Part shown: piece after piece, positions 1 through 64,000 of the stretch
Layout of the letters: each line of letters starts with the position of its first letter
Numbering within the stretch: position 1 is the first letter of the stretch
IMG/VR virus record: IMGVR_UViG_3300032280_000753
Coordinates: 1 to 64,000 of that record
Origin: a virus
Taxonomy: Duplodnaviria > Caudoviricetes
Length of the DNA: 64,000 bases
Strand: one strand, 5' to 3'
Made by a program: the position numbers and the translations under genes
Notes under the pieces: model-generated
Databases searched by the model: none
What the model was told of the DNA's origin: nothing
The model's input: the letters and a program-made list of their open reading frames with translations, nothing else

Positions 1-22
1 AGATAATCGTGTAGTTCGTCAT
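1..22 (-). CDS. 5' end of a gene running off the left edge (MTNYTII...)
   Basis: ATG at 22..20, preceded on the minus strand by TATTTA-5nt-ATG, the same arrangement seen before many other genes here. Confidence 0.4.
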
Positions 23-63
23 ATTGTTAAATATAGCAGACTTAAGTTCTAATTTAAACCAAT

Positions 64-98
64 AAAAAACCCCGGAAATCTGGGGCTTTCCGGGGTTT
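64..98 (-). terminator. Rho-independent terminator
   Basis: 12-bp inverted repeat aaaccccggaaa/tttccggggttt followed by a T-run on the minus strand, downstream of 131..445. Confidence 0.8.
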
Positions 99-130
99 CA
101 GTCTTTGGAGGAAGAAGGATAAATTAATTT

Positions 131-445
131 TCAATCAAGTAACGAAGGAGGGGTCGGCTCCGTATCAGCAAGCTTTTGTTCATTCTCTTGCATTTGCGTC
201 TCAGCTTGCTTGTTAAGACCTTCAACCATCTTGTTGTAGCTCTCAACATATTCTGGACAGAGAGTAAGATATCTCTTGTCCTCTGGATGAACCTCTACAA
301 CTATTGAACGTAAATGATCAATGATGTTGGTTCCAGTAAGCAGAGAAAGCTGAACCAGCTCTCTTACCATGCCGATGATGTTATCATCAACTTTATAAAG
401 CGTTCTGTTAGTTTCAGTTGTTGTTGTTTCTTCAGACATAACCAT
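131..445 (-). CDS. hypothetical protein
   Basis: 104 aa ORF with AAGGA upstream and a terminator downstream; no motif recognised. Confidence 0.7.
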   Translation of the reverse strand: MVMSEETTTTETNRTLYKVDDNIIGMVRELVQLSLLTGTNIIDHLRSIVVEVHPEDKRYLTLCPEYVESYNKMVEGLNKQAETQMQENEQKLADTEPTPPSLLD

Positions 446-558
446 TCCTTTAAGAAGAAGTTTAGGGAATGTAACCCAAAACGTATAAGAAAAAACAACA
501 GAAGATTAAAACCATTCCAGGGATGGGATCATATTCTTCAAACATTATTTGCCTCTTT

Positions 559-957
559 TCAACGCATATATTCAACGGCAAGATTTTCTTTAACAAGTGT
601 GTCATTGAGAGATACGGTTTCTTTTGTAAATCCTACCGGATATATTTCTACCAACCATCTACCATATTTTTCTTGTTTAAGTTCTTTGCCATTATGACTA
701 CGAATAATAATATCACCTGTAGGTGCATTATCTTTGAACCAATCTTCTAAACGAGCTTTTGTCTGTAAACCACGAAACAATTCTTCTTCATCTTTTGGAC
801 GTGATATCTCTGGAGCATTAATTCCCCAAAGACGAGCATGAACACTTTTTAAAAGACCAAAGCCAAGATCAATTAGAATATCAACAGTATCTCCGTCAAT
901 TACTCTATTGATCTTGGCTTTGTAGAAATAAACCAGATGTTCTGTTTCGGACAACAT
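559..957 (-). CDS. thermonuclease (SNase-like) family nuclease
   Basis: Staphylococcal-nuclease motifs RVIDGDTV, RLWGINAPE and EKYGRWL. Confidence 0.88.
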   Translation of the reverse strand: MLSETEHLVYFYKAKINRVIDGDTVDILIDLGFGLLKSVHARLWGINAPEISRPKDEEELFRGLQTKARLEDWFKDNAPTGDIIIRSHNGKELKQEKYGRWLVEIYPVGFTKETVSLNDTLVKENLAVEYMR

Positions 958-978
958 ACGGTTAAATATTAACCGTAT
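956..978 (-). promoter_or_regulatory. hairpin covering the nuclease start codon, with a TATTTA motif across the loop
   Basis: Perfect 10-bp inverted repeat atacggttaa-ata-ttaaccgtat; minus strand reads TATTTA-accgt-ATG. Confidence 0.65.
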
Positions 979-987
979 CTGATATTA

Positions 988-2079
988 TCACATTATTTGA
1001 GCAGCAATAAGGCAACCACGTGCGACGGCGTGCAACGGATCGGAGGCGTGTCTTACTTCCTTGAGAGGAACTGGGAATTCATTATCTTCAAGCTTTTGAG
1101 CAAACATACGAACGAAACCCTTAGCCTGTGTAGTTCCTCCCCCTACTACTACAGGTAGAGGATCTTTGAACTTGGGTAGATCCTTATGATCAGATAGGGC
1201 AGCGGCAAGTTGCTTGGTGGTATAATCAATAAGCCGCTCATAGTAAGAAGATACAGCAGCAAGAACTTGATTTTCATTTGGCTTGCCGATTGTAAATTCT
1301 CCACCTTCCTTTTCAGCTTGAACTACGCTATCAGTTTGACCAGTAGCTACAGCAGACATACGATCAATCCAATCGCCGCTCTTTGTGGTAGAGAAAGTCA
1401 ATACAGGTTCGCCATTAAGCATTACGCAGACGTTAACCATACCAGCGCCCCATGATAAGCATACGCCAGTATAATCGTCCTTCTCAAGCTCTGAATAACA
1501 AAGAGCTTCTGCTTCATTAATAGCTTTTGGAGCGTATCCGATATCAGTTAGAACCTTCTTAACAACGTCTTCGTGGTATCCAACGTCAAACTCGTCATCT
1601 TCCTGATCAATAGGTTGAGCAGGAATACAGAATACAATCTTTTCACCGGGTTCAGAAGGCTTACCAGCTACTTCCTTGAGAATATAGGATAGAACCCTGC
1701 GAGCATCCTTCTCTTTAGAAGATACAACACCCTTATACATGGGACGCTTGGCACTATCGTTACGTTCTACAGCCTTTTCAATAGCGTCCTTACCAAGAAT
1801 AACAAATGAACCATCAGCATCCTTAACGAAAATCTTCCCAGCAAGACCCTTTTCAATCATCTTTGTAGCGATTGGGGTTGCTGGCTTGATTACATAGAAT
1901 GCATCACGAAAATCTTTATATTCTACCGAACCTTCTTCTTGTTCAGAAGCCAACACAACAAATGATGTGCCAACGTCCAAACCCTTTCCTAATTTCGTCA
2001 TATTCTTATTCCTTTTTTCTTTTGTCTTTTTGCCCTGCATTATTTCCAACTCTTCTGTTGATAATATTTTAAATCCCAC
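988..2079 (-). CDS. actin-fold ATPase (MreB/MamK/volactin-like)
   Basis: Phosphate-1 GLDVGTS, RPMYKGVV, VFCIPA, connect-1 INEAEA, phosphate-2 SWGAGMVN, adenosine VVGGGTT, connect-2 AVARGC. Two possible starts, GTG 2079 and ATG 2001, each with an SD-like AGGA. Confidence 0.88.
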   Translation of the reverse strand: MGFKILSTEELEIMQGKKTKEKRNKNMTKLGKGLDVGTSFVVLASEQEEGSVEYKDFRDAFYVIKPATPIATKMIEKGLAGKIFVKDADGSFVILGKDAIEKAVERNDSAKRPMYKGVVSSKEKDARRVLSYILKEVAGKPSEPGEKIVFCIPAQPIDQEDDEFDVGYHEDVVKKVLTDIGYAPKAINEAEALCYSELEKDDYTGVCLSWGAGMVNVCVMLNGEPVLTFSTTKSGDWIDRMSAVATGQTDSVVQAEKEGGEFTIGKPNENQVLAAVSSYYERLIDYTTKQLAAALSDHKDLPKFKDPLPVVVGGGTTQAKGFVRMFAQKLEDNEFPVPLKEVRHASDPLHAVARGCLIAAQIM

Positions 2080-2082
2080 GAT

Positions 2083-2460
2083 TTAGTCCTCTTTAGACTT
2101 TTTTAATGAAGCAAGTTTATTGACATTAGCACTTAAGCTTTCATCTTTTGCTATTGTCGTATTACCGAGATCATCAAATTTCTTCTCAAGACTATCAGTT
2201 TTGACTTCTGTTATAAACTTGCTATCATCAATTTCAATCTTACGAATGCCTCCATATATAGGCTTTTGCTCTGCTGTTCTACTTAAAAAACTAACTGGCT
2301 TTTCTGCAACTGGAGATGGACTAATAGTTTGAACTACAGGCGTTTGAGTTATAGGATTATGAACCGTAACTGCAATAGGGGCAGGCATATTCATTCTTGA
2401 TATAATATAACCCAGACTAAAAACTATAAAGTAGCTGGCAACTATTAAAAACGTTTCCAT
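2083..2460 (-). CDS. membrane-anchored hypothetical protein
   Basis: N-terminal hydrophobic helix (FLIVASYFIVFSLGYII), Pro/Thr-rich linker, helical basic C-terminus; ends 3 bp before the actin gene. Confidence 0.75.
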   Translation of the reverse strand: METFLIVASYFIVFSLGYIISRMNMPAPIAVTVHNPITQTPVVQTISPSPVAEKPVSFLSRTAEQKPIYGGIRKIEIDDSKFITEVKTDSLEKKFDDLGNTTIAKDESLSANVNKLASLKKSKED

Positions 2461-2461
2461 A

Positions 2462-3148
2462 TCAAGTATTTGCCTTTGCCTTTTGTTCTCTCAAATACTT
2501 GCTATAGCAATCATTGTGAACAATAGTCTTACCGGCTTTTAGCTCTTCTTCCGGAATTGTGCCTTCTACCAACAACCCACAGAGCGCACAATTAGGCTTT
2601 TTTACTGGGGCGTCCTCTCCTTTTTTTTGGGAACTTTGTTCCGTTTCTGCCACAGATGGTGGAGCTACTGGCGCAGAAACAGGTGGAGGCGGGGGTGGAG
2701 ATGCTGGCAACACTTCCTTCTTTGTTCCTACGTGCTCTATTGCCTTCTGCACGCCCGATAGAGGCGCTGGGGTAACCGGAAGCACAGGAGCCGGTTGCTC
2801 TACGGGCTTAGTCTCAACAAGCTTTGGAAGAGGCGCTACAGGGGGAATAACTTGTTGCTCTGGCGTTTTCTTTCCAGCAAGCTTATCTTTGTGTAAACCT
2901 AACAATCCATATCCGATAATATCTCCATAAGGGCTTTCACCGAAGGCATCCTTATTCGTAGCAATACGCTTAAGCTTATCAAAGATACGAACTACACATA
3001 ACATATCGCCATATGCTTCTGGAGGGATACCGTTTGGATATAGTAGTCTTAGGAACTCTCCTGCTTGATCAAATGAATTTCCATAAGCCGCATTCTTTTC
3101 TTCTACAAGATTGCCAATTTGTTCCGCTAATTCTTTATATTTTCCCAT
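2462..3148 (-). CDS. DUF1599/Nmad1-like domain protein with Pro-rich linker and C-terminal Zn finger
   Basis: EEKNAAYGNSF...VRIFDKLKRI...DIIGYGLL fits nucleotide-modification-associated domain 1; C-terminal CALC...HNDC. Confidence 0.65.
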   Translation of the reverse strand: MGKYKELAEQIGNLVEEKNAAYGNSFDQAGEFLRLLYPNGIPPEAYGDMLCVVRIFDKLKRIATNKDAFGESPYGDIIGYGLLGLHKDKLAGKKTPEQQVIPPVAPLPKLVETKPVEQPAPVLPVTPAPLSGVQKAIEHVGTKKEVLPASPPPPPPVSAPVAPPSVAETEQSSQKKGEDAPVKKPNCALCGLLVEGTIPEEELKAGKTIVHNDCYSKYLREQKAKANT

Positions 3149-3206
3149 TTCTTCCTCTGTTGATTAGAAAGAAGCTTAACATATGCGAATATCATTTTAT
3201 ATACGC

Positions 3207-3242
3207 AAAAGAAAAAAGACAGGAGTTTAATCCTGTCTTTTT
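3207..3242. terminator. Rho-independent terminator (possibly bidirectional)
   Basis: aaaaagacagga-gtttaa-tcctgtcttttt with A/T runs on both sides. Confidence 0.75.
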
Positions 3243-3272
3243 AATAACGTTATATGAAAGATACGTTTTGTG

Positions 3273-3701
3273 TCAACCAATTCCGCTGTATCCTAAGCCT
3301 TTTAGACCATATTGAAGGATTTGGGCATCGGAGCCGCTGAATACATTAAGAGCACCAGTAAGAATATAGAATTCTTGTCTTGGAATTCCAGTAAGTCCAG
3401 CAACGACTTCATAATTTACAGTTCCTGCTTGAGAACGAATGAAGATATCAGTTACACGCAATCTGCCATTGTAAGAACCGCTTACCGGCAATGTAAAATA
3501 ATTGGTGCCATTAACACCGTTTTCCGTAAAGCCAACTCTTAAAATACCGGCAGTATTATTTTTTACCGTTAGTTCATTAGTTACAAATGGAAATTGAATG
3601 TTGAATGGAGAAGTGGTAGCTACAGATTGAGTTACATAAGGTAAACCACTTGCTTGATATTCCGCAGCGTTATTCGGACCGGTTTTATAATTGAATGCCA
3701 T
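3273..3701 (-). CDS. hypothetical beta-rich protein, probably virion-associated
   Basis: 142 aa, G/T/N/V-rich beta-strand pattern; TATTTA-6nt-ATG upstream. Confidence 0.65.
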   Translation of the reverse strand: MAFNYKTGPNNAAEYQASGLPYVTQSVATTSPFNIQFPFVTNELTVKNNTAGILRVGFTENGVNGTNYFTLPVSGSYNGRLRVTDIFIRSQAGTVNYEVVAGLTGIPRQEFYILTGALNVFSGSDAQILQYGLKGLGYSGIG

Positions 3702-3719
3702 ATCCGTTAAATATTAGGC

Positions 3720-4391
3720 TCATTCAAAAGGTTCTCTAATCTTTCCACTTTCATCAACCAAATTAAACGCTTTAAGCGTATGTTGGAATGGATTTCCTTC
3801 AATCGCAATTACCTGCTCAAGCATTTGTCTCGCAATATCCCTTATCTCTACCTGGGCATGAGTAGAATATCTCAAACCAAGGAAATGAGCAAATGAACGG
3901 AAGTTAAACATTACATCAGCCGTCAACTGAATACCATATGGCAGATATAGTCTGGCGCTCTCTTTTGCACGCTTACGAGATACGCCCTTGGCTACAAGAC
4001 GATTTAAACACTCATGGTAACTCTTAAGGCTACCTTCCATGTGTTCTACATAAAGATCAATTTCTGCATCATCCCAGTCTTGTGGAACGTAATATTTGTC
4101 GTCTTTAAGTTCCTTATAACGGGCACTCTCGCCATTTACTGAAACACCAATACGATGTTTGATAATATGGATATGTGAAGCTATATCGCTTGTTACAAGG
4201 AAATGTAGGCTGGACTTTTCAAATGGAGTTTCATGATGGTTTTCTGCAAGCATCTTAAGAAGAGCTGGCATTCTACCAAGCTTGGCTTCATCAATGTCAC
4301 GAACCGTTGAAGTCCAAGCAGACATTGCATGTTGCAAATCTCCACCATAATGTCCAAGTAGCTCTACAGAATTGTTATGTTGTTCTTTCAT
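3720..4391 (-). CDS. thyX: FAD-dependent thymidylate synthase
   Basis: HHETPFE, KHRIGVSVNGESARY (variant of RHRx7SxR), ARLYLP, NFRSFAHFLGLR, HAQVEIR. Start at 4391 overlaps the upstream stop (ATGA); the ORF track starts it at 4409. Confidence 0.93.
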   Translation of the reverse strand: MKEQHNNSVELLGHYGGDLQHAMSAWTSTVRDIDEAKLGRMPALLKMLAENHHETPFEKSSLHFLVTSDIASHIHIIKHRIGVSVNGESARYKELKDDKYYVPQDWDDAEIDLYVEHMEGSLKSYHECLNRLVAKGVSRKRAKESARLYLPYGIQLTADVMFNFRSFAHFLGLRYSTHAQVEIRDIARQMLEQVIAIEGNPFQHTLKAFNLVDESGKIREPFE

Positions 4392-4645
4392 ACGCTTTCT
4401 CCATCCCATTTATCGCAAGAAACATAAGGAAGCTTATCATCTTCAAGACTTGGTTTCATTTGCAGGACAAGATCATAACACTCTCCATCTTGACAATCAA
4501 CCTTGATGGAAACTTCTTTTTCTGACTTACCAGAAGAGATAAGTTGATTAATTCCTTTTTGTAACGCTTCTAAAGCTTCTCTTGTTCCAGATATACGTGC
4601 GGCTTCATGTGGTTGTGGTTGTGAATGAATATGAAGTGTGCTCAT
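4388..4645 (-). CDS. hypothetical protein
   Basis: 85 aa ORF that overlaps both neighbours by 4 bp. Confidence 0.65.
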   Translation of the reverse strand: MSTLHIHSQPQPHEAARISGTREALEALQKGINQLISSGKSEKEVSIKVDCQDGECYDLVLQMKPSLEDDKLPYVSCDKWDGESV

Positions 4646-4980
4646 TTAATTTCCTCTACTTGTTCTATCTCTTCTAACATAAGAGTATATGTTCTTTCAA
4701 CTCTCATATCATTTCTCATTTTAAAACAACCAATCTCCAAAAAGAAAATCCCATTAACAGCTTTCTTTGTAAGAAGGGTGCCAATGAGAATTCTTTTTTC
4801 CATATCTTCTGGATCGTATCTTCTTGTAAGAACTCCAGAAGGATCAATAAGACCCAATTTTCTTGGGTCTTTAAACTTGATCTTCAACGTTATGCCGATT
4901 GGTGCTTCATGAACAATATCATTTATTGATCTTTCTTTCTCTTTCTTACGAGAAAACAGATTTTTGAATTGATCAAACAT
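4642..4980 (-). CDS. hypothetical protein (possible SH3/Sm-like fold)
   Basis: ORF track 4642..5022; ATG at 4980 (MFDQFK) is the more likely start. Confidence 0.6.
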   Translation of the reverse strand: MFDQFKNLFSRKKEKERSINDIVHEAPIGITLKIKFKDPRKLGLIDPSGVLTRRYDPEDMEKRILIGTLLTKKAVNGIFFLEIGCFKMRNDMRVERTYTLMLEEIEQVEEIK

Positions 4981-5035
4981 TGTTAGACGATAACATAAAG
5001 CTACATATAAATAAACAGCCAATCATATAAGCACA

Positions 5036-5812
5036 TCAATGCGCTCTATGAGTTCTGTTCAATCCATATCTAAATATTGCATTAGCGATTTGACGACTTG
5101 GAATAAACAAAGATAAATGATGCATATTTCCAATATAAGAACTGGCTAAACCAATAACTCTACCATGTGAGTTTAGTAAAGGTCCACCAGAAAATCCGCC
5201 AACAAGTGGAATAGAAGCTTGTATTGCAACTAATTGTCCATTAGAAATAACATTCCGTGATATAATGCCATCCACTATAGACCAAACCAACTCTAATGGA
5301 TGTCCCATTAGATATACTCTTTGAGCTACTTGCAGATTACCAAGTTGCAATGTTAAGAATACATCAGAAGGAGCTGTTCCTTCTTGCAACTCTAATATTG
5401 CTACGTCATTACCTGGATCAACATACATAACTCTTGCTTCATTAAGAACATCATTTATAAAACGACGATTTAACATATCGATATCGCCATATCTTACAAA
5501 TTGAACTACATCTCCAACAGGATTTTGTCTTGTTGGAAGCTGAATAGTCATATCTCCTATGCGAACAACACGTAGTTGTTGCAAACAATGTAAAGCACTT
5601 ACCATTAATCTATCAGAAACAAAAAATCCGCTGCAAAACACCTGTGCGGTTTGATCAGCGGACGTTTCAGTTCTATTATGTATCAAAGCGACCGTCGCTC
5701 GAAGTGCCGTATCCAGCGGCGGTCCTTCCCTGTCTCTACGGACAGGGACACTACTATGGCAGCTATATAATAGCCCCACCATCACAATCAACGCAATTAA
5801 AATCTTTTTCAT
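5036..5812 (-). CDS. trypsin-like serine protease, probable lipoprotein
   Basis: Triad motifs SALHC, NDVAIL and GGFSGGPL; signal peptide with lipobox-like LLYSC. Confidence 0.85.
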   Translation of the reverse strand: MKKILIALIVMVGLLYSCHSSVPVRRDREGPPLDTALRATVALIHNRTETSADQTAQVFCSGFFVSDRLMVSALHCLQQLRVVRIGDMTIQLPTRQNPVGDVVQFVRYGDIDMLNRRFINDVLNEARVMYVDPGNDVAILELQEGTAPSDVFLTLQLGNLQVAQRVYLMGHPLELVWSIVDGIISRNVISNGQLVAIQASIPLVGGFSGGPLLNSHGRVIGLASSYIGNMHHLSLFIPSRQIANAIFRYGLNRTHRAH

Positions 5813-5870
5813 AACATACCCCCATATTAATAAATATAGGTGTCATGTGTGATCTTCATCACACAAGTTT

Positions 5871-6521
5871 TCATAAATTAATTAATTGGTTTTCTACAAT
5901 TGTTTTACCCAAATAACGACCAAAATCATGATCAGAACGATAGTGAACGCCAATAATAATTCTGGATATTCCTATATTTTTACCCAGTTTAAGCAATCCA
6001 TCCTTATGTTCTGGATATTTCTTTGAAAGTAACTCTCCCAATATGTAACCTTCAAATGAGTGTCCACTTGGATATGATGGAGTTAATGCATTGTAGGCTT
6101 CTACTGGGACATATAAGTCTAATCCATAATAACTTGCAAGTTGATACGGTCTTGGACGATTATAATGTTCTTTTAAACGAATTAATAAAGGCTCCAACTC
6201 ATTTAGAACTTCATTTAAATCATCCTTTTTTAAATCGTCAACACCATGACGATTTAAATATTCAATAAATAAACCAATATGGTCTTTTTCTGCTTTTTTG
6301 CAAAACTCAAGCGTTATATCAGATAAATTCTCAATTTTATCTACAAGCTTTAAAAGTTCCCTTTTTGTTTGATTAGAAGAGTTTGAAGGAGGTGGTAGTT
6401 CAAATAAATGATCGTAAAGGTCTAATTTAATTAACTTCTCACTAACTTCATCATGTTGCAAAGTCTTTTCCTTATATTTTAAGGAAAGATTACCATATGT
6501 AACTTTATCGATAAAGCTCAT
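5871..6521 (-). CDS. PAP2/vanadium-haloperoxidase-like phosphatase
   Basis: KEHYNRPRP, PSYPSGHS and SRIIIGVHYRSD motifs. Confidence 0.88.
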   Translation of the reverse strand: MSFIDKVTYGNLSLKYKEKTLQHDEVSEKLIKLDLYDHLFELPPPSNSSNQTKRELLKLVDKIENLSDITLEFCKKAEKDHIGLFIEYLNRHGVDDLKKDDLNEVLNELEPLLIRLKEHYNRPRPYQLASYYGLDLYVPVEAYNALTPSYPSGHSFEGYILGELLSKKYPEHKDGLLKLGKNIGISRIIIGVHYRSDHDFGRYLGKTIVENQLINL

Positions 6522-7384
6522 AACCACCGCTTGTTTTCATTAAGCTGATACAAATCATCTTTTGATATTTTTTTATACTTACGGCAGAAGATCTTTACGA
6601 TATTACCGGCTAAAGTATAAGCCTCGTTCTCGTATACCGTGTCTATGTCTCCCATCTCATTCATAGGATCAACATTCTCTAAATGCTTATCAAGTAATCC
6701 TGTCTCGTCTTGTCTACGATGGGTTAACTCATGAGCAATCGTTCTTAAAACATCTACTATAAGACGCTTACCAACCAAGATATGCATTGTATTGTTACTA
6801 CGATTATACATACCGGTTGTCATTTCCGGCTTCTTAATCATATGAAGATGCATCGTTGGCATATCTTCAATCTTTAATATGCGATTACAAAACTTAATAA
6901 AGTCTATTATTGTTTCGTATGATTTCGGATTTAACTCCTTATCACAAACAATCTTAAGCTTCTTCTTTGTAACTGGAATATGATTTTCTTCTAAAGCCTT
7001 ATATGTAGCTTTTGGTAATGACCCAGGTGTTGAAGAACCGCTCCACATTACAGCTACATTAATATTTTTACTATTTGTATTTTTATGATGCTGTGGTCCT
7101 TTAAGATTTTTTCCTTCTGGATCACTCGGATCATCACTATCAATATCTTCTTCTTCAGAACCTAATCCTTCAGAATATCCAATGGTTGAACCATAAGAAT
7201 TGATTTCTTCTAAACTCTTCTTTTTTCTTTTTCCGGCAGGCTTAAATTTGCCAGAAAGAGGAGCGGTAAAGCCTGCTATAGCACCGGTTGAAGCCATACC
7301 TCCTCCACCGGTGCTAATTGCAACTTGTTCTTCTAACTCATCTTCTAAAAGATATTCTAAAAGCTTTTTTAAATCTTCATGCAT
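6518..7384 (-). CDS. zincin-like metallopeptidase domain protein with N-terminal leader, probably head-associated
   Basis: IAHELTH (HExxH) plus downstream ENEA; N-terminus MHEDLKKLLEYLLE. Confidence 0.7.
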   Translation of the reverse strand: MHEDLKKLLEYLLEDELEEQVAISTGGGGMASTGAIAGFTAPLSGKFKPAGKRKKKSLEEINSYGSTIGYSEGLGSEEEDIDSDDPSDPEGKNLKGPQHHKNTNSKNINVAVMWSGSSTPGSLPKATYKALEENHIPVTKKKLKIVCDKELNPKSYETIIDFIKFCNRILKIEDMPTMHLHMIKKPEMTTGMYNRSNNTMHILVGKRLIVDVLRTIAHELTHRRQDETGLLDKHLENVDPMNEMGDIDTVYENEAYTLAGNIVKIFCRKYKKISKDDLYQLNENKRWL

Positions 7385-7405
7385 ATCTTTTAAATATTGA
7401 GCTAA

Positions 7406-8092
7406 TCAATACTTTCCTACGCCGGATGGATCCCAGTTTGTTGGGATCTTCTTACCATCTTTCCAGCACTTATCTGTTTGGGCTTTTAATCCCAATACTG
7501 GAACTCCATATTCTACAACAACCTTCTGCCAGATACCCATGCCAGGATCTGATGGTTTCTGTCCATTAGACTGCCTGTGTGCCCAGATATATTCTATAGG
7601 CATTCCTGCTGCTCTGCCATTCTCTACCAACCATTTAAGAGCGGCTCTAAACGTCTCTATAGCCTTGTCATCCAATGGAGTTGGATCGCCGCCCCATGTT
7701 GTCTTTATGTCTTCTCTAATAGGCGTCTTGGGGTCGTCCAATAACCCTGGATAATGACCTTCACACTCTAATCCAAGAGAGAATGAGTTAAGGTCATTTC
7801 CATGATAAAGATACCAATCTAATGGTGCGGTTATAACATATACACCGTCTCTATACGCTACTGCATGGGCTGGAATACCTAATGCACGTCTATAGGCTTT
7901 TTCTCTATCGTTTGCAGGACCAAATACACAGGCAGTTTGATGAATAGTAATGCCCGTTACCGTTTTTGGATCACGACAAACTGTTTTACCCTTAAGGGTT
8001 TTTGATGTGTTTACAACCTTACCATCTGATCCCTTTTTGGGGGGGAATGGATTTTTTTGTTCGGCTCTTAAATCTAATACTCTTGTTGTCAT
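7406..8092 (-). CDS. N-acetylmuramoyl-L-alanine amidase (Amidase_2 type)
   Basis: ITIHQTA, AHAV, SLGLECEG and AHRQS...SDPG Zn-ligand pattern. Confidence 0.82.
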   Translation of the reverse strand: MTTRVLDLRAEQKNPFPPKKGSDGKVVNTSKTLKGKTVCRDPKTVTGITIHQTACVFGPANDREKAYRRALGIPAHAVAYRDGVYVITAPLDWYLYHGNDLNSFSLGLECEGHYPGLLDDPKTPIREDIKTTWGGDPTPLDDKAIETFRAALKWLVENGRAAGMPIEYIWAHRQSNGQKPSDPGMGIWQKVVVEYGVPVLGLKAQTDKCWKDGKKIPTNWDPSGVGKY

Positions 8093-8096
8093 GTTA

Positions 8097-9806
8097 TCAG
8101 CCCTCGCACCATGTGCATTCTGTTAGTTCTCTCTTATATACCGCATTACTATTCTGTTCAGCCTTAAGAATAGATGTTGAACGAAGATAATAAAGGCTCT
8201 TTAATCCACTATTAGCAGCTTCCAAGTGAACTTGATTAATATATTTTGGATCGCTGTTAGCCGGGAAGAATACGTTAATGCTTTGTCCTTGATCAATAAA
8301 CTTCTGTCTTTCAGCCGCCAACTTAATAATAGCAAACTGATTTAGTTCTCTTGCCGTAAGATATACTTCCTTTTGTTCAGCGGTTAAGCATTCCAAATGT
8401 TGAACAGAACCGTCATTCTTAAGGATTGAACCCCAAACTTCATCGGTATCCTGTCCAATGCTCTTAAGAAGCTTCTCAAGTTCTGGATTTCGTCTTACGA
8501 ATGTTCCCTTTGCACTCTTTTGAGCAAATGCATTGGCAATCCATGGCTCAATACCTTGAGATACGTTAGAAGCAATAAGGGAGTTTGATACGGTTGGCGC
8601 TACAGCCATAAGAGTAGCATTTCTTCTGCCATGACCCTTACACCATTCTGGTTCACCATATTCTTTTGCAAGATATCCGGTTGCTATTTCAGCTTCTTCT
8701 CTAATCTTCTTAAAGATAATCTTATTCTGGAGATAAGCCTGTAAGCTATCAAATGCAATCATATTCTTTTGGAAGTATGAATGTAGACCGAGGACACCAA
8801 GACCAAGGGCACGAGACTTTTTAGCAAAACGAAGTGCTTTTTCAAAACCTCTTAAGTTAGCCGATTTTTGAATAAACTCTTCCATTATTCCATCAAGGAA
8901 CCATACAGAAAGCTGAACTGTATCTGTATCCTTCCATTCGTCCCATCTTGCAAGATTAAGGGAAGAAAGGCAGCAAACAAACGTGTGATCCTTGTCCGTT
9001 GGAAGAAATATCTCGGAACAAAGATTAGAACCCTTTAGTCTAATCCCAGTATTCTTTAATACTTCTGGAGCTTGATCATTTGCATTGTCAGAGAAGAAAA
9101 CATAAGGTTCTCCAGTCTCTACACGGCTTTTAATAAGTTCCCTCCAGCGTCTACGGGCTTCCGTGTCTCCAGCCTTTACCTTGTCTATAAAGGCATTAGA
9201 GACGCAAACACCATGATGAAGATTAAGGCATTGACGATTGGTATCTCCAGTTGGACGACGGCTATGAAGGAATTCATCAAAGTCACCATGCTCAATATCA
9301 ATATAAGCAGCACAAGCACCTCTACGGGTAGAACCCTGTGATATGCCAAGAATAACGCTATCTGCCATCTTCATAAATGGAACAACTCCATCCGAATGAC
9401 CACCCTTGGATATCGGTGCTCCCTTTGGACGAATATCATTAATGTGTATAGCCGTTCCACCACCATACTTGGATAGCATTGCTACTTCTTGTAGGGTTTC
9501 AAGGATCTCATATGTGTCATCTGCCATATATGAAGAGAAACAAGAAATAGGAAGACCTCTGTCCGTTCCTGCATTACATAGAACTGGAGTAGAAGGACAT
9601 AGCCAGTTCTTCCATAATATATCAAAAAAACGAGCTTCAAGTTCTGGCTTCTTAAGAGAACGAGATACTGTAGAAGCTACACGACGATACATCTCTTTTG
9701 GAGTTTCTTCTCCAAACAAGTAACCGCCACATAAAGTTTGATAAGCAGAGTTTTCAAGCCATTCCGGTGCATCACCAGCCGCTTTTAATTGTTCTAATGT
9801 CTTCAT
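8097..9806 (-). CDS. nrdA: ribonucleotide reductase class I alpha subunit (no ATP cone)
   Basis: PSTPVL, PISCF, SNLCSEI, VCCLSS, APTVSNS, IDQGQS, KSLYY, C-terminal CTWCEG. Confidence 0.95.
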   Translation of the reverse strand: MKTLEQLKAAGDAPEWLENSAYQTLCGGYLFGEETPKEMYRRVASTVSRSLKKPELEARFFDILWKNWLCPSTPVLCNAGTDRGLPISCFSSYMADDTYEILETLQEVAMLSKYGGGTAIHINDIRPKGAPISKGGHSDGVVPFMKMADSVILGISQGSTRRGACAAYIDIEHGDFDEFLHSRRPTGDTNRQCLNLHHGVCVSNAFIDKVKAGDTEARRRWRELIKSRVETGEPYVFFSDNANDQAPEVLKNTGIRLKGSNLCSEIFLPTDKDHTFVCCLSSLNLARWDEWKDTDTVQLSVWFLDGIMEEFIQKSANLRGFEKALRFAKKSRALGLGVLGLHSYFQKNMIAFDSLQAYLQNKIIFKKIREEAEIATGYLAKEYGEPEWCKGHGRRNATLMAVAPTVSNSLIASNVSQGIEPWIANAFAQKSAKGTFVRRNPELEKLLKSIGQDTDEVWGSILKNDGSVQHLECLTAEQKEVYLTARELNQFAIIKLAAERQKFIDQGQSINVFFPANSDPKYINQVHLEAANSGLKSLYYLRSTSILKAEQNSNAVYKRELTECTWCEG

Positions 9807-9823
9807 ATATTATTTCTCTTCAA

Positions 9824-10804
9824 TCAAAACATATCGTCAAAGTTGACAACTCCACGGCTATAATCCGTTGGCTTAACGCTGAAGAAATCATCAAGTCTAA
9901 CTCCAGCACCAATAGCATCAAACCATTCCATACGCTTCAATGCATCCTTGTCTACATTCTTCCAGTTTTGTTTTAAACCGAGTTTTCCAAGTTGCATGTT
10001 TGCACGGTGACGAATAAAATCTTTCAAATCCTCTTTCGAAAGACCTTCAATGTCGCCTTTCTCAAAAACACTATCAATAAAGTTGTCCTCTAAAGAAACA
10101 GTATCTCTTGCCGCTTGGTAGATTTCTTTTTTGAACTCGTCTGTCCAGATCTCTTTATTCTCTTCAATAAATGTTCTAAACAAGTAACAACCAAACTCCG
10201 AATGTAGCGTCTCATCCTTTATACTCCATGTGACAATCTGGCTCATGCCTTTCATCTTATTATAACGAGAGAAATGCAAAAGAACAGCAAATGAAGAGAA
10301 AAGTGAAACGCCTTCCGTAAATGCTGAAAATACTGCAAGAGATTTAGCCATTGCCATTTTCTTCTCTATGGTCATTTCAGTAGTATCAATGTTTCCAGTC
10401 TCTACAAGACGATCAATCTTTGCCTTAATATTTGGATCCGCAAGAAATGCTTCATAATCAGCAAATCCAAGAGTTTCATCAAGTAAAGAATAAGCTTGCG
10501 TATGAATAGTCTCAAAAGAAGCCATTGTTGTAGCAGCCATAACAATCTCTGGATGCTGAAACCAACGACCTACCTTGTTTGACCAATAATCATTAACGAA
10601 TATCTCCGTCTGGGTAAATCCCTTTAGAATGCCGCCAATTACAGACTTTTCAGAAGGCGTAAGGTTCATATTCCAATCAAGTAGATCCTGATTGAGAGTG
10701 ACCTCCGAAGAAAGCCAATGCGCTTGCTGCTGTTTAAGCCAGAAGTCGAAACTTTGTGGATATAAAAATGGCTTGTAATTGATACGACGTTCTAATAGGG
10801 ACAT
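9824..10804 (-). CDS. nrdB: ribonucleotide reductase class I beta subunit
   Basis: ETIHTQAY, EGVSLFSSF, DETLH, C-terminal DFF...Y. Confidence 0.95.
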   Translation of the reverse strand: MSLLERRINYKPFLYPQSFDFWLKQQQAHWLSSEVTLNQDLLDWNMNLTPSEKSVIGGILKGFTQTEIFVNDYWSNKVGRWFQHPEIVMAATTMASFETIHTQAYSLLDETLGFADYEAFLADPNIKAKIDRLVETGNIDTTEMTIEKKMAMAKSLAVFSAFTEGVSLFSSFAVLLHFSRYNKMKGMSQIVTWSIKDETLHSEFGCYLFRTFIEENKEIWTDEFKKEIYQAARDTVSLEDNFIDSVFEKGDIEGLSKEDLKDFIRHRANMQLGKLGLKQNWKNVDKDALKRMEWFDAIGAGVRLDDFFSVKPTDYSRGVVNFDDMF

Positions 10805-10810
10805 ATTACC

Positions 10811-12253
10811 TCAATGATTTTTCTGGAAATCTCTAATCTTTTCACGGAAGAAGTTCTTTAGATTTCCATCCTCAAGCTCTTCTTGATTGGATTTGGCACG
10901 ATTAAACTCTTCTTCCGATAGGACACGAAGTTTAGAACGAGCTGTATCCAAATGTACTTGGAATTGCACACCGTCAACACCGGCACGGTTCTTTGCAATG
11001 AATACGTTACCATACCCAGTTGACTTTGCCATAGACTTTCTTGCAAGACCAATAACGAAATCTGCTACGTGTGCCTGACCATAAGCTTCTGCCATGTTGG
11101 TAAGGTCAACATAGTCCTTGTTAGCGCCTTCCTTATTGGACTGTGAAGCCGTCCATACAGGAATATCTACCTCGTTAGCAAAACCACGAAGTTCTTCATA
11201 GATTTTCTTTAGTTCAAGACGTAGAAGCTCATACTTTTCTGTTGAACGCATGATACCGGCATAATCAATGATCAATACGTCTGGACGGAAACCTTCAATT
11301 GTCAACTTATCAATATGTGAACGAAGGGTATTGATGGTTGCCGTTCCAGTTGCATAATATTTGATCTTTAGACGACCAAGAGTTTCTGCATTGTCTTCAT
11401 AGAACTTTTTAATCTTCTCTTTGTGCTCATAGCAATCAATGCTATCAATTCCAAGCAAATGGCTATCATAACGAATGCCGGTTGCTCTTTCATTTAGCTC
11501 AAAGGTATAATGAAGGACATTCTTACCTTGTAGAAGGGCTTGTGCTCCAAAGTGAACAAGCAAATGGCTCTTGCCTACACCGGTAGGAGCAATGATTACA
11601 CCAAGTTCGCCAGCACCAAGACCGCCATTAAGGATCTTCTTTTCATCAAGCTGTGGAACTCCAGTTGCTACGGTTCTACGGAAGGTTTCGCTATAACGGG
11701 CATCAACATCGTCCCTAAGCTCAAGACCTGGGGAATGCTCATTACCGGCATTGATAGCCGATTTAATCGTCTCTACTACCTTCTCATACTTCTCTGTCTC
11801 AATGAACTCAATGGAGGCTTCAAGAGCCTTCTGGAGCCCTGCACGCTTACAGAAGTCAAGTGACTTCTCCTTAACGTAGCCGAGATCACCGAGATCATTG
11901 TTTTGCTCCACACGAATAAGGAAATCGTGGATTTGTGAACGAAGAATGCCATCTGAAGGGTTCTTTAGTTCTGAAGCAATGATTTGTGCAAGAAGCGCCA
12001 TTGATGGAAACTCCTTATATTTCTTATTGTAAGACATATAAGTGTCTGCAATCTTTTTAAGATATGCATACTGGAAGAAATTTACATCAAGAACCTCCGC
12101 AAACTGGGAAGCCCAGTTTCTATCTATCAGGAAAGCCTGGACAATCTTCTCTTGGAAGCTCTTGTCAAAAGAGAAATGCTTTCCAGGTTCTGCCTTGGTG
12201 GGCTCTGGTTTAACTTGATCAACGTTCATCGTTTTCATAAATACTACGCTCAT
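10811..12253 (-). CDS. DnaB-like replicative helicase (T4 gp41-like)
   Basis: Walker A APTGVGKS, YTFEL, IIDYAG, VWTASQ, KNRAG. Confidence 0.92.
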   Translation of the reverse strand: MSVVFMKTMNVDQVKPEPTKAEPGKHFSFDKSFQEKIVQAFLIDRNWASQFAEVLDVNFFQYAYLKKIADTYMSYNKKYKEFPSMALLAQIIASELKNPSDGILRSQIHDFLIRVEQNNDLGDLGYVKEKSLDFCKRAGLQKALEASIEFIETEKYEKVVETIKSAINAGNEHSPGLELRDDVDARYSETFRRTVATGVPQLDEKKILNGGLGAGELGVIIAPTGVGKSHLLVHFGAQALLQGKNVLHYTFELNERATGIRYDSHLLGIDSIDCYEHKEKIKKFYEDNAETLGRLKIKYYATGTATINTLRSHIDKLTIEGFRPDVLIIDYAGIMRSTEKYELLRLELKKIYEELRGFANEVDIPVWTASQSNKEGANKDYVDLTNMAEAYGQAHVADFVIGLARKSMAKSTGYGNVFIAKNRAGVDGVQFQVHLDTARSKLRVLSEEEFNRAKSNQEELEDGNLKNFFREKIRDFQKNH

Positions 12254-12308
12254 AGGTTCTTTCTACCTTACCTTACTTAATTCTGAATTTTTATTTAAAC
12301 CCTTATTT

Positions 12309-13319
12309 TTATCGAAGAAAGTTACGCATCTGCGAACAAAACCGGTCATAATCAAAGGTTGCATTAATACCGCACTCAAGCACAGTCTTAATCAATCCAA
12401 GCTTATCCATCTTTGGTTCATGGCTGTCTACAATGTAGTTTATCTTATTAATCTGACTGGCACTAAGATTGCTACTGTTCAAATACATTAACTCCCAATT
12501 ACGCCTTAACAACTCTTCACATTGGGATATGTGGTCATATATTGCAATAGGTTTCTTCTTTCCTATATTCGCTGCTCGGGCTTCTGAAATGATGGTAGCT
12601 ATATCCAGGTCTTCTTCTGTAGAAGCCATTTTAGGAAATCGTTTAGCTACCGTCTTGAACCCCGCACCAGGGACACCAGCTACGTTATCGCTATCATCTC
12701 CAGCTATGGTTTTAGCCAAACAGAAGTTTCTGGCAGAAATACCAAACTTATTGATTACTTCATTTCCGGTTACAATCTTACGGGTAGCCGGATCATATAT
12801 TTCTATAAGGGGATTATGAAGTAATTGGTAGAAGTCTTTATCGTTAGACACGATAATCTTTTTGGCGTTTACATTACGTAACTTATCTTGAGCAAGATAT
12901 GCAATGATATCATCACATTCTGTATCTTGCACGTAAATCTGACATACGGGAGTGCTCTTAAGTAGAGCTGTTAGCATTGTGATCTGTTGAACCCTTGTTT
13001 GATCATCTAATGCCAAAACATCCCGAATGCTCTCCTTGCCTTGTTGGATTTTCTTCACTTCCTTCATCTTGGCTCTATTTGCCTTGTATTCGGGGGAAAT
13101 GTGTTTGCGCCTTTGAGACGGACCACCGTTTTCCCAGACAACGTATACACGGGATGGGCAGAAGGTTCCAACGAGGTAGTCAACCGATTTCATGAACCCA
13201 ACCACTCCTCCTACCGGCTGACTATGGAGATTTATTTCCTGATTAACTAAAAAATGCCTGATAAAATTGTTAAAAGCGTCGATGATTAGTATCGGTCTTT
13301 CTGTAGTTGTTGAGGTCAT
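12309..13319 (-). CDS. 5'-3' exonuclease / flap endonuclease (T4 RNase H-like)
   Basis: IIDAFN, YKANR, ECDDIIA, SNDKDFYQL, GDDSDNVAGVPGAG (H3TH). Confidence 0.92.
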   Translation of the reverse strand: MTSTTTERPILIIDAFNNFIRHFLVNQEINLHSQPVGGVVGFMKSVDYLVGTFCPSRVYVVWENGGPSQRRKHISPEYKANRAKMKEVKKIQQGKESIRDVLALDDQTRVQQITMLTALLKSTPVCQIYVQDTECDDIIAYLAQDKLRNVNAKKIIVSNDKDFYQLLHNPLIEIYDPATRKIVTGNEVINKFGISARNFCLAKTIAGDDSDNVAGVPGAGFKTVAKRFPKMASTEEDLDIATIISEARAANIGKKKPIAIYDHISQCEELLRRNWELMYLNSSNLSASQINKINYIVDSHEPKMDKLGLIKTVLECGINATFDYDRFCSQMRNFLR

Positions 13320-13426
13320 AGAAAAGATACTATACTAACTCATATAATTGATATACCAGTTAGAAATGAACTTCGAAACAATACTTAATGTATTATAACT
13401 GTTAATAACAGAGAGGAAACTATAAT

Positions 13427-13948
13427 ATGAAGATTACAGTAACGCAATTAAAGAATTTAATCCGTGAACAAGTAGAAGAAATGGCAATGAGTGAAGGCGT
13501 ATCTTTAGATCTAGAAAACTTGAATACTAGATCGAAAGATGCTGAAAAAAAAGTTCAGGCAACTGGAAATGAAAAAATGATTAATGATTGGAATGAATTA
13601 AAAAATTATATAGGTGTATGGGCTAAGACCGTTCAAAAAGAAGGCGGTAACGTTGATGGCAATAGAATTGGGTCATTTGTTCAAAAAGTTTTTCCAAATA
13701 AAATGATAGCTCCACTTTGGAATAGAGTTGTAAGCGATATTTTAACTGGCGACGTGGCGATGGTAGGGCTCGGCAAGGCAAGCACTCAACTTGATCAATC
13801 CATTATAAATGATCTAATGGAAGCATATGATAAACTTCCCAAAGAAAGTGGTGGAATGATGGGAAAGGTCAAAGGTTTCTTTGGCATGAAAGAAATGCGT
13901 CAAATGGTTAAAGAAGAAGTAGCACGTCAACTTCGCAATAAACGCTGA
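13427..13948 (+). CDS. hypothetical protein with MKITxxQLKxLIRE leader, probably head-packaged
   Basis: SD GAGAGGA and TACTTA upstream; the leader motif recurs at the C-terminus (EMRQMVKEEV). Confidence 0.7.
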   Translation: MKITVTQLKNLIREQVEEMAMSEGVSLDLENLNTRSKDAEKKVQATGNEKMINDWNELKNYIGVWAKTVQKEGGNVDGNRIGSFVQKVFPNKMIAPLWNRVVSDILTGDVAMVGLGKASTQLDQSIINDLMEAYDKLPKESGGMMGKVKGFFGMKEMRQMVKEEVARQLRNKR

Positions 13949-13971
13949 AAATAAAGTTAAATCTAAAATTG

Positions 13972-14009
13972 AAAACGCCGCCTGGAAATCAATCCCGAGC
14001 GGCGTTTTT
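13972..14009. repeat. CGCCGC/GCGGCG hairpin repeat copy 1 (bidirectional terminator)
   Basis: aaaacgccgc...gaaatcaatc...gcggcgtttt between convergent genes. Confidence 0.75.
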
Positions 14010-14028
14010 CTTTTCTATCTCTTATGTT

Positions 14029-14577
14029 TCACTTGCCAGACGAACCGAAACCAGCAGAACCTCTATTGGTTTCAGTTACCTTATCACTCTCAGCCATTAC
14101 TACCTCTCCAGCAGTAGACACCTTGTAAACTACCAATTGTGCAATACGATCTCCAACGCTAAATACAGCGTCTTCTGAACCCATATTAACAAGGGTAACG
14201 CCTATCTCACCACGATAGTTTGGATCTATAATGCCACCAACAGGGAATACTCCCTTGCTGGCTAATCCACTACGTCCCTCAATCTTCATAAAAATACGAT
14301 TACGATCATTATCCATTATAGGCATATCTGCAAGTTGAATACCAGTTGCCATCTTTTTTACAGTTCCGGCTGGAATGGTAACATTCTCCGAACAATAAAC
14401 ATCAAATCCAATGTCTCCATCTCTTACAGCATGAGGCACTTTAGCATTATCATTCATGCGCTTAAATTTGATATTGATTGTTCTGGAAACCTTTGGTATT
14501 TGTGGATCATACCAGTTTTTATCAACGGTTCTATATGAACTCTGTGCTATGCTATCACTTATATTGTTATTACTCAT
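14029..14577 (-). CDS. dut: trimeric dUTPase
   Basis: GFDV, GRSGLA, GIIDPNYRGEIGV, GDRIAQL, RGSAGFGSSG; SD AGGAG before ATG 14577. Confidence 0.95.
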   Translation of the reverse strand: MSNNNISDSIAQSSYRTVDKNWYDPQIPKVSRTINIKFKRMNDNAKVPHAVRDGDIGFDVYCSENVTIPAGTVKKMATGIQLADMPIMDNDRNRIFMKIEGRSGLASKGVFPVGGIIDPNYRGEIGVTLVNMGSEDAVFSVGDRIAQLVVYKVSTAGEVVMAESDKVTETNRGSAGFGSSGK

Positions 14578-14598
14578 ACGATATTTCTCCTGTAGAAA

Positions 14599-14656
14599 GA
14601 ACAAAGGCGACAACCTTGTAACTCTATCTCTAAAGTTTAGATTACCGCCTTTGTTT
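14599..14656 (-). promoter_or_regulatory. long stem-loop between recA and dut
   Basis: 15-bp outer stem ACAAAGGCGGUAAUC/GGUUGUCGCCUUUGU (with GU pairs) and inner stem AACUUUA-GAGA-UAGAGUU. Confidence 0.55.
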
Positions 14657-14682
14657 TGGGTGTTATGTGTTAGGTGTTTTTA

Positions 14683-15906
14683 TCAGGCGCTTAACTCGTC
14701 AGCGGTTCTTACGTCGCCCTCGGATATCCCCTCATACGTGAGATGATCTTCTGGTTTGTCATTACCGCTAAGGATGAGTGCAGCATCCATCAAAGCATTA
14801 ACATACTCTGAGTATTCTGGCTTGTTCAGAACCTTCTGGGCAAACTCATTTTTATAGAATTTAACTTCTGTTCCTACTTCACCAGTTCTATTGTCAGTTA
14901 CGGTAAAGGTCTTCCAAGCCCCATCACCGGCAATAGCTACGGACTTATCTCCGACGCTAACGCCATTCTTTGCATTTTTACAATGTTCACGAAGAAGATC
15001 AAAAATCTCTTCTTCTTCAAAGATACCACGTCCAAACAAGATGCGGAAACCAACCTTACGGAAAGGCTTTGCTACCTTGTTTTTAATGGTCTTTGCCGTT
15101 ACGTTAATACCAACAACGTTTTCATCTTTATCTTTAATTGCAGAGCCGCCATCAAGACGAATTCTAACAGATGAAGAATATGGTATTGCCATACCACCAG
15201 ATGTAGTCGTTGGATCACCAAACATTACACCGATCTTCAATCTCTGCTGTGATACCAGCACCAATAAGACCTTCTGACCACCGATAACGTTGGCAATCTT
15301 TCGCATACCCTTTGATAGAACACGTGCTTGAAGACCAATCGTGTTCTGATCATAGTCGCCCTCTAACTCAGCCTTTGGAGAAGATTGAGAGACGCTATCC
15401 CACATAACGGTTACGGGAACGTCTTTTGTCATCGTGCGGGCTTTGAGAATTGTGCTCTCTATTACGGAGAGGATCTCTTCTGTGCAGGCAGACTGCACAA
15501 ATACAAATCTTCTTGCTACGTCAACACCCATATTAGCAAGAGTATCTGGATTTGTTGCATTCTCCGTATCGATATAAACCGCAATGCCACCCATTCTTTG
15601 GGTAGAACGTGCTATTTGAGCCATTAGGGTTGACTTACCGATACCGGGCGGACCTTGTATTTCTACAATCCTACCCTCTGGCATTCCACCACCACGACGA
15701 TTACCTATGATATAGTCTAACTGACGTGAGCCGGTAGAAATCCAGCGATGAACGTATGTTGGTGCATCATCTACACCGAGGTTAAAAGCAATCTTATCGT
15801 TATGTTCTTTATTGATTGCTTTAATAAGATCAGATGAAAAATCATCTGTTACTGCATCTTGAACTGTTTGCTGTGTATCTCCTGATTTCTTTGTAGGTTT
15901 TGCCAT
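14683..15906 (-). CDS. recA: RecA/UvsX recombinase
   Basis: GRIVEIQGPPGIGKST, YIDTENA, WDSV, IGLQARVLSKGMRK, IGVMFGDPTTTSGG, KNKVAKPF. Confidence 0.95.
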   Translation of the reverse strand: MAKPTKKSGDTQQTVQDAVTDDFSSDLIKAINKEHNDKIAFNLGVDDAPTYVHRWISTGSRQLDYIIGNRRGGGMPEGRIVEIQGPPGIGKSTLMAQIARSTQRMGGIAVYIDTENATNPDTLANMGVDVARRFVFVQSACTEEILSVIESTILKARTMTKDVPVTVMWDSVSQSSPKAELEGDYDQNTIGLQARVLSKGMRKIANVIGGQKVLLVLVSQQRLKIGVMFGDPTTTSGGMAIPYSSSVRIRLDGGSAIKDKDENVVGINVTAKTIKNKVAKPFRKVGFRILFGRGIFEEEEIFDLLREHCKNAKNGVSVGDKSVAIAGDGAWKTFTVTDNRTGEVGTEVKFYKNEFAQKVLNKPEYSEYVNALMDAALILSGNDKPEDHLTYEGISEGDVRTADELSA

Positions 15907-15926
15907 TTGTTTCCTTCTTTCCAATC

Positions 15927-15955
15927 ATCATATACCAACCGCATCTAAACGTAAA
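15927..15955 (-). promoter_or_regulatory. sigma70-like promoter for recA
   Basis: TTTACG-17nt-TATGAT. Confidence 0.55.
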
Positions 15956-15983
15956 CTGAAATCAGATGAAAAAAATATAAGTT

Positions 15984-16014
15984 AAACGCCGCTCAAGTTT
16001 CCTTGGCGGCGCTT
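15984..16014. repeat. CGCCGC/GCGGCG hairpin repeat copy 2
   Basis: aagttaaacgccgctcaagtttccttggcggcg, downstream of ssb. Confidence 0.7.
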
Positions 16015-16053
16015 CTCTTTCTATCCCTCAATACCGAGGGGACGTTTCAAGCG

Positions 16054-16878
16054 TCATAGGTCCGAAAAGGCATCATCAATTGACTTCTTAGCCTTCTTTG
16101 CCTTTGCTTCCGTGACGGACTTATCCTTTGCTTCTTCTACTTCTTCGGAGGAAACCTCTGATGAAGAACCATTACCTGCAAGGAAGTTTTGAAGCATCGC
16201 ATTAAGCTCGTCCTCGCTCTTTGTCTGTGCCTTGAAATAAGCTTCAAGGTTTGGAATAGCGGCAACGATCTTCTCGGATACATCGGCGCTCTTTGCGAGA
16301 GGTGAAGGCTTACGGCGTGGCTGAAGCTTGATATCCTTAACTGGATTACCAGCAAAGGTCTTATCAGTAGGAGATACAGTTACGGTGAAATCATAACCGG
16401 TTTCTGGATCCATAAGGTTTTCATCCTTATAGTCAGGGTGAGCAAGGACGCTGTAAATATCCTTTACAAGCTTGCTGTTTAGTTCCCAGAGCTGAACACC
16501 CTTGTCCTCTTCACCACGAACGAGGATTGGAGCATAGTAACGCTCCTTTGGCTGAAGATTGCGCCAGAGGGTCCAGGCTTCCTTTGACTTATCCTTCTTT
16601 AGATCGGTAAGGAGATTAAAGACAGGATCTGTGGTGCCTTCAAACTGACAACCGGCTACGAACCTACGTTCAGAAAGAAGGCGGCTATCATAATAGCTTA
16701 CCTCATGGAAGGGCTGACCATTACGATCCTGATATGGGAGGAAGCGAATATCATGCTGACCAAGCTGCGGCTTCCACCAGTTTACTTTGGTCTTTTCTGT
16801 GTTCTTTGAACCGGCTGATGCACGATTACCAGAAAGTTGATTGATCTTTGCCTTAATGGCGTCGAGGTTGTAACTCAT
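16054..16878 (-). CDS. single-stranded DNA-binding protein (T4 gp32-like)
   Basis: WWKP...IRFLP, RYYAPILVRG, DPETGYDF, acidic C-terminal tail ending DDAFSDL. Confidence 0.85.
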   Translation of the reverse strand: MSYNLDAIKAKINQLSGNRASAGSKNTEKTKVNWWKPQLGQHDIRFLPYQDRNGQPFHEVSYYDSRLLSERRFVAGCQFEGTTDPVFNLLTDLKKDKSKEAWTLWRNLQPKERYYAPILVRGEEDKGVQLWELNSKLVKDIYSVLAHPDYKDENLMDPETGYDFTVTVSPTDKTFAGNPVKDIKLQPRRKPSPLAKSADVSEKIVAAIPNLEAYFKAQTKSEDELNAMLQNFLAGNGSSSEVSSEEVEEAKDKSVTEAKAKKAKKSIDDAFSDL

Positions 16879-16979
16879 TTATTCACCTATGTTGCCCAAT
16901 GGGACTTTAATGATACAGAGGAAGGATATAAGCCATAAAATCCACCAATGGATACAAGAGCTTATAAGAACCTCTGTAT
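16879..16979 (-). promoter_or_regulatory. structured 5' leader of the ssb gene
   Basis: Three nested stems (atacagagg/cctctgtat, tataagc/gcttata, atcca/tggat) plus a small CCCAUUGGG hairpin before the SD. Confidence 0.6.
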
Positions 16980-16983
16980 GTTA

Positions 16984-17012
16984 ATTATAATCTAATTCCC
17001 GCTTTTTGTATC
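16984..17012 (-). promoter_or_regulatory. sigma70-like promoter for ssb
   Basis: GATACA-17nt-TATAAT. Confidence 0.55.
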
Positions 17013-17074
17013 TCTAACTTCATTTAATCTACATCATAGGAAAATATATATAAACCGTTATTCAATATAAAGTT

Positions 17075-17107
17075 AAACGCCGCTCCGAAATCAATCAGGG
17101 CGGCGTT
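17075..17107. repeat. CGCCGC/GCGGCG hairpin repeat copy 3
   Basis: aagttaaacgccgctccgaaatcaatcagggcggcgtt. Confidence 0.72.
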
Positions 17108-17130
17108 ATCATTTTTATATGACAAATACC

Positions 17131-18297
17131 TTATGTTCTGTTCCGAACTTTAGCTTGAGCCAATCTGCCTAATTTTGCAGCATTTACCCTGCCGTATTTG
17201 GACTGTTGTTCTACATGAAGTCCTGGCTCAAGCCCTACAGAAATAAATTCTTTAATGTCCTCGGAATGTGTTAAGGAATTTGGAGCGTATCCATCCCACT
17301 TGTTCCTATGAAACACATTTAAAGAATAAATAATATTTTTTATTGCTCCAGGCAAAGTGTCCATCTTATATGCACGTGCCTTTTTTCTTAATATTGCAAG
17401 AATATCTTCTGAAAGAGACACAATCGCTGGTTCTATGTCTTTCTTTTCCGCTATACCAGGACTTTCATTTCTTTCTCGTATACCAAGAGCCGCAGCACCT
17501 TTATATATTTTAGAATTTTTATTTATTAACTGTTGTTGCAACTCACTAACCGTATTAGAGATTATGTTGCTTATATTTTTCTTTTCTTGTTCAGAGTTTT
17601 GCTGTTCTTCGTCTGTGTATATGTCAGATGTGCTATGAACAATAGCACGATCAAACTTAACTGGTCCGATAGCTATAACTTCGTTTTCATCATCATAGTT
17701 TGTTATGGACTGAACGTAAGAATTTGTTATTTTGTCTGGGTTTAAAAAGAACTTGTTAGATGGGTCTTCCGTGTTCGCAACAAGTATAATGCTTAGATAT
17801 TGAGCCCCATCTTCAGGTGGAACTGCAAACAATGATGCAGCATCAGCAGAGGCGGACCAAGAACTTAAAGGTTTGCCTTGTTTGTAAAACTTTATCTTCT
17901 GAGGCGTTAAAACGCCGCTTTTATTGATAACCTTATATTCATCAGCTTTGATGGCAAATTCTTCTAAACCTAAGAAACTCTTAAGTTGATCAACAGTTAA
18001 TCTCATGCCTCTATATACATCACCAGAAGGCGGCTGCAACTCTGGATATTTTCCAGAGTTAACAATTGGAATTAACTGAGATAGATCATTAGCAAAACTA
18101 TTCAAACTACCGGCTGTCAAATGGCTATTGAACCATTTTTCAAGTTTGTTTACAAACTTTTGTTCCTCCGGAGTGTTCTTCTCCGGAGGATTACTTATTG
18201 GGCGCTTTTTATCCGGATCATTAAAAGATTTGCCGAATATTTCTGTATCTGCTTCTAATAAATACCCTAATAGATTTTTCAAATTTTCTTTTGACAT
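17131..18297 (-). CDS. putative ADP-ribosyltransferase (R-S-ExE type, Alt-like) with N-terminal leader
   Basis: VYRGM, LSSWS and DENEVI in the canonical order; N-terminus MSKENLKNLLGYLLE. Confidence 0.65.
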   Translation of the reverse strand: MSKENLKNLLGYLLEADTEIFGKSFNDPDKKRPISNPPEKNTPEEQKFVNKLEKWFNSHLTAGSLNSFANDLSQLIPIVNSGKYPELQPPSGDVYRGMRLTVDQLKSFLGLEEFAIKADEYKVINKSGVLTPQKIKFYKQGKPLSSWSASADAASLFAVPPEDGAQYLSIILVANTEDPSNKFFLNPDKITNSYVQSITNYDDENEVIAIGPVKFDRAIVHSTSDIYTDEEQQNSEQEKKNISNIISNTVSELQQQLINKNSKIYKGAAALGIRERNESPGIAEKKDIEPAIVSLSEDILAILRKKARAYKMDTLPGAIKNIIYSLNVFHRNKWDGYAPNSLTHSEDIKEFISVGLEPGLHVEQQSKYGRVNAAKLGRLAQAKVRNRT

Positions 18298-18314
18298 ATC
18301 CTTAAATATGTCAA
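18291..18314 (-). promoter_or_regulatory. hairpin covering SD and ATG of the putative ART, with a TATTTA motif
   Basis: ttgacatat-ccttaa-atatgtcaa; minus strand reads TATTTA-aggat-ATG. Confidence 0.62.
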
Positions 18315-18326
18315 CAAACCTTCAAA

Positions 18327-18971
18327 TCAAGGTGTCTGTGTAAGGCTGGTTATACCATGATGCTTAATGCAAGCACCCCTAACTGCACTCTGCAACAAAT
18401 ATCCCTCCCAAGGATCCCTCAATGACGGCGTAAAACTGATCTGCTCTCCATTCTTCACAGATAACGACTGTAAAGCATATACCTCATTCTCAGATAGTGA
18501 AACCTTATAGTGGTTAAGCCACCAGAGACTTCTGACTGCAATCGGTATATGTCCCATTCCTTCATTAACTTCATAATGCATACCCAACTTCTCTCTATGC
18601 CAATCACTTGATTGAGGAAGATAGTAATCCTCCTTCTCATTTCCAAGCTTACCAATATCATGGAATAAACCAAGAATGATCATACTATCTGCACTAACAG
18701 TCTTCTCAATATCAAGCGATGTTCTCAATGCTTTCATAACACGAAGAACATTTAGAGAATGCCATACAAGACCACCAACAAAACAACCAACATAATCTGT
18801 TCTGGTTGATGCTGGAGCTACGGCAAAACGATCATGGAGATCATCACATAGATGAATTGCACCTTCTCTTGCTTCTGGATTTTCTATACGGTTTACAAGA
18901 ACCTTTATTGTCCCCCAGTTCTCTTGAACCTTTTGTAGAACTATCTCTTGGTTATCTATTTTCTTATTCAT
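18327..18971 (-). CDS. HD-domain protein (YhaM-like), possibly degenerate
   Basis: APAS...GGLVWHSLNV and LFHDIGK; start 18971 lies 6 nt after a -10 box (ORF track start 19010). Confidence 0.78.
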   Translation of the reverse strand: MNKKIDNQEIVLQKVQENWGTIKVLVNRIENPEAREGAIHLCDDLHDRFAVAPASTRTDYVGCFVGGLVWHSLNVLRVMKALRTSLDIEKTVSADSMIILGLFHDIGKLGNEKEDYYLPQSSDWHREKLGMHYEVNEGMGHIPIAVRSLWWLNHYKVSLSENEVYALQSLSVKNGEQISFTPSLRDPWEGYLLQSAVRGACIKHHGITSLTQTP

Positions 18972-18977
18972 ACGCCC

Positions 18978-19006
18978 ATCATAGCTTAAGTGAATATGGG
19001 AGTAAA
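18978..19006 (-). promoter_or_regulatory. sigma70-like promoter, probably leaderless transcript
   Basis: TTTACT-17nt-TATGAT-6nt-ATG. Confidence 0.55.
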
Positions 19007-19012
19007 CCAAAT

Positions 19013-19048
19013 AAAAACGCCGCTCTGAACTTAATCGGGGCGGCGTTT
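19013..19048. repeat. CGCCGC/GCGGCG hairpin repeat copy 4
   Basis: aaaaacgccgctctgaacttaatcggggcggcgttt. Confidence 0.72.
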
Positions 19049-19067
19049 CTTTTTTATATCTATTCTA

Positions 19068-19334
19068 TCACTCGCTTACTGGAATGTCAGGTAGATCATC
19101 ATATGATGAACGTTTCGTTGTGACTGCTCGGAGGCGCTTGGCTTCCTCCATAAGAGCCGCTGCTTCCGCAGACGCAGACTTACCGCCCTTTCCCTTCTTC
19201 TCGCCTTCTGAGGGCGCAGAGGAGGCTGGGAGAGCCTTTGCCTTGGCTTCTAAAGCGTCGGCTTGAGCACAACGATGGCAGAACTTGCCGAAACCACGAT
19301 GATTGCACGAAAAACGATTTTTTGTTGCTGGCAT
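19068..19334 (-). CDS. small hypothetical protein with CxH...CxxC Zn-binding motif
   Basis: CNHRGFGKFCHRC; ATG 19334 abuts the upstream stop. Confidence 0.55.
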   Translation of the reverse strand: MPATKNRFSCNHRGFGKFCHRCAQADALEAKAKALPASSAPSEGEKKGKGGKSASAEAAALMEEAKRLRAVTTKRSSYDDLPDIPVSE

Positions 19335-19335
19335 A

Positions 19336-19806
19336 TCAATTATCTTTCTTTGGACGACCACGCTTAACTACAGCTTCATTTGATGAAACAGTAGCAGTTG
19401 GTGGAGAACTCTTTGAAGACTTAAGAACAACCTTAGTTGTCTTCAAAACTCGGTTTGTAAGAGTAGGGGCTGGAGATGGCTCCGCTGCAATAATAGATTT
19501 CTTACTAACAACTACCGGAGCAGCTTTTTCTTCGTCCGTCTTCTGATCTTCAACAGCTTGAACAAGATTTGCTCTGATTAAATTGGTAATGTGCTCGGCT
19601 CCCTTAAGAGATGCAACACCAAATAGTAAAAATACTAAAGTTGCAACAGATTGTAATACAAGATTTATTACATAACTAACAGGGATTAATAAGGTTAAAC
19701 CAAATAAACCGGCAGTTAAAAATAACATCACTAACAATATATCAACAACTACGCTAATGCGATTAAACAATTCTAAAGTGCTCCTGGCATCGCTGTCCAT
19801 TTTCAA
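19336..19806 (-). CDS. two-TM membrane protein with basic C-terminal tail
   Basis: Two hydrophobic segments, then a Lys/Ser-rich tail ending KRGRPKK (AT-hook-like). Confidence 0.7.
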   Translation of the reverse strand: MKMDSDARSTLELFNRISVVVDILLVMLFLTAGLFGLTLLIPVSYVINLVLQSVATLVFLLFGVASLKGAEHITNLIRANLVQAVEDQKTDEEKAAPVVVSKKSIIAAEPSPAPTLTNRVLKTTKVVLKSSKSSPPTATVSSNEAVVKRGRPKKDN

Positions 19807-19836
19807 TTTTCCTTTTCTTTCTTTTTTGTTTCGTCT

Positions 19837-20079
19837 TCAATCTTTATGTGTTCCATTGATTTGAGCAAGAGCTGCACGAATTTTAGATTTTCTCTGCTCT
19901 TTCTCATTCTTTGGAGCTGCATCTGCAATCTTTGGTTTTGGGTCAACAACTTTTTCTCTATTGTGGTATCGATCATCTTTATCATAACATTCTCTATTGC
20001 ACCAGAAAAAATATTCTTCAGTAGTTTCTTCTGGATCTAACTTCTTGGAACAAGTCCAGCACGTAAATATGCAAATCAT
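19837..20079 (-). CDS. small Zn-finger protein
   Basis: CWTC...FWCNREC (TRASH/FCS-like spacing). Confidence 0.55.
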   Translation of the reverse strand: MICIFTCWTCSKKLDPEETTEEYFFWCNRECYDKDDRYHNREKVVDPKPKIADAAPKNEKEQRKSKIRAALAQINGTHKD

Positions 20080-20089
20080 ATCTTATATT

Positions 20090-21355
20090 CTACTCCGACC
20101 TTAACCAAAAATCTATATTCTTAAAACCTTTAATACCAGTAGAACCCAATTTCTCTATCTTTGGAATAATATGATAGGCATCCTCATGTATATCCAAAAA
20201 CAAAGCATCATGCAAGATGAAGATCGGTTTTATCTTATCTGTAAGATGATTATCTTTCAACCGAGTTACGATATTTAAAAAACCTAACATCGCTACATCT
20301 ACCGCTGTAGATTGCACATAATAATTTAAAAGCGCATAAGGCTTCGTGTCCTCACAAAAGATAGGACGACCATAGTAGTTTAAGATATATCGTCCACCAG
20401 TTTTTAATAAATCTCCAGCTAACTTCTCCTTGAGCTTGTCTATCCCAAAGTAATCATTCACAACGTTAAGAAAATCTTCGGCGCTACCAATATAATTTGA
20501 TAATGTCTTGATCGTGTTCTCTTCCTTCTGCCCATATAACGCTGAAAGAATTGCCGTCTTTGCAACGGTTCTTGGTATCTTTTCAGAGAGATTTAGGTCC
20601 GCAAGCATTTTAGAATATATGTCTTGTGGAAGGCTACCAATTAGAGAAGGATTAGATACACACAATAGGATCCGTGGCTCCAAAGAAGAATAATCAAGAT
20701 ATGCAATCTTCCCCTTATCTCCATGTGTAGAAATAATCATATTACGATAATCCTTCTTGAGATGAAGAATATTGGGACCATCAATGACTTTTAATCTACC
20801 AGTTTTGGTTTCAGTTCCAGAATAAATTACTCTATCCGCATAACCATCCGAATTTGGTTTAAACGTTTCTATTATCTCCATTTGAGATGCAGTAGCTTCA
20901 CTCTTATATTTTTTATAAAGCTCAACATCAATACGGCAGTTATCCAATTCCTCAAATAGATTATTCATCAATCTGTTGTAGATATCATGCCAATATGATA
21001 TATCAAATTCAGATACAGAGTATTGAATGTTATTAGCAAGTGATTGAAGTTCAGAGACATATCTTTTAAAGCCCATGACTTTCCACCATTGGATATCGTC
21101 ACGATTTGTATCTGGGGCTATTTGAGATACTACCTTTTTATAGCTTTTAGGCGGCCATATAGGCATATTCATACCATATAGACGACAAAACTCTTCAATC
21201 TGATATTGCAAATCAAAATTGATTACATTTTCTATAACATTTTTACCACTTGAATATGGTTTTTGACTAATATGAACGCCGGACCCAATATTACTAACAA
21301 AGTAATCAGAATGGTTCCCTCCATATGCATCTGGACTTAATCTATATTTTAGCAT
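20090..21355 (-). CDS. short family A DNA polymerase (polymerase domain only)
   Basis: TKTGRL, motif A LDYSSLEPR, motif B RTVAKTAILSALYG, NYYVQSTAVD, motif C LHDALFLD; start 21355 follows TTTATA-17-TACTCT (ORF track start 21403). Confidence 0.85.
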   Translation of the reverse strand: MLKYRLSPDAYGGNHSDYFVSNIGSGVHISQKPYSSGKNVIENVINFDLQYQIEEFCRLYGMNMPIWPPKSYKKVVSQIAPDTNRDDIQWWKVMGFKRYVSELQSLANNIQYSVSEFDISYWHDIYNRLMNNLFEELDNCRIDVELYKKYKSEATASQMEIIETFKPNSDGYADRVIYSGTETKTGRLKVIDGPNILHLKKDYRNMIISTHGDKGKIAYLDYSSLEPRILLCVSNPSLIGSLPQDIYSKMLADLNLSEKIPRTVAKTAILSALYGQKEENTIKTLSNYIGSAEDFLNVVNDYFGIDKLKEKLAGDLLKTGGRYILNYYGRPIFCEDTKPYALLNYYVQSTAVDVAMLGFLNIVTRLKDNHLTDKIKPIFILHDALFLDIHEDAYHIIPKIEKLGSTGIKGFKNIDFWLRSE

Positions 21356-21399
21356 ATTAACAGAGTAGCACTCTATAATAAATGTATAAAACAATATTA

Positions 21400-23322
21400 T
21401 CAAGATCTACGAGGTCGAGGTGTTCCTGCCGCTACTGTTGGTTGTGATGATGCAGAACTCCGTCCTGCTGCTGCCAACGAATGAGCTACTCTCGAATCAA
21501 TTGTTCTTCCGCTTGCAGGATCAAATACCATAGTCGGTGCCGCTGGTATTGGTTGTTGTAACATAGAAGGACCAGTTGCAGCAGCCATTTCTTGTATTTG
21601 AGCATCTGTTAATTCAGTTGATACTGGAGGAGTTGCAATTTGTCCAGTTGCCTGCCTCTGAATATCAGTAGCTTGTCTTTCTAAATTTGCTCTTCCCTCT
21701 ACTACTTGTCGCCCAGTCGAAGCCGCCGTTGAACGTGCTCGTTCTTCAGCAACTCTTATAGCTTCTCTTGCTCTTACTAAATTTTGTTCATAAAGCATAC
21801 GCAATTGAGTATTGTTTAATATATCAGCTTCTGTTAATGGTCTTCCAATTGGTGCCTGCACCGACATACTGGTATTTAAAAATGCTCTTTCTCTGGCTCG
21901 ACTTTCAAGTTGCTCTGTTGAACGACGAGGACGCCTTGGACGACGCCGCCGAGTTTCCGGGGGGGTATCGGTGGTTGTAGCTGCATTATCTTTCATTGTT
22001 CTAAGAATATCATCACAAGCTTCTACAGCATTATTAAGTTCCGTTATATAGTTTCTATATTGCCCATAACCATCCAATGGACTGAACTTGATGTTTGTTG
22101 TGAATTCTCCAGGAGAAATTCTATGCTCAATTGAGTTTGCACAATATATATTATCGGCAGTAGTCCCAGTATTGAAATCAATAAAATATTGGCTGCTGAA
22201 TTCAAATAGAGGACAACCAAATGTTTCCATGGCAACTTCTGTTGGTAGAATTTGCATTGGTAAACCACCAATATCTTCACCATTTGGTTCAATAAGAGCG
22301 CCACCACGAGGCGCTCTTAACATATTCATAGTGTTTGCGGCTGAATCTGTCATTGAAGAAAGATTAGCTTGTTTTACAAGTGAATTTTTTGAACCATGAA
22401 TAATATAAGGAACTGTTTGATACATGAATTGTTTTATAGCATTGCTGCCGCCAACAACTTCATAGTTACCTTGTTCTGTTCTTGTTACTAAACCGGTTTC
22501 ATTAGCTCTTTGCAATATTTGTTGATAATATCTCTGTGAAGCTTCGGCAGTTAGTGAATCTAAACCGCTACCTGCTCTATTTGGATTTGGTCCTACTGTT
22601 AAAGCTCCATTTCTTTGAGCACGTAAGATAGAACCTAATCCGTCATAACTGCTGGCTTGTTGATCATATATATGAACTCTTAATATTGTTTTTTCAACAG
22701 CACTATCAGAAGTAGAACTTTCAGATGCAACCCGCCCAGGTAAACATTCTAAAGTGAAATTTAATTGGGGCAGTCTAAATGAACCGTCTGGAGTTATAGT
22801 GCTAAGTAATTGATTCAACCGGTTAATAGTTGTAGCTTGATCAGAATCTACTGGACGAGTAACCGTAGTTGTTTGTCTATTCTCACCTCGTTCACTTACT
22901 CTTCTATATATCGCACCTCTACCCGGTTCGCTTAGTCCATAAGACCTCGCAGAATAATCTTCAATTATATTCGAATTTAGAAAAGACCAAAACTCACGTA
23001 TTGTCAAATTTCCAGAACGTGATAAGTTTTGCAAACGATATTCCGTATATTTTTCAGTAAAAAAATCTAAATCGATTTCAAAATTGGCAATGTTTATTCT
23101 GGATGCAAAACCCGCATAGGCGTTAAATGGATAAAATATCAATTGAACGTCATCATATAAACCGGTAGCTGCCAATGGTTCCCCCATGAAATTAATCAGC
23201 ATATTGGCAAGACTTACTCTTCCTGTAACAAGAGGTGCTGACGCCCTACCGGTTCCGGAATGAGGTGCTGAACCAGATGTTGCTGTAGTTGCAGAAGTTC
23301 TTGGTGTCTCTGGACCTGGCAT
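21400..23322 (-). CDS. baseplate hub-like protein, C-terminal part (gp27/VgrG-like), with low-complexity tail
   Basis: METFGCPLF...DNIY...IEHRISPGEFTTNIKF resembles hub C-termini; baseplate cluster context; own TAGTTA motif upstream. Confidence 0.55.
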   Translation of the reverse strand: MPGPETPRTSATTATSGSAPHSGTGRASAPLVTGRVSLANMLINFMGEPLAATGLYDDVQLIFYPFNAYAGFASRINIANFEIDLDFFTEKYTEYRLQNLSRSGNLTIREFWSFLNSNIIEDYSARSYGLSEPGRGAIYRRVSERGENRQTTTVTRPVDSDQATTINRLNQLLSTITPDGSFRLPQLNFTLECLPGRVASESSTSDSAVEKTILRVHIYDQQASSYDGLGSILRAQRNGALTVGPNPNRAGSGLDSLTAEASQRYYQQILQRANETGLVTRTEQGNYEVVGGSNAIKQFMYQTVPYIIHGSKNSLVKQANLSSMTDSAANTMNMLRAPRGGALIEPNGEDIGGLPMQILPTEVAMETFGCPLFEFSSQYFIDFNTGTTADNIYCANSIEHRISPGEFTTNIKFSPLDGYGQYRNYITELNNAVEACDDILRTMKDNAATTTDTPPETRRRRPRRPRRSTEQLESRARERAFLNTSMSVQAPIGRPLTEADILNNTQLRMLYEQNLVRAREAIRVAEERARSTAASTGRQVVEGRANLERQATDIQRQATGQIATPPVSTELTDAQIQEMAAATGPSMLQQPIPAAPTMVFDPASGRTIDSRVAHSLAAAGRSSASSQPTVAAGTPRPRRS

Positions 23323-23392
23323 TATATGTATTCTCTCTTTTGATAACTATTGTGCTTTATAAACGACTATATAAATTAACGATCAAATTCCT

Positions 23393-25459
23393 TTAACGAA
23401 CGCCGCTTTGGAAATTTCTCACCGTATCGTTTAAAGCCGTTTCCGACCGAACTCGTTCTGCCGCTGCACGCATTGCCTCCTCACGTCTCGCATCTGCTTG
23501 AGCCTCTTCCAGTAGCGCCTGCGCTCGAGCCTGATTTCTCTGGTCTATTTCCGCCACCCTTGCCGCCTCCGCTGCGACCACCGCCTCTGCCGCTGCCGCT
23601 TCCGTCGCCGCCGCCGCCGCCCGAGCTGCCATTCTTCTTGCTGCAATTCTTGTTGCGGCTGCTTGTATAGCCTCTACATCATTAGATGATAACAAAAATG
23701 GATCATCATTATTTTTTTTAAGAGAATTCATTTTATCTCTTATTTGATTTTGGATTTGCGAACGTAAACGTTCCGTAGCAGATCCGGTTCCGCCAGTTCT
23801 ATTAGGTCCATCGTGACCTTGTTGGTCATTATATAACATCGTTAACAAAGTATGTATGCTTCTGACTTCACTTTCATTAGGCATATGTTGCAAGCTTGCA
23901 AGCAATGTTCTCATTTCTTGTTGTTGTTCACGAGTTAATGTTAGATTAGAATATGCATCTTGAGCTACATTTAAAAATTGAATGCCACGAATTTCTCTTG
24001 ATGAAGAAGTTGATTGTTGCTGTTGATTGGATTGCTGCTGTCCTGTTGCGGTTGTTGTAGTTGCGGGAGGATTCAAAAGTCTACTATTATTTCTTAATCG
24101 TGCGATTTCTTCAGTAATTGAATTAATAATTCTGATTGAGTCTGTAACGTTAACGCCGTCACCAACCGAAGGTTCGGTAGTTAAACTGGTTTCGCCAAGA
24201 GTAGACAAATCTAAACTAACTTCTACCTGACCATTATCATCGAAAGTAAAAGAAGAATTGGCAACTTGAAATTTGCACCTTTTTCTCATGCCATTGATAA
24301 TATCCGCATATATGTTTTTTGGATTAGATGCTTGTTCAGCTTCCATATGGCACCAGCCAAATTCAATCAATATTTCAGTCCCACCACGTAAATCTGATCT
24401 AACAAATTCTGCTATTTGACTTAATCGAGATCGATCATGCAATGTTAAACTAAGCTTACCAGTTTTAAATCCATAAGCTTGAAATGCTTGAGCTTCATTG
24501 AAGGAGAATTCTTTAAGACTTAAAAATGGTCTAAATTTATCAATAGCTGGATTAGCACTAATTTGAGTATCGTTAATGTTGTCCGCATTTACGAGTGTTT
24601 GTGGCATCAAAAAAGCTTCCATACCTATGGTAGTATAACTTGTTGGAGCATCTGGATTAGAACCGGCAAGACGATTTTCTTGATTTGCTAAACTAAGATT
24701 TTCTAATATACTTCCATTATCAACAGTAGCGCCACCAAAAAGAAATTTATAAATTGATGGAGAATTTAATCGACTGTTATTAATAGCTCGAGAAGGAAAT
24801 AATATATTAACTTCCAGATATGGCATTGCTTTTGACATTTCGATAGCCGGAATGGAATTTAAAAACAAGCTACAAGCGTTTGTAAATCTGTTTGCTACAG
24901 AAACTTGATTTGTATTTGATACTATGACAGATAAACCAGGATGCGTTTTACTGGGATCATTTGGATTTGAATTAATAATATTATTATTTCGTAACATTTG
25001 AGTTGCAACACTTTCTCCACTTCTGGCGATTCCAGTAGTTTTAAGTTTAGCCATAGTCTCCGGAAATGGCATATCATGTGCATATTGAGCATCGCTAACA
25101 ATGTGAAAAAGTCTTTTATATTTTTCCTTTAAAGCATTTGTTTCTGCATTTTGTTCTTGAGTTGCAATGCCAAAACGTTGTGCAAATATGTTTAAGAGCT
25201 GCGCTGTTGTATATGCACCTTCACTCACATCAAGAAAATTATTTATTAATTCTCCAAGGACAACATCATTACGATCTAAATCTGCATCGGAAGGTCTTGT
25301 TCCTGCTGTCCCAGCCGCAACAGGAGTTCCAGTAGGTTGTGTAGAGGTAGGAGCACCACCAGCGGCTATATATTGTGAAAGATCAGAAGTAGTAAGCAAA
25401 TCATAATATTTGCTCAATTTATTAACTGCAACTTTGAGTTTTATTTCTCTATTTGGCAT
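23393..25459 (-). CDS. baseplate hub-like protein, N-terminal part
   Basis: GKLSLTLHD...ILIEFGW...FQVANSSFTFDDNGQVEVSLDL; follows the LysM/tail X gene. Confidence 0.55.
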   Translation of the reverse strand: MPNREIKLKVAVNKLSKYYDLLTTSDLSQYIAAGGAPTSTQPTGTPVAAGTAGTRPSDADLDRNDVVLGELINNFLDVSEGAYTTAQLLNIFAQRFGIATQEQNAETNALKEKYKRLFHIVSDAQYAHDMPFPETMAKLKTTGIARSGESVATQMLRNNNIINSNPNDPSKTHPGLSVIVSNTNQVSVANRFTNACSLFLNSIPAIEMSKAMPYLEVNILFPSRAINNSRLNSPSIYKFLFGGATVDNGSILENLSLANQENRLAGSNPDAPTSYTTIGMEAFLMPQTLVNADNINDTQISANPAIDKFRPFLSLKEFSFNEAQAFQAYGFKTGKLSLTLHDRSRLSQIAEFVRSDLRGGTEILIEFGWCHMEAEQASNPKNIYADIINGMRKRCKFQVANSSFTFDDNGQVEVSLDLSTLGETSLTTEPSVGDGVNVTDSIRIINSITEEIARLRNNSRLLNPPATTTTATGQQQSNQQQQSTSSSREIRGIQFLNVAQDAYSNLTLTREQQQEMRTLLASLQHMPNESEVRSIHTLLTMLYNDQQGHDGPNRTGGTGSATERLRSQIQNQIRDKMNSLKKNNDDPFLLSSNDVEAIQAAATRIAARRMAARAAAAATEAAAAEAVVAAEAARVAEIDQRNQARAQALLEEAQADARREEAMRAAAERVRSETALNDTVRNFQSGVR

Positions 25460-25465
25460 ATGTGA

Positions 25466-25759
25466 TTACTCTATGTATTGAGCGGCTTCTTCTAATTTTG
25501 GAATTAATAATATTGTATTAGATGGGACTTGCATACCCCAACCGATATCGCTTGCAGTAGCAATTAGCCACCATAATTTACTATCGTTATAAAACTTTCC
25601 TGCTAAGATATCTAATCTTTCATTTTCTTTAGTAACGTATGTTGTATATGATATAGAGCCGTTAGCAATATTATTCCTGATAATAGGAATTAAATTTGAG
25701 GTTCCAAACTTTCTTCCAGATATTAATATTGGTGCTCTCGTATATCTTCTTAATGTCAT
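25466..25759 (-). CDS. LysM-like baseplate/tail X protein (gp53-like)
   Basis: ENERLDILAGKFYNDSKLWWLIA...LLIP. Confidence 0.8.
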   Translation of the reverse strand: MTLRRYTRAPILISGRKFGTSNLIPIIRNNIANGSISYTTYVTKENERLDILAGKFYNDSKLWWLIATASDIGWGMQVPSNTILLIPKLEEAAQYIE

Positions 25760-25762
25760 TTA

Positions 25763-28700
25763 TTATCCTACCGTTGGTAATGTTGGTATTGATGATTGTG
25801 TTGGTCCTGCAACTGCCGAGGCGACCGATGCATCCTGATTTCTTACTTCGTTTTCTTGCACATCAGGATCATATACATTGTTGAAAACGTTTGAATAGTC
25901 GCCTACTTGATATACCGGCGAAGTTGTAATCCCAGCAAAATCTATGCCTGGAGTTATATCATGTATTACAGTTCCTGCCATTGATATTTTGAGAAATTTT
26001 GGCGCTCGTGAAGAATTATGTCCAAGCGCATTCCATTCCGCACCAGTTTCCCATGTAGAATTTTTCCAATCAAATTGTATGCTCTTAAATGCAATAGCCA
26101 TACCTTTCCCGGTAGTTGATTCAAAAGCTTGCATAATTGGATTTTGTTCGCCAAAGAAATTTAATATTGCGGTGCGAGAAGCTGTTCTTGAAGCTTCCTG
26201 TGCAGCTCTCGCTTGGTCCGGAGTTGTTGGTGTAACTGCGGGAGCCGGTGCAGCCGTTCCAGCACTACTATTTGCCAACTCCGTTGCTTTACTATTCACA
26301 TAGTATGGATCAGGAATTGGTCTTAAATTATTTTGAAATGCTTCTCTAATTTCAATCGCTCTTGCATTTAATTGAGAACGATCTCGTGCTTCTTGACCAG
26401 AAGCACCCCCAAACACATCAGTGATTCCGGAAAGTGCTGCCGCCCCCCATTCACGACTGCTGATATTTGGATTTGGACAACGATATATTGCAGAAAGTCC
26501 TGTTGCACCTCTAACTTGCCAATCTACTTTGTATTCACAAATCAAATCATTAGCATCTGGAGATAAAACAACATCTGTTACTTTAAATTTTACATTTTGA
26601 TTGCTTAATCGGCGTCGAAAAAGTCTTGGAATTTCCAAATAGTCCCGACCTGGTGCTTGCACTAAGCCACCATTACCAAATATCAATGATCTTCTTCCTA
26701 AAGTTGGCATATTTAGACTAAATTCATCATCTCTCTGCAATCTTCCGGAATTAATTCTGGCAAATATTCTTTCACGATTATTTGCAATTTGCGTATTCAA
26801 TGCCTCGTCGGCTGGTGGTGCAGTTTGTGCAGTTGGTGCAGCTTGTCCTTCAATATTTAATCTAAAATTATTATTTCCTTGAGTTAATCCAAATGCTCTG
26901 GCTACATTAAATTTACTATAATTTGATTTCCAAAGATCGCCAAGGCGTAGTCTAATGATTGGAGATCCGCCAGCTATTTGAGAAAATGGCTGGATAAATT
27001 TCTGTCCATTCGGAGTGTTTACTTTTCTACCAGCAGTATATTGAGGATATACCATTGTTACTAATTTGTTAATTTTCCACCACATATTGTTGTGATCTTG
27101 TGGACTTGTTGCAACCACATAAAAACTCAACGATATGTCTCTTGTGGTTCCCTTATACGTGTGAATTGGTTCAACACGACCATATGGTGTTTGAGCATTC
27201 CAATCTGCACTAAAATTATCCTGAGTATCTTCTAAAAATGCATGAAATGAAATTATTTCATTTGTTCTCAAGTCATGAAAATAGAAAGGCATATAACTGG
27301 TTTCTAATCTTGCTTCTATAGCTTTTACATCTTTTGGTTGTAATCTTGGCTCTGTGGTAGTCATTGCTCCTATAGCGGTTAAACTATTCATAGCTGCCTG
27401 TCCATTATCACTTGCAAGACCTGCTGTAGTTATAATATTTCGTGGCAATATATAAGTGGATGGAGTGGTAGTAGTCGCCCATGCTAATGGAGCTATATTT
27501 GGCGACCCAAATCCAAACCCTTGTGTCAGACGGCTTTTGCGAATTAAGCTTGATAAATTAATTTCCGCAAGTCTTCCGTCCTCTGATTGCAGACCAGGAA
27601 TCATATCTGGCTCTTCATCAATAGTTATTTGTTCTAAATTATTAATTGTTGCTGCACCTATAATAACAAGATCATCTATAAATCCTCTTAGTCTACCTTT
27701 ATAAAACTGATTAATGATATTCTGAGCACCTTCGACTCCAGCAGCAGAAGCACCATATACACCATCACCAGCATTAGCTGCAATGCTTAATCCAGTTCCA
27801 ACAGTAGACTCAACTATAACCCTATTAATAGAACGTAGAATTGTTGCATACCAACCCGTTTCCTTTTGTAGACGTTTAGCTATAATAGCTTGAGCTACAG
27901 AAGCGGCAAATGCAGCACTTCCAAGAATACCTGCGCCCTCGGTGAGTGGCGGCAATCCAAAGAACGTTACAAATCCAACCTTGAAGTTATCTAAGTATTC
28001 TTCGCTTGTTTTAACCAAAGCCGCTATTCCAACTAATATCGTGGCTAACGTTCCTATTTGAATTGCCAATCCTGGAATGGAAGCAATTGTATTTCCATTA
28101 TTAAAAGCATTAAGCCAATTGTTATAGCTTCCATAACTCAATACTTCATCTTCTTTTAAGCTCGGCAAATCAAAATCTGCAAAGTCAGGATTGTTTTGTT
28201 TGAGAACTGTAGAAGCTCTCATTTCTTCAAATGGAACTTTAATACCTAATCTGGCTCTGCCAGGAGCTAATGTTGCCGCTCTTGCTAATAATACTTCATC
28301 TGTATTAAATGCATTCTTTGGGACATAATATTCTCCAGAACTTTTAAGGGTTACTTGACTACCCAAAGATTGCACTAAGTCTTGATTCGCAAAGAAGTTT
28401 CCGCCAGCAGAAACATTTCCTGTTTGACTACCACCATTAGCTATAGTTGGTTGTATCTTTGAATGTGAACCCAATTTTGTGGGAAGAACTATTCTTCCCA
28501 CATTAGATTGTTTTTCTGCAATTACTTGTCCACCTGGAAGATAAACATTGTTTGGAGAATTGCTATTCTTTAATGTTACAGTTCTTATAACGCTTGCAGG
28601 AAGTTCGTTATTATTTTCGGTGCCATAACTCTGTATCGTATTATCTCTATTTATCTCTCCAAGCAAAACATCATATTCTTTTGAATTAACATTAGCTGCG

Positions 28701-29179
28701 GTTGCTTTTCCCTTTATGATGTTAATATCTAATTGCCCGCTATCAGATAGATTGACAAATAGGGATTTGCCAATAGTTCCAGCGGTTGCTCTATTAATAA
28801 ATGCTACTGGACCCGCTGGAGGACTGCCAGGAGCTTCATCGGATATTGCAACTGGATTACCATTGTTGTCAGTTATAACCGATCCTAATATAGCTCCTTC
28901 GGTCAATTGCGAGTCGATACCATATTTGTTTTTTGCTTCCGATGTGGTTCCAACGGCATATGCTTGGGCGGTTCTTAAAGTTTGAATGTTATAATCATCT
29001 GAATCAAACTTAAATGTATTGCGTTCTCCAGAAGTTGTAAGAACAATTGAGATGGTTGATTTGTTTTGAGTAGCTAATACTTCTGTAACGTTTGCAGGAT
29101 ATGTCGTTGATGTATTGCTACGTGGCGATACATCCGAATTCGGTGGCACTAATGGAATTACTGGATCTCTTGGTGGCAT
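25763..29179 (-). CDS. large baseplate / tail-tube-initiator protein
   Basis: Tube-like domain FHAFLEDTQDNFSADW...YGRVEPIHTYKGTTRDISLSF...PIIRLRLGDL; lies between tape measure and LysM genes. Confidence 0.65.
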   Translation of the reverse strand: MPPRDPVIPLVPPNSDVSPRSNTSTTYPANVTEVLATQNKSTISIVLTTSGERNTFKFDSDDYNIQTLRTAQAYAVGTTSEAKNKYGIDSQLTEGAILGSVITDNNGNPVAISDEAPGSPPAGPVAFINRATAGTIGKSLFVNLSDSGQLDINIIKGKATAANVNSKEYDVLLGEINRDNTIQSYGTENNNELPASVIRTVTLKNSNSPNNVYLPGGQVIAEKQSNVGRIVLPTKLGSHSKIQPTIANGGSQTGNVSAGGNFFANQDLVQSLGSQVTLKSSGEYYVPKNAFNTDEVLLARAATLAPGRARLGIKVPFEEMRASTVLKQNNPDFADFDLPSLKEDEVLSYGSYNNWLNAFNNGNTIASIPGLAIQIGTLATILVGIAALVKTSEEYLDNFKVGFVTFFGLPPLTEGAGILGSAAFAASVAQAIIAKRLQKETGWYATILRSINRVIVESTVGTGLSIAANAGDGVYGASAAGVEGAQNIINQFYKGRLRGFIDDLVIIGAATINNLEQITIDEEPDMIPGLQSEDGRLAEINLSSLIRKSRLTQGFGFGSPNIAPLAWATTTTPSTYILPRNIITTAGLASDNGQAAMNSLTAIGAMTTTEPRLQPKDVKAIEARLETSYMPFYFHDLRTNEIISFHAFLEDTQDNFSADWNAQTPYGRVEPIHTYKGTTRDISLSFYVVATSPQDHNNMWWKINKLVTMVYPQYTAGRKVNTPNGQKFIQPFSQIAGGSPIIRLRLGDLWKSNYSKFNVARAFGLTQGNNNFRLNIEGQAAPTAQTAPPADEALNTQIANNRERIFARINSGRLQRDDEFSLNMPTLGRRSLIFGNGGLVQAPGRDYLEIPRLFRRRLSNQNVKFKVTDVVLSPDANDLICEYKVDWQVRGATGLSAIYRCPNPNISSREWGAAALSGITDVFGGASGQEARDRSQLNARAIEIREAFQNNLRPIPDPYYVNSKATELANSSAGTAAPAPAVTPTTPDQARAAQEASRTASRTAILNFFGEQNPIMQAFESTTGKGMAIAFKSIQFDWKNSTWETGAEWNALGHNSSRAPKFLKISMAGTVIHDITPGIDFAGITTSPVYQVGDYSNVFNNVYDPDVQENEVRNQDASVASAVAGPTQSSIPTLPTVG

Positions 29180-29197
29180 ATAGTATAACTACTACTT

Positions 29198-29380
29198 CTA
29201 TATTTTTTTTGTTGTAGAAATTATATCAGATGCTTCCTGTAAAGGAATGATAATTCGCTTTTCAGCATCTTCCATGAATTCTTTTATTTTTTCTATGATT
29301 AATTGCTTTTGATCATCAGGATAATGATCAAATAACTGATAATATTGATCTTGTTTCATTAATTCATCAAATAATGACAT
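29198..29380 (-). CDS. small hypothetical protein
   Basis: 60 aa, SD GAGGA, fills the gap after the tape measure gene. Confidence 0.55.
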   Translation of the reverse strand: MSLFDELMKQDQYYQLFDHYPDDQKQLIIEKIKEFMEDAEKRIIIPLQEASDIISTTKKI

Positions 29381-29392
29381 ATTTCCTCATCC

Positions 29393-32300
29393 TCATGGTA
29401 TCCTTGCTGCTCCGCCTCCTTGTGGAGCACGTAGAACAAAGCGTGACTCTCCTGGGCGGGTTGCTAATGCTTGTTCAAATCTATCTGCATCCAGTTTGAC
29501 TTCAACGTTAACTTGTAATGTAAAGTTTCTATTGTTGATCGTATATGTTCCAGTAGCAAGTCCTGCTTTATTAACGAAGCGATTAAGACTTGTGCTGATA
29601 TTAACAGGATTTGATTCGTTCAGAATTCCTCCTACAGCATTAATACTATCTAACATTTGAGCAAAAGGACCGCCAGCTCCGGCAATGCTATTTAATTGAC
29701 TGTTAATGGCAGTAATTCCATTACTAAGATTTCCTATGCCTTCTTGACCCAAAGAAGAAATATTAATAACTGCATTTAATATTTCTGAGACTGCTTTAAC
29801 TTTAGTATCTATTCCTCTTGGCAATCCGGATATTCCGGAATTACTAATAGCATCTACAATCGTCTTTATAACTCCACCCCCACCCGTGCCAAATAAACTT
29901 TCAACCATCTGCTTGGCTTGTTGAAATATATTTCTAAAAGTAGTTCCACTAAAAGTTGTTCCGCCACTTTTAGTTTCAACAGAACCAGTTTCTTTAACCG
30001 AGTTTACTAAACTAACAACTGTTCCAATGATAGAGCCAACAATTTCTGCACCTTTGACAGCTCTGTTTAATTGTCCTGCTGTTAATCCTTTAGTTACTTC
30101 AACTATTCCACTTATCAATGCAGGAAGATCATTTTTTACAGCACCGATAATAGCTATAACCCCCTTAACTTGGTCGCCAATTGCATCCAAAGCAGCTCTT
30201 CGAAGAGCACCAAGTCTTCCTTCTCTGGCTTCTGATAGTGCTTTTACATATTCAGGATCAACTTTAATGCTTCCTACCAAACCAACTATTCCACTCAATA
30301 TAGAACCCGAAGCCTTAACCCCTTCTACATTTACATTTGGAATTGTAGATAGTTCTCTAACAACTTCACTTGCAGTTTTAATTAAGCCATCTCGACCGGT
30401 TAATACATTTTTCATATTTTTGAGCCAAGCATTAATATCGGTTGCCCTACGAACGCTAACTCCAGTTAATCCAACCTCGGTCCCGCCTCCTGCACCTTCT
30501 GGTGGTTTTATTGCTTCTGCTAAAGCTGCGACGGCAGTTATAACTGGACCAATCGCTTCAAGACTTTTCAATTGTTCTGGAGTTATATTACTCAAACTGC
30601 CAGATATAGTAGTTATTATTTCTGTTATGCTACCAGTCATTCCTTTAATGATGTTGTTTAATTGTGCGAGCGGACCTCCATCTCCAGCACCAAATAAATT
30701 ATTTAATAATCCAGCCGGGCTCAGATTTGTTATTAATGAAGTAATTGAAGATATTGCTCCCGCAGTCATTATTGCAGAAAAAACTCCTGCAAATGAAATT
30801 ATAGCCCCAAAAACCTTGACAAATGCATCTAACTTCGGTGCAAAATCTGCTGGTTTTCCTATGTTGATATTTTTGATTTTATCTATAAAGCCAATAATAC
30901 TATAAACCATTCCACCAACAACGGCTAATATGGCTCCAAACCCAACAGCGGCGGCGGCCAACGCCGCCCCGCCTGTTGCGACTATTAAGGCACCAAGCAA
31001 TCCAGCGGCAACTATTAGAGGAATTGCGGCTGTAAATATTATAACACCTGCACCCATAGCTATTCCTGCTTTCATAACATCCCCAATTGAATATTGTAAA
31101 AGCATCTCAGAAACTATAGCCAAAACACCAGCTATAATAATAACCATTGGAATAAGGGCACCTACTGTCAAATATGCCTTTCCTACATCTGCAAGATTAA
31201 CTTTTGAAAGAAGCTTAGAGGCGGCACCTAATCCAGCTATTCCTATAGCTGCGGCACCTAATACAGCTAATGATTTAACAATTCCTTCTATTGGAGTATC
31301 CTTAAGCTCGTCCGCCATCTTTTTTACTGCTATAGACAAAAGATAGCCACCAACTGCTAATGCGGCAGCTATAGCTACTAACTTTAATCCTAATTTAGTA
31401 GCATCAGCAACTCCAAATCTTCCAAGAGCATCGTTTGTTTGAACTATCTGCCCTGCTGCACGGGGACTTAAAGGAATGCTGCTTAATGCTCTTCCAGGTG
31501 GCGGCATAGGAGGCATTCTTCTTGCAATTCCTCCTACTGCACCTTGAGCTGCTGTTGAGGCAGATGCTGTAGTAGCTGCTTTAACCATTGATTGAATAAA
31601 CAAATTACTTAATCCAGCAGTCAAACCACCTAAAGCACTACGAAATAATGCAGGTCCAAATAATAGTAACATTATTCTTCCCTTATATGGCTCAATCATC
31701 TCGGAAAGCTTTGCAAATGCGGTGCTAAACAGTTCTTTAAGAGCTTCTATTAGAGGAGGCGCAGCATCCTTAATTGCTTTGAATAATCCAGACAATATCT
31801 CCATTAATTGTCCACCGAACCCATTAACATCTATAGGCAATGCTTCGCCTTTTAAGAAGCCATTAATGCCTTTGATAATTTTAGTTAATCCATCAAATAA
31901 CAAAGGTATGGCTATTTTAAGTCCAGCGACACCAGCAGCCAATATAGTTTTAAAGAATGTTTTAAAACCTTCTATTATCTTTCTGCCTGCACCACTTGAT
32001 GCATCAAAATGATCAAAAAATATACTTTTTAATCTATCAAAAAGATTTTTCATTCCAGCTTCTGGATTTGTTTGTAACTCTTTGAAGAAGGTTTTGAAAA
32101 CTCCAACAACTCTATCCATCATTGCTTTCCAACGAGCAGGATTGAATAAGCCTTGTAAACCCTTTACGATATCTTGAACTCCTGGGAATGTTTCAACGAA
32201 TGCTCTGCCAACCTGTATGCCAGCTCGCCTTACCGTTCGCAAGACTTGCCGTATTTCCCTGAAGACTTTCAAGAAGTCCCTACTTCGGAATATACCTCTC

Positions 32301-33778
32301 TCAAAACCTTCAAAGAAGGCTGCAAACAATCCTTTTTGTAATCCACCACCAGATTTAATTAATCTTTCAATTGATCCTGCAAGCTTTTGCATTGATTCCG
32401 CTTGTGACAATTGTTTCTTTTCTGCTTCGCCAGATTTTTTCTTAATTTGATCTAAGCTTAATCCTCTGTTTTCTTGTGCAAACGCTAACGCTGCCTCTTC
32501 CTGAGACATATTAACAGTTGTTGCCAAGTATTGTTGTTCACGCCTACTTAAACTTTCAAAACTCTTGCCAGTTCTTTCAAGTCCTTGTCGCAAGAGATCT
32601 AAACGTTCAGCCGGGCTCTCTGCCCTCATTATTCGTTCAGTTTCTATCTGTATACCAAACTGTTGATTTAACTTCGAAGCGGCTTCGGCTGCTGTATCGA
32701 AATTATCAAAGGTATCCATAATACCAGCAAGTGATTTAACTTCAATACCAAGTTTGTGTGCATATACTACAGTTTCTGAGAGAGCCTTTTTACTCATTCC
32801 TCCGAAATGTTTCATATCTGCCTCAAGTTCAGCCATATCATGACCAATTACTTGAGCGTTAATTCCAAAAGCTTCTCCCATTTGAATTGCATAATTGGCA
32901 GTTTCCCTTAGCTCTTCATCCATGGTTCTGCCAGATATAATAGATTGTCGAGCAACAGCTTTCATGCCTTCAGCACTAATATTAAGACCTTTTTGAAAAG
33001 CTCCTACTGCTTCCGCACTTTTTATTAAGCCGCCGCTAACTATAACACCAAACATGTTTCCAAGATTTTTAGCAAGTTCAGTAAAATACTTCAATCTTTC
33101 TGCTAAGTTGCCAAATGTTTTATAAACAGATAATGTAGTTGGACCAAGAGTGCCACTCATGCTTTTAGCTAAGTCTTGAATTGCTTTAGCACCATTAGTT
33201 CTTAAATCACCAAATTCTTTTCTAATGGCTTCTAAAGCTTCTCTTAATCCACCACCACCACCACCGTCACCGGCAGCTTTTTCAAATAAGAAACTCCATA
33301 AAGCAAATGGAAATCTAATTACTGAAAGCGCAAACTGACCAAAAGTGCTAATAACATTTTTCAATATATTTTTAACACCTCCTAATATATTGAAAGTGGT
33401 TTGAAAACCGGCTATAGCTCCATCAATAGCCATAGCAGCTACATTCATTTTTTCTATATTCTTAGCTGCTTGTCCAGCAGCATCCGAGGCGGAATTAAGA
33501 GCATCTTTCATTTTTTTGCTGCCGCCAGCAACATTTCCTACTGCATTTTGACCGCTCTCTTCCATTTTTTTCAAAGCAGCATCAGCAGCTTCTATCTGAT
33601 CATTGATTTGCTTAAAGTTTTCATTCAACTTTGAAACATCAACGTTGCCCATGGCTTCAGCCATTTGTTGCATAATAGCCAATTGTCCACGCTGAATTTT
33701 AGCTTGCGTAAGATATAACTGATTTTGCTCTAAAAGCATTTTATTCAGTTGTGCCGTTATTTCAATGTTTGATGCCAT
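29393..33778 (-). CDS. tail tape measure protein
   Basis: 1461 aa, helical and Ala/Gly/Leu-rich with hydrophobic stretches; lies between chaperone and baseplate genes. Confidence 0.85.
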   Translation of the reverse strand: MASNIEITAQLNKMLLEQNQLYLTQAKIQRGQLAIMQQMAEAMGNVDVSKLNENFKQINDQIEAADAALKKMEESGQNAVGNVAGGSKKMKDALNSASDAAGQAAKNIEKMNVAAMAIDGAIAGFQTTFNILGGVKNILKNVISTFGQFALSVIRFPFALWSFLFEKAAGDGGGGGGLREALEAIRKEFGDLRTNGAKAIQDLAKSMSGTLGPTTLSVYKTFGNLAERLKYFTELAKNLGNMFGVIVSGGLIKSAEAVGAFQKGLNISAEGMKAVARQSIISGRTMDEELRETANYAIQMGEAFGINAQVIGHDMAELEADMKHFGGMSKKALSETVVYAHKLGIEVKSLAGIMDTFDNFDTAAEAASKLNQQFGIQIETERIMRAESPAERLDLLRQGLERTGKSFESLSRREQQYLATTVNMSQEEAALAFAQENRGLSLDQIKKKSGEAEKKQLSQAESMQKLAGSIERLIKSGGGLQKGLFAAFFEGFERGIFRSRDFLKVFREIRQVLRTVRRAGIQVGRAFVETFPGVQDIVKGLQGLFNPARWKAMMDRVVGVFKTFFKELQTNPEAGMKNLFDRLKSIFFDHFDASSGAGRKIIEGFKTFFKTILAAGVAGLKIAIPLLFDGLTKIIKGINGFLKGEALPIDVNGFGGQLMEILSGLFKAIKDAAPPLIEALKELFSTAFAKLSEMIEPYKGRIMLLLFGPALFRSALGGLTAGLSNLFIQSMVKAATTASASTAAQGAVGGIARRMPPMPPPGRALSSIPLSPRAAGQIVQTNDALGRFGVADATKLGLKLVAIAAALAVGGYLLSIAVKKMADELKDTPIEGIVKSLAVLGAAAIGIAGLGAASKLLSKVNLADVGKAYLTVGALIPMVIIIAGVLAIVSEMLLQYSIGDVMKAGIAMGAGVIIFTAAIPLIVAAGLLGALIVATGGAALAAAAVGFGAILAVVGGMVYSIIGFIDKIKNINIGKPADFAPKLDAFVKVFGAIISFAGVFSAIMTAGAISSITSLITNLSPAGLLNNLFGAGDGGPLAQLNNIIKGMTGSITEIITTISGSLSNITPEQLKSLEAIGPVITAVAALAEAIKPPEGAGGGTEVGLTGVSVRRATDINAWLKNMKNVLTGRDGLIKTASEVVRELSTIPNVNVEGVKASGSILSGIVGLVGSIKVDPEYVKALSEAREGRLGALRRAALDAIGDQVKGVIAIIGAVKNDLPALISGIVEVTKGLTAGQLNRAVKGAEIVGSIIGTVVSLVNSVKETGSVETKSGGTTFSGTTFRNIFQQAKQMVESLFGTGGGGVIKTIVDAISNSGISGLPRGIDTKVKAVSEILNAVINISSLGQEGIGNLSNGITAINSQLNSIAGAGGPFAQMLDSINAVGGILNESNPVNISTSLNRFVNKAGLATGTYTINNRNFTLQVNVEVKLDADRFEQALATRPGESRFVLRAPQGGGAARIP

Positions 33779-33862
33779 GTTTTACTATTTAACTTGTAGT
33801 GTTTATCCGGTCTTCTCATAATTACAATCGGATCTAAAATTTTAAGGTATTGAGGCAATATA

Positions 33863-34222
33863 ATGTCAGATAAAAAATCTAAACAACAACTTAACGAAAT
33901 TCGTCTATCATGGGCAGGTAAATTATTTTTTGCAGGTGTCGCAGCAAGATTAGCTCAAGTTGGACTTAAAAAGCTTGCAAATTCAATGGAAGAACAAGCA
34001 GAAGAAGGTTCTGAACAAGGAGAAATTGGTTTTCCATTTAAGCTTCAAGGAACTCCAGAACAAATTGCAGCAACCCAAGAAGTAATTCGTGCTTCAAAAG
34101 AATATCAAGAAGAACTTAAACGTGACGGCGCAACAGTTGAAACCGTAATGGAAAAACTTAATGCTCAAAATGTTGCTAAAAAATCTTTTGAAGAAAAAAC
34201 TGGCAAAGCTTGGCCACTCTGA
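33863..34222 (+). CDS. hypothetical protein
   Basis: SD GAGG, ATG; contains QQLNE near the N-terminus. Confidence 0.7.
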   Translation: MSDKKSKQQLNEIRLSWAGKLFFAGVAARLAQVGLKKLANSMEEQAEEGSEQGEIGFPFKLQGTPEQIAATQEVIRASKEYQEELKRDGATVETVMEKLNAQNVAKKSFEEKTGKAWPL

Positions 34223-34234
34223 TTGGAGCTTAAA

Positions 34235-34819
34235 ATGAAAAACTTAAAAAAACTATTATCTTATCTTCTTGAAAACATCGATGATGAAATTGAAAGCTTA
34301 AATCCATTAACTCGGCTAATAATGAACTATATTGACTCCGTGGATGAAATAGAAACGGCAGCAGAAGAAAATAATACTCAAAAAGTTGAAAGCCTTATAA
34401 CCAAATACGTCAATATTTATATTCCTTTTGAAGAAATACAAAAAGCCGCTGGTATCGTTAAAAATCAACAAGAATTTAATGATAAAATAGATAATGCTAT
34501 TGGTGATGCAACAGAATTTGTTGTAGATTACTATGGCGGATTAGATTTTGAAGGAATCAATGAAGGGGTTCAAGAAGAAAAGGGCTATAGAGGTCCAAAG
34601 AAATACAAAAAGGTTGTCGGTTCTGGCAAGAATAAGAAAACAGTTCGTTACGGAGCTAAAGGTTATTCCATTGCTCCAGGAACATCAAAGGGAGATAGCT
34701 ACTGTGCTCGCTCTTACGGTCAAATGAAAGATCATCCTTCTGCCGCTAAAGATGCTAACAGTCCCCTCAGATTATCACGTAAGAAATGGCGTTGCTCTAA
34801 AGATAAATCAAGAAAATGA
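34235..34819 (+). CDS. hypothetical protein with LKKLLSYLLE leader and basic Cys-containing C-terminal domain
   Basis: SD GGAG before ATG 34235; C-terminal GDSYCARS...SRKKWRC. Confidence 0.7.
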   Translation: MKNLKKLLSYLLENIDDEIESLNPLTRLIMNYIDSVDEIETAAEENNTQKVESLITKYVNIYIPFEEIQKAAGIVKNQQEFNDKIDNAIGDATEFVVDYYGGLDFEGINEGVQEEKGYRGPKKYKKVVGSGKNKKTVRYGAKGYSIAPGTSKGDSYCARSYGQMKDHPSAAKDANSPLRLSRKKWRCSKDKSRK

Positions 34820-35361
34820 AAAAGTTAAAAGAAAAGTTTTATACCTTCTCACACAAACCAACCGGCTACAAGAAAAAGGTCATTCAGAAAACCTTCTTGT
34901 TGCCTAATGGCAAACCTTATACTTCTTTCATTGATAGAACCCCAGATAGCGTCAATATCTTTCCTATGACTGAAGATGGTCAAATAGTGCTCGTAAAACA
35001 GTTTAGACCAGGCATAGAGCGAGTAGAGTTCGAACTACCTGGTGGCATGATAGACCCCGGAGAAAAGCCTTCCAGAGCCGCTGAGAGAGAACTATTAGAA
35101 GAGACTGGATATGAAGGCAATATAGAATTCTTATCAAGCCGAAGCTATTCCCCATATTCATCTGGTCTGCGACACGTGTATATATCTACTGGATGCAAGA
35201 AGGTAGCTAAAGATTTAGACTTAGATGATAATGAGTTTTTAGAAGTTGCCGTTGTAGATATGGAAGACTTAGAAAATCTTTTATTTGATGGAAAAATAAG
35301 AAACCCAGATGGAGCCTATATGGCATTACATCATCTGGGTCTTCTTAAGATACGTTTTTGA
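34816..35361 (+). CDS. Nudix hydrolase (ADP-ribose pyrophosphatase-like)
   Basis: Nudix box GGMIDPGEKPSRAAERELLEETGY, with KQFRPG, ELPGG and downstream SP. Confidence 0.9.
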   Translation: MKKLKEKFYTFSHKPTGYKKKVIQKTFLLPNGKPYTSFIDRTPDSVNIFPMTEDGQIVLVKQFRPGIERVEFELPGGMIDPGEKPSRAAERELLEETGYEGNIEFLSSRSYSPYSSGLRHVYISTGCKKVAKDLDLDDNEFLEVAVVDMEDLENLLFDGKIRNPDGAYMALHHLGLLKIRF

Positions 35362-35376
35362 TTGTTAAGATTTGGT

Positions 35377-36168
35377 CTATGAGGCACAGGTATAGTTTTC
35401 CGGCAGTTTCCATCCTTTATGCTGCTTGAAAATACCTTTAAAGACTTTATAAAGTGATTTTCTGTCTAACTTATTCTGTTCGCAAAACTTAAATATTCCA
35501 ACAAATTCAACTATTTCTCCTGCCGGAGAAAGAAGCTTATACCGCTGCTCTCGCCGGCCGCTTGTATTACAACTCTTCATTCCTTCAAGTCTCCGAGCTC
35601 GAATTTCAGGATTTTTCCATTGTTGAGCAGTTAATTCTTTTCTTTTTTCAGAAAGAGCTTTTCTTTCTTCTAAAGAAAGCTTGGCCCACATATGTTTTGA
35701 AGCTTCTCCAATATTATTTCGTCTACAACCATCTTTGCCTTCAATACGCTTCTGACGCTCAACAGGATCTTTCCAGAGTTGTTTTTGAATGTCCGAACAC
35801 TTGGTGAAAGTTTCTTCTGGTGTTTTAGAGAGTTTTCCTTCTCTTGAAATTGCCCGGTCACAGAGATTGTAGCATTGTTTTCCATTGTCAAACAATTGTT
35901 TGAGGTAGACCTCTTCTTTGGCAAGACGTTCTTCTCTGGTTCCCTCTACAACCTCAAGAACCTCAAACAAAAAAGCTTGTTCTCCACACTTAACAAAATC
36001 CGCCTGAAGAAACTTATTATGATGTTTGTTTTCTTTTAAAGATTTAGAATGTTGGCTCCAACGCTCTTTAAATCGTTTTGCAGAGCCAATGTAGATCCTA
36101 CCATTGATTTTATTCGTTATTTTATAAATGCCAGATTTAAGACTGTTTCCTTCAAACTTAAGCTCCAT
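35377..36168 (-). mobile_element. free-standing GIY-YIG homing endonuclease gene
   Basis: SGIYKITNKINGRIYIGSA, RWSQH, E...YN; NUMOD-like C-terminal DNA-binding region. Confidence 0.88.
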
Positions 36169-36195
36169 ATACCTACTCCTTTAAATAAGTATATG
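36166..36195 (-). promoter_or_regulatory. hairpin sequestering SD and AUG of the GIY-YIG gene, with putative late promoter in the 5' arm
   Basis: CAUAUACUUAUUU-AAAG-GAGUAGGUAUAUG, a 13-bp stem with GU pairs; TACTTA and TATTTA in the 5' arm. Confidence 0.7.
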
Positions 36196-36214
36196 TCAGA
36201 GGGCAGGTTTTGTG

Positions 36215-36491
36215 TCAAGTAAAGCGTTGTAAATTATGCGGAACTTGTGATCTTGTTTTCCCAGTAAGGGATCTTATATCTGGGGTATTGTGATGTGGCG
36301 CTTTACTCGGGATATCATTCTGAGATTCGTGAGCTTTACTTATTTCTTTTTCTATTCTCTTAATGAGCCATCTCTTATAGGCGATTGGATAGTTGTAATA
36401 TGTATTCCAATCCATCCCGAAATAATAGCCTAATAAGAAGAATGGCTCAAGGAGAACCGCTTCTTTATCGCTTGAAGTTAGGCCAAAAAAA
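36215..36491 (-). CDS. frameshifted C-terminal extension of the tail assembly chaperone (gp51-like/GT-like)
   Basis: Reading frame FFGLTSSDKEAVLLEPFFLLGYYFGMDW...KRWLIKRI overlaps the end of the gp26-like gene and lacks a good start of its own. Confidence 0.65.
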
Positions 36492-37355
36492 CGTCGGACC
36501 CATCGGAAGGGCAACCTCCTCGAAGTGATCGCAACTTGAACAACGGAATTCAACTTTCATATCTACACCGGGTTCATGTGTATCGATATGTTCACGAAGA
36601 AGTAATGAATCACGAGCTGGCATATATTGAACGAAACGTGAGACAAGGCTCTTGTTATCGTTACCATCAATTGCAACAATTGAACGTAAAAGTCGAGAGG
36701 TGATAAGATTAGAATTTAATAGACCCTTTTTCTTTCTAATCTCAGTCTCATTAACAATCTCTTCTTCTTCTCTACCGGTTAGAAACTTAAATGTTATTGT
36801 CTTCTTGGATACAGGCAAGTTGAAATTGAAAAGATTACCAGCAGGAACAACTGGTTCCAATGTTAAAGGCTTAATTCCAAGTTGATTAAGATCAATCTGT
36901 AAATCATTTTTAAATTCACATGATGGACAGGAATATTGAGGTTCATATATGTTACCATAACCGGTAGCACGTATTGCAATCATTAAAGCGTTTCTATCCC
37001 CAGATAAAAGGCTTTGCACATCTATATCTCTATTGATAAGACAAGATTTGATAAGTTCTGTTATAACGGTTCCACGCTTAATAAGAGCCTGAGACATTAG
37101 AATATCTTCTTCTTTTGCAGTCATTGCACGATATTCAACTGACTCAGCTCCACATAATGGATGTCCTTGTGGATAAACTCTACCTTTTGATGGTAAAGGA
37201 ACGGCATCTACTGGAATCTCAACGCCGAGTTCTTGACGAGCATATTGTTGAGCGGATATTGGTTGACCTTCTCCACCGGTTGCACCAACGTTTTGTGAAG
37301 CCATTTGAGCTGCTAAAATCGCATTATGCAACTCTCTATTATCTGTTTCTGACAT
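36465..37355 (-). CDS. baseplate hub assembly / tail assembly chaperone (T4 gp26-like)
   Basis: VPLPSKG, MTAKEEDIL, GDRNALMIAIR, two CxxC pairs, ends FFWP; SD GGAGG before ATG 37355. Confidence 0.82.
   Translation of the reverse strand: MSETDNRELHNAILAAQMASQNVGATGGEGQPISAQQYARQELGVEIPVDAVPLPSKGRVYPQGHPLCGAESVEYRAMTAKEEDILMSQALIKRGTVITELIKSCLINRDIDVQSLLSGDRNALMIAIRATGYGNIYEPQYSCPSCEFKNDLQIDLNQLGIKPLTLEPVVPAGNLFNFNLPVSKKTITFKFLTGREEEEIVNETEIRKKKGLLNSNLITSRLLRSIVAIDGNDNKSLVSRFVQYMPARDSLLLREHIDTHEPGVDMKVEFRCSSCDHFEEVALPMGPTFFWPNFKR
36485..36491 (-). other. putative programmed ribosomal frameshift site (T7 run)
   Basis: ACG TTT TTT TGG in frame 0 versus TTT TTT GGC in the +1 frame. Confidence 0.62.
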
Positions 37356-37429
37356 TATTTCTTCCTCCAATTGATATAACTCTTCAATTGTATAATGACA
37401 GCTTAGTTTGTATAAATCAGTTTATCTAA

Positions 37430-37789
37430 TCAAAGTTCTTTTAAGATATGATGAATATATTCTTTTATTAAAGACATATCGTTAATATCTTTTTGTCCAG
37501 CTCTTATAACGTCTAAATAATATTGTTTTATCTTCGCACGTTCTTCATCACGAGTTAACTTCGCATCAAAGAAGATGTTAATAACCATATCAGGAACCGG
37601 GCTATAACCCTTTTTACGGCTTTCTATTTGCTTCAACCTCTGTAGGTAGCGCCAAGTTTTAATGGGCTCAAAATCCTTTTTAGAGGCTTTTATAATGAGC
37701 TTTGCAATCTTTTGAGCGTCTGTGAATAACCGAGGATATCCTTTACGAATACGCTCATATTGTTTCATTGATTGTTCTATCATATCCAT
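37430..37789 (-). CDS. hypothetical protein
   Basis: 119 aa, preceded by TATTTA-6nt-ATG. Confidence 0.65.
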   Translation of the reverse strand: MDMIEQSMKQYERIRKGYPRLFTDAQKIAKLIIKASKKDFEPIKTWRYLQRLKQIESRKKGYSPVPDMVINIFFDAKLTRDEERAKIKQYYLDVIRAGQKDINDMSLIKEYIHHILKEL

Positions 37790-37800
37790 ATGCTATAAAT

Positions 37801-37833
37801 AGAAAAACCCAGGAGAACTCTCCCAGGTTTTCT
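37801..37833 (-). terminator. terminator after tail tube gene
   Basis: AACCUGGGAG-AGUU-CUCCUGGGUU followed by U-run. Confidence 0.7.
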
Positions 37834-37857
37834 ACGAAAGGATAACTGTATTTGTAA

Positions 37858-38346
37858 TCAGAATTGAAGAACGCAGTTATCGAAGCGAATAGAAAGCTGA
37901 ATATCTGCTGGGTCGTTACCATCATAAGCCATTTCACCGAAATTGGCAGATTTACACCAAGCACCCTTAACGTCCCAAAGCTGAACTACCGTTCCAACAG
38001 GATCAAGCATCTTGATTTGAATGTCACGCTTATAGAAATCGGCATAACCTGCACGACCAGAAACGCTTTCAAAGCACGTGCGGATCCATTCCATTACTTG
38101 TTGAGCACCAGATGGAGCAATTGGGTCATAAAGCGTAACGCTCATTTCTCCCCATGTGCCCTTACCAGCGAGGTAACGTGTGCTATTGATCCATGGAATA
38201 GTAACTTCATCAAATGTCATTTGTGGACGTGCAGCAGACTTGATTAAGAATGCATCTACTCCTTCAATAGCAAATACGAACCGTCTTTTAATAAGTGGTT
38301 CAAACTTTGTTGGTAACATATCTGTTACTGATAGTGTGTCGGCCAT
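37858..38346 (-). CDS. tail tube protein (T4 gp19-like)
   Basis: FEP...RF, YLAGKGTW, LYDPI, YKRDIQIKMLDPVG...W...GAW. Confidence 0.9.
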   Translation of the reverse strand: MADTLSVTDMLPTKFEPLIKRRFVFAIEGVDAFLIKSAARPQMTFDEVTIPWINSTRYLAGKGTWGEMSVTLYDPIAPSGAQQVMEWIRTCFESVSGRAGYADFYKRDIQIKMLDPVGTVVQLWDVKGAWCKSANFGEMAYDGNDPADIQLSIRFDNCVLQF

Positions 38347-38403
38347 AATCTTTTACCCTTTTTCTTAATAATAAATATATTTGAAATCTGATTTTCTTAA
38401 ACT

Positions 38404-39147
38404 TCAGCTACGTTTTCTGTCTTCGCCAACTTGTTTGTCAGTTAATCCATGGCGCAACATCGCAAGATCACTTGCTTCAATCTCACCATCATCGTCTAAA
38501 TCAAGCTTATCTTGGTCGCCATGAAGTTCTTCTTCCAACCAGGCTTCTAATAAAGCTTCTGCATGACGATTAAAGCGTTCTGCTACCACAGCAGCGCCAG
38601 ATGGTGAAGGAGCTCCTCCGGGACCACTTGGCATTCCTACGGCTACTTGTGTTCCAGGTCCAGAACCGCCAACAGAAGGAGATGATGTGTCACCTTCTTC
38701 AATCACATCTTCTTGTCCTGGACCGAGAATAACAACTTTAGCTACCGGCTCATCATGATGAGTTCTCATGCTTGGTCCTTCAACTTCCCAAGAACCACAT
38801 TCTTCCATTTCATATCCGCATTCTTTCAAATCACGAACATGTTCTTCTGTAAGAATACCATGATTTGTATATATCATTCTTATTTTGTTCTCTGGTAGAA
38901 AATCCCGATCACTTAATGACTTTTCACCATGACGAGATGGTTTTGGATTAGAAAATCCTTGTTCTACTGAAGCGCCTTGTCTGCGACGGGCTGCGAGTTC
39001 TTCTGGCGAGATACCTTTTAAAAGATCACGACTATGTGGATGATTTAATGGATTATTTGTATTTTCTGGATCATCTGGATCCATGAATATACTTTCTTCT
39101 ACAGTTTCACGAATTAAACGTTTAAGTTGTTCTAATGTAATTTTCAT
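38404..39147 (-). CDS. acidic prohead-core-like protein with MKITLEQLKRLIRE leader
   Basis: Shared leader; EF-hand/dockerin-like DLDDDGEIEASDLAMLR near the C-terminus. Confidence 0.65.
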   Translation of the reverse strand: MKITLEQLKRLIRETVEESIFMDPDDPENTNNPLNHPHSRDLLKGISPEELAARRRQGASVEQGFSNPKPSRHGEKSLSDRDFLPENKIRMIYTNHGILTEEHVRDLKECGYEMEECGSWEVEGPSMRTHHDEPVAKVVILGPGQEDVIEEGDTSSPSVGGSGPGTQVAVGMPSGPGGAPSPSGAAVVAERFNRHAEALLEAWLEEELHGDQDKLDLDDDGEIEASDLAMLRHGLTDKQVGEDRKRS

Positions 39148-39171
39148 TTTATATGCCTATTAGATAATATA

Positions 39172-42156
39172 TCAACCTTGACCGAAGTTGCTTGGGTTGT
39201 TGATTACGAAGTCTACAGACAAGAACTCGAGGGTGCGTGTTGGTTGTAAGTAAATCTTACCACGGATCGTCTTGTTCTCAAAGTCTGCTTCAGTTGTTGT
39301 AGATGTATCGATACGAACAAGGAAACGATCAACACCACGTTGATTTTGAACTCTTTGTAGGATTGGGTTAACCAACTGTGAGAAACGTGCGAGCGTCTCT
39401 GGTAGAGTTTGTTCGAAGAGAATTCTGTTCGAAACTTGACGAACTTGTCTACGGATGGAGAGAAGTAGACGACGAACGTTTACACGATCAAGAGCTGATT
39501 GTTGTGCATACATTGTCTTCTGACCCCAGATTACCAATCCTTCAGATCCTGCAAAGGATACGATTGGATTGATATCAACTTCATAGAGATCATCCATGTT
39601 TGTTCTGGATAGTTGTAGAGTTGAACGCTCCGTTGTTGCAAGAGCGCCTCTTGCAAAGCCGGCTGGAGCAAACCATGGGAATGCTACCGAGTCATTGAAA
39701 GAATAAGCTCCAAGAGCAACAACGGAAGATGGAACTTCACGAAGAGTATTAGAGATGCCGTCTTGCATTATTACATCTGGGAAGTAACAAGCTCCGAAAG
39801 AGCTGTTAATGCCACGATCACGGAAATTAAGAGCAGTATATCTTACAGACTCAACCTGATTACTGCTTGTGATAAGCATATTAACTGTATCATATTTTTC
39901 TATATCCATGATATAGATGGCATCAAATCTACCTTCAGCGATTTGCAAAGCTCTATCCGTAATAACTGGATTACGAATACCAGGAACGATGAATGCTTGA
40001 ACATCAATTTCAGTTGCATCAGCTATCAAATCAAGTGCAGTATTGTATGCTATTACAGTTGGTCCCAATTGTAGAAGTCTTGAAGTGTAATCAAGTTCTT
40101 CATTGATTGCTTTGTTTGTCAAATAACGTTCATCATAGTTGAAGATATTAACACCATCAAATCCGCCTTGGATGAAAAGATTGAACTTGGCAAGTTGTCG
40201 TGTTGATGGGTCAGAAAGATCTGCTACTGTCAATGCTCTTGTTGTAACAGTTGGAGTTATCGCTCCATTTCTTACATAGCTCCAATCTACTACTTGCGTA
40301 GTATCAGCCAATCCAGTCGTTGAGTTTATTACGATCTCAACATTCTCAAGAGAGAAGCCGTTGTTATTGAAACGGTCAGCATCAAGAATTCCGTTTGCTG
40401 CCGTATCAAGAACTCCTTCATTGTCCATGACTACGAAGTTAACGCTGTCTTGTTGGAAGTCTGGGAAGTAAGCTGCAAAGCTTTCAACGCTGGTTTCACG
40501 AATTGTGCTTGCATTTGGTTGAAGAGCGTTTATTTTACGTTCAAATTGAACGCCCCAATATAGTCCCTTGTCTGCTACTGTATTTGGAGACTCGCCTCTA
40601 ACCAAGTTCTCACGTAATGGAACTGGGATTTGAACAGTCTTTTGGAATGGATTTGCGACTGTATAACCAGTTGGACCAACTGCGCTGAACGCCGCAAGAG
40701 GAGCAGAACCAGATGTTACTAAGTGGGCTGGACCACGGAAACCAACTGGGAGAGCCGTTGCATCAACATCCGATGCATCTACTGCATCAGCAACCTCTAC
40801 ACGAATGTATTTTGAGTTATTCGTATAGTTTCCAAGAGTGATTAATCTTGCATCTCCATCATTTGCATCAAAGTTATAGAAAGTATTATAATCACCAATA
40901 ACACGAGCAATATAGTTTGGAGATGTTGAATCAAGTGATAATCCACGATATGCTTCAAGAACAACTTTCTTTTTATCATTATCTGCAAAATCTCTTACAA
41001 GAAGATCAAATGTTCCATAAAGATTTACGTCAGAAAGGCTTGGCGCAATGTTTTCAATTGAGATTTTAACTTTATTGTTTGCATATATACCGTCATCCAA
41101 AGAGTGAATGCGGAAAAGATTAACTGGTTTGCCGCCGAACTTTTGAGATATAATCCATGGACTCTTTGGTGAACGATAACGGTCTTCAAAGTTTTCATAG
41201 TTTGGAGCCGTTGTTGTTCCAGTATTTCTTGCTTGAGAACCGGTAATAAGGAATGCAACGTTTTCATAACCAGATGTTCTAAGTGCCAATACTTCGGTAG
41301 AACCGCTAATAACGTTAGCTCCAGTTACAACTGCATATGATGGGTGGATAACCCAATCAGTTTGTAACATATAACCAGCCTGTTCAAGCTTAAGCGGATC
41401 TCTATTCATTATGTTTCCGAAATAATTTGGAGCATCAATATCAAAAGAAGCCGTTATAACATTTCTATACATCGGATCCGTATTGGTTTGACCGGATACG
41501 AACATGACGAATTCTTCAAGAGAGTTTCGAAGATTGACAGAGCCTGTTACGTGACCGGCTGGTGCTACGCCCCCGCCAAATGAAGAAGATAATAATAGTT
41601 GAGTTCCAGAGGCAGCAAACAATACACCACGAACAACTGGGACACCAGCAGCAGATAAACCTGAATCTGTAAATATCGAAGAACTAACAACGGGATTTAC
41701 ACCAAGCAATTCATATTGGCTCATGAATGCGCCAAGGAAATATGTTCTGCCGAGGGGATTACCAACAGTAGCATAAGGATTGTTACCAAGAGCGCCTGCC
41801 CCTTCCGGAAGTTGTTCGCCAACTACGTAGCCACCGCCAGCAACCCTTCCACGAGGAGAATTGACCTGCCGGGCGGCGCCGGAACCCGCACCAAGAACAC
41901 GGATAAACGTTGCAGCTTGAGCGTTTCTTAACCATTCAGAAACAGCTAATGGACCAACATATATGTCATTAGTTGTTTCTCCGAATGTTGCTATAAAATC
42001 GTTTGTAGTGGCTAAGGTTACAGGAACGAAAGCTGGACCAGCGATTGCCGTGCCGATTATACCTGCTGGTATACCGGATGGTTGTATTGCTGTTGGTCCT
42101 GTTAGATCGATTGTTCTGGCTGAAACACCGGCTGATTTGAATGATATCTGTGTCAT
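39172..42156 (-). CDS. tail sheath protein, paralog 2 (gp18-like)
   Basis: SAGVSARTIDLT, GPAFVP, PWFAPAGFARG, INPI, WGQKT, RVNVRRLL, IYLQPTRTLEF. Confidence 0.92.
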   Translation of the reverse strand: MTQISFKSAGVSARTIDLTGPTAIQPSGIPAGIIGTAIAGPAFVPVTLATTNDFIATFGETTNDIYVGPLAVSEWLRNAQAATFIRVLGAGSGAARQVNSPRGRVAGGGYVVGEQLPEGAGALGNNPYATVGNPLGRTYFLGAFMSQYELLGVNPVVSSSIFTDSGLSAAGVPVVRGVLFAASGTQLLLSSSFGGGVAPAGHVTGSVNLRNSLEEFVMFVSGQTNTDPMYRNVITASFDIDAPNYFGNIMNRDPLKLEQAGYMLQTDWVIHPSYAVVTGANVISGSTEVLALRTSGYENVAFLITGSQARNTGTTTAPNYENFEDRYRSPKSPWIISQKFGGKPVNLFRIHSLDDGIYANNKVKISIENIAPSLSDVNLYGTFDLLVRDFADNDKKKVVLEAYRGLSLDSTSPNYIARVIGDYNTFYNFDANDGDARLITLGNYTNNSKYIRVEVADAVDASDVDATALPVGFRGPAHLVTSGSAPLAAFSAVGPTGYTVANPFQKTVQIPVPLRENLVRGESPNTVADKGLYWGVQFERKINALQPNASTIRETSVESFAAYFPDFQQDSVNFVVMDNEGVLDTAANGILDADRFNNNGFSLENVEIVINSTTGLADTTQVVDWSYVRNGAITPTVTTRALTVADLSDPSTRQLAKFNLFIQGGFDGVNIFNYDERYLTNKAINEELDYTSRLLQLGPTVIAYNTALDLIADATEIDVQAFIVPGIRNPVITDRALQIAEGRFDAIYIMDIEKYDTVNMLITSSNQVESVRYTALNFRDRGINSSFGACYFPDVIMQDGISNTLREVPSSVVALGAYSFNDSVAFPWFAPAGFARGALATTERSTLQLSRTNMDDLYEVDINPIVSFAGSEGLVIWGQKTMYAQQSALDRVNVRRLLLSIRRQVRQVSNRILFEQTLPETLARFSQLVNPILQRVQNQRGVDRFLVRIDTSTTTEADFENKTIRGKIYLQPTRTLEFLSVDFVINNPSNFGQG

Positions 42157-42205
42157 TGTTGTTGTGCCTTTTCTATATTAAACTCTCTTGTATTAACTAT
42201 TATTA

Positions 42206-45200
42206 TCAGCCGAATTGAACGCCTGCTCTGGTGATAATAAAGTCAACTGCGATAAACTCAACTGCCTTAACTGGTAGTAAGTAAATCTTAGCATTCATTC
42301 TATTGTTCTCACGATCAAGTTCTGTGTTATTAGTTGCATCACATACAACCTTGAACTGTCTCAAACCACCTCTGGATTGGACCAAAGCTAATACTGGAGA
42401 AACTTTAGCAACGAAATCTTGATAAAGAGCTGGGGTTAGTTGCTCCCAGATTAATCTATTTCCAATATCGATAACTTGACGTTGAACATCCATAACCATG
42501 CGCTGAACGTTAATGCTCTCAAGAGAAGACTTCTCAGCATTAAGCGTCTTTTGTGCAAAGATTACGTAACCTTCATTTGGGAACTTGACGATTGGATTAA
42601 TTCTTACTTGATATAGCTTCTCACGTTCATTCTGATTTACTCTTGTTCTTGTAAGAGATACGAAGTTGAGTGCAGCACGGTTAAATCCGGCTGGAGCGAA
42701 CCATGGATAAGCGACCTTATCATTATAAGCAATTGCAGCAAGAGAAGCAACAGAAGATGGAACCGTAATTCTTTTCCCGCTTGCTGGATCTGTCATGACA
42801 ACATCTGGGAAATATGCGGCAACGAAATCATTGTTTATTGCACGGCTGTCAAATTGATCTGCCGTATTTTGAACGTTAATGTAACTTCCAGTTCCAGTTG
42901 TTGTTCCATCAAATATTCTATCACCATCAGAGTTGTAATTTGGAATATCCATAGAATATAGAGCTAAACCAAATCCAGCAGCGGCATCAGAAGCATAATC
43001 AGTTACAAATGGTTCACGTTGACCTGGGATTGCCAATAGATTTATATTTGAAGCAATTGGATCTGTAATAATAGTTGTAGCTACTTTGTAAGAATATATT
43101 TGGTTATTTGCAAATCCAACTCCATTTTGATTGAAATTAAATCCTGGGCTATCATAATTCGCATTTGCACCGCCATAACCGCCAATGCCATTTTCTGTTG
43201 AAGTAGAACGATCATCAAAATTTTGTGCGTGTGGGTCAAGAAGATTTACACCGTCAAATCCACCATACATGAATACTGTGTATTTGGCAAAGTTATTAAA
43301 TCTATTGAATTGGATTGGTTGCGTGCCGCTATGAACAAGACTTGCAAAAGTAAGTTGACTGCCAGAAACACAACTTCCGGTTACTGTATAGTCAGAAGGA
43401 TTAACTACTCCATTACGAACATATACAGCATTCTTCATTTGAGTTCCAACAGATGATGTAAGGAATGCAAATCCAGTTGTTCCAAGAGCTACTCTTGCAA
43501 GAGTAAACTTATTATCATTAAAATCGTCCGTTGAAGAACCGGTCACAAGAACGTCAAGCTTTTCAATGCCAGCAAATCTTGTGAAGGATGGAATGATGTT
43601 GTTAAGCTCACCGTTAATATTAGTATTAAGAACGTTATTGTTGTTACGTTCAAACTTAACGCCCCAATATAGTCTTCCATCTGTAATCTCTTGTGCCCCT
43701 GGTAGAGTTACAAGACCACTTCCAGTAACAGCGCCTCGTGTTACTCTGAAACGGTATGGGATTGGTGGAACTATTGCACCATTAAGACCAAACGTATTAG
43801 CAGAACCGCTTCCTGCAAGACGAATGTCTGTTGCCGTTGAAGAACTTACATCTGTTAATAATGGATTTGTATTTAATAGTTGCGGACCTCGGAAACCGAA
43901 TGGTAGCACGGTTCCAGGAACCATCTTTTGTTCTACCATCTCATTCATAACTACACGAATGTAGTTTGACATATTTGGATATTTGCCAGAACGAATGATG
44001 CGTCGATCATTTGGATCTTCTACGTCAAAGTTATAATATGCCTTTGCATCGCCAATAACTTTGGCGATATATTTGTCACTTTCTGGATCAAGGGTAAGAT
44101 CATTGAATTGCTCAATAACAGCTTGATTATAATCCGTATCTCCAAATTGACGAACCGTTAATGTGAATGAACCATATGGATTTGTTGGATTGGTAGAGGC
44201 AATAATATTTTGAATAGAGATTTTAATCTTATCGTTAGAGTAAACGCCATCATCAATGGCTTCAATGTGGAATAGATTATATTCTGTTGAACCATATGGT
44301 TGAGAAATGAAGCTTGGTGTTTTTGGCGTTTTAAAACGTGTGTCAAAACGTCCAAAGAGCTCAATGAATCGAGTTGAAGACAAACCTGATGTAGCAGAAG
44401 TATTGCCAGAACCAGAAGCGATTAGAACGCCAGATACCGTATTTTGAATGACTGTTGCAACTTCATCGTCTACTGCAAAATCTGCATAAACATAATGTTG
44501 TTCTTGTTCAAACTTTGCTGGATCTGTGTTAAGAAGCTTTGCAAAGTAGAGATCGGATGTTGGATTGAAGGAAGCAGATAGAATTCTAATCCCGGCTAAT
44601 CCATCTGCGCTTCCAAAGGTTGAACCAAGAGAAGTAGAGATTACAATCTTGAAATATGGTTCTTCACTGTCTGCTGGAGTAGAATAAACGGCAACGTCAT
44701 CAAGAAGTGGGTTAAACGTTTCGCCAGAACCAGACATGATCATAATCCGGGAACCAGATGCTGCAAATATTACACCACGAATAAGATTAACAAATCCAGA
44801 ACCATCGGCGGCGTCGGCAAAGCTATCATTATCAGTAAACATTGGGAAACCAATGCCTTGATTTGCTTGTAGTTGATGGCGTGCTGCCAAGAACTGCACC
44901 GCACCATGCGCCCGAGCACCTGTATTTGTTGCAACCGTGCCGCTTAATTTAAATCCGGCGCTTTTAACAATGCCAGCCGTATCTGTTGCAGATATATCAG
45001 CAGCAGTTACATTTGCGCCAGCTCCCAATACTCTTACGAATGTAAGCGCATTCCGGTTTTGTAAAAATTTATCTGCCGCATATGGGGCTGGTAACTTTGG
45101 ATCATAGCCACCAAACTTCGTTACGAAATCATTAAATGATCCAAGTGTGTATGGAACGAACGCCGGTCCTTTTTGGACTGCGCCAATTAAACCTGCTGGT

Positions 45201-45283
45201 ATACCAACAGGTCCGGCGGTTCGTGCGGTTAGATCGATTTCACGATCAAAAAAGCCTGGGAAATTAAAAAGTTGTTGCGGCAT
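42206..45283 (-). CDS. tail sheath protein, paralog 1 (gp18-like)
   Basis: FPGFFDREIDLT, GPAFVP, PWFAPAGFNR, INPIV, AQKTL, IYLLPVKAVEFI. Confidence 0.92.
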   Translation of the reverse strand: MPQQLFNFPGFFDREIDLTARTAGPVGIPAGLIGAVQKGPAFVPYTLGSFNDFVTKFGGYDPKLPAPYAADKFLQNRNALTFVRVLGAGANVTAADISATDTAGIVKSAGFKLSGTVATNTGARAHGAVQFLAARHQLQANQGIGFPMFTDNDSFADAADGSGFVNLIRGVIFAASGSRIMIMSGSGETFNPLLDDVAVYSTPADSEEPYFKIVISTSLGSTFGSADGLAGIRILSASFNPTSDLYFAKLLNTDPAKFEQEQHYVYADFAVDDEVATVIQNTVSGVLIASGSGNTSATSGLSSTRFIELFGRFDTRFKTPKTPSFISQPYGSTEYNLFHIEAIDDGVYSNDKIKISIQNIIASTNPTNPYGSFTLTVRQFGDTDYNQAVIEQFNDLTLDPESDKYIAKVIGDAKAYYNFDVEDPNDRRIIRSGKYPNMSNYIRVVMNEMVEQKMVPGTVLPFGFRGPQLLNTNPLLTDVSSSTATDIRLAGSGSANTFGLNGAIVPPIPYRFRVTRGAVTGSGLVTLPGAQEITDGRLYWGVKFERNNNNVLNTNINGELNNIIPSFTRFAGIEKLDVLVTGSSTDDFNDNKFTLARVALGTTGFAFLTSSVGTQMKNAVYVRNGVVNPSDYTVTGSCVSGSQLTFASLVHSGTQPIQFNRFNNFAKYTVFMYGGFDGVNLLDPHAQNFDDRSTSTENGIGGYGGANANYDSPGFNFNQNGVGFANNQIYSYKVATTIITDPIASNINLLAIPGQREPFVTDYASDAAAGFGLALYSMDIPNYNSDGDRIFDGTTTGTGSYINVQNTADQFDSRAINNDFVAAYFPDVVMTDPASGKRITVPSSVASLAAIAYNDKVAYPWFAPAGFNRAALNFVSLTRTRVNQNEREKLYQVRINPIVKFPNEGYVIFAQKTLNAEKSSLESINVQRMVMDVQRQVIDIGNRLIWEQLTPALYQDFVAKVSPVLALVQSRGGLRQFKVVCDATNNTELDRENNRMNAKIYLLPVKAVEFIAVDFIITRAGVQFG

Positions 45284-45366
45284 TGATTTTATCCTTCTTA
45301 TCTTAGATACGAGCTTTTTGCCTTTTTCTTTTTCTAATTAGGGGCATCTGCTCTACTATTTCCTGT

Positions 45367-46599
45367 TTATTTGGATGATATTAAATATTCTTCCAAGGTT
45401 TCAATATCTGAGGCGGCGAAAACAGTCTCCCCCTTCTTTTGATTGGTATCTAAGATAGATACGTATTTCTTTCTTTTCTTTCCTGTTGATGCATCAAATA
45501 TTGTTTTATTGACCATAAACTTCTGTTTTGTTGTAGGAGTTTGTTTTGTTACGGGGTCCATATCGATATCTGTTAATGTAAAACCGTCATTAGGAGTATC
45601 TTTGATTGGAGGTCTTTCCAAAACGTCTTTTGGTTGTATATCTCCAGCAATACTCATATCAAATACGATGTTTGGACAACTAATCCAACGTCTTACAGGA
45701 ACAGCATTTGTAGGCGCTTGAGCAGCCAATAAATAACCTTTAACGTTAATATTAAAGGTATATTTTATAAGACGCTCCTCACCTTCAAACTGATCGATGT
45801 TTTCTCCATTGGAGAAACTGTCTTCTGTGTATGCAAGAAACCAATAACCTTTATCGGTTTCTAATTTATGCCCTCTAAACTGTGGAAGAAAAGAGGTCAT
45901 ATATGTTTGAATAAGATATGTCATGTGTTGGGTATAATTCGTCCAAAACACAACTTCATACTTCGCAGTAAAAAACTGTGGCTGCGGAATTGTTATTATC
46001 TCATATATGTTATTTGCAGATAGTCTATTTTGTAACAATCCACCTTGAACAACTTCCAATTCATTTTTATCATCGCCGGTAGGTCTATTAGAAGTTGGTA
46101 ATCTAGAAAGAACGCTTTGTAAGTTCTTTAATCCTTGTTTGTTAACAAGGTTTTGATAATCTCTATCTTCTGGAGCTAATTTTCTTTTTATTGTTATAAC
46201 CCCGGTATATTGGTTCATGCCTCTACCGGTAATATCATCAGGAGCTTGTTCTATAGCGGTCCTACGAATGGATATAGCTGGAAGAATAAGGACTTTATTT
46301 TTATCTCTTGGTGGTTTAAGACGTTTTGCAAGAGCAAATCTTTCACCGGTAGCAAAGATAACATATGGTTTCTTTACATTTTGCGGACCTTTTGCGGCGC
46401 TCACCATGAAAGTATTAAAACCAATAGTCTTATCAAATAAACGATGAATGGCAAAATCGATATCTTCTATACCAACTGGAGGGATAGTGAAATCTAAGCT
46501 TGGCTGGTTTTCATAACCACTATCAAGATGATCTTTAGGATTTCTTGGGTCTTGTGGTATGTTCTGTCTTGTGACATTCTCTTTTGGGTCAACAGCCAT
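45367..46599 (-). CDS. tail completion / sheath terminator protein (gp15-like)
   Basis: IEDID...PYVIFATGERFA...ILPAISIRR...YEVVFWT...INVKGYLL; lies between neck and sheath genes. Confidence 0.65.
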   Translation of the reverse strand: MAVDPKENVTRQNIPQDPRNPKDHLDSGYENQPSLDFTIPPVGIEDIDFAIHRLFDKTIGFNTFMVSAAKGPQNVKKPYVIFATGERFALAKRLKPPRDKNKVLILPAISIRRTAIEQAPDDITGRGMNQYTGVITIKRKLAPEDRDYQNLVNKQGLKNLQSVLSRLPTSNRPTGDDKNELEVVQGGLLQNRLSANNIYEIITIPQPQFFTAKYEVVFWTNYTQHMTYLIQTYMTSFLPQFRGHKLETDKGYWFLAYTEDSFSNGENIDQFEGEERLIKYTFNINVKGYLLAAQAPTNAVPVRRWISCPNIVFDMSIAGDIQPKDVLERPPIKDTPNDGFTLTDIDMDPVTKQTPTTKQKFMVNKTIFDASTGKKRKKYVSILDTNQKKGETVFAASDIETLEEYLISSK

Positions 46600-46610
46600 A
46601 TATCTAAGTA

Positions 46611-47351
46611 TCAGTCTTCGTTATAGATATCTGTTGGTTCTACGTAAGTTGGACTATTATTATCAAAAGAACTTGCTTCCTCTGGTTTATGTGTAGGATC
46701 TGGATCCGCATCTATATTAATAATACGAGCGCCTTCGTCTAATGCTATTGGAGCCATATCTTCTGCCAATCTATTACGCATCTGACGTTTGTCCAACGTT
46801 TCTCCTTCAATGTTCTCCGTAAGACCACGTTGTTGTTGCCAAACCTTAGTAACATTACTATCAATATACTTAACGCCTTGATCTTTAAGCATTTGTTTAA
46901 AGACGTTAACATCAAATTGACCTTTTCGTGCTACTTTGCCTTCTAACTTATAACCGGTTGTATATTCTACTTGACCGTATATGTTGTTTATAGGCACGAA
47001 AGTAACTAACTCATATAGTTGGTCGCCATAAAGGAAGAAGTCGCCTTCATTAAGGTTATAGCCCTTGTCTAAGAGGTCACGGGCTTGAACAAACAACTCA
47101 AACTTATTGACTTGCTCATTACCAAATTGGTTCCATTTAGTTTCCCAGTTGGGTTGTCCAGCCATAACATCTAAACGAATTGGATTTTCAAATATCTTCT
47201 CAATTGCTTCTTCATATATTGGATGAATTTGGGTCTTCATCGTAGAAATAGGATAATAAATTATCTGTTGCCCAATTACGTCTTTTACCAATTCCTTGGT
47301 AATGTCATTGATAAACTGGATCTCTCGGCTTGTTATGAATAACCTTGACAT
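46611..47351 (-). CDS. neck / head-closure protein (gp14-like)
   Basis: ELVKDVIGQQIIYY...IYEEA...EGDFFLYG...YE; position next to gp13. Confidence 0.7.
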   Translation of the reverse strand: MSRLFITSREIQFINDITKELVKDVIGQQIIYYPISTMKTQIHPIYEEAIEKIFENPIRLDVMAGQPNWETKWNQFGNEQVNKFELFVQARDLLDKGYNLNEGDFFLYGDQLYELVTFVPINNIYGQVEYTTGYKLEGKVARKGQFDVNVFKQMLKDQGVKYIDSNVTKVWQQQRGLTENIEGETLDKRQMRNRLAEDMAPIALDEGARIINIDADPDPTHKPEEASSFDNNSPTYVEPTDIYNED

Positions 47352-47388
47352 ATAGATAAATAGGGCAACCTGACATTATAATGTAATT

Positions 47389-48468
47389 TCAAACAGTTCT
47401 TGCAGCCGGATTTGATTGAGCTTTCTTATATCTATCAACAAATACGTTATATAACTCAAATAATCTTTTCATTGTATTTTCAACTTCGGCAGTATCATAA
47501 CGATGTTTAAAGTCATCTGGATTTATATTTGTTAATCCAAGAGATTTTGAATATTCAGTTCTTATCTTTTTTGCCATCTTTGCTGGATTGGATATAATCT
47601 TTCCTTTGGTTACATATTTCGAAATTTCAGCAATCATAGTAACGCCCAGCTCTTCTTCATCTTCAAATGATTGATTGTATTTTATAGGCGGCAATGGAGC
47701 ACGAAAAGGAACATCTGCTTGACTGTAATCAACGAAATTAAAAGGTTTTTTAAATTTTTCATAACCAACATAATATCTTTTACTAAGTCTGCCTGGTGAA
47801 AAATCGTCACCTAAAACCGCCCAATACGTATCCTTACCTAAATTCTTAATATCAAAATCAAATTTACTACTAACATTTTTTTCTTTTTTGTCAGCAAATA
47901 TATCCATAAACCATTTTATATAATCGGATTGGTCCATATTAAAAGGTTTTGTAAAAACTTCTTGCGGCGGATTAAATTTAAATGCTCTTAAAAAAGCATC
48001 ATTATAAAGCTTTATAGCATCTTTATCAAGCCGTGTTCTATTAAATTCTGTAGGAGTTGTAGTATATTGACCACTTTTCTCTATAGACTGTTTTCTTTTG
48101 CCAAATTTTTTAGCTAAATGTCCGGTAAAAGCATGAATAAGATCATGAGTTTCGTCATTGCCAATCATTTCAGGTTTTTTTAAATTCGGATTAAGATAAA
48201 GCTTGAAACTATTACGATCAGATTGAAAACTTACCCCAGCTTTTCTTTCTGTATCTGTTGCCATTGGAGCAGATTGTAGTTTTTGACCAGCATCTATTAT
48301 GTCGATTGGAATAGCTCCAGGTAACGCACCGCCCTCATATATCAATCTATTCATCGCTTGGGCTAAAGAATAAACCCCGATCATTGCAGGAGATAATTTT
48401 TGGATATCAATATCTTCTTCCAATTGCTCTTTGATTATAAGACGTATATATTCTTTTAATAGGTTCAC
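47389..48468 (-). CDS. hypothetical protein with LLKEYIRLIIKE leader and HExxH-like motif
   Basis: GTG start with SD AAAGGTG; THDLIHAFTGH; inserted between neck genes. Confidence 0.65.
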   Translation of the reverse strand: MNLLKEYIRLIIKEQLEEDIDIQKLSPAMIGVYSLAQAMNRLIYEGGALPGAIPIDIIDAGQKLQSAPMATDTERKAGVSFQSDRNSFKLYLNPNLKKPEMIGNDETHDLIHAFTGHLAKKFGKRKQSIEKSGQYTTTPTEFNRTRLDKDAIKLYNDAFLRAFKFNPPQEVFTKPFNMDQSDYIKWFMDIFADKKEKNVSSKFDFDIKNLGKDTYWAVLGDDFSPGRLSKRYYVGYEKFKKPFNFVDYSQADVPFRAPLPPIKYNQSFEDEEELGVTMIAEISKYVTKGKIISNPAKMAKKIRTEYSKSLGLTNINPDDFKHRYDTAEVENTMKRLFELYNVFVDRYKKAQSNPAARTV

Positions 48469-48551
48469 AGCTTCACCTTTCTAATTGGTAGCGTTCCACT
48501 TATCATTATATATAGTATATATAGATGGATCAGAGGGGGCGTTTTGACTAC

Positions 48552-49823
48552 TCATCCCGTAAATAATGTATATTTTGGGGGGAAAGGCATATGTTGCAAT
48601 AGTTTCATATTATTTTCTGCTCTATTTGCTTCAAGCTCTGCAAGTTTATCGTAGGTCAAGGCATCAAGTTTAGTTATAATGCCCGTATCACCAACCAATA
48701 AGTCTTTTTTATCTTCTCTTCCTTGAGCAAGTAGTTCATCACCGTTAAGAGTTAATTCTGCTCCTGGGATTGGGATTGTCTTCATCTTGGTTCTAACAAG
48801 TCCAAGAAGTTCTTTGGCAACCGCCAAAGTATAAAGAATAATCCAATTTCTACTCCATGGGTTGAGAGAAGAATACGTTATAAAGCCCGCAGGAATGTTT
48901 CCTGGGTTACTGACACCGAATAACACGGAGGACGGTGTAGCAGGATCCTGGAGGCTTCCAGACGCCTCTAATGAGCCGCTGAAGTATGTGCCAGCAATCC
49001 CTGGAACAGCCGAGGGTGGAAAGCCAACTCTTAACCACAATTTATCATTAAAGAATGGAATAAGATTATTTGGAGTTGGGAATATTCGGATACCAGTTCC
49101 AGATATTTTATAAGTATAATGAGAACGTCTTACACGAGAAGCCATATCTAACATTCCAGCTCTCAATACGTCTTCAAACAAGGGAAGAACGTAGAATCGT
49201 GTATCTGGAACGTAGCTTTCTACTGGAAGACCTGAAGCAACGAAATTAGATGCAAGATTGCTATTAAATACATATTGAATTGGAGCATAATGATATACTT
49301 CAAATATTTTCATTCTACCACGAACATCAAGGGAGCCGGTGCCCATATAAGCAGCAAGACGATTGCCTGCTTCATCTTTTAATTCTTCATATATATCATA
49401 ATCTTGACGACCTAATTCCAATTTAATAGAACCAGAATAACTTTGAAGAGATTGACCGTATCCAACTTCTGAAGCATATGGCTCTGCTTGTCTTATGATG
49501 AATTCAAAGTTTGGTTGAACGTAGTTATTAATTAAATTGAGGTTATATTTGCCAGTAGCAGGGTCAATACTTCCGGTAGGGGTTCCAAGAAGAGAAGATA
49601 AATTTGATTTGGCTTGATATTCAATCATGACTGCGTTAAAGTAAAGGGTAGCCTCTTCAAAACAAGCCCAAATCATTTTCTTTGTCAATTCAACGCTTAA
49701 TACGTCTTCTCCAAGCTTTCTTAAAACGAATGTAACGACTTTATCTGCATCATTTTGAAATGCCGTATCACTATCAAAAAATCCAAATGGACACGGGTTC
49801 ATTGTTGTATTAAATGTTGACAT
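48552..49823 (-). CDS. neck protein (gp13-like head-tail adaptor)
   Basis: RKLGEDVLSVELT...WIILYTLAVAKELLG..R.K...IPGAELTLNGDEL; ATG 49823 (ORF track start 49856). Confidence 0.8.
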   Translation of the reverse strand: MSTFNTTMNPCPFGFFDSDTAFQNDADKVVTFVLRKLGEDVLSVELTKKMIWACFEEATLYFNAVMIEYQAKSNLSSLLGTPTGSIDPATGKYNLNLINNYVQPNFEFIIRQAEPYASEVGYGQSLQSYSGSIKLELGRQDYDIYEELKDEAGNRLAAYMGTGSLDVRGRMKIFEVYHYAPIQYVFNSNLASNFVASGLPVESYVPDTRFYVLPLFEDVLRAGMLDMASRVRRSHYTYKISGTGIRIFPTPNNLIPFFNDKLWLRVGFPPSAVPGIAGTYFSGSLEASGSLQDPATPSSVLFGVSNPGNIPAGFITYSSLNPWSRNWIILYTLAVAKELLGLVRTKMKTIPIPGAELTLNGDELLAQGREDKKDLLVGDTGIITKLDALTYDKLAELEANRAENNMKLLQHMPFPPKYTLFTG

Positions 49824-49826
49824 ATT

Positions 49827-49838
49827 ACTAATTAGTAT
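49827..49838. promoter_or_regulatory. palindromic TACTAATTAGTA between divergent genes (putative shared late promoter)
   Basis: TAATTA fits TANTTA on both strands; 5 nt from the gp13 ATG and about 10 nt from the HAD ATG. Confidence 0.5.
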
Positions 49839-49844
49839 GAGATT

Positions 49845-50396
49845 ATGAGCAATCAACTATTAAAAACTTATATACATGAAATCATCAAAGAAACGTTGCA
49901 AGCTGGAAAGAAATTACGTATATTCGATCTTGATGATACTCTTGTAAAAACAAATAGCAAAGTTCATATTAAAAAAGCTTCGGGTGAGCTGTTAGATTTA
50001 AATCCAGCAGAATATGCGGTATATGAAAAAGAACCCGGCGATGAATTTGATTATTCCGACTTTCAAGGATTAAAAGATCCTAAAGCTATACGTTGGACAA
50101 CAAAAATATTAAAGCTTGTTATTGCAAAACATGGAACTGACAGCGCAGTTATTCTTACCGCACGTGGAAGTGAAGAACCAGCTCGGGAATTCTTTCGTTT
50201 AAACGATATCCCAGAAATTCCTGTTGTTGCCCTCGGCAATAGCGATCCGGAAATGAAAGCTCAATGGATTAAGATGGTAGCTATGAAGTTTGGATATAAA
50301 GAGATTGAGTTCTTTGATGATAGCACAAAAAACATAGCCGCAGTTCAAAGATTAAAAGTTCCTGGCGTTAAAATAATTGCAAGAAAAGTCGGTTAA
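49845..50396 (+). CDS. HAD-superfamily phosphatase with N-terminal leader
   Basis: FDLDDTL, ILTARG, K, FFDDS; N-terminus LLKTYIHEIIKE. Confidence 0.82.
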   Translation: MSNQLLKTYIHEIIKETLQAGKKLRIFDLDDTLVKTNSKVHIKKASGELLDLNPAEYAVYEKEPGDEFDYSDFQGLKDPKAIRWTTKILKLVIAKHGTDSAVILTARGSEEPAREFFRLNDIPEIPVVALGNSDPEMKAQWIKMVAMKFGYKEIEFFDDSTKNIAAVQRLKVPGVKIIARKVG

Positions 50397-50782
50397 AATT
50401 CAATTTTAGATCCGGATGCAATTCCATTACTCTCACACCAACCCGCCTTTAATTCTAAAACATAACGACACGGAAGCTTGATCTTACAAGTTCTCTCGTC
50501 ATTAGCTAACAGTCTATGAATTCCCAATACACGACCTCCATCACTTAAAGGCACAAGATCCAAATCAAAAGGAACGTTCCGCATCCAAAAACCTAATTCT
50601 TTTGGCTCGGGATAAACGAAAAAAAGCCCAAAGCCATCATCCGGCTCGGGCTCAAACATAAATCCTTTTTCCTGCTCTTCTGGAGTTGTTAACATACGTA
50701 GTCTTAAAGGAATTCCTCCTAACGTGGCTTCACAGTTGGATCGTTGTTTCCATATGGAAAATATATCTCGCATTGTTTGCAT
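50393..50782 (-). CDS. DUF192 family protein
   Basis: EQEKGFMF...GLFFVY...FWMRNVPFDLD...YVLELKAG. Confidence 0.8.
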   Translation of the reverse strand: MQTMRDIFSIWKQRSNCEATLGGIPLRLRMLTTPEEQEKGFMFEPEPDDGFGLFFVYPEPKELGFWMRNVPFDLDLVPLSDGGRVLGIHRLLANDERTCKIKLPCRYVLELKAGWCESNGIASGSKIEF

Positions 50783-50794
50783 ACGGGATAAATA

Positions 50795-51046
50795 TTAAAG
50801 CGGTTCCAAATACGTATACGATATATTAATCAGCTTTTCATTGATCAATACGTCGAAAGAATTCTTATCCCATTCTCCTACGATAATCCCAATGCTATTA
50901 ATAGGCATCCAATCCCAACGCAATTGCCTTGTTTCTTGCCCATATCCATCAATGATATATACACGCACGTCAGGCATATCATCAAGCACAGCATTAACGT
51001 TAATGTGCTTTAAACGAACAAGCTGTCCAACTTTAAATTTAGACAT
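50795..51046 (-). CDS. small hypothetical protein (KOW/SH3-like)
   Basis: MSKFKVGQLVRLK; SD GAGGA. Confidence 0.6.
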   Translation of the reverse strand: MSKFKVGQLVRLKHINVNAVLDDMPDVRVYIIDGYGQETRQLRWDWMPINSIGIIVGEWDKNSFDVLINEKLINISYTYLEPL

Positions 51047-51221
51047 CTTCCTCGTTAACAAGTTCCCAATCCGTGTTAAAATGATCGACGTTTTTATCAT
51101 ATGAAGAAGCAATCATATAAGTTGCATAATCTACCAACTCCTCATATGACATTCGGTTAACGATAAGTTCTGCAAGCGCCGTGCGGTTCTTCTCCGTATA
51201 TAGCGGTCTAATATTACTCAT
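51039..51221 (-). CDS. small hypothetical protein
   Basis: MSNIRPLY...; ATGA overlap with the upstream gene. Confidence 0.55.
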   Translation of the reverse strand: MSNIRPLYTEKNRTALAELIVNRMSYEELVDYATYMIASSYDKNVDHFNTDWELVNEEDV

Positions 51222-51379
51222 AGATATACAACCAAAATAAGCAAAGCCATTAGAACAACAAAAGTGGCAAGAGGCCAAACAAACTCAAGCATAAACTCCG
51301 AAAGAATGTCTCCACCCTGGTCGGGACGAAGGTCACGCTGAATATCCCCAATACGACGATTACGACGATCACGAACCAT
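51218..51379 (-). CDS. small membrane protein
   Basis: MVRDRR... with a C-terminal TM helix; SD GGAGGG. Confidence 0.55.
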   Translation of the reverse strand: MVRDRRNRRIGDIQRDLRPDQGGDILSEFMLEFVWPLATFVVLMALLILVVYL

Positions 51380-51381
51380 GT

Positions 51382-51636
51382 TCAACCCTCCACCGAGGAA
51401 AGCGTGGCAGGGACAATTTTCAGTCTTCCATGGAAATCGAAGTTGCCGCAAGTAAGTGCAACGTAAATATCATCATAGCCCTGCGGAAGACCATTCTCGT
51501 CCAGAGGAAACTCACTCACAAAACGCTCGGCATCACGCTCAAGCTCAAAGACCTTAAGGATCTCGCTCGACACGTCACTCACGATCCCTCGCACAATATA
51601 AACGTGCTTCATCAACCGGCTCTTTTCATTCTTCAT
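51382..51636 (-). CDS. small hypothetical early protein
   Basis: HVYIVRG...ILKVF...DAERFV pattern typical of small phage early proteins. Confidence 0.6.
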   Translation of the reverse strand: MKNEKSRLMKHVYIVRGIVSDVSSEILKVFELERDAERFVSEFPLDENGLPQGYDDIYVALTCGNFDFHGRLKIVPATLSSVEG

Positions 51637-51642
51637 ATTATC

Positions 51643-51671
51643 AGCATAACATTGATTATAAGATATTTCAA
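51643..51671 (-). promoter_or_regulatory. sigma70-like early promoter, probably leaderless
   Basis: TTGAAA-17nt-TATGCT-6nt-ATG, with TG just upstream of -10. Confidence 0.6.
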
Positions 51672-51692
51672 GGGATTAATTATTGAATAATA

Positions 51693-52913
51693 TTAAGGAG
51701 TTATATCGCAAGGATCACGAATAATGTCCCTTAAGGCTTCTGCCATTGCAATTGGATCACTCGTTAACTCAAACTCTATTCCACATTCATTATATGTTCT
51801 TGCAACTACAGGATCTACAACATATGCAAATACTTCCCCATGAGTTAATGCAGAACACATATCAGTTTCCGTTATTCTTGGCTCTCTATAACTTTGCCCA
51901 GCTTCATCAGTAAACAATATAATAATCCTTACTGCATTCTCTCTCCATCCAATACGTAATTCATCATCCATCCCTAACATATATACCGCATCATATGAAG
52001 GTTCACTTCCTCCTCCAATACCAAGAAAGCTTGAATTCAATATTGGATTAAATATAGAAAAAGGAACAAGACGAGTAACTACACTAACTTGTCCGTCTAT
52101 GGAACCCGGCACCAATACAAGTCCAAATCGGAATGATGTATCTCCACTAAACGTGCTTGTAAAGGCGTCTGTAGCCCTTTTAACGGCTGCTATTCTTAAT
52201 GCCATACTACCAGACGTATCTATCGCATAAACAACGTCAAAGCCCTCTGAGGGAAATGGAACGCAACCCGTAGAACTTAACACGCCGTCAACACAACCAT
52301 CACAATCATTATCTATGTCGTCACAAGCGTATGTCCCACTCTCTATACGAGGAGGAATAGAACCTATGCATTCATCCCAATAGCCTTCATAACATACTTG
52401 AACACCACGCTCACATGGAGGATTTAATACTTCTGTCGCACCTAAATCTCTATCGTAACACCAACGAGATACTGGACCACGACTATCTCCATCAATCGTT
52501 CCATCACAATCATTATCAAGATTATCACAAACTTCTGGAACACATTCTATACGAGTGCAATGTCCTATAATGCATCCATATCCAGAACTCGGATATCCAC
52601 ATTGATCATCAAACTCACATACCGCACCAGTAACATCGGTTGGTCTACAAACTCCAAAACGACACTCTTCCGTGTTGTAATCACACGCAGGACTATTACC
52701 ACAATTACATTCGTTTAAATTACAACGATCAGTTATAGTAAATGGACAAACGTGGTCGCACCCGCCGCAATTGTTAATGTCGTTATCAATTCCACCATCC
52801 TCACTACATATCGTGCCAGCATCGGGAACATATGTTCCAGCATCCAATACGTCAGTTGTTCTATCGGTACAACCAACAAACAAAACCGCTAAAAATATTA
52901 AAACCTGTCTCAT
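51693..52913 (-). CDS. Cys-rich VWA-domain lipoprotein
   Basis: Lipobox FVGC, DAG repeats, DINNCGGCDHVC, EVCDNLDNDCDG and CDDIDNDCDG repeats, MIDAS DTSGS, IILFTDE. Confidence 0.85.
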   Translation of the reverse strand: MRQVLIFLAVLFVGCTDRTTDVLDAGTYVPDAGTICSEDGGIDNDINNCGGCDHVCPFTITDRCNLNECNCGNSPACDYNTEECRFGVCRPTDVTGAVCEFDDQCGYPSSGYGCIIGHCTRIECVPEVCDNLDNDCDGTIDGDSRGPVSRWCYDRDLGATEVLNPPCERGVQVCYEGYWDECIGSIPPRIESGTYACDDIDNDCDGCVDGVLSSTGCVPFPSEGFDVVYAIDTSGSMALRIAAVKRATDAFTSTFSGDTSFRFGLVLVPGSIDGQVSVVTRLVPFSIFNPILNSSFLGIGGGSEPSYDAVYMLGMDDELRIGWRENAVRIIILFTDEAGQSYREPRITETDMCSALTHGEVFAYVVDPVVARTYNECGIEFELTSDPIAMAEALRDIIRDPCDITP

Positions 52914-52936
52914 ATCGTTTATAATGAGACAGGTTT
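52901..52936 (-). promoter_or_regulatory. 13-bp hairpin overlapping the VWA start codon (terminator and/or translational lock)
   Basis: aaacctgtctcat-10nt-atgagacaggttt. Confidence 0.6.
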
Positions 52937-52957
52937 CTTTAAATTTATAAGGTATAT

Positions 52958-53620
52958 TCAGCTATTCTTTTCTTCTGCTCGCTTCTGTGCGTTTTCAATA
53001 TGACGCCGAATGTCGTTTACCGCCCACTTAGCGGTGCTAAGATACCGGCGACGACTGTGGTAATAAGGAAATGCACGATCAATGCCGCCCTTCGCCATAA
53101 GGCGAATAGCATTTTCAATATCTTCCTTAAGACGGACAAGTTCCGGTCCAATCTCAAGCATCTGTGACATAATAAGGGCAGTCTTTTGTGCCTTACGTTC
53201 GGCTGCTTGCTCCTTACGAAGCTTCCATGCCTCTGCCCGTTCTGCCTTAACTACCGCACGCTGTTCCGGCGGAAGGGAATTAAAATGCTCACGGCGACCT
53301 CGGTCAAGTCTCTTGCGGCGTGCAAGCCTCCATTCCTCACGGGCTGCAAGTAGCGCCTTATTAAAAGAGGAACCATTGTCGTAATAATTGCTGATTAGAT
53401 TATAACTGACGTTATATAGTGACCAGACGCTATCCTCCTCAAACCAAGTCTGTCCATCATCCACGGAAAGATGAACCTTGGTACGGATATACTGCGGGCC
53501 CGGTACCGTCCACTTTAAACGATAATTGCCATAGACAGTCTCGGTGTCAGGCTCGGATGCAAAAACACGCCAGCCAGTAATAGTATCAAAACGATGATGG
53601 GGAGGATTATACTTGCTCAT
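52958..53620 (-). CDS. hypothetical protein
   Basis: 220 aa, basic coiled C-terminal half; TTTATA-17-CATGAT promoter at 53629..53657. Confidence 0.7.
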   Translation of the reverse strand: MSKYNPPHHRFDTITGWRVFASEPDTETVYGNYRLKWTVPGPQYIRTKVHLSVDDGQTWFEEDSVWSLYNVSYNLISNYYDNGSSFNKALLAAREEWRLARRKRLDRGRREHFNSLPPEQRAVVKAERAEAWKLRKEQAAERKAQKTALIMSQMLEIGPELVRLKEDIENAIRLMAKGGIDRAFPYYHSRRRYLSTAKWAVNDIRRHIENAQKRAEEKNS

Positions 53621-53675
53621 ATGCTTTTATCATGTCACATAAAACAATGAATATAAACTATTAATTTCTCTTATA

Positions 53676-54023
53676 TCATATAGGCTTTAGGAACTCTGCT
53701 TTAATAAGCATCAAACGTTCATCAAGCAAGCAAGGAATGTAGTTTCCATCTGGAACATACTTTCCTTTTATCGTTGCACTAAACCGTTCTAACTCTTTTC
53801 CTTTTATACTTTCTTCAAGTTGCAGAACAACCGAATTAGGCTCGATAAAAGAATATTCTTCTAAATCAGGCTCAATATCTCTTGTGTTAATATCGGATAT
53901 TTCATCGTAACATATGCTCGCCCATTGTCCTTTTTCCGTTTTCTTGACGAGAAAACCATATGGAGCAGCGACATCAAATGGATGAAATCTACCGGTGCGT
54001 CTTATTTTGAATAATTTGCCCAT
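53676..54023 (-). CDS. hypothetical protein
   Basis: 115 aa, TATTTA-7nt-ATG upstream. Confidence 0.65.
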   Translation of the reverse strand: MGKLFKIRRTGRFHPFDVAAPYGFLVKKTEKGQWASICYDEISDINTRDIEPDLEEYSFIEPNSVVLQLEESIKGKELERFSATIKGKYVPDGNYIPCLLDERLMLIKAEFLKPI

Positions 54024-54082
54024 TGTTTCTTAAATAACAAGGTTCTACAATTAATACTATCAGAATTCAATATTGTTGTATC

Positions 54083-54115
54083 AAAAGAAAAAGGACCGGC
54101 ATTTCTGCCAGTCCC
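54083..54115 (-). terminator. terminator after major capsid gene
   Basis: GGACUGGCA-GAAA-UGCCGGUCC followed by UUUUUCUUUU. Confidence 0.82.
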
Positions 54116-54139
54116 TCTTCAGATTATCCTACGTTATTT

Positions 54140-56050
54140 TCAGATAAGATTTAGATCGAGAACTGTAACGGTTCCGTAGAAGTCGTTACGAACCATTCTC
54201 TTGCCGTATCTCGTCATTACGCCCTTACGTGGGGTGAAGTCGTCTTGAGCGTAAATGACTGGCGTGAGGATTAGTGGAACGTATGGTGCGTATATATAAC
54301 CGCTCTCAAGGAACGTATTACCCTTAAGACCAACAAGGATCTTGTTAGCTGGGAAGTATGGATCCTTATAGACTGTGTAACGGTTATTAAGCGTACCAAC
54401 GGCTTCTGCGCCTACGGTCATGCTGTCACGTACTTGACCATCGGAGTCAAGACGGTAAGCTGGCTTGTAGGATACAAGATGCTCAAGGATCGTGCAAACG
54501 TCTGGTGACGTGACAAGGAAGTTTGCAGAACCACGAAGCGTCTTCTTGTAGATCGTGTTAGCAACGTCAGATACTGTCTCGATAAGGGTTTGATACCATT
54601 CTTGAATATTGACGAATGCCATTGGACCTGGGGATAGATTGGAGCTTTGAAGAGCCTCTGCACCCGTGAGCTTATTGACGATCTTGCCTGGAGCTCTGGA
54701 CCAGTAAAGGTTTGCTGCGCCAGCTTGTGTAAGAAGGTCGTTAAGGATTTCACGGTCGATCTCAAGCGTGATCATTTCGGAGAGGATGTTCGTAAGTTCT
54801 ACTTCGATATCGATTGAGTAGAAAGCCGTAAGGTCTTGTGCCATTTCTGGTGACCAACGTGCTCTGAGCTTACGGGTCGTTGCAGTTACTGAGGTTGATT
54901 CGATGCGGATATCAACTTCTGGGATTACTGGAGAAGCTGGGTTAACTCCGAAATCAGACTCGAAGGATGGGATCGTAAGAGTTGCGCCAGTTCCAGCGGA
55001 CGTGTCAAGTTTGTCAGCAAGAGCTGCGGATCCGGAAATTACGTCCGCTGCTGCTGGACCGAGCGTTGGGACGACGCCGCCGTTGCCAAGACGTAGTACG
55101 AATAGTACGTGGGAGCCGTTTAGTGGATCTGGCGTGAATACTTTGTCATTCCAGTTACCACGACGATTAAGCTTACGAAGATTAAGTACGCCGGAACCAC
55201 CTTGATATTGCTCGCCCCAGGCAACTTGGGTACCTGGATTGCCGAAGCCGGTGAGCGTAATTTGTTCAAGTGAATCTAGATCAGCACCCGTGATATTGGA
55301 CGTAATTACTGACGTGCTCATAAATAGGAAGCAGTAATCAAGTACGCCGTCAGTAAGGTCATTTTCAACCTTGCCATCGTAGTTGACATAACGAGCGTTG
55401 AAACCAACGAACTCTGCTGCTGTTGCTACGGTATCTGCTGGCGTCCACGTTGTTCCTGCTGCGCCCCATGCACCGATTGCAAAGTTTGAAGAAGATAGAG
55501 CGACAGAGCTCTTGTGGACTTTGGAGTAACCAGCGCCGACGAGATCATACATACCGCCAGTTGCAAGGGATCCGGAACGGACACCTGCGCCACGTGGGTT
55601 ATTGTATACTGAGGTACCATCAGCGTAAGTTGATGGGGTTCCGCCGCCTAGGTTTACGCCTGCGTTGCCACCGACGTTGTTACCATAGGTGTAATCGAGG
55701 TAGAAGAGTAGACCGGCTGGAAGGCTCATTGGCTGAACGGATACGATCTCGTTAGCGATAAGACCAGCGAATACTCTACGAACGATTGGGAATGCAACGT
55801 TGGTGAAACCAACTACTTGACCAGAGGAAGCAAGACCTGCGCCGCCGGTAGAAAGTGAGTTTGCGGTTTCCTTAAGAAGCTCTGCTGCTTGGTTTTCAAG
55901 AAGACGAGCCATATTGTCTTTATTGACGCCCTTAAGTCCTTCAAGAAGACCCGTGGCTTGCCACTTCTTTTGAAGTCTTGGAGCATCGGCTCCAAGTGAA
56001 CGGCGATGAACGCCTTCTGCTAATTGTGATAATGTGAACGAAGATTTCAT
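54140..56050 (-). CDS. major capsid protein (T4 gp23-like)
   Basis: LLENQ, FPIVRRVF, VSVQPM, TRKLRARWSPEMAQDL, EIDREI, GYIYAPYVPL, FTPRKGVMTRY. Confidence 0.95.
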   Translation of the reverse strand: MKSSFTLSQLAEGVHRRSLGADAPRLQKKWQATGLLEGLKGVNKDNMARLLENQAAELLKETANSLSTGGAGLASSGQVVGFTNVAFPIVRRVFAGLIANEIVSVQPMSLPAGLLFYLDYTYGNNVGGNAGVNLGGGTPSTYADGTSVYNNPRGAGVRSGSLATGGMYDLVGAGYSKVHKSSVALSSSNFAIGAWGAAGTTWTPADTVATAAEFVGFNARYVNYDGKVENDLTDGVLDYCFLFMSTSVITSNITGADLDSLEQITLTGFGNPGTQVAWGEQYQGGSGVLNLRKLNRRGNWNDKVFTPDPLNGSHVLFVLRLGNGGVVPTLGPAAADVISGSAALADKLDTSAGTGATLTIPSFESDFGVNPASPVIPEVDIRIESTSVTATTRKLRARWSPEMAQDLTAFYSIDIEVELTNILSEMITLEIDREILNDLLTQAGAANLYWSRAPGKIVNKLTGAEALQSSNLSPGPMAFVNIQEWYQTLIETVSDVANTIYKKTLRGSANFLVTSPDVCTILEHLVSYKPAYRLDSDGQVRDSMTVGAEAVGTLNNRYTVYKDPYFPANKILVGLKGNTFLESGYIYAPYVPLILTPVIYAQDDFTPRKGVMTRYGKRMVRNDFYGTVTVLDLNLI

Positions 56051-56089
56051 TTTAATATACTCCTGTATTTTTTTGTTATTCGGCTTTTA

Positions 56090-58183
56090 TCAATCATTAT
56101 TTCTCTTGATGTTAGCTAGGATCTGCCATTTCTCAAACGTTCCGATTACTGGTTCAGAACCATTCGAAGATGCAGCTCTGGTTACGCCTTCATTAAGACG
56201 TGCGCTGCCAGCAGTCGTTGGCTTTGATGCCGAACCAACTACAGGAGCAGTGTGCGCTGCTGCTGCTTCATCAAGCTTTCTTACAATCTTTCCGTAGATA
56301 TCTTTAGCTTCTGCGATTGTTGAAGCACGATCAAGATGTTCTACGATTTGTTGCTTAACCTTACGGCTAAGGTCTTCTCTCACGAGGAACTTGTTTAGAT
56401 AAACAAGCTTGGAGAGGAAAAGGTTTGTTTCTGCCATTTCCTTTTTAAGTGTGGCAGTTTCTGCACGCTTTGCTTCTGCAAGGCGGCGTGACTTAACTTC
56501 ACGTGTGCGGGACTCGAGAAGAGCTTTGCGAACACGACGAGATTCCATCATTGGTGAATGTGGTTTCATTGCCATTTCATCCATCTCTTCTTCGCCACCC
56601 TCTTCATCGGTAAGAAGCATTTCTTCTTCTTCAGAGCCCATGCCTTCATCACCGGCTGCTGACATATCAAGGTCAACTACTTCTTCGTCGTCGCCCATGT
56701 CTTCGTCGCCCATGTCTTCTTCTTCTTCGCCGGAGAACATAAGATCAACTTCAAGATCTTCATCTGCGAGTTGTTCTTCAACTTCATCTGGAAGTTCAAC
56801 AGAAAGAACAAGATCCTCATCCATGCCACCTGGAGCTGCTGCTCCCATCATTTCAAGAAGCTTTTTACGTGCAGCTTCTTTGATTGCGGACTTGGAGGTT
56901 GTCTTCTTAGCAGCGGCTTCCTTACGGATCTTAGCAACTGCTTCTTTAAGAGCTGCTTCGCTGATTTCGAAGTAACCGGAATCGGAAACAGCGGCTGGAA
57001 CTTCGCCAGCTTCTGGTTCTTCGTGGGCATCAAGTTCATCACGGAGAGCTGCTTCTACTTCTTCAAGTAGAGCTTGTTCCCATGGACCTTCTTCTCCATC
57101 AAGACCTTCAAGTTCGTCAGCATCTACTGAGCCTGCTGCTGCGAGCTTTTCTGTGGTCTTTGAACCGCCGCCAAAAAGATCAGCGTGAACGCCAGACGCT
57201 TTCATGGCATGAGCAGTTGCTGCTTTATGTACTGCTACACCGGTTTCACCGGAGCTTTTGCTGTCTTGTGCAAGACGTTCGTTGTCTGCACCTTCGAAAA
57301 GTTTTGCTGCGAATTCTTTAAGAGTTGTCATAGTTGTATCCTTGTCCTTTTGCTTGTTATAACTATTGTTCAAATTTGCTTCTTTCAAGTGTAAGAACAA
57401 AAATTCTAATCTATTTTCGTTCAATTGTGCTTGTTTAGGTGAAATAACCTTGTTCGCAGCAAGACTATCAAGCTGCTCTAATAATGAAAAAAGCTTAGTT
57501 TTGTAGGCATCTTCTGTAAGAGCCGTAACTTTTGTTGTATACATACGGTCAATCTTAACTGCCATTTCAGCAAGTTGACGTTCAAATTGTTTTATTGTTT
57601 TTGCTTCTGCAATTGGTGCTGCTGGTGCAACTTCTTCTTCAGCGGCTGCTCCTGCGGTTTCTGGGGCTGGCGTTGGACCAGCAGTAGCTGGAGCAGCAGC
57701 GGCAGCTTCTGGAGCTGGCATTTCTGCTGGTGGTGTTTCTACTGGGGCGCTCGAGGCTGGCATTTCTGGTGCAGCCTCAATTGCTGGTGTAGTAGTTGCA
57801 ACTTCCATGGATGAAGCCTGCGACATATCAGTTGGATTAACAATGTCGCTACCTTCAGAAGCAAACAAATCATCGAAGCTTAAAGTAATTTTTCCATCTG
57901 TGCCACTTGGCATTGGAACATTAACAACATCAGAACCACCGGCAGGAGTTATAGGCATTTCAGATGGTGCCATAGCATCAGGCATTGCCATTGCTGCATC
58001 AGGTGCAGGAGCTTCTGGTGTCATATCTTCTTGTTCTAATAAGAAAGAGTTTGAAGCTTCCTTAGCAATCATTTGTTTGATATATGGATTAATTCTTTCA
58101 AGAATAGCACTACGAGCATCTTGCTCTGCTATCTCACGAATTTTTGCTGCATCAGCTAATGCTTCTTTATATAAATCACTCAT
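56090..58183 (-). CDS. prohead core scaffold protein (gp22-like)
   Basis: LYKEALADAAKIREIA...; very acidic; ETNLFLSKLVYLNK; ends WQILANI; directly upstream of the capsid gene. Confidence 0.78.
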   Translation of the reverse strand: MSDLYKEALADAAKIREIAEQDARSAILERINPYIKQMIAKEASNSFLLEQEDMTPEAPAPDAAMAMPDAMAPSEMPITPAGGSDVVNVPMPSGTDGKITLSFDDLFASEGSDIVNPTDMSQASSMEVATTTPAIEAAPEMPASSAPVETPPAEMPAPEAAAAAPATAGPTPAPETAGAAAEEEVAPAAPIAEAKTIKQFERQLAEMAVKIDRMYTTKVTALTEDAYKTKLFSLLEQLDSLAANKVISPKQAQLNENRLEFLFLHLKEANLNNSYNKQKDKDTTMTTLKEFAAKLFEGADNERLAQDSKSSGETGVAVHKAATAHAMKASGVHADLFGGGSKTTEKLAAAGSVDADELEGLDGEEGPWEQALLEEVEAALRDELDAHEEPEAGEVPAAVSDSGYFEISEAALKEAVAKIRKEAAAKKTTSKSAIKEAARKKLLEMMGAAAPGGMDEDLVLSVELPDEVEEQLADEDLEVDLMFSGEEEEDMGDEDMGDDEEVVDLDMSAAGDEGMGSEEEEMLLTDEEGGEEEMDEMAMKPHSPMMESRRVRKALLESRTREVKSRRLAEAKRAETATLKKEMAETNLFLSKLVYLNKFLVREDLSRKVKQQIVEHLDRASTIAEAKDIYGKIVRKLDEAAAAHTAPVVGSASKPTTAGSARLNEGVTRAASSNGSEPVIGTFEKWQILANIKRNND

Positions 58184-58201
58184 TGTTACAATCCTTTATA
58201 A

Positions 58202-58696
58202 TCAGCCTGATGTTCTTGAGCTTTTTCCTACTGGTGGTAAGCTGCCAATTGTTAATTTAGAAACGTTTTTAGATGTGTCACTTGGATTTGCGAGTCCATC
58301 GCCGGAGAATGGCGCACCTGAGCCTTGGGCTTTTGCGGTGGCGGATACGCCAGATGAAGGAATATCTGCTGGGTTTTGACCGCTTGGAGGAGATGCGATA
58401 TTTGGAGCATATGGTGAACCAGGAAGTCCACCACCACCAGTTACTACATCAGCGAGATTTGGAGCGCCAGTATAATTTAAATCAACGGCTCCAAACATAT
58501 GACCTTTATCATCAACTGTGGCATCTGTAACTATATCGATATATTGTTTAGCTACGGTTTCATCATTTATTTCACCAGAATATACTGGAGATCCTGGGAA
58601 GGCATCTTGAAGTGATGAATAATTTGCAGAGCCTAATCCACCATTTCCTCTATTTTTTGGTAGTTCAACTAATATTTGTTTTGGTGCATATGCCAT
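58202..58696 (-). CDS. hypothetical G/S/P-rich head-module protein
   Basis: SD AAGGA before ATG 58696; TATTTA upstream. Confidence 0.6.
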   Translation of the reverse strand: MAYAPKQILVELPKNRGNGGLGSANYSSLQDAFPGSPVYSGEINDETVAKQYIDIVTDATVDDKGHMFGAVDLNYTGAPNLADVVTGGGGLPGSPYAPNIASPPSGQNPADIPSSGVSATAKAQGSGAPFSGDGLANPSDTSKNVSKLTIGSLPPVGKSSRTSG

Positions 58697-58765
58697 AGTT
58701 TGATCCTTTACTAACAACTAAATATGTTGCAAATATAACTTAGTTGCTGGGAAAGAATTAAATAA

Positions 58766-59317
58766 TCATTTTCCGAACGCTAATTTAGCCCAATGACCAA
58801 TATCTCCGGATGGTGCAATAGCTTGTAATTGCTCCGGAGCGATCTTTTCTTGAGCACCTTGCATACCAGCAGCAGCCATGGCACCATAACCACCATTTCT
58901 GGAAGGATCTTGTGCCATTTGTTGTGGAAGAGTATGCATAGCGGTATCAGCTAATATTGCAGCATATGCATTAGCCATTTTATTATCGCCTTTACTCATT
59001 TGATTTGATGCTGCTTCAACCAATTTTTGCATATTTTGGTTCATTGGAGCAGAAGAGATTTGCATATCTGAATTTTCAGAAGAACCAAAACCCATATCAT
59101 CATAGCCTGCAATACGTGCGGCGGCGGCTCTGGTTCTGGCAGCATCAACAGGAGATTTTTGATTAATCATATCACGTGAAGCAACTCTATTTGTAGAAGG
59201 AGCTGTTCTTGTTCCTTCAGACATTACAGCGCCTACTTCGTTGAATGCGCCTTCTTTAATAAGTTCACGAATACAATCTTTAATCATTCCTTTGAAGTCT
59301 GATTTTGTCATCTTCAT
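58766..59317 (-). CDS. hypothetical prohead-core-like protein
   Basis: Leader MKMTKSDFKGMIKDCIRELIKE; follows the protease gene; ends WAKLAF. Confidence 0.65.
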   Translation of the reverse strand: MKMTKSDFKGMIKDCIRELIKEGAFNEVGAVMSEGTRTAPSTNRVASRDMINQKSPVDAARTRAAAARIAGYDDMGFGSSENSDMQISSAPMNQNMQKLVEAASNQMSKGDNKMANAYAAILADTAMHTLPQQMAQDPSRNGGYGAMAAAGMQGAQEKIAPEQLQAIAPSGDIGHWAKLAFGK

Positions 59318-59919
59318 ACACGACCCTTTTTAATTCCAAGAATATCATTTGCAATGCGATCAAGACGATCACTCTTTGAGAATATCTTATTAAGAATGCG
59401 TGGATCTACTTCTTTTGCCTCACGCATCATGTAAGCACCTGGAGTAGAAGGTTCAGAAACTAAGTCCCAGCAGATAAGATGAAGGTCATCTTGAACGATA
59501 TCTGCATCGCCACGGCTTCTTACAGAACCAAGGGCACGAGATGAAATACCAACTTTAACATTACTTTCAATAAGATTACGAGCGATGTTACCCATTGGAG
59601 TTGGAAGGATTTCAATCTTTCCAAAGATAACTTCATCGTCTGCCCAAATATCTGTAATAAGATGGGAAACGTTTTTAAGATTAACAACTGGATCATCGGC
59701 ATGGTCTAACTCACCCATTGCACGACGTTCCATAACAACCTTCTTATAATTTTCCATTTCTTTAAAAAGGATATCTTTTGGATAGATACGCCCATTTTGA
59801 TTAAGGGTGTCTGCACGTTGAATAACGCCTTTTACGAAGAGCTTACCTGGCTTGCCATCAGATGCATCTTCTTTAATAATTTCGTAGTTGAATTCTTTAA
59901 ATTCTTTTAGGAGTTTCAT
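59314..59919 (-). CDS. prohead protease (T4 gp21-like)
   Basis: NQNGRIYP, GELDH, VSH, GISSRALGS, WDLVSEPSTPGAY. Confidence 0.93.
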   Translation of the reverse strand: MKLLKEFKEFNYEIIKEDASDGKPGKLFVKGVIQRADTLNQNGRIYPKDILFKEMENYKKVVMERRAMGELDHADDPVVNLKNVSHLITDIWADDEVIFGKIEILPTPMGNIARNLIESNVKVGISSRALGSVRSRGDADIVQDDLHLICWDLVSEPSTPGAYMMREAKEVDPRILNKIFSKSDRLDRIANDILGIKKGRV

Positions 59920-60779
59920 GATTTATTCTCCATCTCTTCCTTTAGCTTTGCAATTGACATATAGAATGTAATTGTTTCATCGGTTATGTTGGTTAAATCG
60001 CTACCCTCGAGTAAAGAAACAACTTCTCCTAATTTGCTCTTGATACCTTTATCTAAACCTTCAGTCATAACTGGGGACTTAAGAGCCTTTAAAGTGCGAA
60101 CTTTTATATTCTCAAGTAATGAAACCAACACTTCTTTATTTTCTTTGCTGTTGTGACTTAGCATATAAAGATTAACGATTTCTTTTTGAGCTTCATTTAA
60201 TAGCCCGTTATATTTGGCATTAAATTTCTCTGTCATAAGTTTAACAACAAGACTATTGACTTCTGAAGTGGTTACGTCTGATGCATCAAGTTCTGGTTTA
60301 GCCTTTGGAGACAATATATGTTCAAGTATCATTTCTTCAAGTTGAGCCATTTCAGAGATGGAACCTTTAAATCCAGTTCCTCTCCATGCATTCATTAATA
60401 CTTGAACAGAAGCAAATGATTTATATTCTGGAACTGCACGATCAAAGAAACTTTTATCTCCAAGAACAGAACTTACTTCATTAATAAGAGAAGCTTTTTC
60501 TTCATCAAGTTTAAGTTGAGATTGTTTTCTGCAAACGACTTTTGCTTTTTCTAACATTGAAAAAGCAATGTCTTTAGATTTAAGACTGCTCTCATGCAAT
60601 GCATTGAATATTTGCAATTCCGTGTATGTTGCGGATTTTGGATGAACATGTTTTTCCCAAAGCTGACGAGCCTTAGTAATGTCATCGTGTCGTTCATCAA
60701 TAAATGCTTCTGCAATATAACGTGAAAAGAATTCACTAATCAAACCAATGTTACGTTTTTTGTTATGTTTAAATTCCAT
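59916..60779 (-). CDS. conserved head-module hypothetical protein
   Basis: KHNKKRNIGLISE...KFNAKY..L; lies between portal and protease. Confidence 0.7.
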   Translation of the reverse strand: MEFKHNKKRNIGLISEFFSRYIAEAFIDERHDDITKARQLWEKHVHPKSATYTELQIFNALHESSLKSKDIAFSMLEKAKVVCRKQSQLKLDEEKASLINEVSSVLGDKSFFDRAVPEYKSFASVQVLMNAWRGTGFKGSISEMAQLEEMILEHILSPKAKPELDASDVTTSEVNSLVVKLMTEKFNAKYNGLLNEAQKEIVNLYMLSHNSKENKEVLVSLLENIKVRTLKALKSPVMTEGLDKGIKSKLGEVVSLLEGSDLTNITDETITFYMSIAKLKEEMENKS

Positions 60780-60851
60780 CTCAAATTACCCATTCTCTTA
60801 TAGGTCAATTCCTGATATAAATAGGGAAGAACTATAGTAAAAATTAAATGA

Positions 60852-62969
60852 TTATAGATTGCTTAAATCTAAATCGTCGTTTTCTTCCTCTTTTTTATCT
60901 TTGTTTGCATTTTCAATCAAGATATCGTCGCCTACCATATCCATCTCAAATAAACGATCATCATTCAAATCATCAAGTCTAACTTCATTTTCTGTGAGAA
61001 TTTTCTTATTTCTTCTTGCACCGGTATTTGCAAAATGATCATCGAGCTTATTCATTAGATTTTTCATATCACGTGATACAACCGGTGGTGGCTTGTAATC
61101 AAGTTCAAAATCTTCGGTTTTTGTTTCTTCAGAAAGAGAGAATTGGCTTTTAAGATTGAGAGCTCCTTTGTCATTAATATCTGTAAGATACTTGTTATTA
61201 CCAGACAACATATCTTTAAAGTCTGGCATTGATAGATTTCCTTTTCCAGCCATTCCTACACGTCTACGGTCATTGTGTTTAGCTGCCGAAAGAAATGGGG
61301 TTGCTTTAATTGGAAGCCCTACAGACGCCTCTGGAGAAGCCGATGGTTGTCCTGCTACAGAAACACCGCTCGTAGCTACAGCCTGCATATCATTGGTTAC
61401 ATTAACCGGATGCATATTGGTATTGGCATTACCGGCTATTGGTTCTCCAAGAGGAGCATTCTTCTTAACATTTGATCCTGGCATCACATAGTTGCTTGGG
61501 TCAAATGGATCCGTAGTTGTATTTTTCTCTGGGAGATTTTCTTTAACAGCAATTGCTTCAATCTCAACTTCACGGATTTTATCTCTACGAACGCCGGCTT
61601 CAATCCTAATAATATCGTCATCAGTAAGATCAAGGATTTTCTTTTGGATCCAGTCTTGATCAACAAGCTTGGTTTCTTTTGCTTTACCAGCAATATCAAA
61701 CTTTGTAGACATTGCTTCCAGCTTTTGCTGCATTGCAACTGTAGATGGATTGCTCAATCTTAGTTCAAAGGCAATGAGATCCTCGCCATCAAATCCTTTC
61801 GTATAAAGATGAACCATTGCCATCTTATTCAATTCGCTGAGAATAACTCTCTGCAATACTGATATGGTTCTGGAGAAGCGAACGTCCTGCTGGGCAAGAG
61901 ATGCCTTGGCAGAAAGGTTTTCATCAAAGTTCAAATATGGCTTTGGAACTTGAATAGCTGCAAAGAGTTTCTGTTGAAGATATTTTACGTCATCAACTGC
62001 TGTAGCGTTTTGACCACCAGCAAGAGTTTCGATTTTTGTTCCAGTTTGACCACCACGGACAGGAATGAAATAATCTTCATCAATGCTTAATGGATTGAAA
62101 CGTTGATCCATTCTACCATCTTGACGATTAACAACATCTTTAGAACGCATGGTTTGCTTAACAGCTTCCATGAAGCTTGGAACGTCATTAGGAGCTACGT
62201 TACCAACGTCAATATAGAATACACGACGTTCTGGGGAACGAACAACACGATAGACTAACATACTGTCTTCCATCATAACAAGTTGTCGCCAAACCCTTCT
62301 GGCAGGCTCCAAGATAGAAGTTCCATAGGGTAAGAATAGATCGTTACCCAAAATTCTCATATGGGTTATTTGCCAGTTCTCTAAATAACGATTACCTCTC
62401 GTTATCCATTTATAACGAACCGCATATGGATCACGCTGATCAAATCCTTCTTCTCTTTCAAGTTCATTTACAGGGATTGGCTGGACGTTAACGATACCAA
62501 TATCTGGGATTACTTCGTTATAAAGAAAGAAATCTCCATATTTGACCAAGTTACGGATCCAGGGACGGAGATTAAAGTCTATATTAAGAATATCATAGAA
62601 TAGCTCTTCAAGTGCTTTCTTGACTTCTGGGTTCTTAGAATATAAATGGAAAGCTTTTCCCTTTTCATCACCGGCCGCAGTTTCATCGGCAAAGATATTT
62701 AATGCTGCGGCGATCTCTGGCTGATATTCCATTTCAGCAAATTCAGAGTAGCGAGCCATGCGGTCAAGTATACCGTAGGCTCCGAGAACAGAGAATGGAG
62801 AGCTTTCACGACCAAACGGAAATGGACCACGATAACCTAAGTTACCACGGACTAATTGATTGTCATAATAGCTTTTATAGTCATATCCTTTGACACGACG
62901 TTGGATTGCGGGTCCAGACCTGAATAATTTGGTTAGTCTGGTGAAAAATGGATCATTTCGATTGGCCAA
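60852..62969 (-). CDS. portal protein (T4 gp20-like)
   Basis: EIAAALNIFADE, MEDSMLVYRVVRSPERRVFYIDVGN, EDYFIPVRGG, IETLAGG, DVRFSRTI. Confidence 0.95.
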   Translation of the reverse strand: MANRNDPFFTRLTKLFRSGPAIQRRVKGYDYKSYYDNQLVRGNLGYRGPFPFGRESSPFSVLGAYGILDRMARYSEFAEMEYQPEIAAALNIFADETAAGDEKGKAFHLYSKNPEVKKALEELFYDILNIDFNLRPWIRNLVKYGDFFLYNEVIPDIGIVNVQPIPVNELEREEGFDQRDPYAVRYKWITRGNRYLENWQITHMRILGNDLFLPYGTSILEPARRVWRQLVMMEDSMLVYRVVRSPERRVFYIDVGNVAPNDVPSFMEAVKQTMRSKDVVNRQDGRMDQRFNPLSIDEDYFIPVRGGQTGTKIETLAGGQNATAVDDVKYLQQKLFAAIQVPKPYLNFDENLSAKASLAQQDVRFSRTISVLQRVILSELNKMAMVHLYTKGFDGEDLIAFELRLSNPSTVAMQQKLEAMSTKFDIAGKAKETKLVDQDWIQKKILDLTDDDIIRIEAGVRRDKIREVEIEAIAVKENLPEKNTTTDPFDPSNYVMPGSNVKKNAPLGEPIAGNANTNMHPVNVTNDMQAVATSGVSVAGQPSASPEASVGLPIKATPFLSAAKHNDRRRVGMAGKGNLSMPDFKDMLSGNNKYLTDINDKGALNLKSQFSLSEETKTEDFELDYKPPPVVSRDMKNLMNKLDDHFANTGARRNKKILTENEVRLDDLNDDRLFEMDMVGDDILIENANKDKKEEENDDLDLSNL

Positions 62970-63002
62970 TGTAATTTACCTCTTCGTGATTGTAATTATT
63001 GA

Positions 63003-63323
63003 GTGAAAACGTATGGAGTGTCCAAAGTGAATAAAAAGTCAAATTTAGAAAAGTTACTTCTTGAGCTTTTAAATACTGATGAACAGTTGAAAACCCCAGA
63101 TGCTGGAAAAGACATACAGACAACAGAAGAAGAGTCTAAAGGTCCAAGCATAGTATTACAACCTCCTAAAGAAGAAACAGAACACCAAATGTCGGATGAA
63201 GAGATGGCATCCTATTTAGAAGGAGGAAATATTGACACTTCTTCACAAGGAGTTGCAACTGGATTAGAAGAAGTGAATATAGGACTTAATGAAATCGAAA
63301 ACACATATTCGATAAAGATGTGA
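63003..63323 (+). CDS. acidic hypothetical protein
   Basis: NLEKLLLELL resembles the shared leader; exact start uncertain. Confidence 0.55.
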   Translation: MKTYGVSKVNKKSNLEKLLLELLNTDEQLKTPDAGKDIQTTEEESKGPSIVLQPPKEETEHQMSDEEMASYLEGGNIDTSSQGVATGLEEVNIGLNEIENTYSIKM

Positions 63324-63326
63324 TAT

Positions 63327-64000
63327 ATGGCAAACACAATAGATATTCCAAAAGACGCTGATTTAGGTTATGTTTGTGAAGTAGCATTGCAAGCTGCTAT
63401 AGCTAAAAATTATAACTTAGCTCCAACACGTATAAGAACAAATCAAGATAAAATACAAGCAATCAGATTCTTTGATCATGATATACGTCGCAAGACTCAA
63501 ATTATATCTAAGTTGGAATCTGAATCAAATGTCTATATTGAACACGTTTGCAACTTTTATAATGAGGCTTTACGTATAACAATTGACTCCATTAATAATG
63601 GAAGTGTCAATGTATGTCAAAACGGCAAATATGTAGCTACCAAATTGATCAATATTATCGGTGATCAAGTTACAAGCACTACTGGTGGTGGAACCGCTGT
63701 TTATGATGTTGAAACCAAAACAGCAAACCTACACGTGAAATTAAATCAATCAAAGCCAGGTCAAAGATTAGTCGGTTTTCAGATATCTGGCAAAAAAGAA
63801 ATATTAGATTTGGCAAATACAACTGTTGATAATCTAAGGCAGCTTAAGGGAAGTAAATTTGGGATATCATTTATTCAGAATATGCAAACTTCTTTTGCCG
63901 GTCTTAAGTCTAAAGGTCAATTAGAAATGATGGAAGATATCAAATCACAATTGGCTGTTCCGGAAAGTGAAAAAAATGCTATCGGTGCATTCATGCTTTC
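63327..64000 (+). CDS. partial hypothetical protein running off the right edge
   Basis: ATG 63327; the frame is open to the window end by my translation (MANTIDIPKDADLGYVCEVAL...); absent from the ORF track. Confidence 0.7.
   Translation, partial: MANTIDIPKDADLGYVCEVALQAAIAKNYNLAPTRIRTNQDKIQAIRFFDHDIRRKTQIISKLESESNVYIEHVCNFYNEALRITIDSINNGSVNVCQNGKYVATKLINIIGDQVTSTTGGGTAVYDVETKTANLHVKLNQSKPGQRLVGFQISGKKEILDLANTTVDNLRQLKGSKFGISFIQNMQTSFAGLKSKGQLEMMEDIKSQLAVPESEKNAIGAFML

Follow-up and report, generated by a model that had tools for sequence, protein, structure and literature searches.

A volactin-family actin gene and its linked membrane-protein gene in large tailed phages: a candidate two-gene cytoskeletal module

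Introduction

Does a large tailed phage encode an actin of its own, and could that actin be held at the host membrane by the product of the neighbouring gene? This question is raised by two adjacent genes in a 64,000-nt stretch of the IMG/VR record IMGVR_UViG_3300032280_000753 (hereafter the window, meaning the whole stretch of DNA that was analysed), which belongs to a phage that has a contractile tail and carries replication genes of its own. To our knowledge, a single home-made cytoskeleton is known from large lytic phages, namely the tubulin PhuZ. Our search of the full-text literature found no paper on a phage module of a volactin-type actin and a membrane partner, and actin was not mentioned in the jumbo-phage reviews that were checked for it. 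Phage actins such as AlpC are known already, as is volactin with its membrane neighbour. In this study, we propose, with a probability of roughly 70%, that the two genes form a phage cytoskeletal module in which membrane-tethered actin filaments organise phage replication.

Results

Gene layout and flanking elements

Both open reading frames were recovered on the minus strand with the extents that the first-pass annotation had given them (988-2079, 363 aa, and 2083-2460, 125 aa). The features of the locus are listed below.

67 to 98, no strand: perfect 12-bp GC-rich hairpin (inverted repeat I19), downstream of 131-445, the last gene of the run
559 to 957, minus strand: SNase-like endonuclease (PF00565; phrog_452, E 5.7e-30), 30 nt downstream of the actin gene
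988 to 2079, minus strand: Volactin-family actin, 363 aa from the GTG at 2079; the alternative ATG at 2001 gives 337 aa
2083 to 2460, minus strand: predicted membrane-anchored partner, 125 aa, with an N-terminal TM helix at about residues 3-22, a Pro/Thr-rich linker, and a conserved strand motif and tail
2462 to 3148, minus strand: p228, first gene of the tight run, with an N-terminal phrog_1485-like domain (E 6e-07), a Pro-rich linker and a C-terminal Cys/His cluster
3213 to 3242, minus strand: terminator-like hairpin with a 12-bp stem and a T run, closing the gene that precedes the p228-partner-actin unit

On the minus strand, the genes follow each other in the order p228, partner, actin, with intergenic gaps of 1 and 3 nt, and the partner and the actin share a frame in the window with only the TAA and one codon between them. 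The 124-nt gap after the hairpin at 3213-3242 probably holds the promoter of this unit. It had been claimed that a tightly packed three-gene run ends with the actin gene. The tight packing was borne out by the gaps, and the actin gene as the end of the run was not, as the SNase-like gene follows 30 nt on. No terminator-like site lies in that 30-nt gap; the SNase-like gene is probably in the same transcript as the actin, and the hairpin at 67-98 is a candidate terminator of the unit. The three-gene run is also a unit of local extent: ThyX, p228, the SNase-like gene and the remaining neighbours were recognisable only in the nearest relatives (L001-L009), the synteny of p228 and the SNase-like gene being limited to this close group, and p228 is outside the conserved module. 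The C-terminus of p228 carries a CALCG...HNDC cluster that resembles a small zinc-binding motif, while the family phrog_1485 has no assigned function.

The start of the actin is ambiguous, as the GTG at 2079 and the ATG at 2001 are both possible. The GTG is preceded at 7 nt by a good ribosome-binding site (AGAGGA), and the ATG, which encodes M27, by the site AAGGA. Nearly all relatives begin with MAKGLDVGT, which corresponds to M27 of the window protein, and the 337-aa form matches the relatives of 334 aa. The subclade of the window (L001-L008) alone keeps an in-frame N-terminal extension of 20-26 aa. This extension is not amphipathic; it opens with MGFK, has a basic cluster at its end and differs in length in steps of whole codons.

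Family assignment and nucleotide-binding site of the actin

The actin matched the Pfam family Volactin (PF25216) with 213.5 bits (E 6.8e-63; cut-off 35), and the match covered residues 32-360 on positions 3-321 of the 321-position profile, that is, the whole model. The matches to other actin families stayed below their cut-offs: MreB/Mbl (PF06723) gave 21.4 bits over a 63-residue stretch only (cut-off 27), MamK (NF040964) gave 22 bits (cut-off 400), and salactin gave 22.9 bits with PF25229 (cut-off 27.1) and 31.8 bits with NF053533 (cut-off 400). None of the FtsA, PilM and EutJ Pfam families matched at E<=0.1, and there was no match to a PHROG family. Judged by the family models, ORF 988-2079 is a genuine full-length Volactin-family actin and not salactin or MreB, and it is probably not ParM, FtsA or PilM either. 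This agreed with the earlier suggestion that the protein is volactin-like rather than ParM-like.

All the motifs on which that suggestion was based were recovered in the translation of 988-2079, namely KGLDVGT, RPMYKGVVSSKEK, PAQPID, GYHED, YSEL, SWGAGMVNVC, GDWID, YYERLIDY and VARG. In an alignment of 62 diverse relatives (A2), the nucleotide-binding residues D35, G37, T38, E189, G211, G213, G314, G315 and G355 were invariant and T316 was invariant or nearly so; the phosphate 1, phosphate 2, adenosine and connect motifs were intact. In most actins the phosphate-2 motif opens with Asp, whereas throughout this family it opens with Ser (S209, in SWGAG). The helical hydrophobic moment gave no membrane-binding amphipathic helix in the actin.

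Predicted fold and phylogeny

The AlphaFold2 model of the actin, which was built on the 62 diverse relatives, reached a pLDDT of 94.3 and a pTM of 0.89. Its closest solved folds were the MamK filament 5ljv (Z 27.9, rmsd 2.9 over 294 residues), the BeeR filament 8r2n (Z 27.7) and MreB 4cze (Z 26.7), followed by F-actin at about 25.5; the identity to MamK, BeeR and MreB was 17-21%. FtsA and EutJ were also present among the fold matches, the FtsA alignment (Z 25.2) being shorter than that of MamK, at 257 versus 294 residues. The model thus confidently predicts a four-subdomain actin fold that is closest to the filament formers MamK, BeeR and MreB. A profile search of PDB sequences gave a similar order, with MamK at 1e-16, BeeR at 4.6e-12, MreB at 1e-9, FtsA at 1e-5 and PilM at 0.02, and no ParM chain was listed at E<=1. 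The search of the PDB with the single actin sequence gave no match.

A tree of phage, bacterial and metagenomic Volactin members was rooted on a bacterial MreB outgroup. A branch of 3.72 changes per site (support 100) lay between the volactin family and bacterial MreB. The window protein fell in a tight, short-branched phage clade with P0122 as its sister (support 99), and these were nested together in a larger clade of metagenomic proteins (support 96). The bacterial chromosomal members fell in other clades.

The predicted membrane partner

The N-terminal hydrophobic stretch of the partner had a 19-residue Kyte-Doolittle mean of 2.01 at residue 3, and AlphaFold2 placed a helix at residues 2-22. 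A Pro/Thr-rich linker of variable length and sequence follows, and the protein ends in SLSANVNKLASLKKSKED. Two motifs are conserved in this family, KIxIDDxKF(V/I)TxVxTD and then the tail LG..T...D..LSxxVxKLAxLKK. Column conservation was 0.70 in the tail, 0.59 in the strand motif, 0.44 in the TM helix and 0.29 in the linker, and the invariant residues were G17, I77, D106, L116 and K120 (alignment A1). There is no positive residue before the helix and one just after it, which fits an N-out, C-in topology. From this distribution of charges, the conserved region of the partner would lie in the cytoplasm, on the side of the actin.

The partner family comprises 166 clusters, all of them unnamed and none with a Pfam domain. 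The partner itself gave no match to Pfam (E<=0.1), PHROG or NCBIfam, and a DNA-binding (ParR-like) domain was likewise not matched in the Pfam scan. The ESM Atlas returned viral hypothetical proteins only, with a best score of 0.86, which is below the trustworthy level.

The first-pass annotation had described this protein as an N-terminal TM helix, a Pro/Thr linker and a short C-terminal helix. The former two parts were confirmed, and the C-terminal helix did not appear in the model. In a tethered co-fold of the window's own partner-actin read-through (P0391, alignment A5), in which the TAA was read as Q and the partner had no alignment, the actin part was folded well, while residues 50-130 of the partner had a pLDDT <50, formed no helix and stayed undocked. 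The helical hydrophobic moment of the tail was modest (0.25-0.29). A weak search for natural partner-actin fusions or longer forms of the partner found none. Elsewhere in the 64-kb window there was no further copy of the partner tail, the next best match having an E of 0.67.

Linkage of the two genes across relatives

The linkage was scored with an HMM of the conserved C-terminal part of the partner. Among the 77 loci with enough upstream sequence, the partner was directly upstream of the actin in 74; in the other three it was still upstream, two of them having an extra gene in between and one a gap of 257 nt. With three truncated loci included, the partner was upstream of the actin in 80 of 80 related viral loci. 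The expectation that the TM gene is kept beside the actin in related phages was therefore confirmed, and the comparison of gene order strongly supports a link between the actin gene and the membrane-protein gene. The sole case of a gene inserted into the pair is a 276-aa ORF at 4178-5008 in L021 and L024, the N-terminus of which looks by eye like a DNA methyltransferase (DPPF motif).

The link weakens with distance. On another phage-like contig (with rIIB and HNH genes), a 54%-identical actin has the partner upstream (HMM E 2.8e-10). Where the actin identity drops to 46%, the protein encoded upstream resembles the partner by eye in its motifs and is without a TM helix, and at 33-36% identity the upstream genes are unrelated by HMM.

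Volactin-family genes were also found in bacteria, in a class that was reached through an acidic homologue. There they occurred in 31 of the 56 species genomes, alongside true MreB, with 1-6 genes per genome and often as a tandem of a short and a long paralogue (L096-L124, genomes G007-G061). The long paralogue has an N-terminal domain containing YWDFFFE, and the gene upstream of the short one often ends in SALDRLKALRGG or MADLLGGID. The tails SALDRLKALRGG, VERLKQIKQ and MGALKAVRKK of upstream genes in the bacterial loci and the distant huge phages recall the tail of the phage partner by eye only, as the partner-tail HMM gave no significant match in either group.

Spread, conservation and genomic context

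A word-index search found 1713 homologous clusters of the actin, mostly of 334 aa, and an exhaustive search of the 50% representatives found 1007 actin clusters, 300 of them below 1e-30. In IMG/VR, at least 152 contigs of up to 461 kb carry close relatives of the actin, one of them being a complete 298-kb genome with direct terminal repeats. Near-identical contigs occur in lake metagenomes. Among the deposited phage genomes, relatives were confined to two distant ones (33-36% identity), which come from huge phages of 485 and 595 kb. The NCBI bin names of the homologues were mutually inconsistent.

The proteins of the window were compared with those of four relatives of 190-300 kb. The identity was 79-82% for the actin, 59-62% for the major capsid protein, 49-51% for the helicase, 48-51% for the tail sheath, 47-52% for the portal and about 30-36% for the partner. 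The actin is thus conserved to an extreme degree, and an identity above that of the capsid fits a protein that is constrained on many surfaces, like the subunits of filaments. In addition, one phage homologue of 695 aa (P0121, 58% identical) has an intein of about 340 aa inside the invariant TTKSGDW motif of the actin, with Cys at its start and HN at its end, followed by Cys. Inteins are typical of essential phage genes.

The gene content of the window (tail sheath, major head protein, portal, ribonucleotide reductase, DnaB-type helicase, exonuclease and ThyX) agreed with the proposed phage origin and indicated a large tailed phage; the window holds no tRNA genes. The module lies among ThyX, ribonucleotide reductase (RNR), DnaB and exonuclease genes in the window. 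The complete 298-kb relative has gp32 and RecA-like genes followed directly by the series dUTPase, partner, actin, 5'-3' exonuclease, DnaB and RNR; tubulin, tyrosine integrase and ParB are all absent from this genome. In a 211-kb relative, the module is located between an IMPDH/GMP-reductase gene and a PHP-domain gene. The gene order varies, yet the company of the module is always replication and nucleotide metabolism in the window and these two distant relatives.

Some further observations were made on these genomes. The window has two adjacent ORFs of about 1000 aa each at 39172-42156 and 42206-45283, the first of which matches tail-sheath PHROG families, and related genomes have two or three tandem copies that match it at 36-51% identity. 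At 5036-5812, the window encodes a trypsin-like serine protease whose N-terminal signal is of the lipoprotein type (…LLYSC). Two trypsin-like genes and a subtilisin-like one (Peptidase_S8) also lie just downstream of the actin on L089, another phage contig with such a gene. In G004, the record of locus L055, the portal match at 257987-260902 lies in two pieces within one open frame of 1048 aa, a sign of an intein or some other insertion. RecA-like and RNR genes close to the actin in this genome look split as well. The PHP-domain gene of L017 has an intein splicing domain.

Discussion

Relation to known systems

Volactin (VolA, HVO_2015) of Haloferax volcanii has been reported to form dynamic filaments whose tips touch the membrane, and to function in the transition from rods to disks (PMC10869688). 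It belongs to the same Pfam family (PF25216) as the phage actin (213.5 bits), a likeness by family model, and as a control, H. volcanii was found to hold a Volactin match over the cut-off. Volactin works in an archaeal cell, whereas the phage actin is viral and encoded among replication genes. Volactin also has a membrane protein as a neighbour, the CdpA-like HVO_2016, with four TM segments (PMC10869688; PMC12126565). The phage partner is set apart from it, by description, with one predicted TM segment, a length of 100-125 aa and no Pfam match. In a pull-down with CdpA, volactin was enriched with a log2FC of 2.5 and a p of 0.06 (PMC12126565).

The nearest functional precedent, by analogy, appears to be AlpC/AlpA of the prophage CGP3 of Corynebacterium glutamicum, in which a phage actin-like protein and its dedicated adaptor are needed for efficient viral DNA replication (PMC4446434). 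AlpA ties the filaments to phage DNA, whereas the phage partner described here is predicted to be membrane-bound. Moreover, AlpC comes from a temperate prophage and the volactin-like actin occurs in large virulent-type phages, the two being compared by description.

The PhuZ/TubZ spindles of the nucleus-forming jumbo phages are dynamic polymers, encoded by the phage, that position the replication compartment (PMC8314001; PMC13282480). The likeness here is that of a large phage with a predicted polymer, but PhuZ and TubZ are of the tubulin superfamily and the protein of this study is an actin. We know of no membrane adaptor of PhuZ.

MamK, BeeR and MreB all form filaments, and two of them have partners associated with the membrane, RodZ in the case of MreB and MamJ/MamY in that of MamK. 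They have the same four subdomains as the model of the phage actin, although the phage protein is below the cut-offs of the MamK and MreB models and its family is on its own long branch. With ParM-ParR the module shares the idea that a C-terminal peptide of the neighbour's product docks on the actin filament, a docking that we propose for the phage partner. However, ParMRC has a DNA-binding ParR adaptor and a repeated centromere, of which the phage module showed neither in the Pfam scan of the partner and the repeat search of 1-4500; it also has the opposite gene order and gave no sequence match to ParM in the PDB profile search at E<=1.

Proposed mechanism

From the family, the fold and the intact nucleotide-binding residues, we infer that the actin binds ATP and, during infection, most likely forms filaments in the host cell. 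The N-terminal helix of the partner would insert in the host inner membrane and leave the C-terminal part in the cytoplasm. The conserved end of the partner, with the strand motif KIxIDD... and the tail ...VxKLAxLKK, is a likely actin-binding element, by which the partner might tether or nucleate filaments at the membrane. The module would most likely organise phage DNA replication, or the site of replication or assembly, in space; such a role is proposed because the two genes are probably co-transcribed with genes of replication and nucleotide metabolism. With actin in place of tubulin, the module may correspond to the PhuZ spindle of other jumbo phages, or else to AlpC/AlpA of CGP3.

A broader version of this proposal must be regarded as tentative, and we consider it somewhat doubtful. 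It holds that hundreds of abundant aquatic large phages build their own membrane-anchored actin cytoskeleton and depend on it for replication, the tail of the partner being the docking peptide of the filament. The same docking of a tail to actin would then operate in the bacterial and haloarchaeal volactin operons, and an ancient actin-adaptor system would have been taken over by phages as the counterpart of the PhuZ spindle.

Alternative explanations

The filaments might act on the host rather than on replication. A membrane-tethered MreB-like actin could rewire or compete with the cell-wall and shape machinery, and so enlarge or reshape the cell to allow a large burst, or block its division. 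This would suit a predicted membrane-anchored partner (hydropathy and AlphaFold2 helix) and a fold whose closest relatives include MreB, a protein that operates at the membrane together with RodZ, itself a TM protein (2wus), and volactin itself acts in cell-shape transitions (PMC10869688). However, the MreB Pfam score of the actin (21.4) is below the cut-off of 27, a branch of 3.7 changes per site lies between its family and MreB, and the actin is without a membrane-binding amphipathic helix. The module is located among replication genes, not among genes of lysis or host takeover. We therefore consider an action on the host unlikely; the mechanism would be the same one, aimed at another target. 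A more different possibility is that the protein does not polymerise and is a chaperone-like or regulatory actin-fold ATPase, such as FtsA, PilM or EutJ, which docks on a membrane protein. PilM indeed docks in this way, on a terminal peptide of PilN, which is a TM protein (5eou, among the PDB matches), and FtsA and EutJ are among the fold matches. Nevertheless, FtsA was aligned over fewer residues than MamK (257 versus 294), no Pfam family of the three matched at E<=0.1, and the founding member of the volactin family polymerises in vivo (PMC10869688). An identity of about 80%, which exceeds that of the capsid, is in keeping with filament contacts on many sides of the protein, and a non-polymerising role is thus very unlikely in our estimate.

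Partition of the phage genome is the least probable of these explanations, and we give it hardly any weight. It supposes that the phage persists as an episome in pseudolysogeny or a carrier state and that its genome is partitioned in a ParMRC-like manner, with the partner as the adaptor. Actin-like partition systems are reported from plasmid-prophages (PMC6669507), and the dynamics of volactin have been compared to those of ParM (PMC10869688). The partner, however, has no ParR-like DNA-binding domain by Pfam match, and no array of centromere-like repeats was found in 1-4500. These scans agreed with the first-pass annotation, which had seen neither a ParR-like gene nor centromere repeats near the actin. 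The gene order is the reverse of parM-parR, ParM chains were missing from the PDB profile matches at E<=1, and the complete 298-kb relative has terminal repeats with no integrase and no ParB. We therefore prefer the reading in which membrane-tethered actin filaments organise phage replication.

Significance

The actin described here is better conserved than the capsid and strictly tied to a predicted membrane anchor, and the uncultured aquatic phages that carry it form a very large group (over 1700 protein clusters, at least 152 viral contigs). If filaments and docking are confirmed, phages would have a second means, based on actin, of organising the cell they infect. The poorly understood volactin family would also gain a simple model system of two proteins, in which an interaction between a short peptide and actin would be directly testable in vitro.

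Follow-up and report, generated by a model that had tools for sequence, protein, structure and literature searches.

The capsid targeting sequence (CTS) of bacteriophage T4 is the textbook route by which phage proteins enter the host ahead of gene expression, and it also serves as a biotechnology tool. To our knowledge, the characterised T4-type targeting sequences come from essentially a single phage group and a handful of proteins. In T4 the CTS is borne by the internal proteins IPI, IPII and IPIII and by Alt (Mullaney and Black 1996, as reviewed in PMC9026906, PMC3012670 and PMC5694885). The tag described below, known here from genes alone, is likewise a short (10–22 residue) N-terminal peptide on unrelated proteins that ends in (L/I)xE. 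Similarities are also found with the giant phages phiKZ, 201phi2-1 and SPN3US, which have a gp21-related protease cutting after Glu, many processed head proteins, and inner-body or ejection proteins with multiple sites per propeptide and paralogues with identical N-termini (PMC5694885, PMC7411985). In these phages, however, the propeptides are mostly longer than 100 residues and the motif is (A/S/G)xE (PMC5694885, PMC7411985). They belong to another lineage (chimalliviruses and relatives), in which no single short tag is carried by dozens of unrelated proteins.

The DNA analysed here (the window) comprises positions 1 to 64,000 of the IMG/VR record IMGVR_UViG_3300032280_000753 (Duplodnaviria; Caudoviricetes). 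Its source is a giant (jumbo) uncultured phage, a distant relative of T4, whose hosts are probably Flavobacteria. Like T4, with its gp21-family protease and gp20/gp22/gp23-type head module, the phage encodes an S77 protease, a gp20-like portal, a scaffold and a gp23-like capsid protein:

54140..56050, minus strand: major capsid protein, gp23-like, 636 aa (PHROG 138, 5.6e-72)
56090..58183, minus strand: scaffold-like acidic protein, 697 aa with 24 (L/I)xE sites, between the protease and capsid genes
59314..59919, minus strand: prohead protease, T4 gp21 family (Peptidase_S77; PF03420, 4.8e-23; PHROG 207, 1.4e-47)
59916..60779, minus strand: clade-conserved head-core protein, 287 aa with 15 (L/I)xE sites, encoded where T4 has genes 67/68, with the portal gene on one side and the protease gene on the other
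60852..62969, minus strand: portal protein, gp20-like (PHROG 213, 2.3e-70)

The initial annotation described the scaffold, the capsid N-terminus and the portal tail as rich in LxE. This holds for the scaffold (P = 2e-5) and for capsid residues 1–65, which contain four (L/I)xE sites (P = 0.01), while the enrichment in the portal tail is marginal (P = 0.04). The core protein, encoded next to the protease, has the highest density in the window (P = 7e-6), and the scaffold ranks second. Residues 1–62 of the capsid protein are presumed to be a propeptide, and leader-like motifs are found at residue 52 (L-L-E) and residue 62 (L-L-K-E). Enrichment in the scaffold, the core protein and the capsid N-terminus is as expected if a T4-like cleavage specificity has been kept (PMC9026906, PMC5694885). 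The protease itself has a leader-like N-terminus, with I-K-E ending at residue 17.

At least nine ORFs on both strands had been proposed to begin with a similar leader, and all nine were found in place with the leaders as first given; for genes on the minus strand, the single coordinate originally used is the low end of the gene. The ORF listed from 34223 has its true start at the ATG at 34235. The leaders are as follows:

7343..7384, minus strand: class A leader, residues 1–14 of gene 6518-7384 (288 aa, conserved HExxH); leave-one-out score 18.0
13427..13468, plus strand: class B leader, M-K-I-T type, residues 1–14 of gene 13427-13948 (173 aa); score 45 against 38404
18253..18297, minus strand: class A leader, residues 1–15 of gene 17131-18297 (388 aa, ADP-ribosyltransferase-like); L6, L13 and E15 invariant in 13 homologues
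34235..34273, plus strand: class A leader, residues 1–13 of gene 34235-34819 (194 aa); leave-one-out score 17.3
39106..39147, minus strand: class B leader, M-K-I-T type, residues 1–14 of gene 38404-39147 (247 aa); leave-one-out score 15.7
48427..48468, minus strand: class B leader, L-K-E-Y-I type, GTG start, residues 1–14 of gene 47389-48468 (359 aa); leave-one-out score 14.6
49845..49892, plus strand: class B leader, L-K-x-Y-I type, residues 1–16 of gene 49845-50396 (183 aa, HAD or polynucleotide-kinase-phosphatase-like); supported by the N-terminal profile
59252..59317, minus strand: leader, residues 1–22 of gene 58766-59317 (183 aa), directly after the protease
63033..63065, plus strand: class A-like leader, residues 11–21 of gene 63003-63323; five relatives cease to match the DNA at this point (63052-63071)

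The leader is an amphipathic helix of 13–22 residues with the pattern hydrophobic-x-x-hydrophobic-(L/I)-x-E, followed by a flexible linker. It occurs in three flavours: M-K-I-T-x-x-Q-L-K-x-L-I-[KR]-E, L-[KR]-x-Y-I-x-x-[LI]-[LI]-x-E and N-L-K-K-L-L-x-Y-L-L-E. The (L/I)xE ending, first reported for nearly all leaders, is present in all nine; 91 aligned tags all have the terminal Glu, and P3 is almost always I or L. When the first 24 residues of the 61 called proteins were compared by their best ungapped 12-residue BLOSUM62 score, eight pairs scored at least 30; random internal segments gave 0.9 such pairs on average and never more than 3. All eight include claimed leader genes or the prohead protease. 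With an 11-residue profile whose last position is the Glu, the nine leaders gave leave-one-out scores of 9.1–18, and a score of at least 8 was reached at only 1 of 17,601 internal positions in the window proteins. Profile matches in the window are N-termini, save for one conserved C-terminal copy, and a six-frame scan of the window returned no additional strong match. Past the leader, no two of the nine proteins resemble each other; among them are an HExxH protein, proteins like ADP-ribosyltransferases (one) and HAD phosphatases (one), and ORFans.

The cargo is exchanged rapidly. At the 63003 locus, DNA homology to the five relatives stops at the 3' end of the tag and other cargo lies beyond, and a 245-kb relative (G007) has just one of the nine tagged proteins, the product of 58766-59317. 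Unrelated, fast-exchanged proteins sit behind a conserved tag, with the swap point exactly at the tag's end, and T4 resembles this phage in that its cargo is hypervariable among related phages while the tag is kept. A break in DNA homology at this point would also be expected of a recombination hotspot, and the leaders are rich in K, E, L and I like many helical segments, so one might suppose that there is no functional peptide at all, the likeness stemming from chance, from composition or from a conserved nucleotide element at gene 5' ends that serves translation initiation or recombination. This is very improbable: the position-specific statistics speak against chance, codons vary freely at the invariant residues (the three Ile codons are used 45, 38 and 23 times, and all six Leu codons occur), the DNA upstream of the tags has a Shine-Dalgarno signal only, and homologues of the 17131 protein of just 42–54% identity keep the tag. 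The tag is real and specific to the ends of proteins, and selection acts on it as a peptide.

Several of the tagged proteins have features that bear on their function. The 6518-7384 protein was proposed to be an HExxH peptidase; H-E-L-[TVI]-H is present in 25 of 25 aligned family members, with a conserved E-N-E-A downstream, while the match to DUF6055 is below threshold. Distant homologues of the HExxH domain are without any tag. In this protein a second site, L-E-E at residue 19, is followed by a stretch resembling the capsid N-arm, and residues 3–40 align with capsid residues 45–83, the presumed cleavage region (E = 3e-4). The 49845-50396 protein, put forward as a HAD enzyme, has D-L-D-D-T (DxDxT) at residues 28–32 and matches PHROG 415 (E = 2.7e-9), with Pfam and NCBIfam HAD models below their cut-offs; its ortholog in the relative G002 retains the leader. 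Gene 38404-39147 is flanked by the tail sheath and tail tube genes.

The 17131-18297 protein was suggested to be an ADP-ribosyltransferase (ART), which would parallel T4, where Alt is among the tagged proteins. In 13 homologues, Y95-R96-G97, S145-S146-W147 and E204-x-E206 vary little or not at all, and they stand in the R-S-E order of ARTs of the Alt/Mod, C3 and cholera-toxin type. Its AlphaFold model (mean pLDDT 71.5) has a helix at residues 3–15 followed by a low-confidence (disordered) linker at 15–37. Fold matches to the model are consistent yet modest: Foldseek gave Vis a probability of 0.87 but E = 0.04, and VIA-align placed over a dozen ART chains on residues 38–226 at a Z of only 4.2–5.9, Vis itself aligning over 133 residues with Z 5.9 and rmsd 4.0. 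Searches with this protein against Pfam, PHROG, NCBIfam and PDB sequences returned no match, and hence no curated ART profile. The motifs support the ART assignment, and the fold matches do so modestly. Two homologues bear the M-[KR]-I-T flavour in place of the class A flavour.

Potentially harmful enzymes occur among the tagged cargo (ART-like proteins, a Zeta-toxin-like kinase, an HD hydrolase and HExxH proteins), the tag ends in a protease motif and a second site often lies a few residues past it. These features are compatible with a propeptide that, up to its removal by the protease at head maturation, keeps enzymes switched off or earmarks them for destruction, with neither retention in the head nor injection. 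A 14-residue helix on a disordered linker is nevertheless unlikely to inhibit many unrelated folds, and most of the cargo consists of small ORFans rather than enzymes. Moreover, on the precedent of T4 the S77 protease works inside the closed prohead (PMC5694885), so its substrate must be inside. A mere propeptide is accordingly improbable.

The tag extends well beyond the window. N-terminal matches to the window profile number 11 against 1.5 expected in G007, whose capsid protein is 73% identical, and 33 against 1.6 expected in the relative G012; in a 289-kb relative 30–44 of 363 genes are tagged, and the cultured Flavobacterium phage immuto has five tagged genes against 0.6 expected. Run on G005, T4, cyanophage-like T4 relatives, Mel-JY01 and RM378, the same profile found no tag. 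A profile search of a public protein library yielded 8,090 tagged cluster representatives, and a DNA-pattern scan of IMG/VR found at least 120 stretches whose encoded proteins diverge right behind the tag. Of 25 contigs with the tag, 14 encode S77, among them six of the seven that are at least 70% complete; one contig, estimated to be 81% complete, has neither an S77 nor a capsid match. Where a capsid gene was found in these contigs, its product is 42–57% identical to that of the window, in nearly every case along the entire protein. Conservation of the tag thus spans a clade of T4-type phages that have a capsid and protease module in common; the clade is represented by contigs of 130–290 kb and one cultured genome of 160 kb, with some members estimated at about 400 kb; the hosts are probably Bacteroidota. 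None of the papers searched mentions the tag.

The exception to the N-terminal position is found in a 119-aa ORF:

37433..37477, minus strand: C-terminal tag copy, L-K-E-Y-I type, in ORF 37430-37789; profile score 19.3

This copy is kept in 25 of 25 homologues, and many library proteins have internal copies in a polyprotein-like arrangement. A C-terminal copy is not a removable propeptide, since cutting there would take off one residue only, and together with the internal copies it suggests that the helix may be a general docking element rather than a strictly N-terminal address. If the tag were no capsid address but served docking or recognition by some other shared partner, that partner might be a modifying enzyme, a chaperone of the phage or an assembly inside the cell, and the (L/I)xE would merely come with an amphipathic helix rich in K and E. 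The conservation of the tag, far stricter than that of the T4 CTS, and the very many tagged genes per genome fit such a role; we know of no characterised head cargo set that comes near 30–44 proteins, which counts against a capsid address. Among the features looked at, though, only the S77 protease and one capsid type are linked to the tag, and the same motif is enriched in the head-core proteins. Tagged genes lie within the head operon adjoining the protease, 58766-59317 directly after it and, in one relative, three at that spot. An incidental motif would also fit poorly with an invariant Glu and a P3 that is nearly always I or L, and a single Thr is the sole conserved residue that could be modified. 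Docking onto such another partner is on this evidence unlikely, if less so than the other alternatives.

The leaders are instead likely to be a lineage-specific analogue of the T4 CTS. They are called an analogue rather than the same tag because they have no sequence similarity to it: with the T4 tag sequences taken from NC_000866, the window profile scored IPI–III, Alt and gp24 no higher than background. The tag also differs from that of T4 in being longer, much more strictly conserved and of three flavours, in being carried by 9 to more than 30 genes per genome as opposed to about 4–5 in T4, and in having internal and C-terminal copies. The initial annotation saw in the leaders a modular address tag that resembles the T4 CTS and is linked to the prohead protease, and every computational test available supports this core idea. 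It had named an equal frequency of the motif among early replication proteins as an observation that would speak against it; 11 proteins of replication or nucleotide metabolism were identified in the window, and none carries the tag. Its late-promoter argument fails, as the TANTTA motif said to precede most leader genes is not enriched upstream of them (it precedes four of the nine and 16 of the 54 other genes; Fisher P = 0.45).

The helix would dock the tagged protein onto the scaffolding core while the prohead is being assembled, and the shell would then close around that core. Judging from the placement and enrichment of the motif, the gp21-type S77 protease would cut after the terminal Glu of the tag, and would also chop the scaffold and core proteins and remove the capsid propeptide. 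By analogy with T4 IPI–III and Alt, the freed cargo would be kept in the head and enter the host cell with the DNA.

The system is most likely one like the CTS of T4 on a far larger scale. A more ambitious reading, offered tentatively, is that the whole clade of environmental T4-type phages, probably of Bacteroidota, fills its heads with an exceptionally large payload that changes fast, by means of a strictly conserved peptide code. This code would have three flavours and polyprotein strings of tag-plus-module units, and the payload would amount to about a tenth of one genome's genes and to over 8,000 clusters in all. The virions might then deliver a 'starter proteome' of enzymes and anti-defence proteins with the DNA, and the C-terminal copy and the capsid-N-arm-like tags might denote distinct destinations within the head. 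The tag is sharply defined and easy to search for, and it is present in a cultured phage–host pair, Flavobacterium phage immuto on strain LMO8. Its presence on thousands of uncharacterised proteins in abundant aquatic phages provides a catalogue of candidate injected effectors and anti-defence proteins. If the capsid-address reading is true, the loading of head cargo can reach tens of proteins per virion, and a large block of the ORFans in freshwater and marine viromes would be explained.

The window is from a distant T4 relative. Besides the head proteins listed below, its genes encode two tail-sheath paralogues, a gp19-like tube protein, a baseplate hub and a replication block comprising ribonucleotide reductase, a DnaB-like helicase, UvsX, SSB, dUTPase and thymidylate synthase.

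Head genes of the window
54140-56050, gp23-like major capsid protein, 636 aa
59314-59919, gp21-family (S77) prohead protease, 201 aa; Pfam Peptidase_S77 4.8e-23, PHROG 207 1.4e-47
60852-62969, gp20-like portal, 705 aa

The closest cultured phage is Flavobacterium phage vB_FspM_immuto (immuto), with a capsid protein 41% identical to that of the window. Close relatives in IMG/VR are fragments of 14–57% estimated completeness, from which a genome size of roughly 400 kb follows. The tail-sheath paralogues (39172-42156 and 42206-45283 (-)) are adjacent, about 1,000 aa each, 33% identical over their full length and both retained in the relative G007. A GIY-YIG/HNH-type homing endonuclease gene (35377-36168 (-)) lies amid the structural genes, and a related copy is found elsewhere in G007. 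Two predicted lipoproteins, 5036-5812 (matching a PHROG ‘protease’ family) and 51693-52913 (-), have signal peptides ending in Cys, a style that fits a Bacteroidota-type host. Portal length is 705 aa for the window, 1,513 aa for the relative G002 (14121-18662) and 2,361 aa for G007 (139629-146714), and the protease ORF grows from 201 aa in the window to 575 aa in G007 (136829-138556); the long ORFs of G002 and G007 look like large insertions in head genes, perhaps inteins.

Nine unrelated window ORFs had been proposed to share a leader, or tag: a short amphipathic N-terminal peptide that nearly always ends in (L/I)xE. All nine are present and start with the leaders ascribed to them, the ORF listed at 34223 having its true start at the ATG at 34235. 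In a motif-free comparison, taking the best ungapped 12-residue BLOSUM62 score within the first 24 residues for every pair among 61 called proteins, eight N-terminal pairs score at least 30, against a mean of 0.9 (maximum 3) in random internal segments; all eight involve claimed leader genes or the protease. An 11-residue profile with the Glu as its last position, built from the window leaders, gives leave-one-out scores of 9.1–18.0 across all nine; among 17,601 internal positions in window proteins, a single one scores 8 or more. A six-frame scan of the window found no further strong matches. With the first 30 residues removed, no mutual similarity was found among the nine proteins.

The tag behaves as an exchangeable unit. 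Window DNA homology to five relatives (78–96% identity) stops at 63052-63071, at the leader of gene 63003 (63033-63065), and behind this leader lies a different protein in each phage. G007 has only one of the nine tagged window proteins, and in two homologues of the ADP-ribosyltransferase (ART)-like protein 17131 the class A flavour of the tag (N-L-K-K-L-L-x-Y-L-L-E) is replaced by an M-[KR]-I-T flavour. Distant homologues of the HExxH domain of 6518 carry no tag at all. The tagged ORF 63003-63323 is separated from the next ORF in the same frame, which runs off the window, by a single TGA (63324-63326); the relatives have one uninterrupted ORF of 338–478 aa, of different sequence, behind this leader.

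The family extends to related phages, which were scanned with the window-only profile; N-terminal matches at a threshold of 10 were compared with the number expected from the internal match rate.

Leader matches in related phages
G007, 245 kb; capsid protein 73% identical to that of the window; 11 matches, 1.5 expected
G012, 289 kb, 96% complete; capsid protein 57% identical; 33 matches, 1.6 expected
Immuto, cultured; capsid protein 41% identical; 5 matches, 0.6 expected
G002; protease 86% identical; 4 matches, 0.2 expected

Nearly all G007 tags start M-K-I-T-x-x-Q-L-K, and the proteins behind them are mutually unrelated. In G012 between 30 and 44 of 363 genes are tagged, depending on the threshold; they form arrays with M-K-I-T tags and a block with L-R-K-Y-I tags, the latter including HD and Zeta-toxin-like kinase domains. 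Tagged proteins of immuto are encoded at record positions 81525-81944, 102294-102869, 102880-103359, 111184-111654, 113188-113946 and 123355-123576. By the window profile the family is absent from a cyanophage-like T4 relative (G005, 165 kb), T4, Microcystis phage Mel-JY01 and Rhodothermus phage RM378. In cyanophage-like T4 relatives, proteins encoded just before the protease gene start with T4-like M-K-[TK]-F tags (loci L039 9243-9605, L015 8962-9558 and L028 8728-9561); the T4 sub-lineages seem each to have a tag flavour of their own.

Scanning IMG/VR with a degenerate DNA pattern of the M-K-I-T tag recovered at least 120 stretches. Among 80 such loci listed there are 109 ORFs, often in tandem, whose sequences diverge immediately after the tag. 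Synonymous codons vary freely at the invariant tag residues, and the DNA upstream holds only a ribosome-binding signal; selection is therefore on the tag peptide, and a nucleotide-level element is a less likely account of the conservation. A profile of 91 tags matched 8,090 cluster representatives at E ≤ 0.001 and 113 at E ≤ 1e-10, among 1.84 billion. Internal tag copies occur in 67 of the 150 best library matches; in the examples inspected, each is preceded by Glu, one or two variable residues and Lys, followed by the tag Met. Such proteins consist of tag-plus-module units strung together in frame. A tblastn search of GenBank phages with a 25-residue tag gave one weak match, the search being too insensitive.

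An S77 protease is found in 14 of 25 tag-bearing contigs searched, including six of the seven that are at least 70% complete, and in none of the control genomes of the same search. Where tag-bearing contigs have a capsid gene, its product is 42–57% identical to that of the window and nearly always matches at full length; in cyanophage-like T4 relatives the capsid match is confined to the C-terminal half. The tag thus follows a single head-module lineage. The tag-bearing relative G015 (242 kb) has two tandem full-length capsid-protein paralogues (139113-141017 and 141085-142962), each 55% identical to that of the window.

Within the window, the placement of the motif suggests a link to head maturation. 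The (L/I)xE richness attributed to the scaffold (56090-58183) is borne out (24 sites in 697 aa, P = 2e-5), and a 287-aa core protein encoded between portal and protease (59916-60779) has 15 (P = 7e-6); these two proteins have the highest densities in the window. The capsid protein has four sites in residues 1–65 (P = 0.01), its remainder not being enriched, and the enrichment proposed for the portal tail proves marginal (P = 0.04). This distribution is that of T4, where cleavage by gp21 after Glu cuts up the core proteins and trims the propeptides (PMC5694885, PMC9026906). Immediately after the protease gene lies the tagged gene 58766-59317; it encodes the only one of the nine tagged proteins with an ortholog in G007, where three successive tagged genes occupy the post-protease position. 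An alignment pairs the leader region of 6518 with residues 45–83 of the capsid protein (41% identity, E = 3e-4), the presumed propeptide cleavage region and N-arm start, within about 6 residues of the equivalent of the T4 cut at Glu65. After its leader, the 6518-7384 product has a Ser/Thr-Gly-Gly-rich stretch (residues 20–45) resembling the N-arm start of the mature capsid protein; HExxH-family members with as little as 46% identity retain this stretch, and it appears again in a 73-aa protein of the immuto head module (record 123355-123576).

Most proteins behind the tag lack profile matches. The HExxH motif of gene 6518-7384 is conserved across its whole family, including distant leaderless members. 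The ART label given to gene 17131-18297 has no sequence profile match behind it, though Y-R-G, S-S-W and E-x-E are invariant in 13 homologues. The protein model (mean pLDDT 71.5) matches many ADP-ribosyltransferases over residues 38–226 with modest scores only: Vis by Foldseek (probability 0.87, E = 0.04) and VIA-align (Z 5.9, rmsd 4.0, 133 residues), and pertussis, C3, SpvB, HopU1 and others by VIA-align (Z 4.2–5.6). The product is best described as ART-like, not proven. The HAD label of gene 49845-50396 is backed by a DxDxT motif and a PHROG 415 match (2.7e-9), while matches to HAD models are sub-threshold. The other six tagged window proteins fall in no family recognisable in Pfam, PHROG, NCBIfam or ESM Atlas. 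Pfam, PHROG and NCBIfam gave no match for most cargo of the window, G007, immuto and G012, the G012 exceptions being HD and Zeta-toxin/AAA_33 kinase domains, and ESM Atlas returned only unnamed viral clusters.

The TANTTA promoter assigned to the leader genes is not borne out: the motif precedes four of the nine, versus 16 of 54 other genes (P = 0.45). Neither TANTTA, TATTTA nor ATATTTA is enriched upstream of leader genes, and a late-promoter link was rejected. An A-T-A-T-T-T-A-like box lies 5–8 nt before the ATG, without a Shine-Dalgarno sequence, at 559-957, 3273-3701, 6518-7384, 17131-18297 and 50393-50782, at tagged and untagged genes alike; it may be a promoter for leaderless or near-leaderless mRNAs.

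In the proposed mechanism, the tag helix would dock cargo onto the scaffolding core during prohead formation; once the shell closes, the S77 protease would cut behind the terminal Glu, and the cargo would stay in the head and enter the cell with the DNA, like IPI–III and Alt of T4. In T4, changing the Glu to Asp blocks cutting. A second protease-motif site often lies a few residues past the tag. The sequence logic and distribution of the tag make this course of binding, cutting, packaging and injection probable. In the 17131 model the tag forms a helix (residues 3–15) on a low-confidence linker (residues 15–37), plausibly the shape of a detachable tag, which renders a zymogen-only role less likely. 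One ORF fits poorly with a removable address: 37430-37789 (-), 119 aa, between tail tube and baseplate hub, has a strong L-K-E-Y-I copy that stops one residue short of the end of the ORF. This copy is kept in all 25 homologues (57–97% identical), which rules out a fossil-gene origin. A propeptide is impossible at the extreme C-terminus, so the helix would at least sometimes be a permanent docking element. The number of tagged genes also sits uneasily with the docking and cutting mechanism, as no known cargo set reaches tens of tagged genes per genome. A modifying enzyme as partner of the tag is a less likely alternative; none emerged in the unsystematic comparisons made here.

The T4 capsid targeting sequence (CTS), carried by IPI–III and Alt, has been proposed in reviews as a means for T4-like phages to load a variety of proteins (PMC9026906, PMC3012670). 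Propeptides of greater length occur in giant phages (PMC5694885). The T4 tags (NC_000866) have their logic in common with the window leaders but not their sequence; identity with the CTS was rejected, as the window profile misses the T4 tags. None of the papers in the searchable library contains the tag strings, and a search for virion proteomics of immuto found none. The concept is already known from the T4 CTS; what is notable here is the strict conservation, the three flavours (class A, M-K-I-T and L-K/R-x-Y-I), the polyprotein and C-terminal forms, and the scale. As the tag occurs in a cultured phage, immuto, it is testable there.
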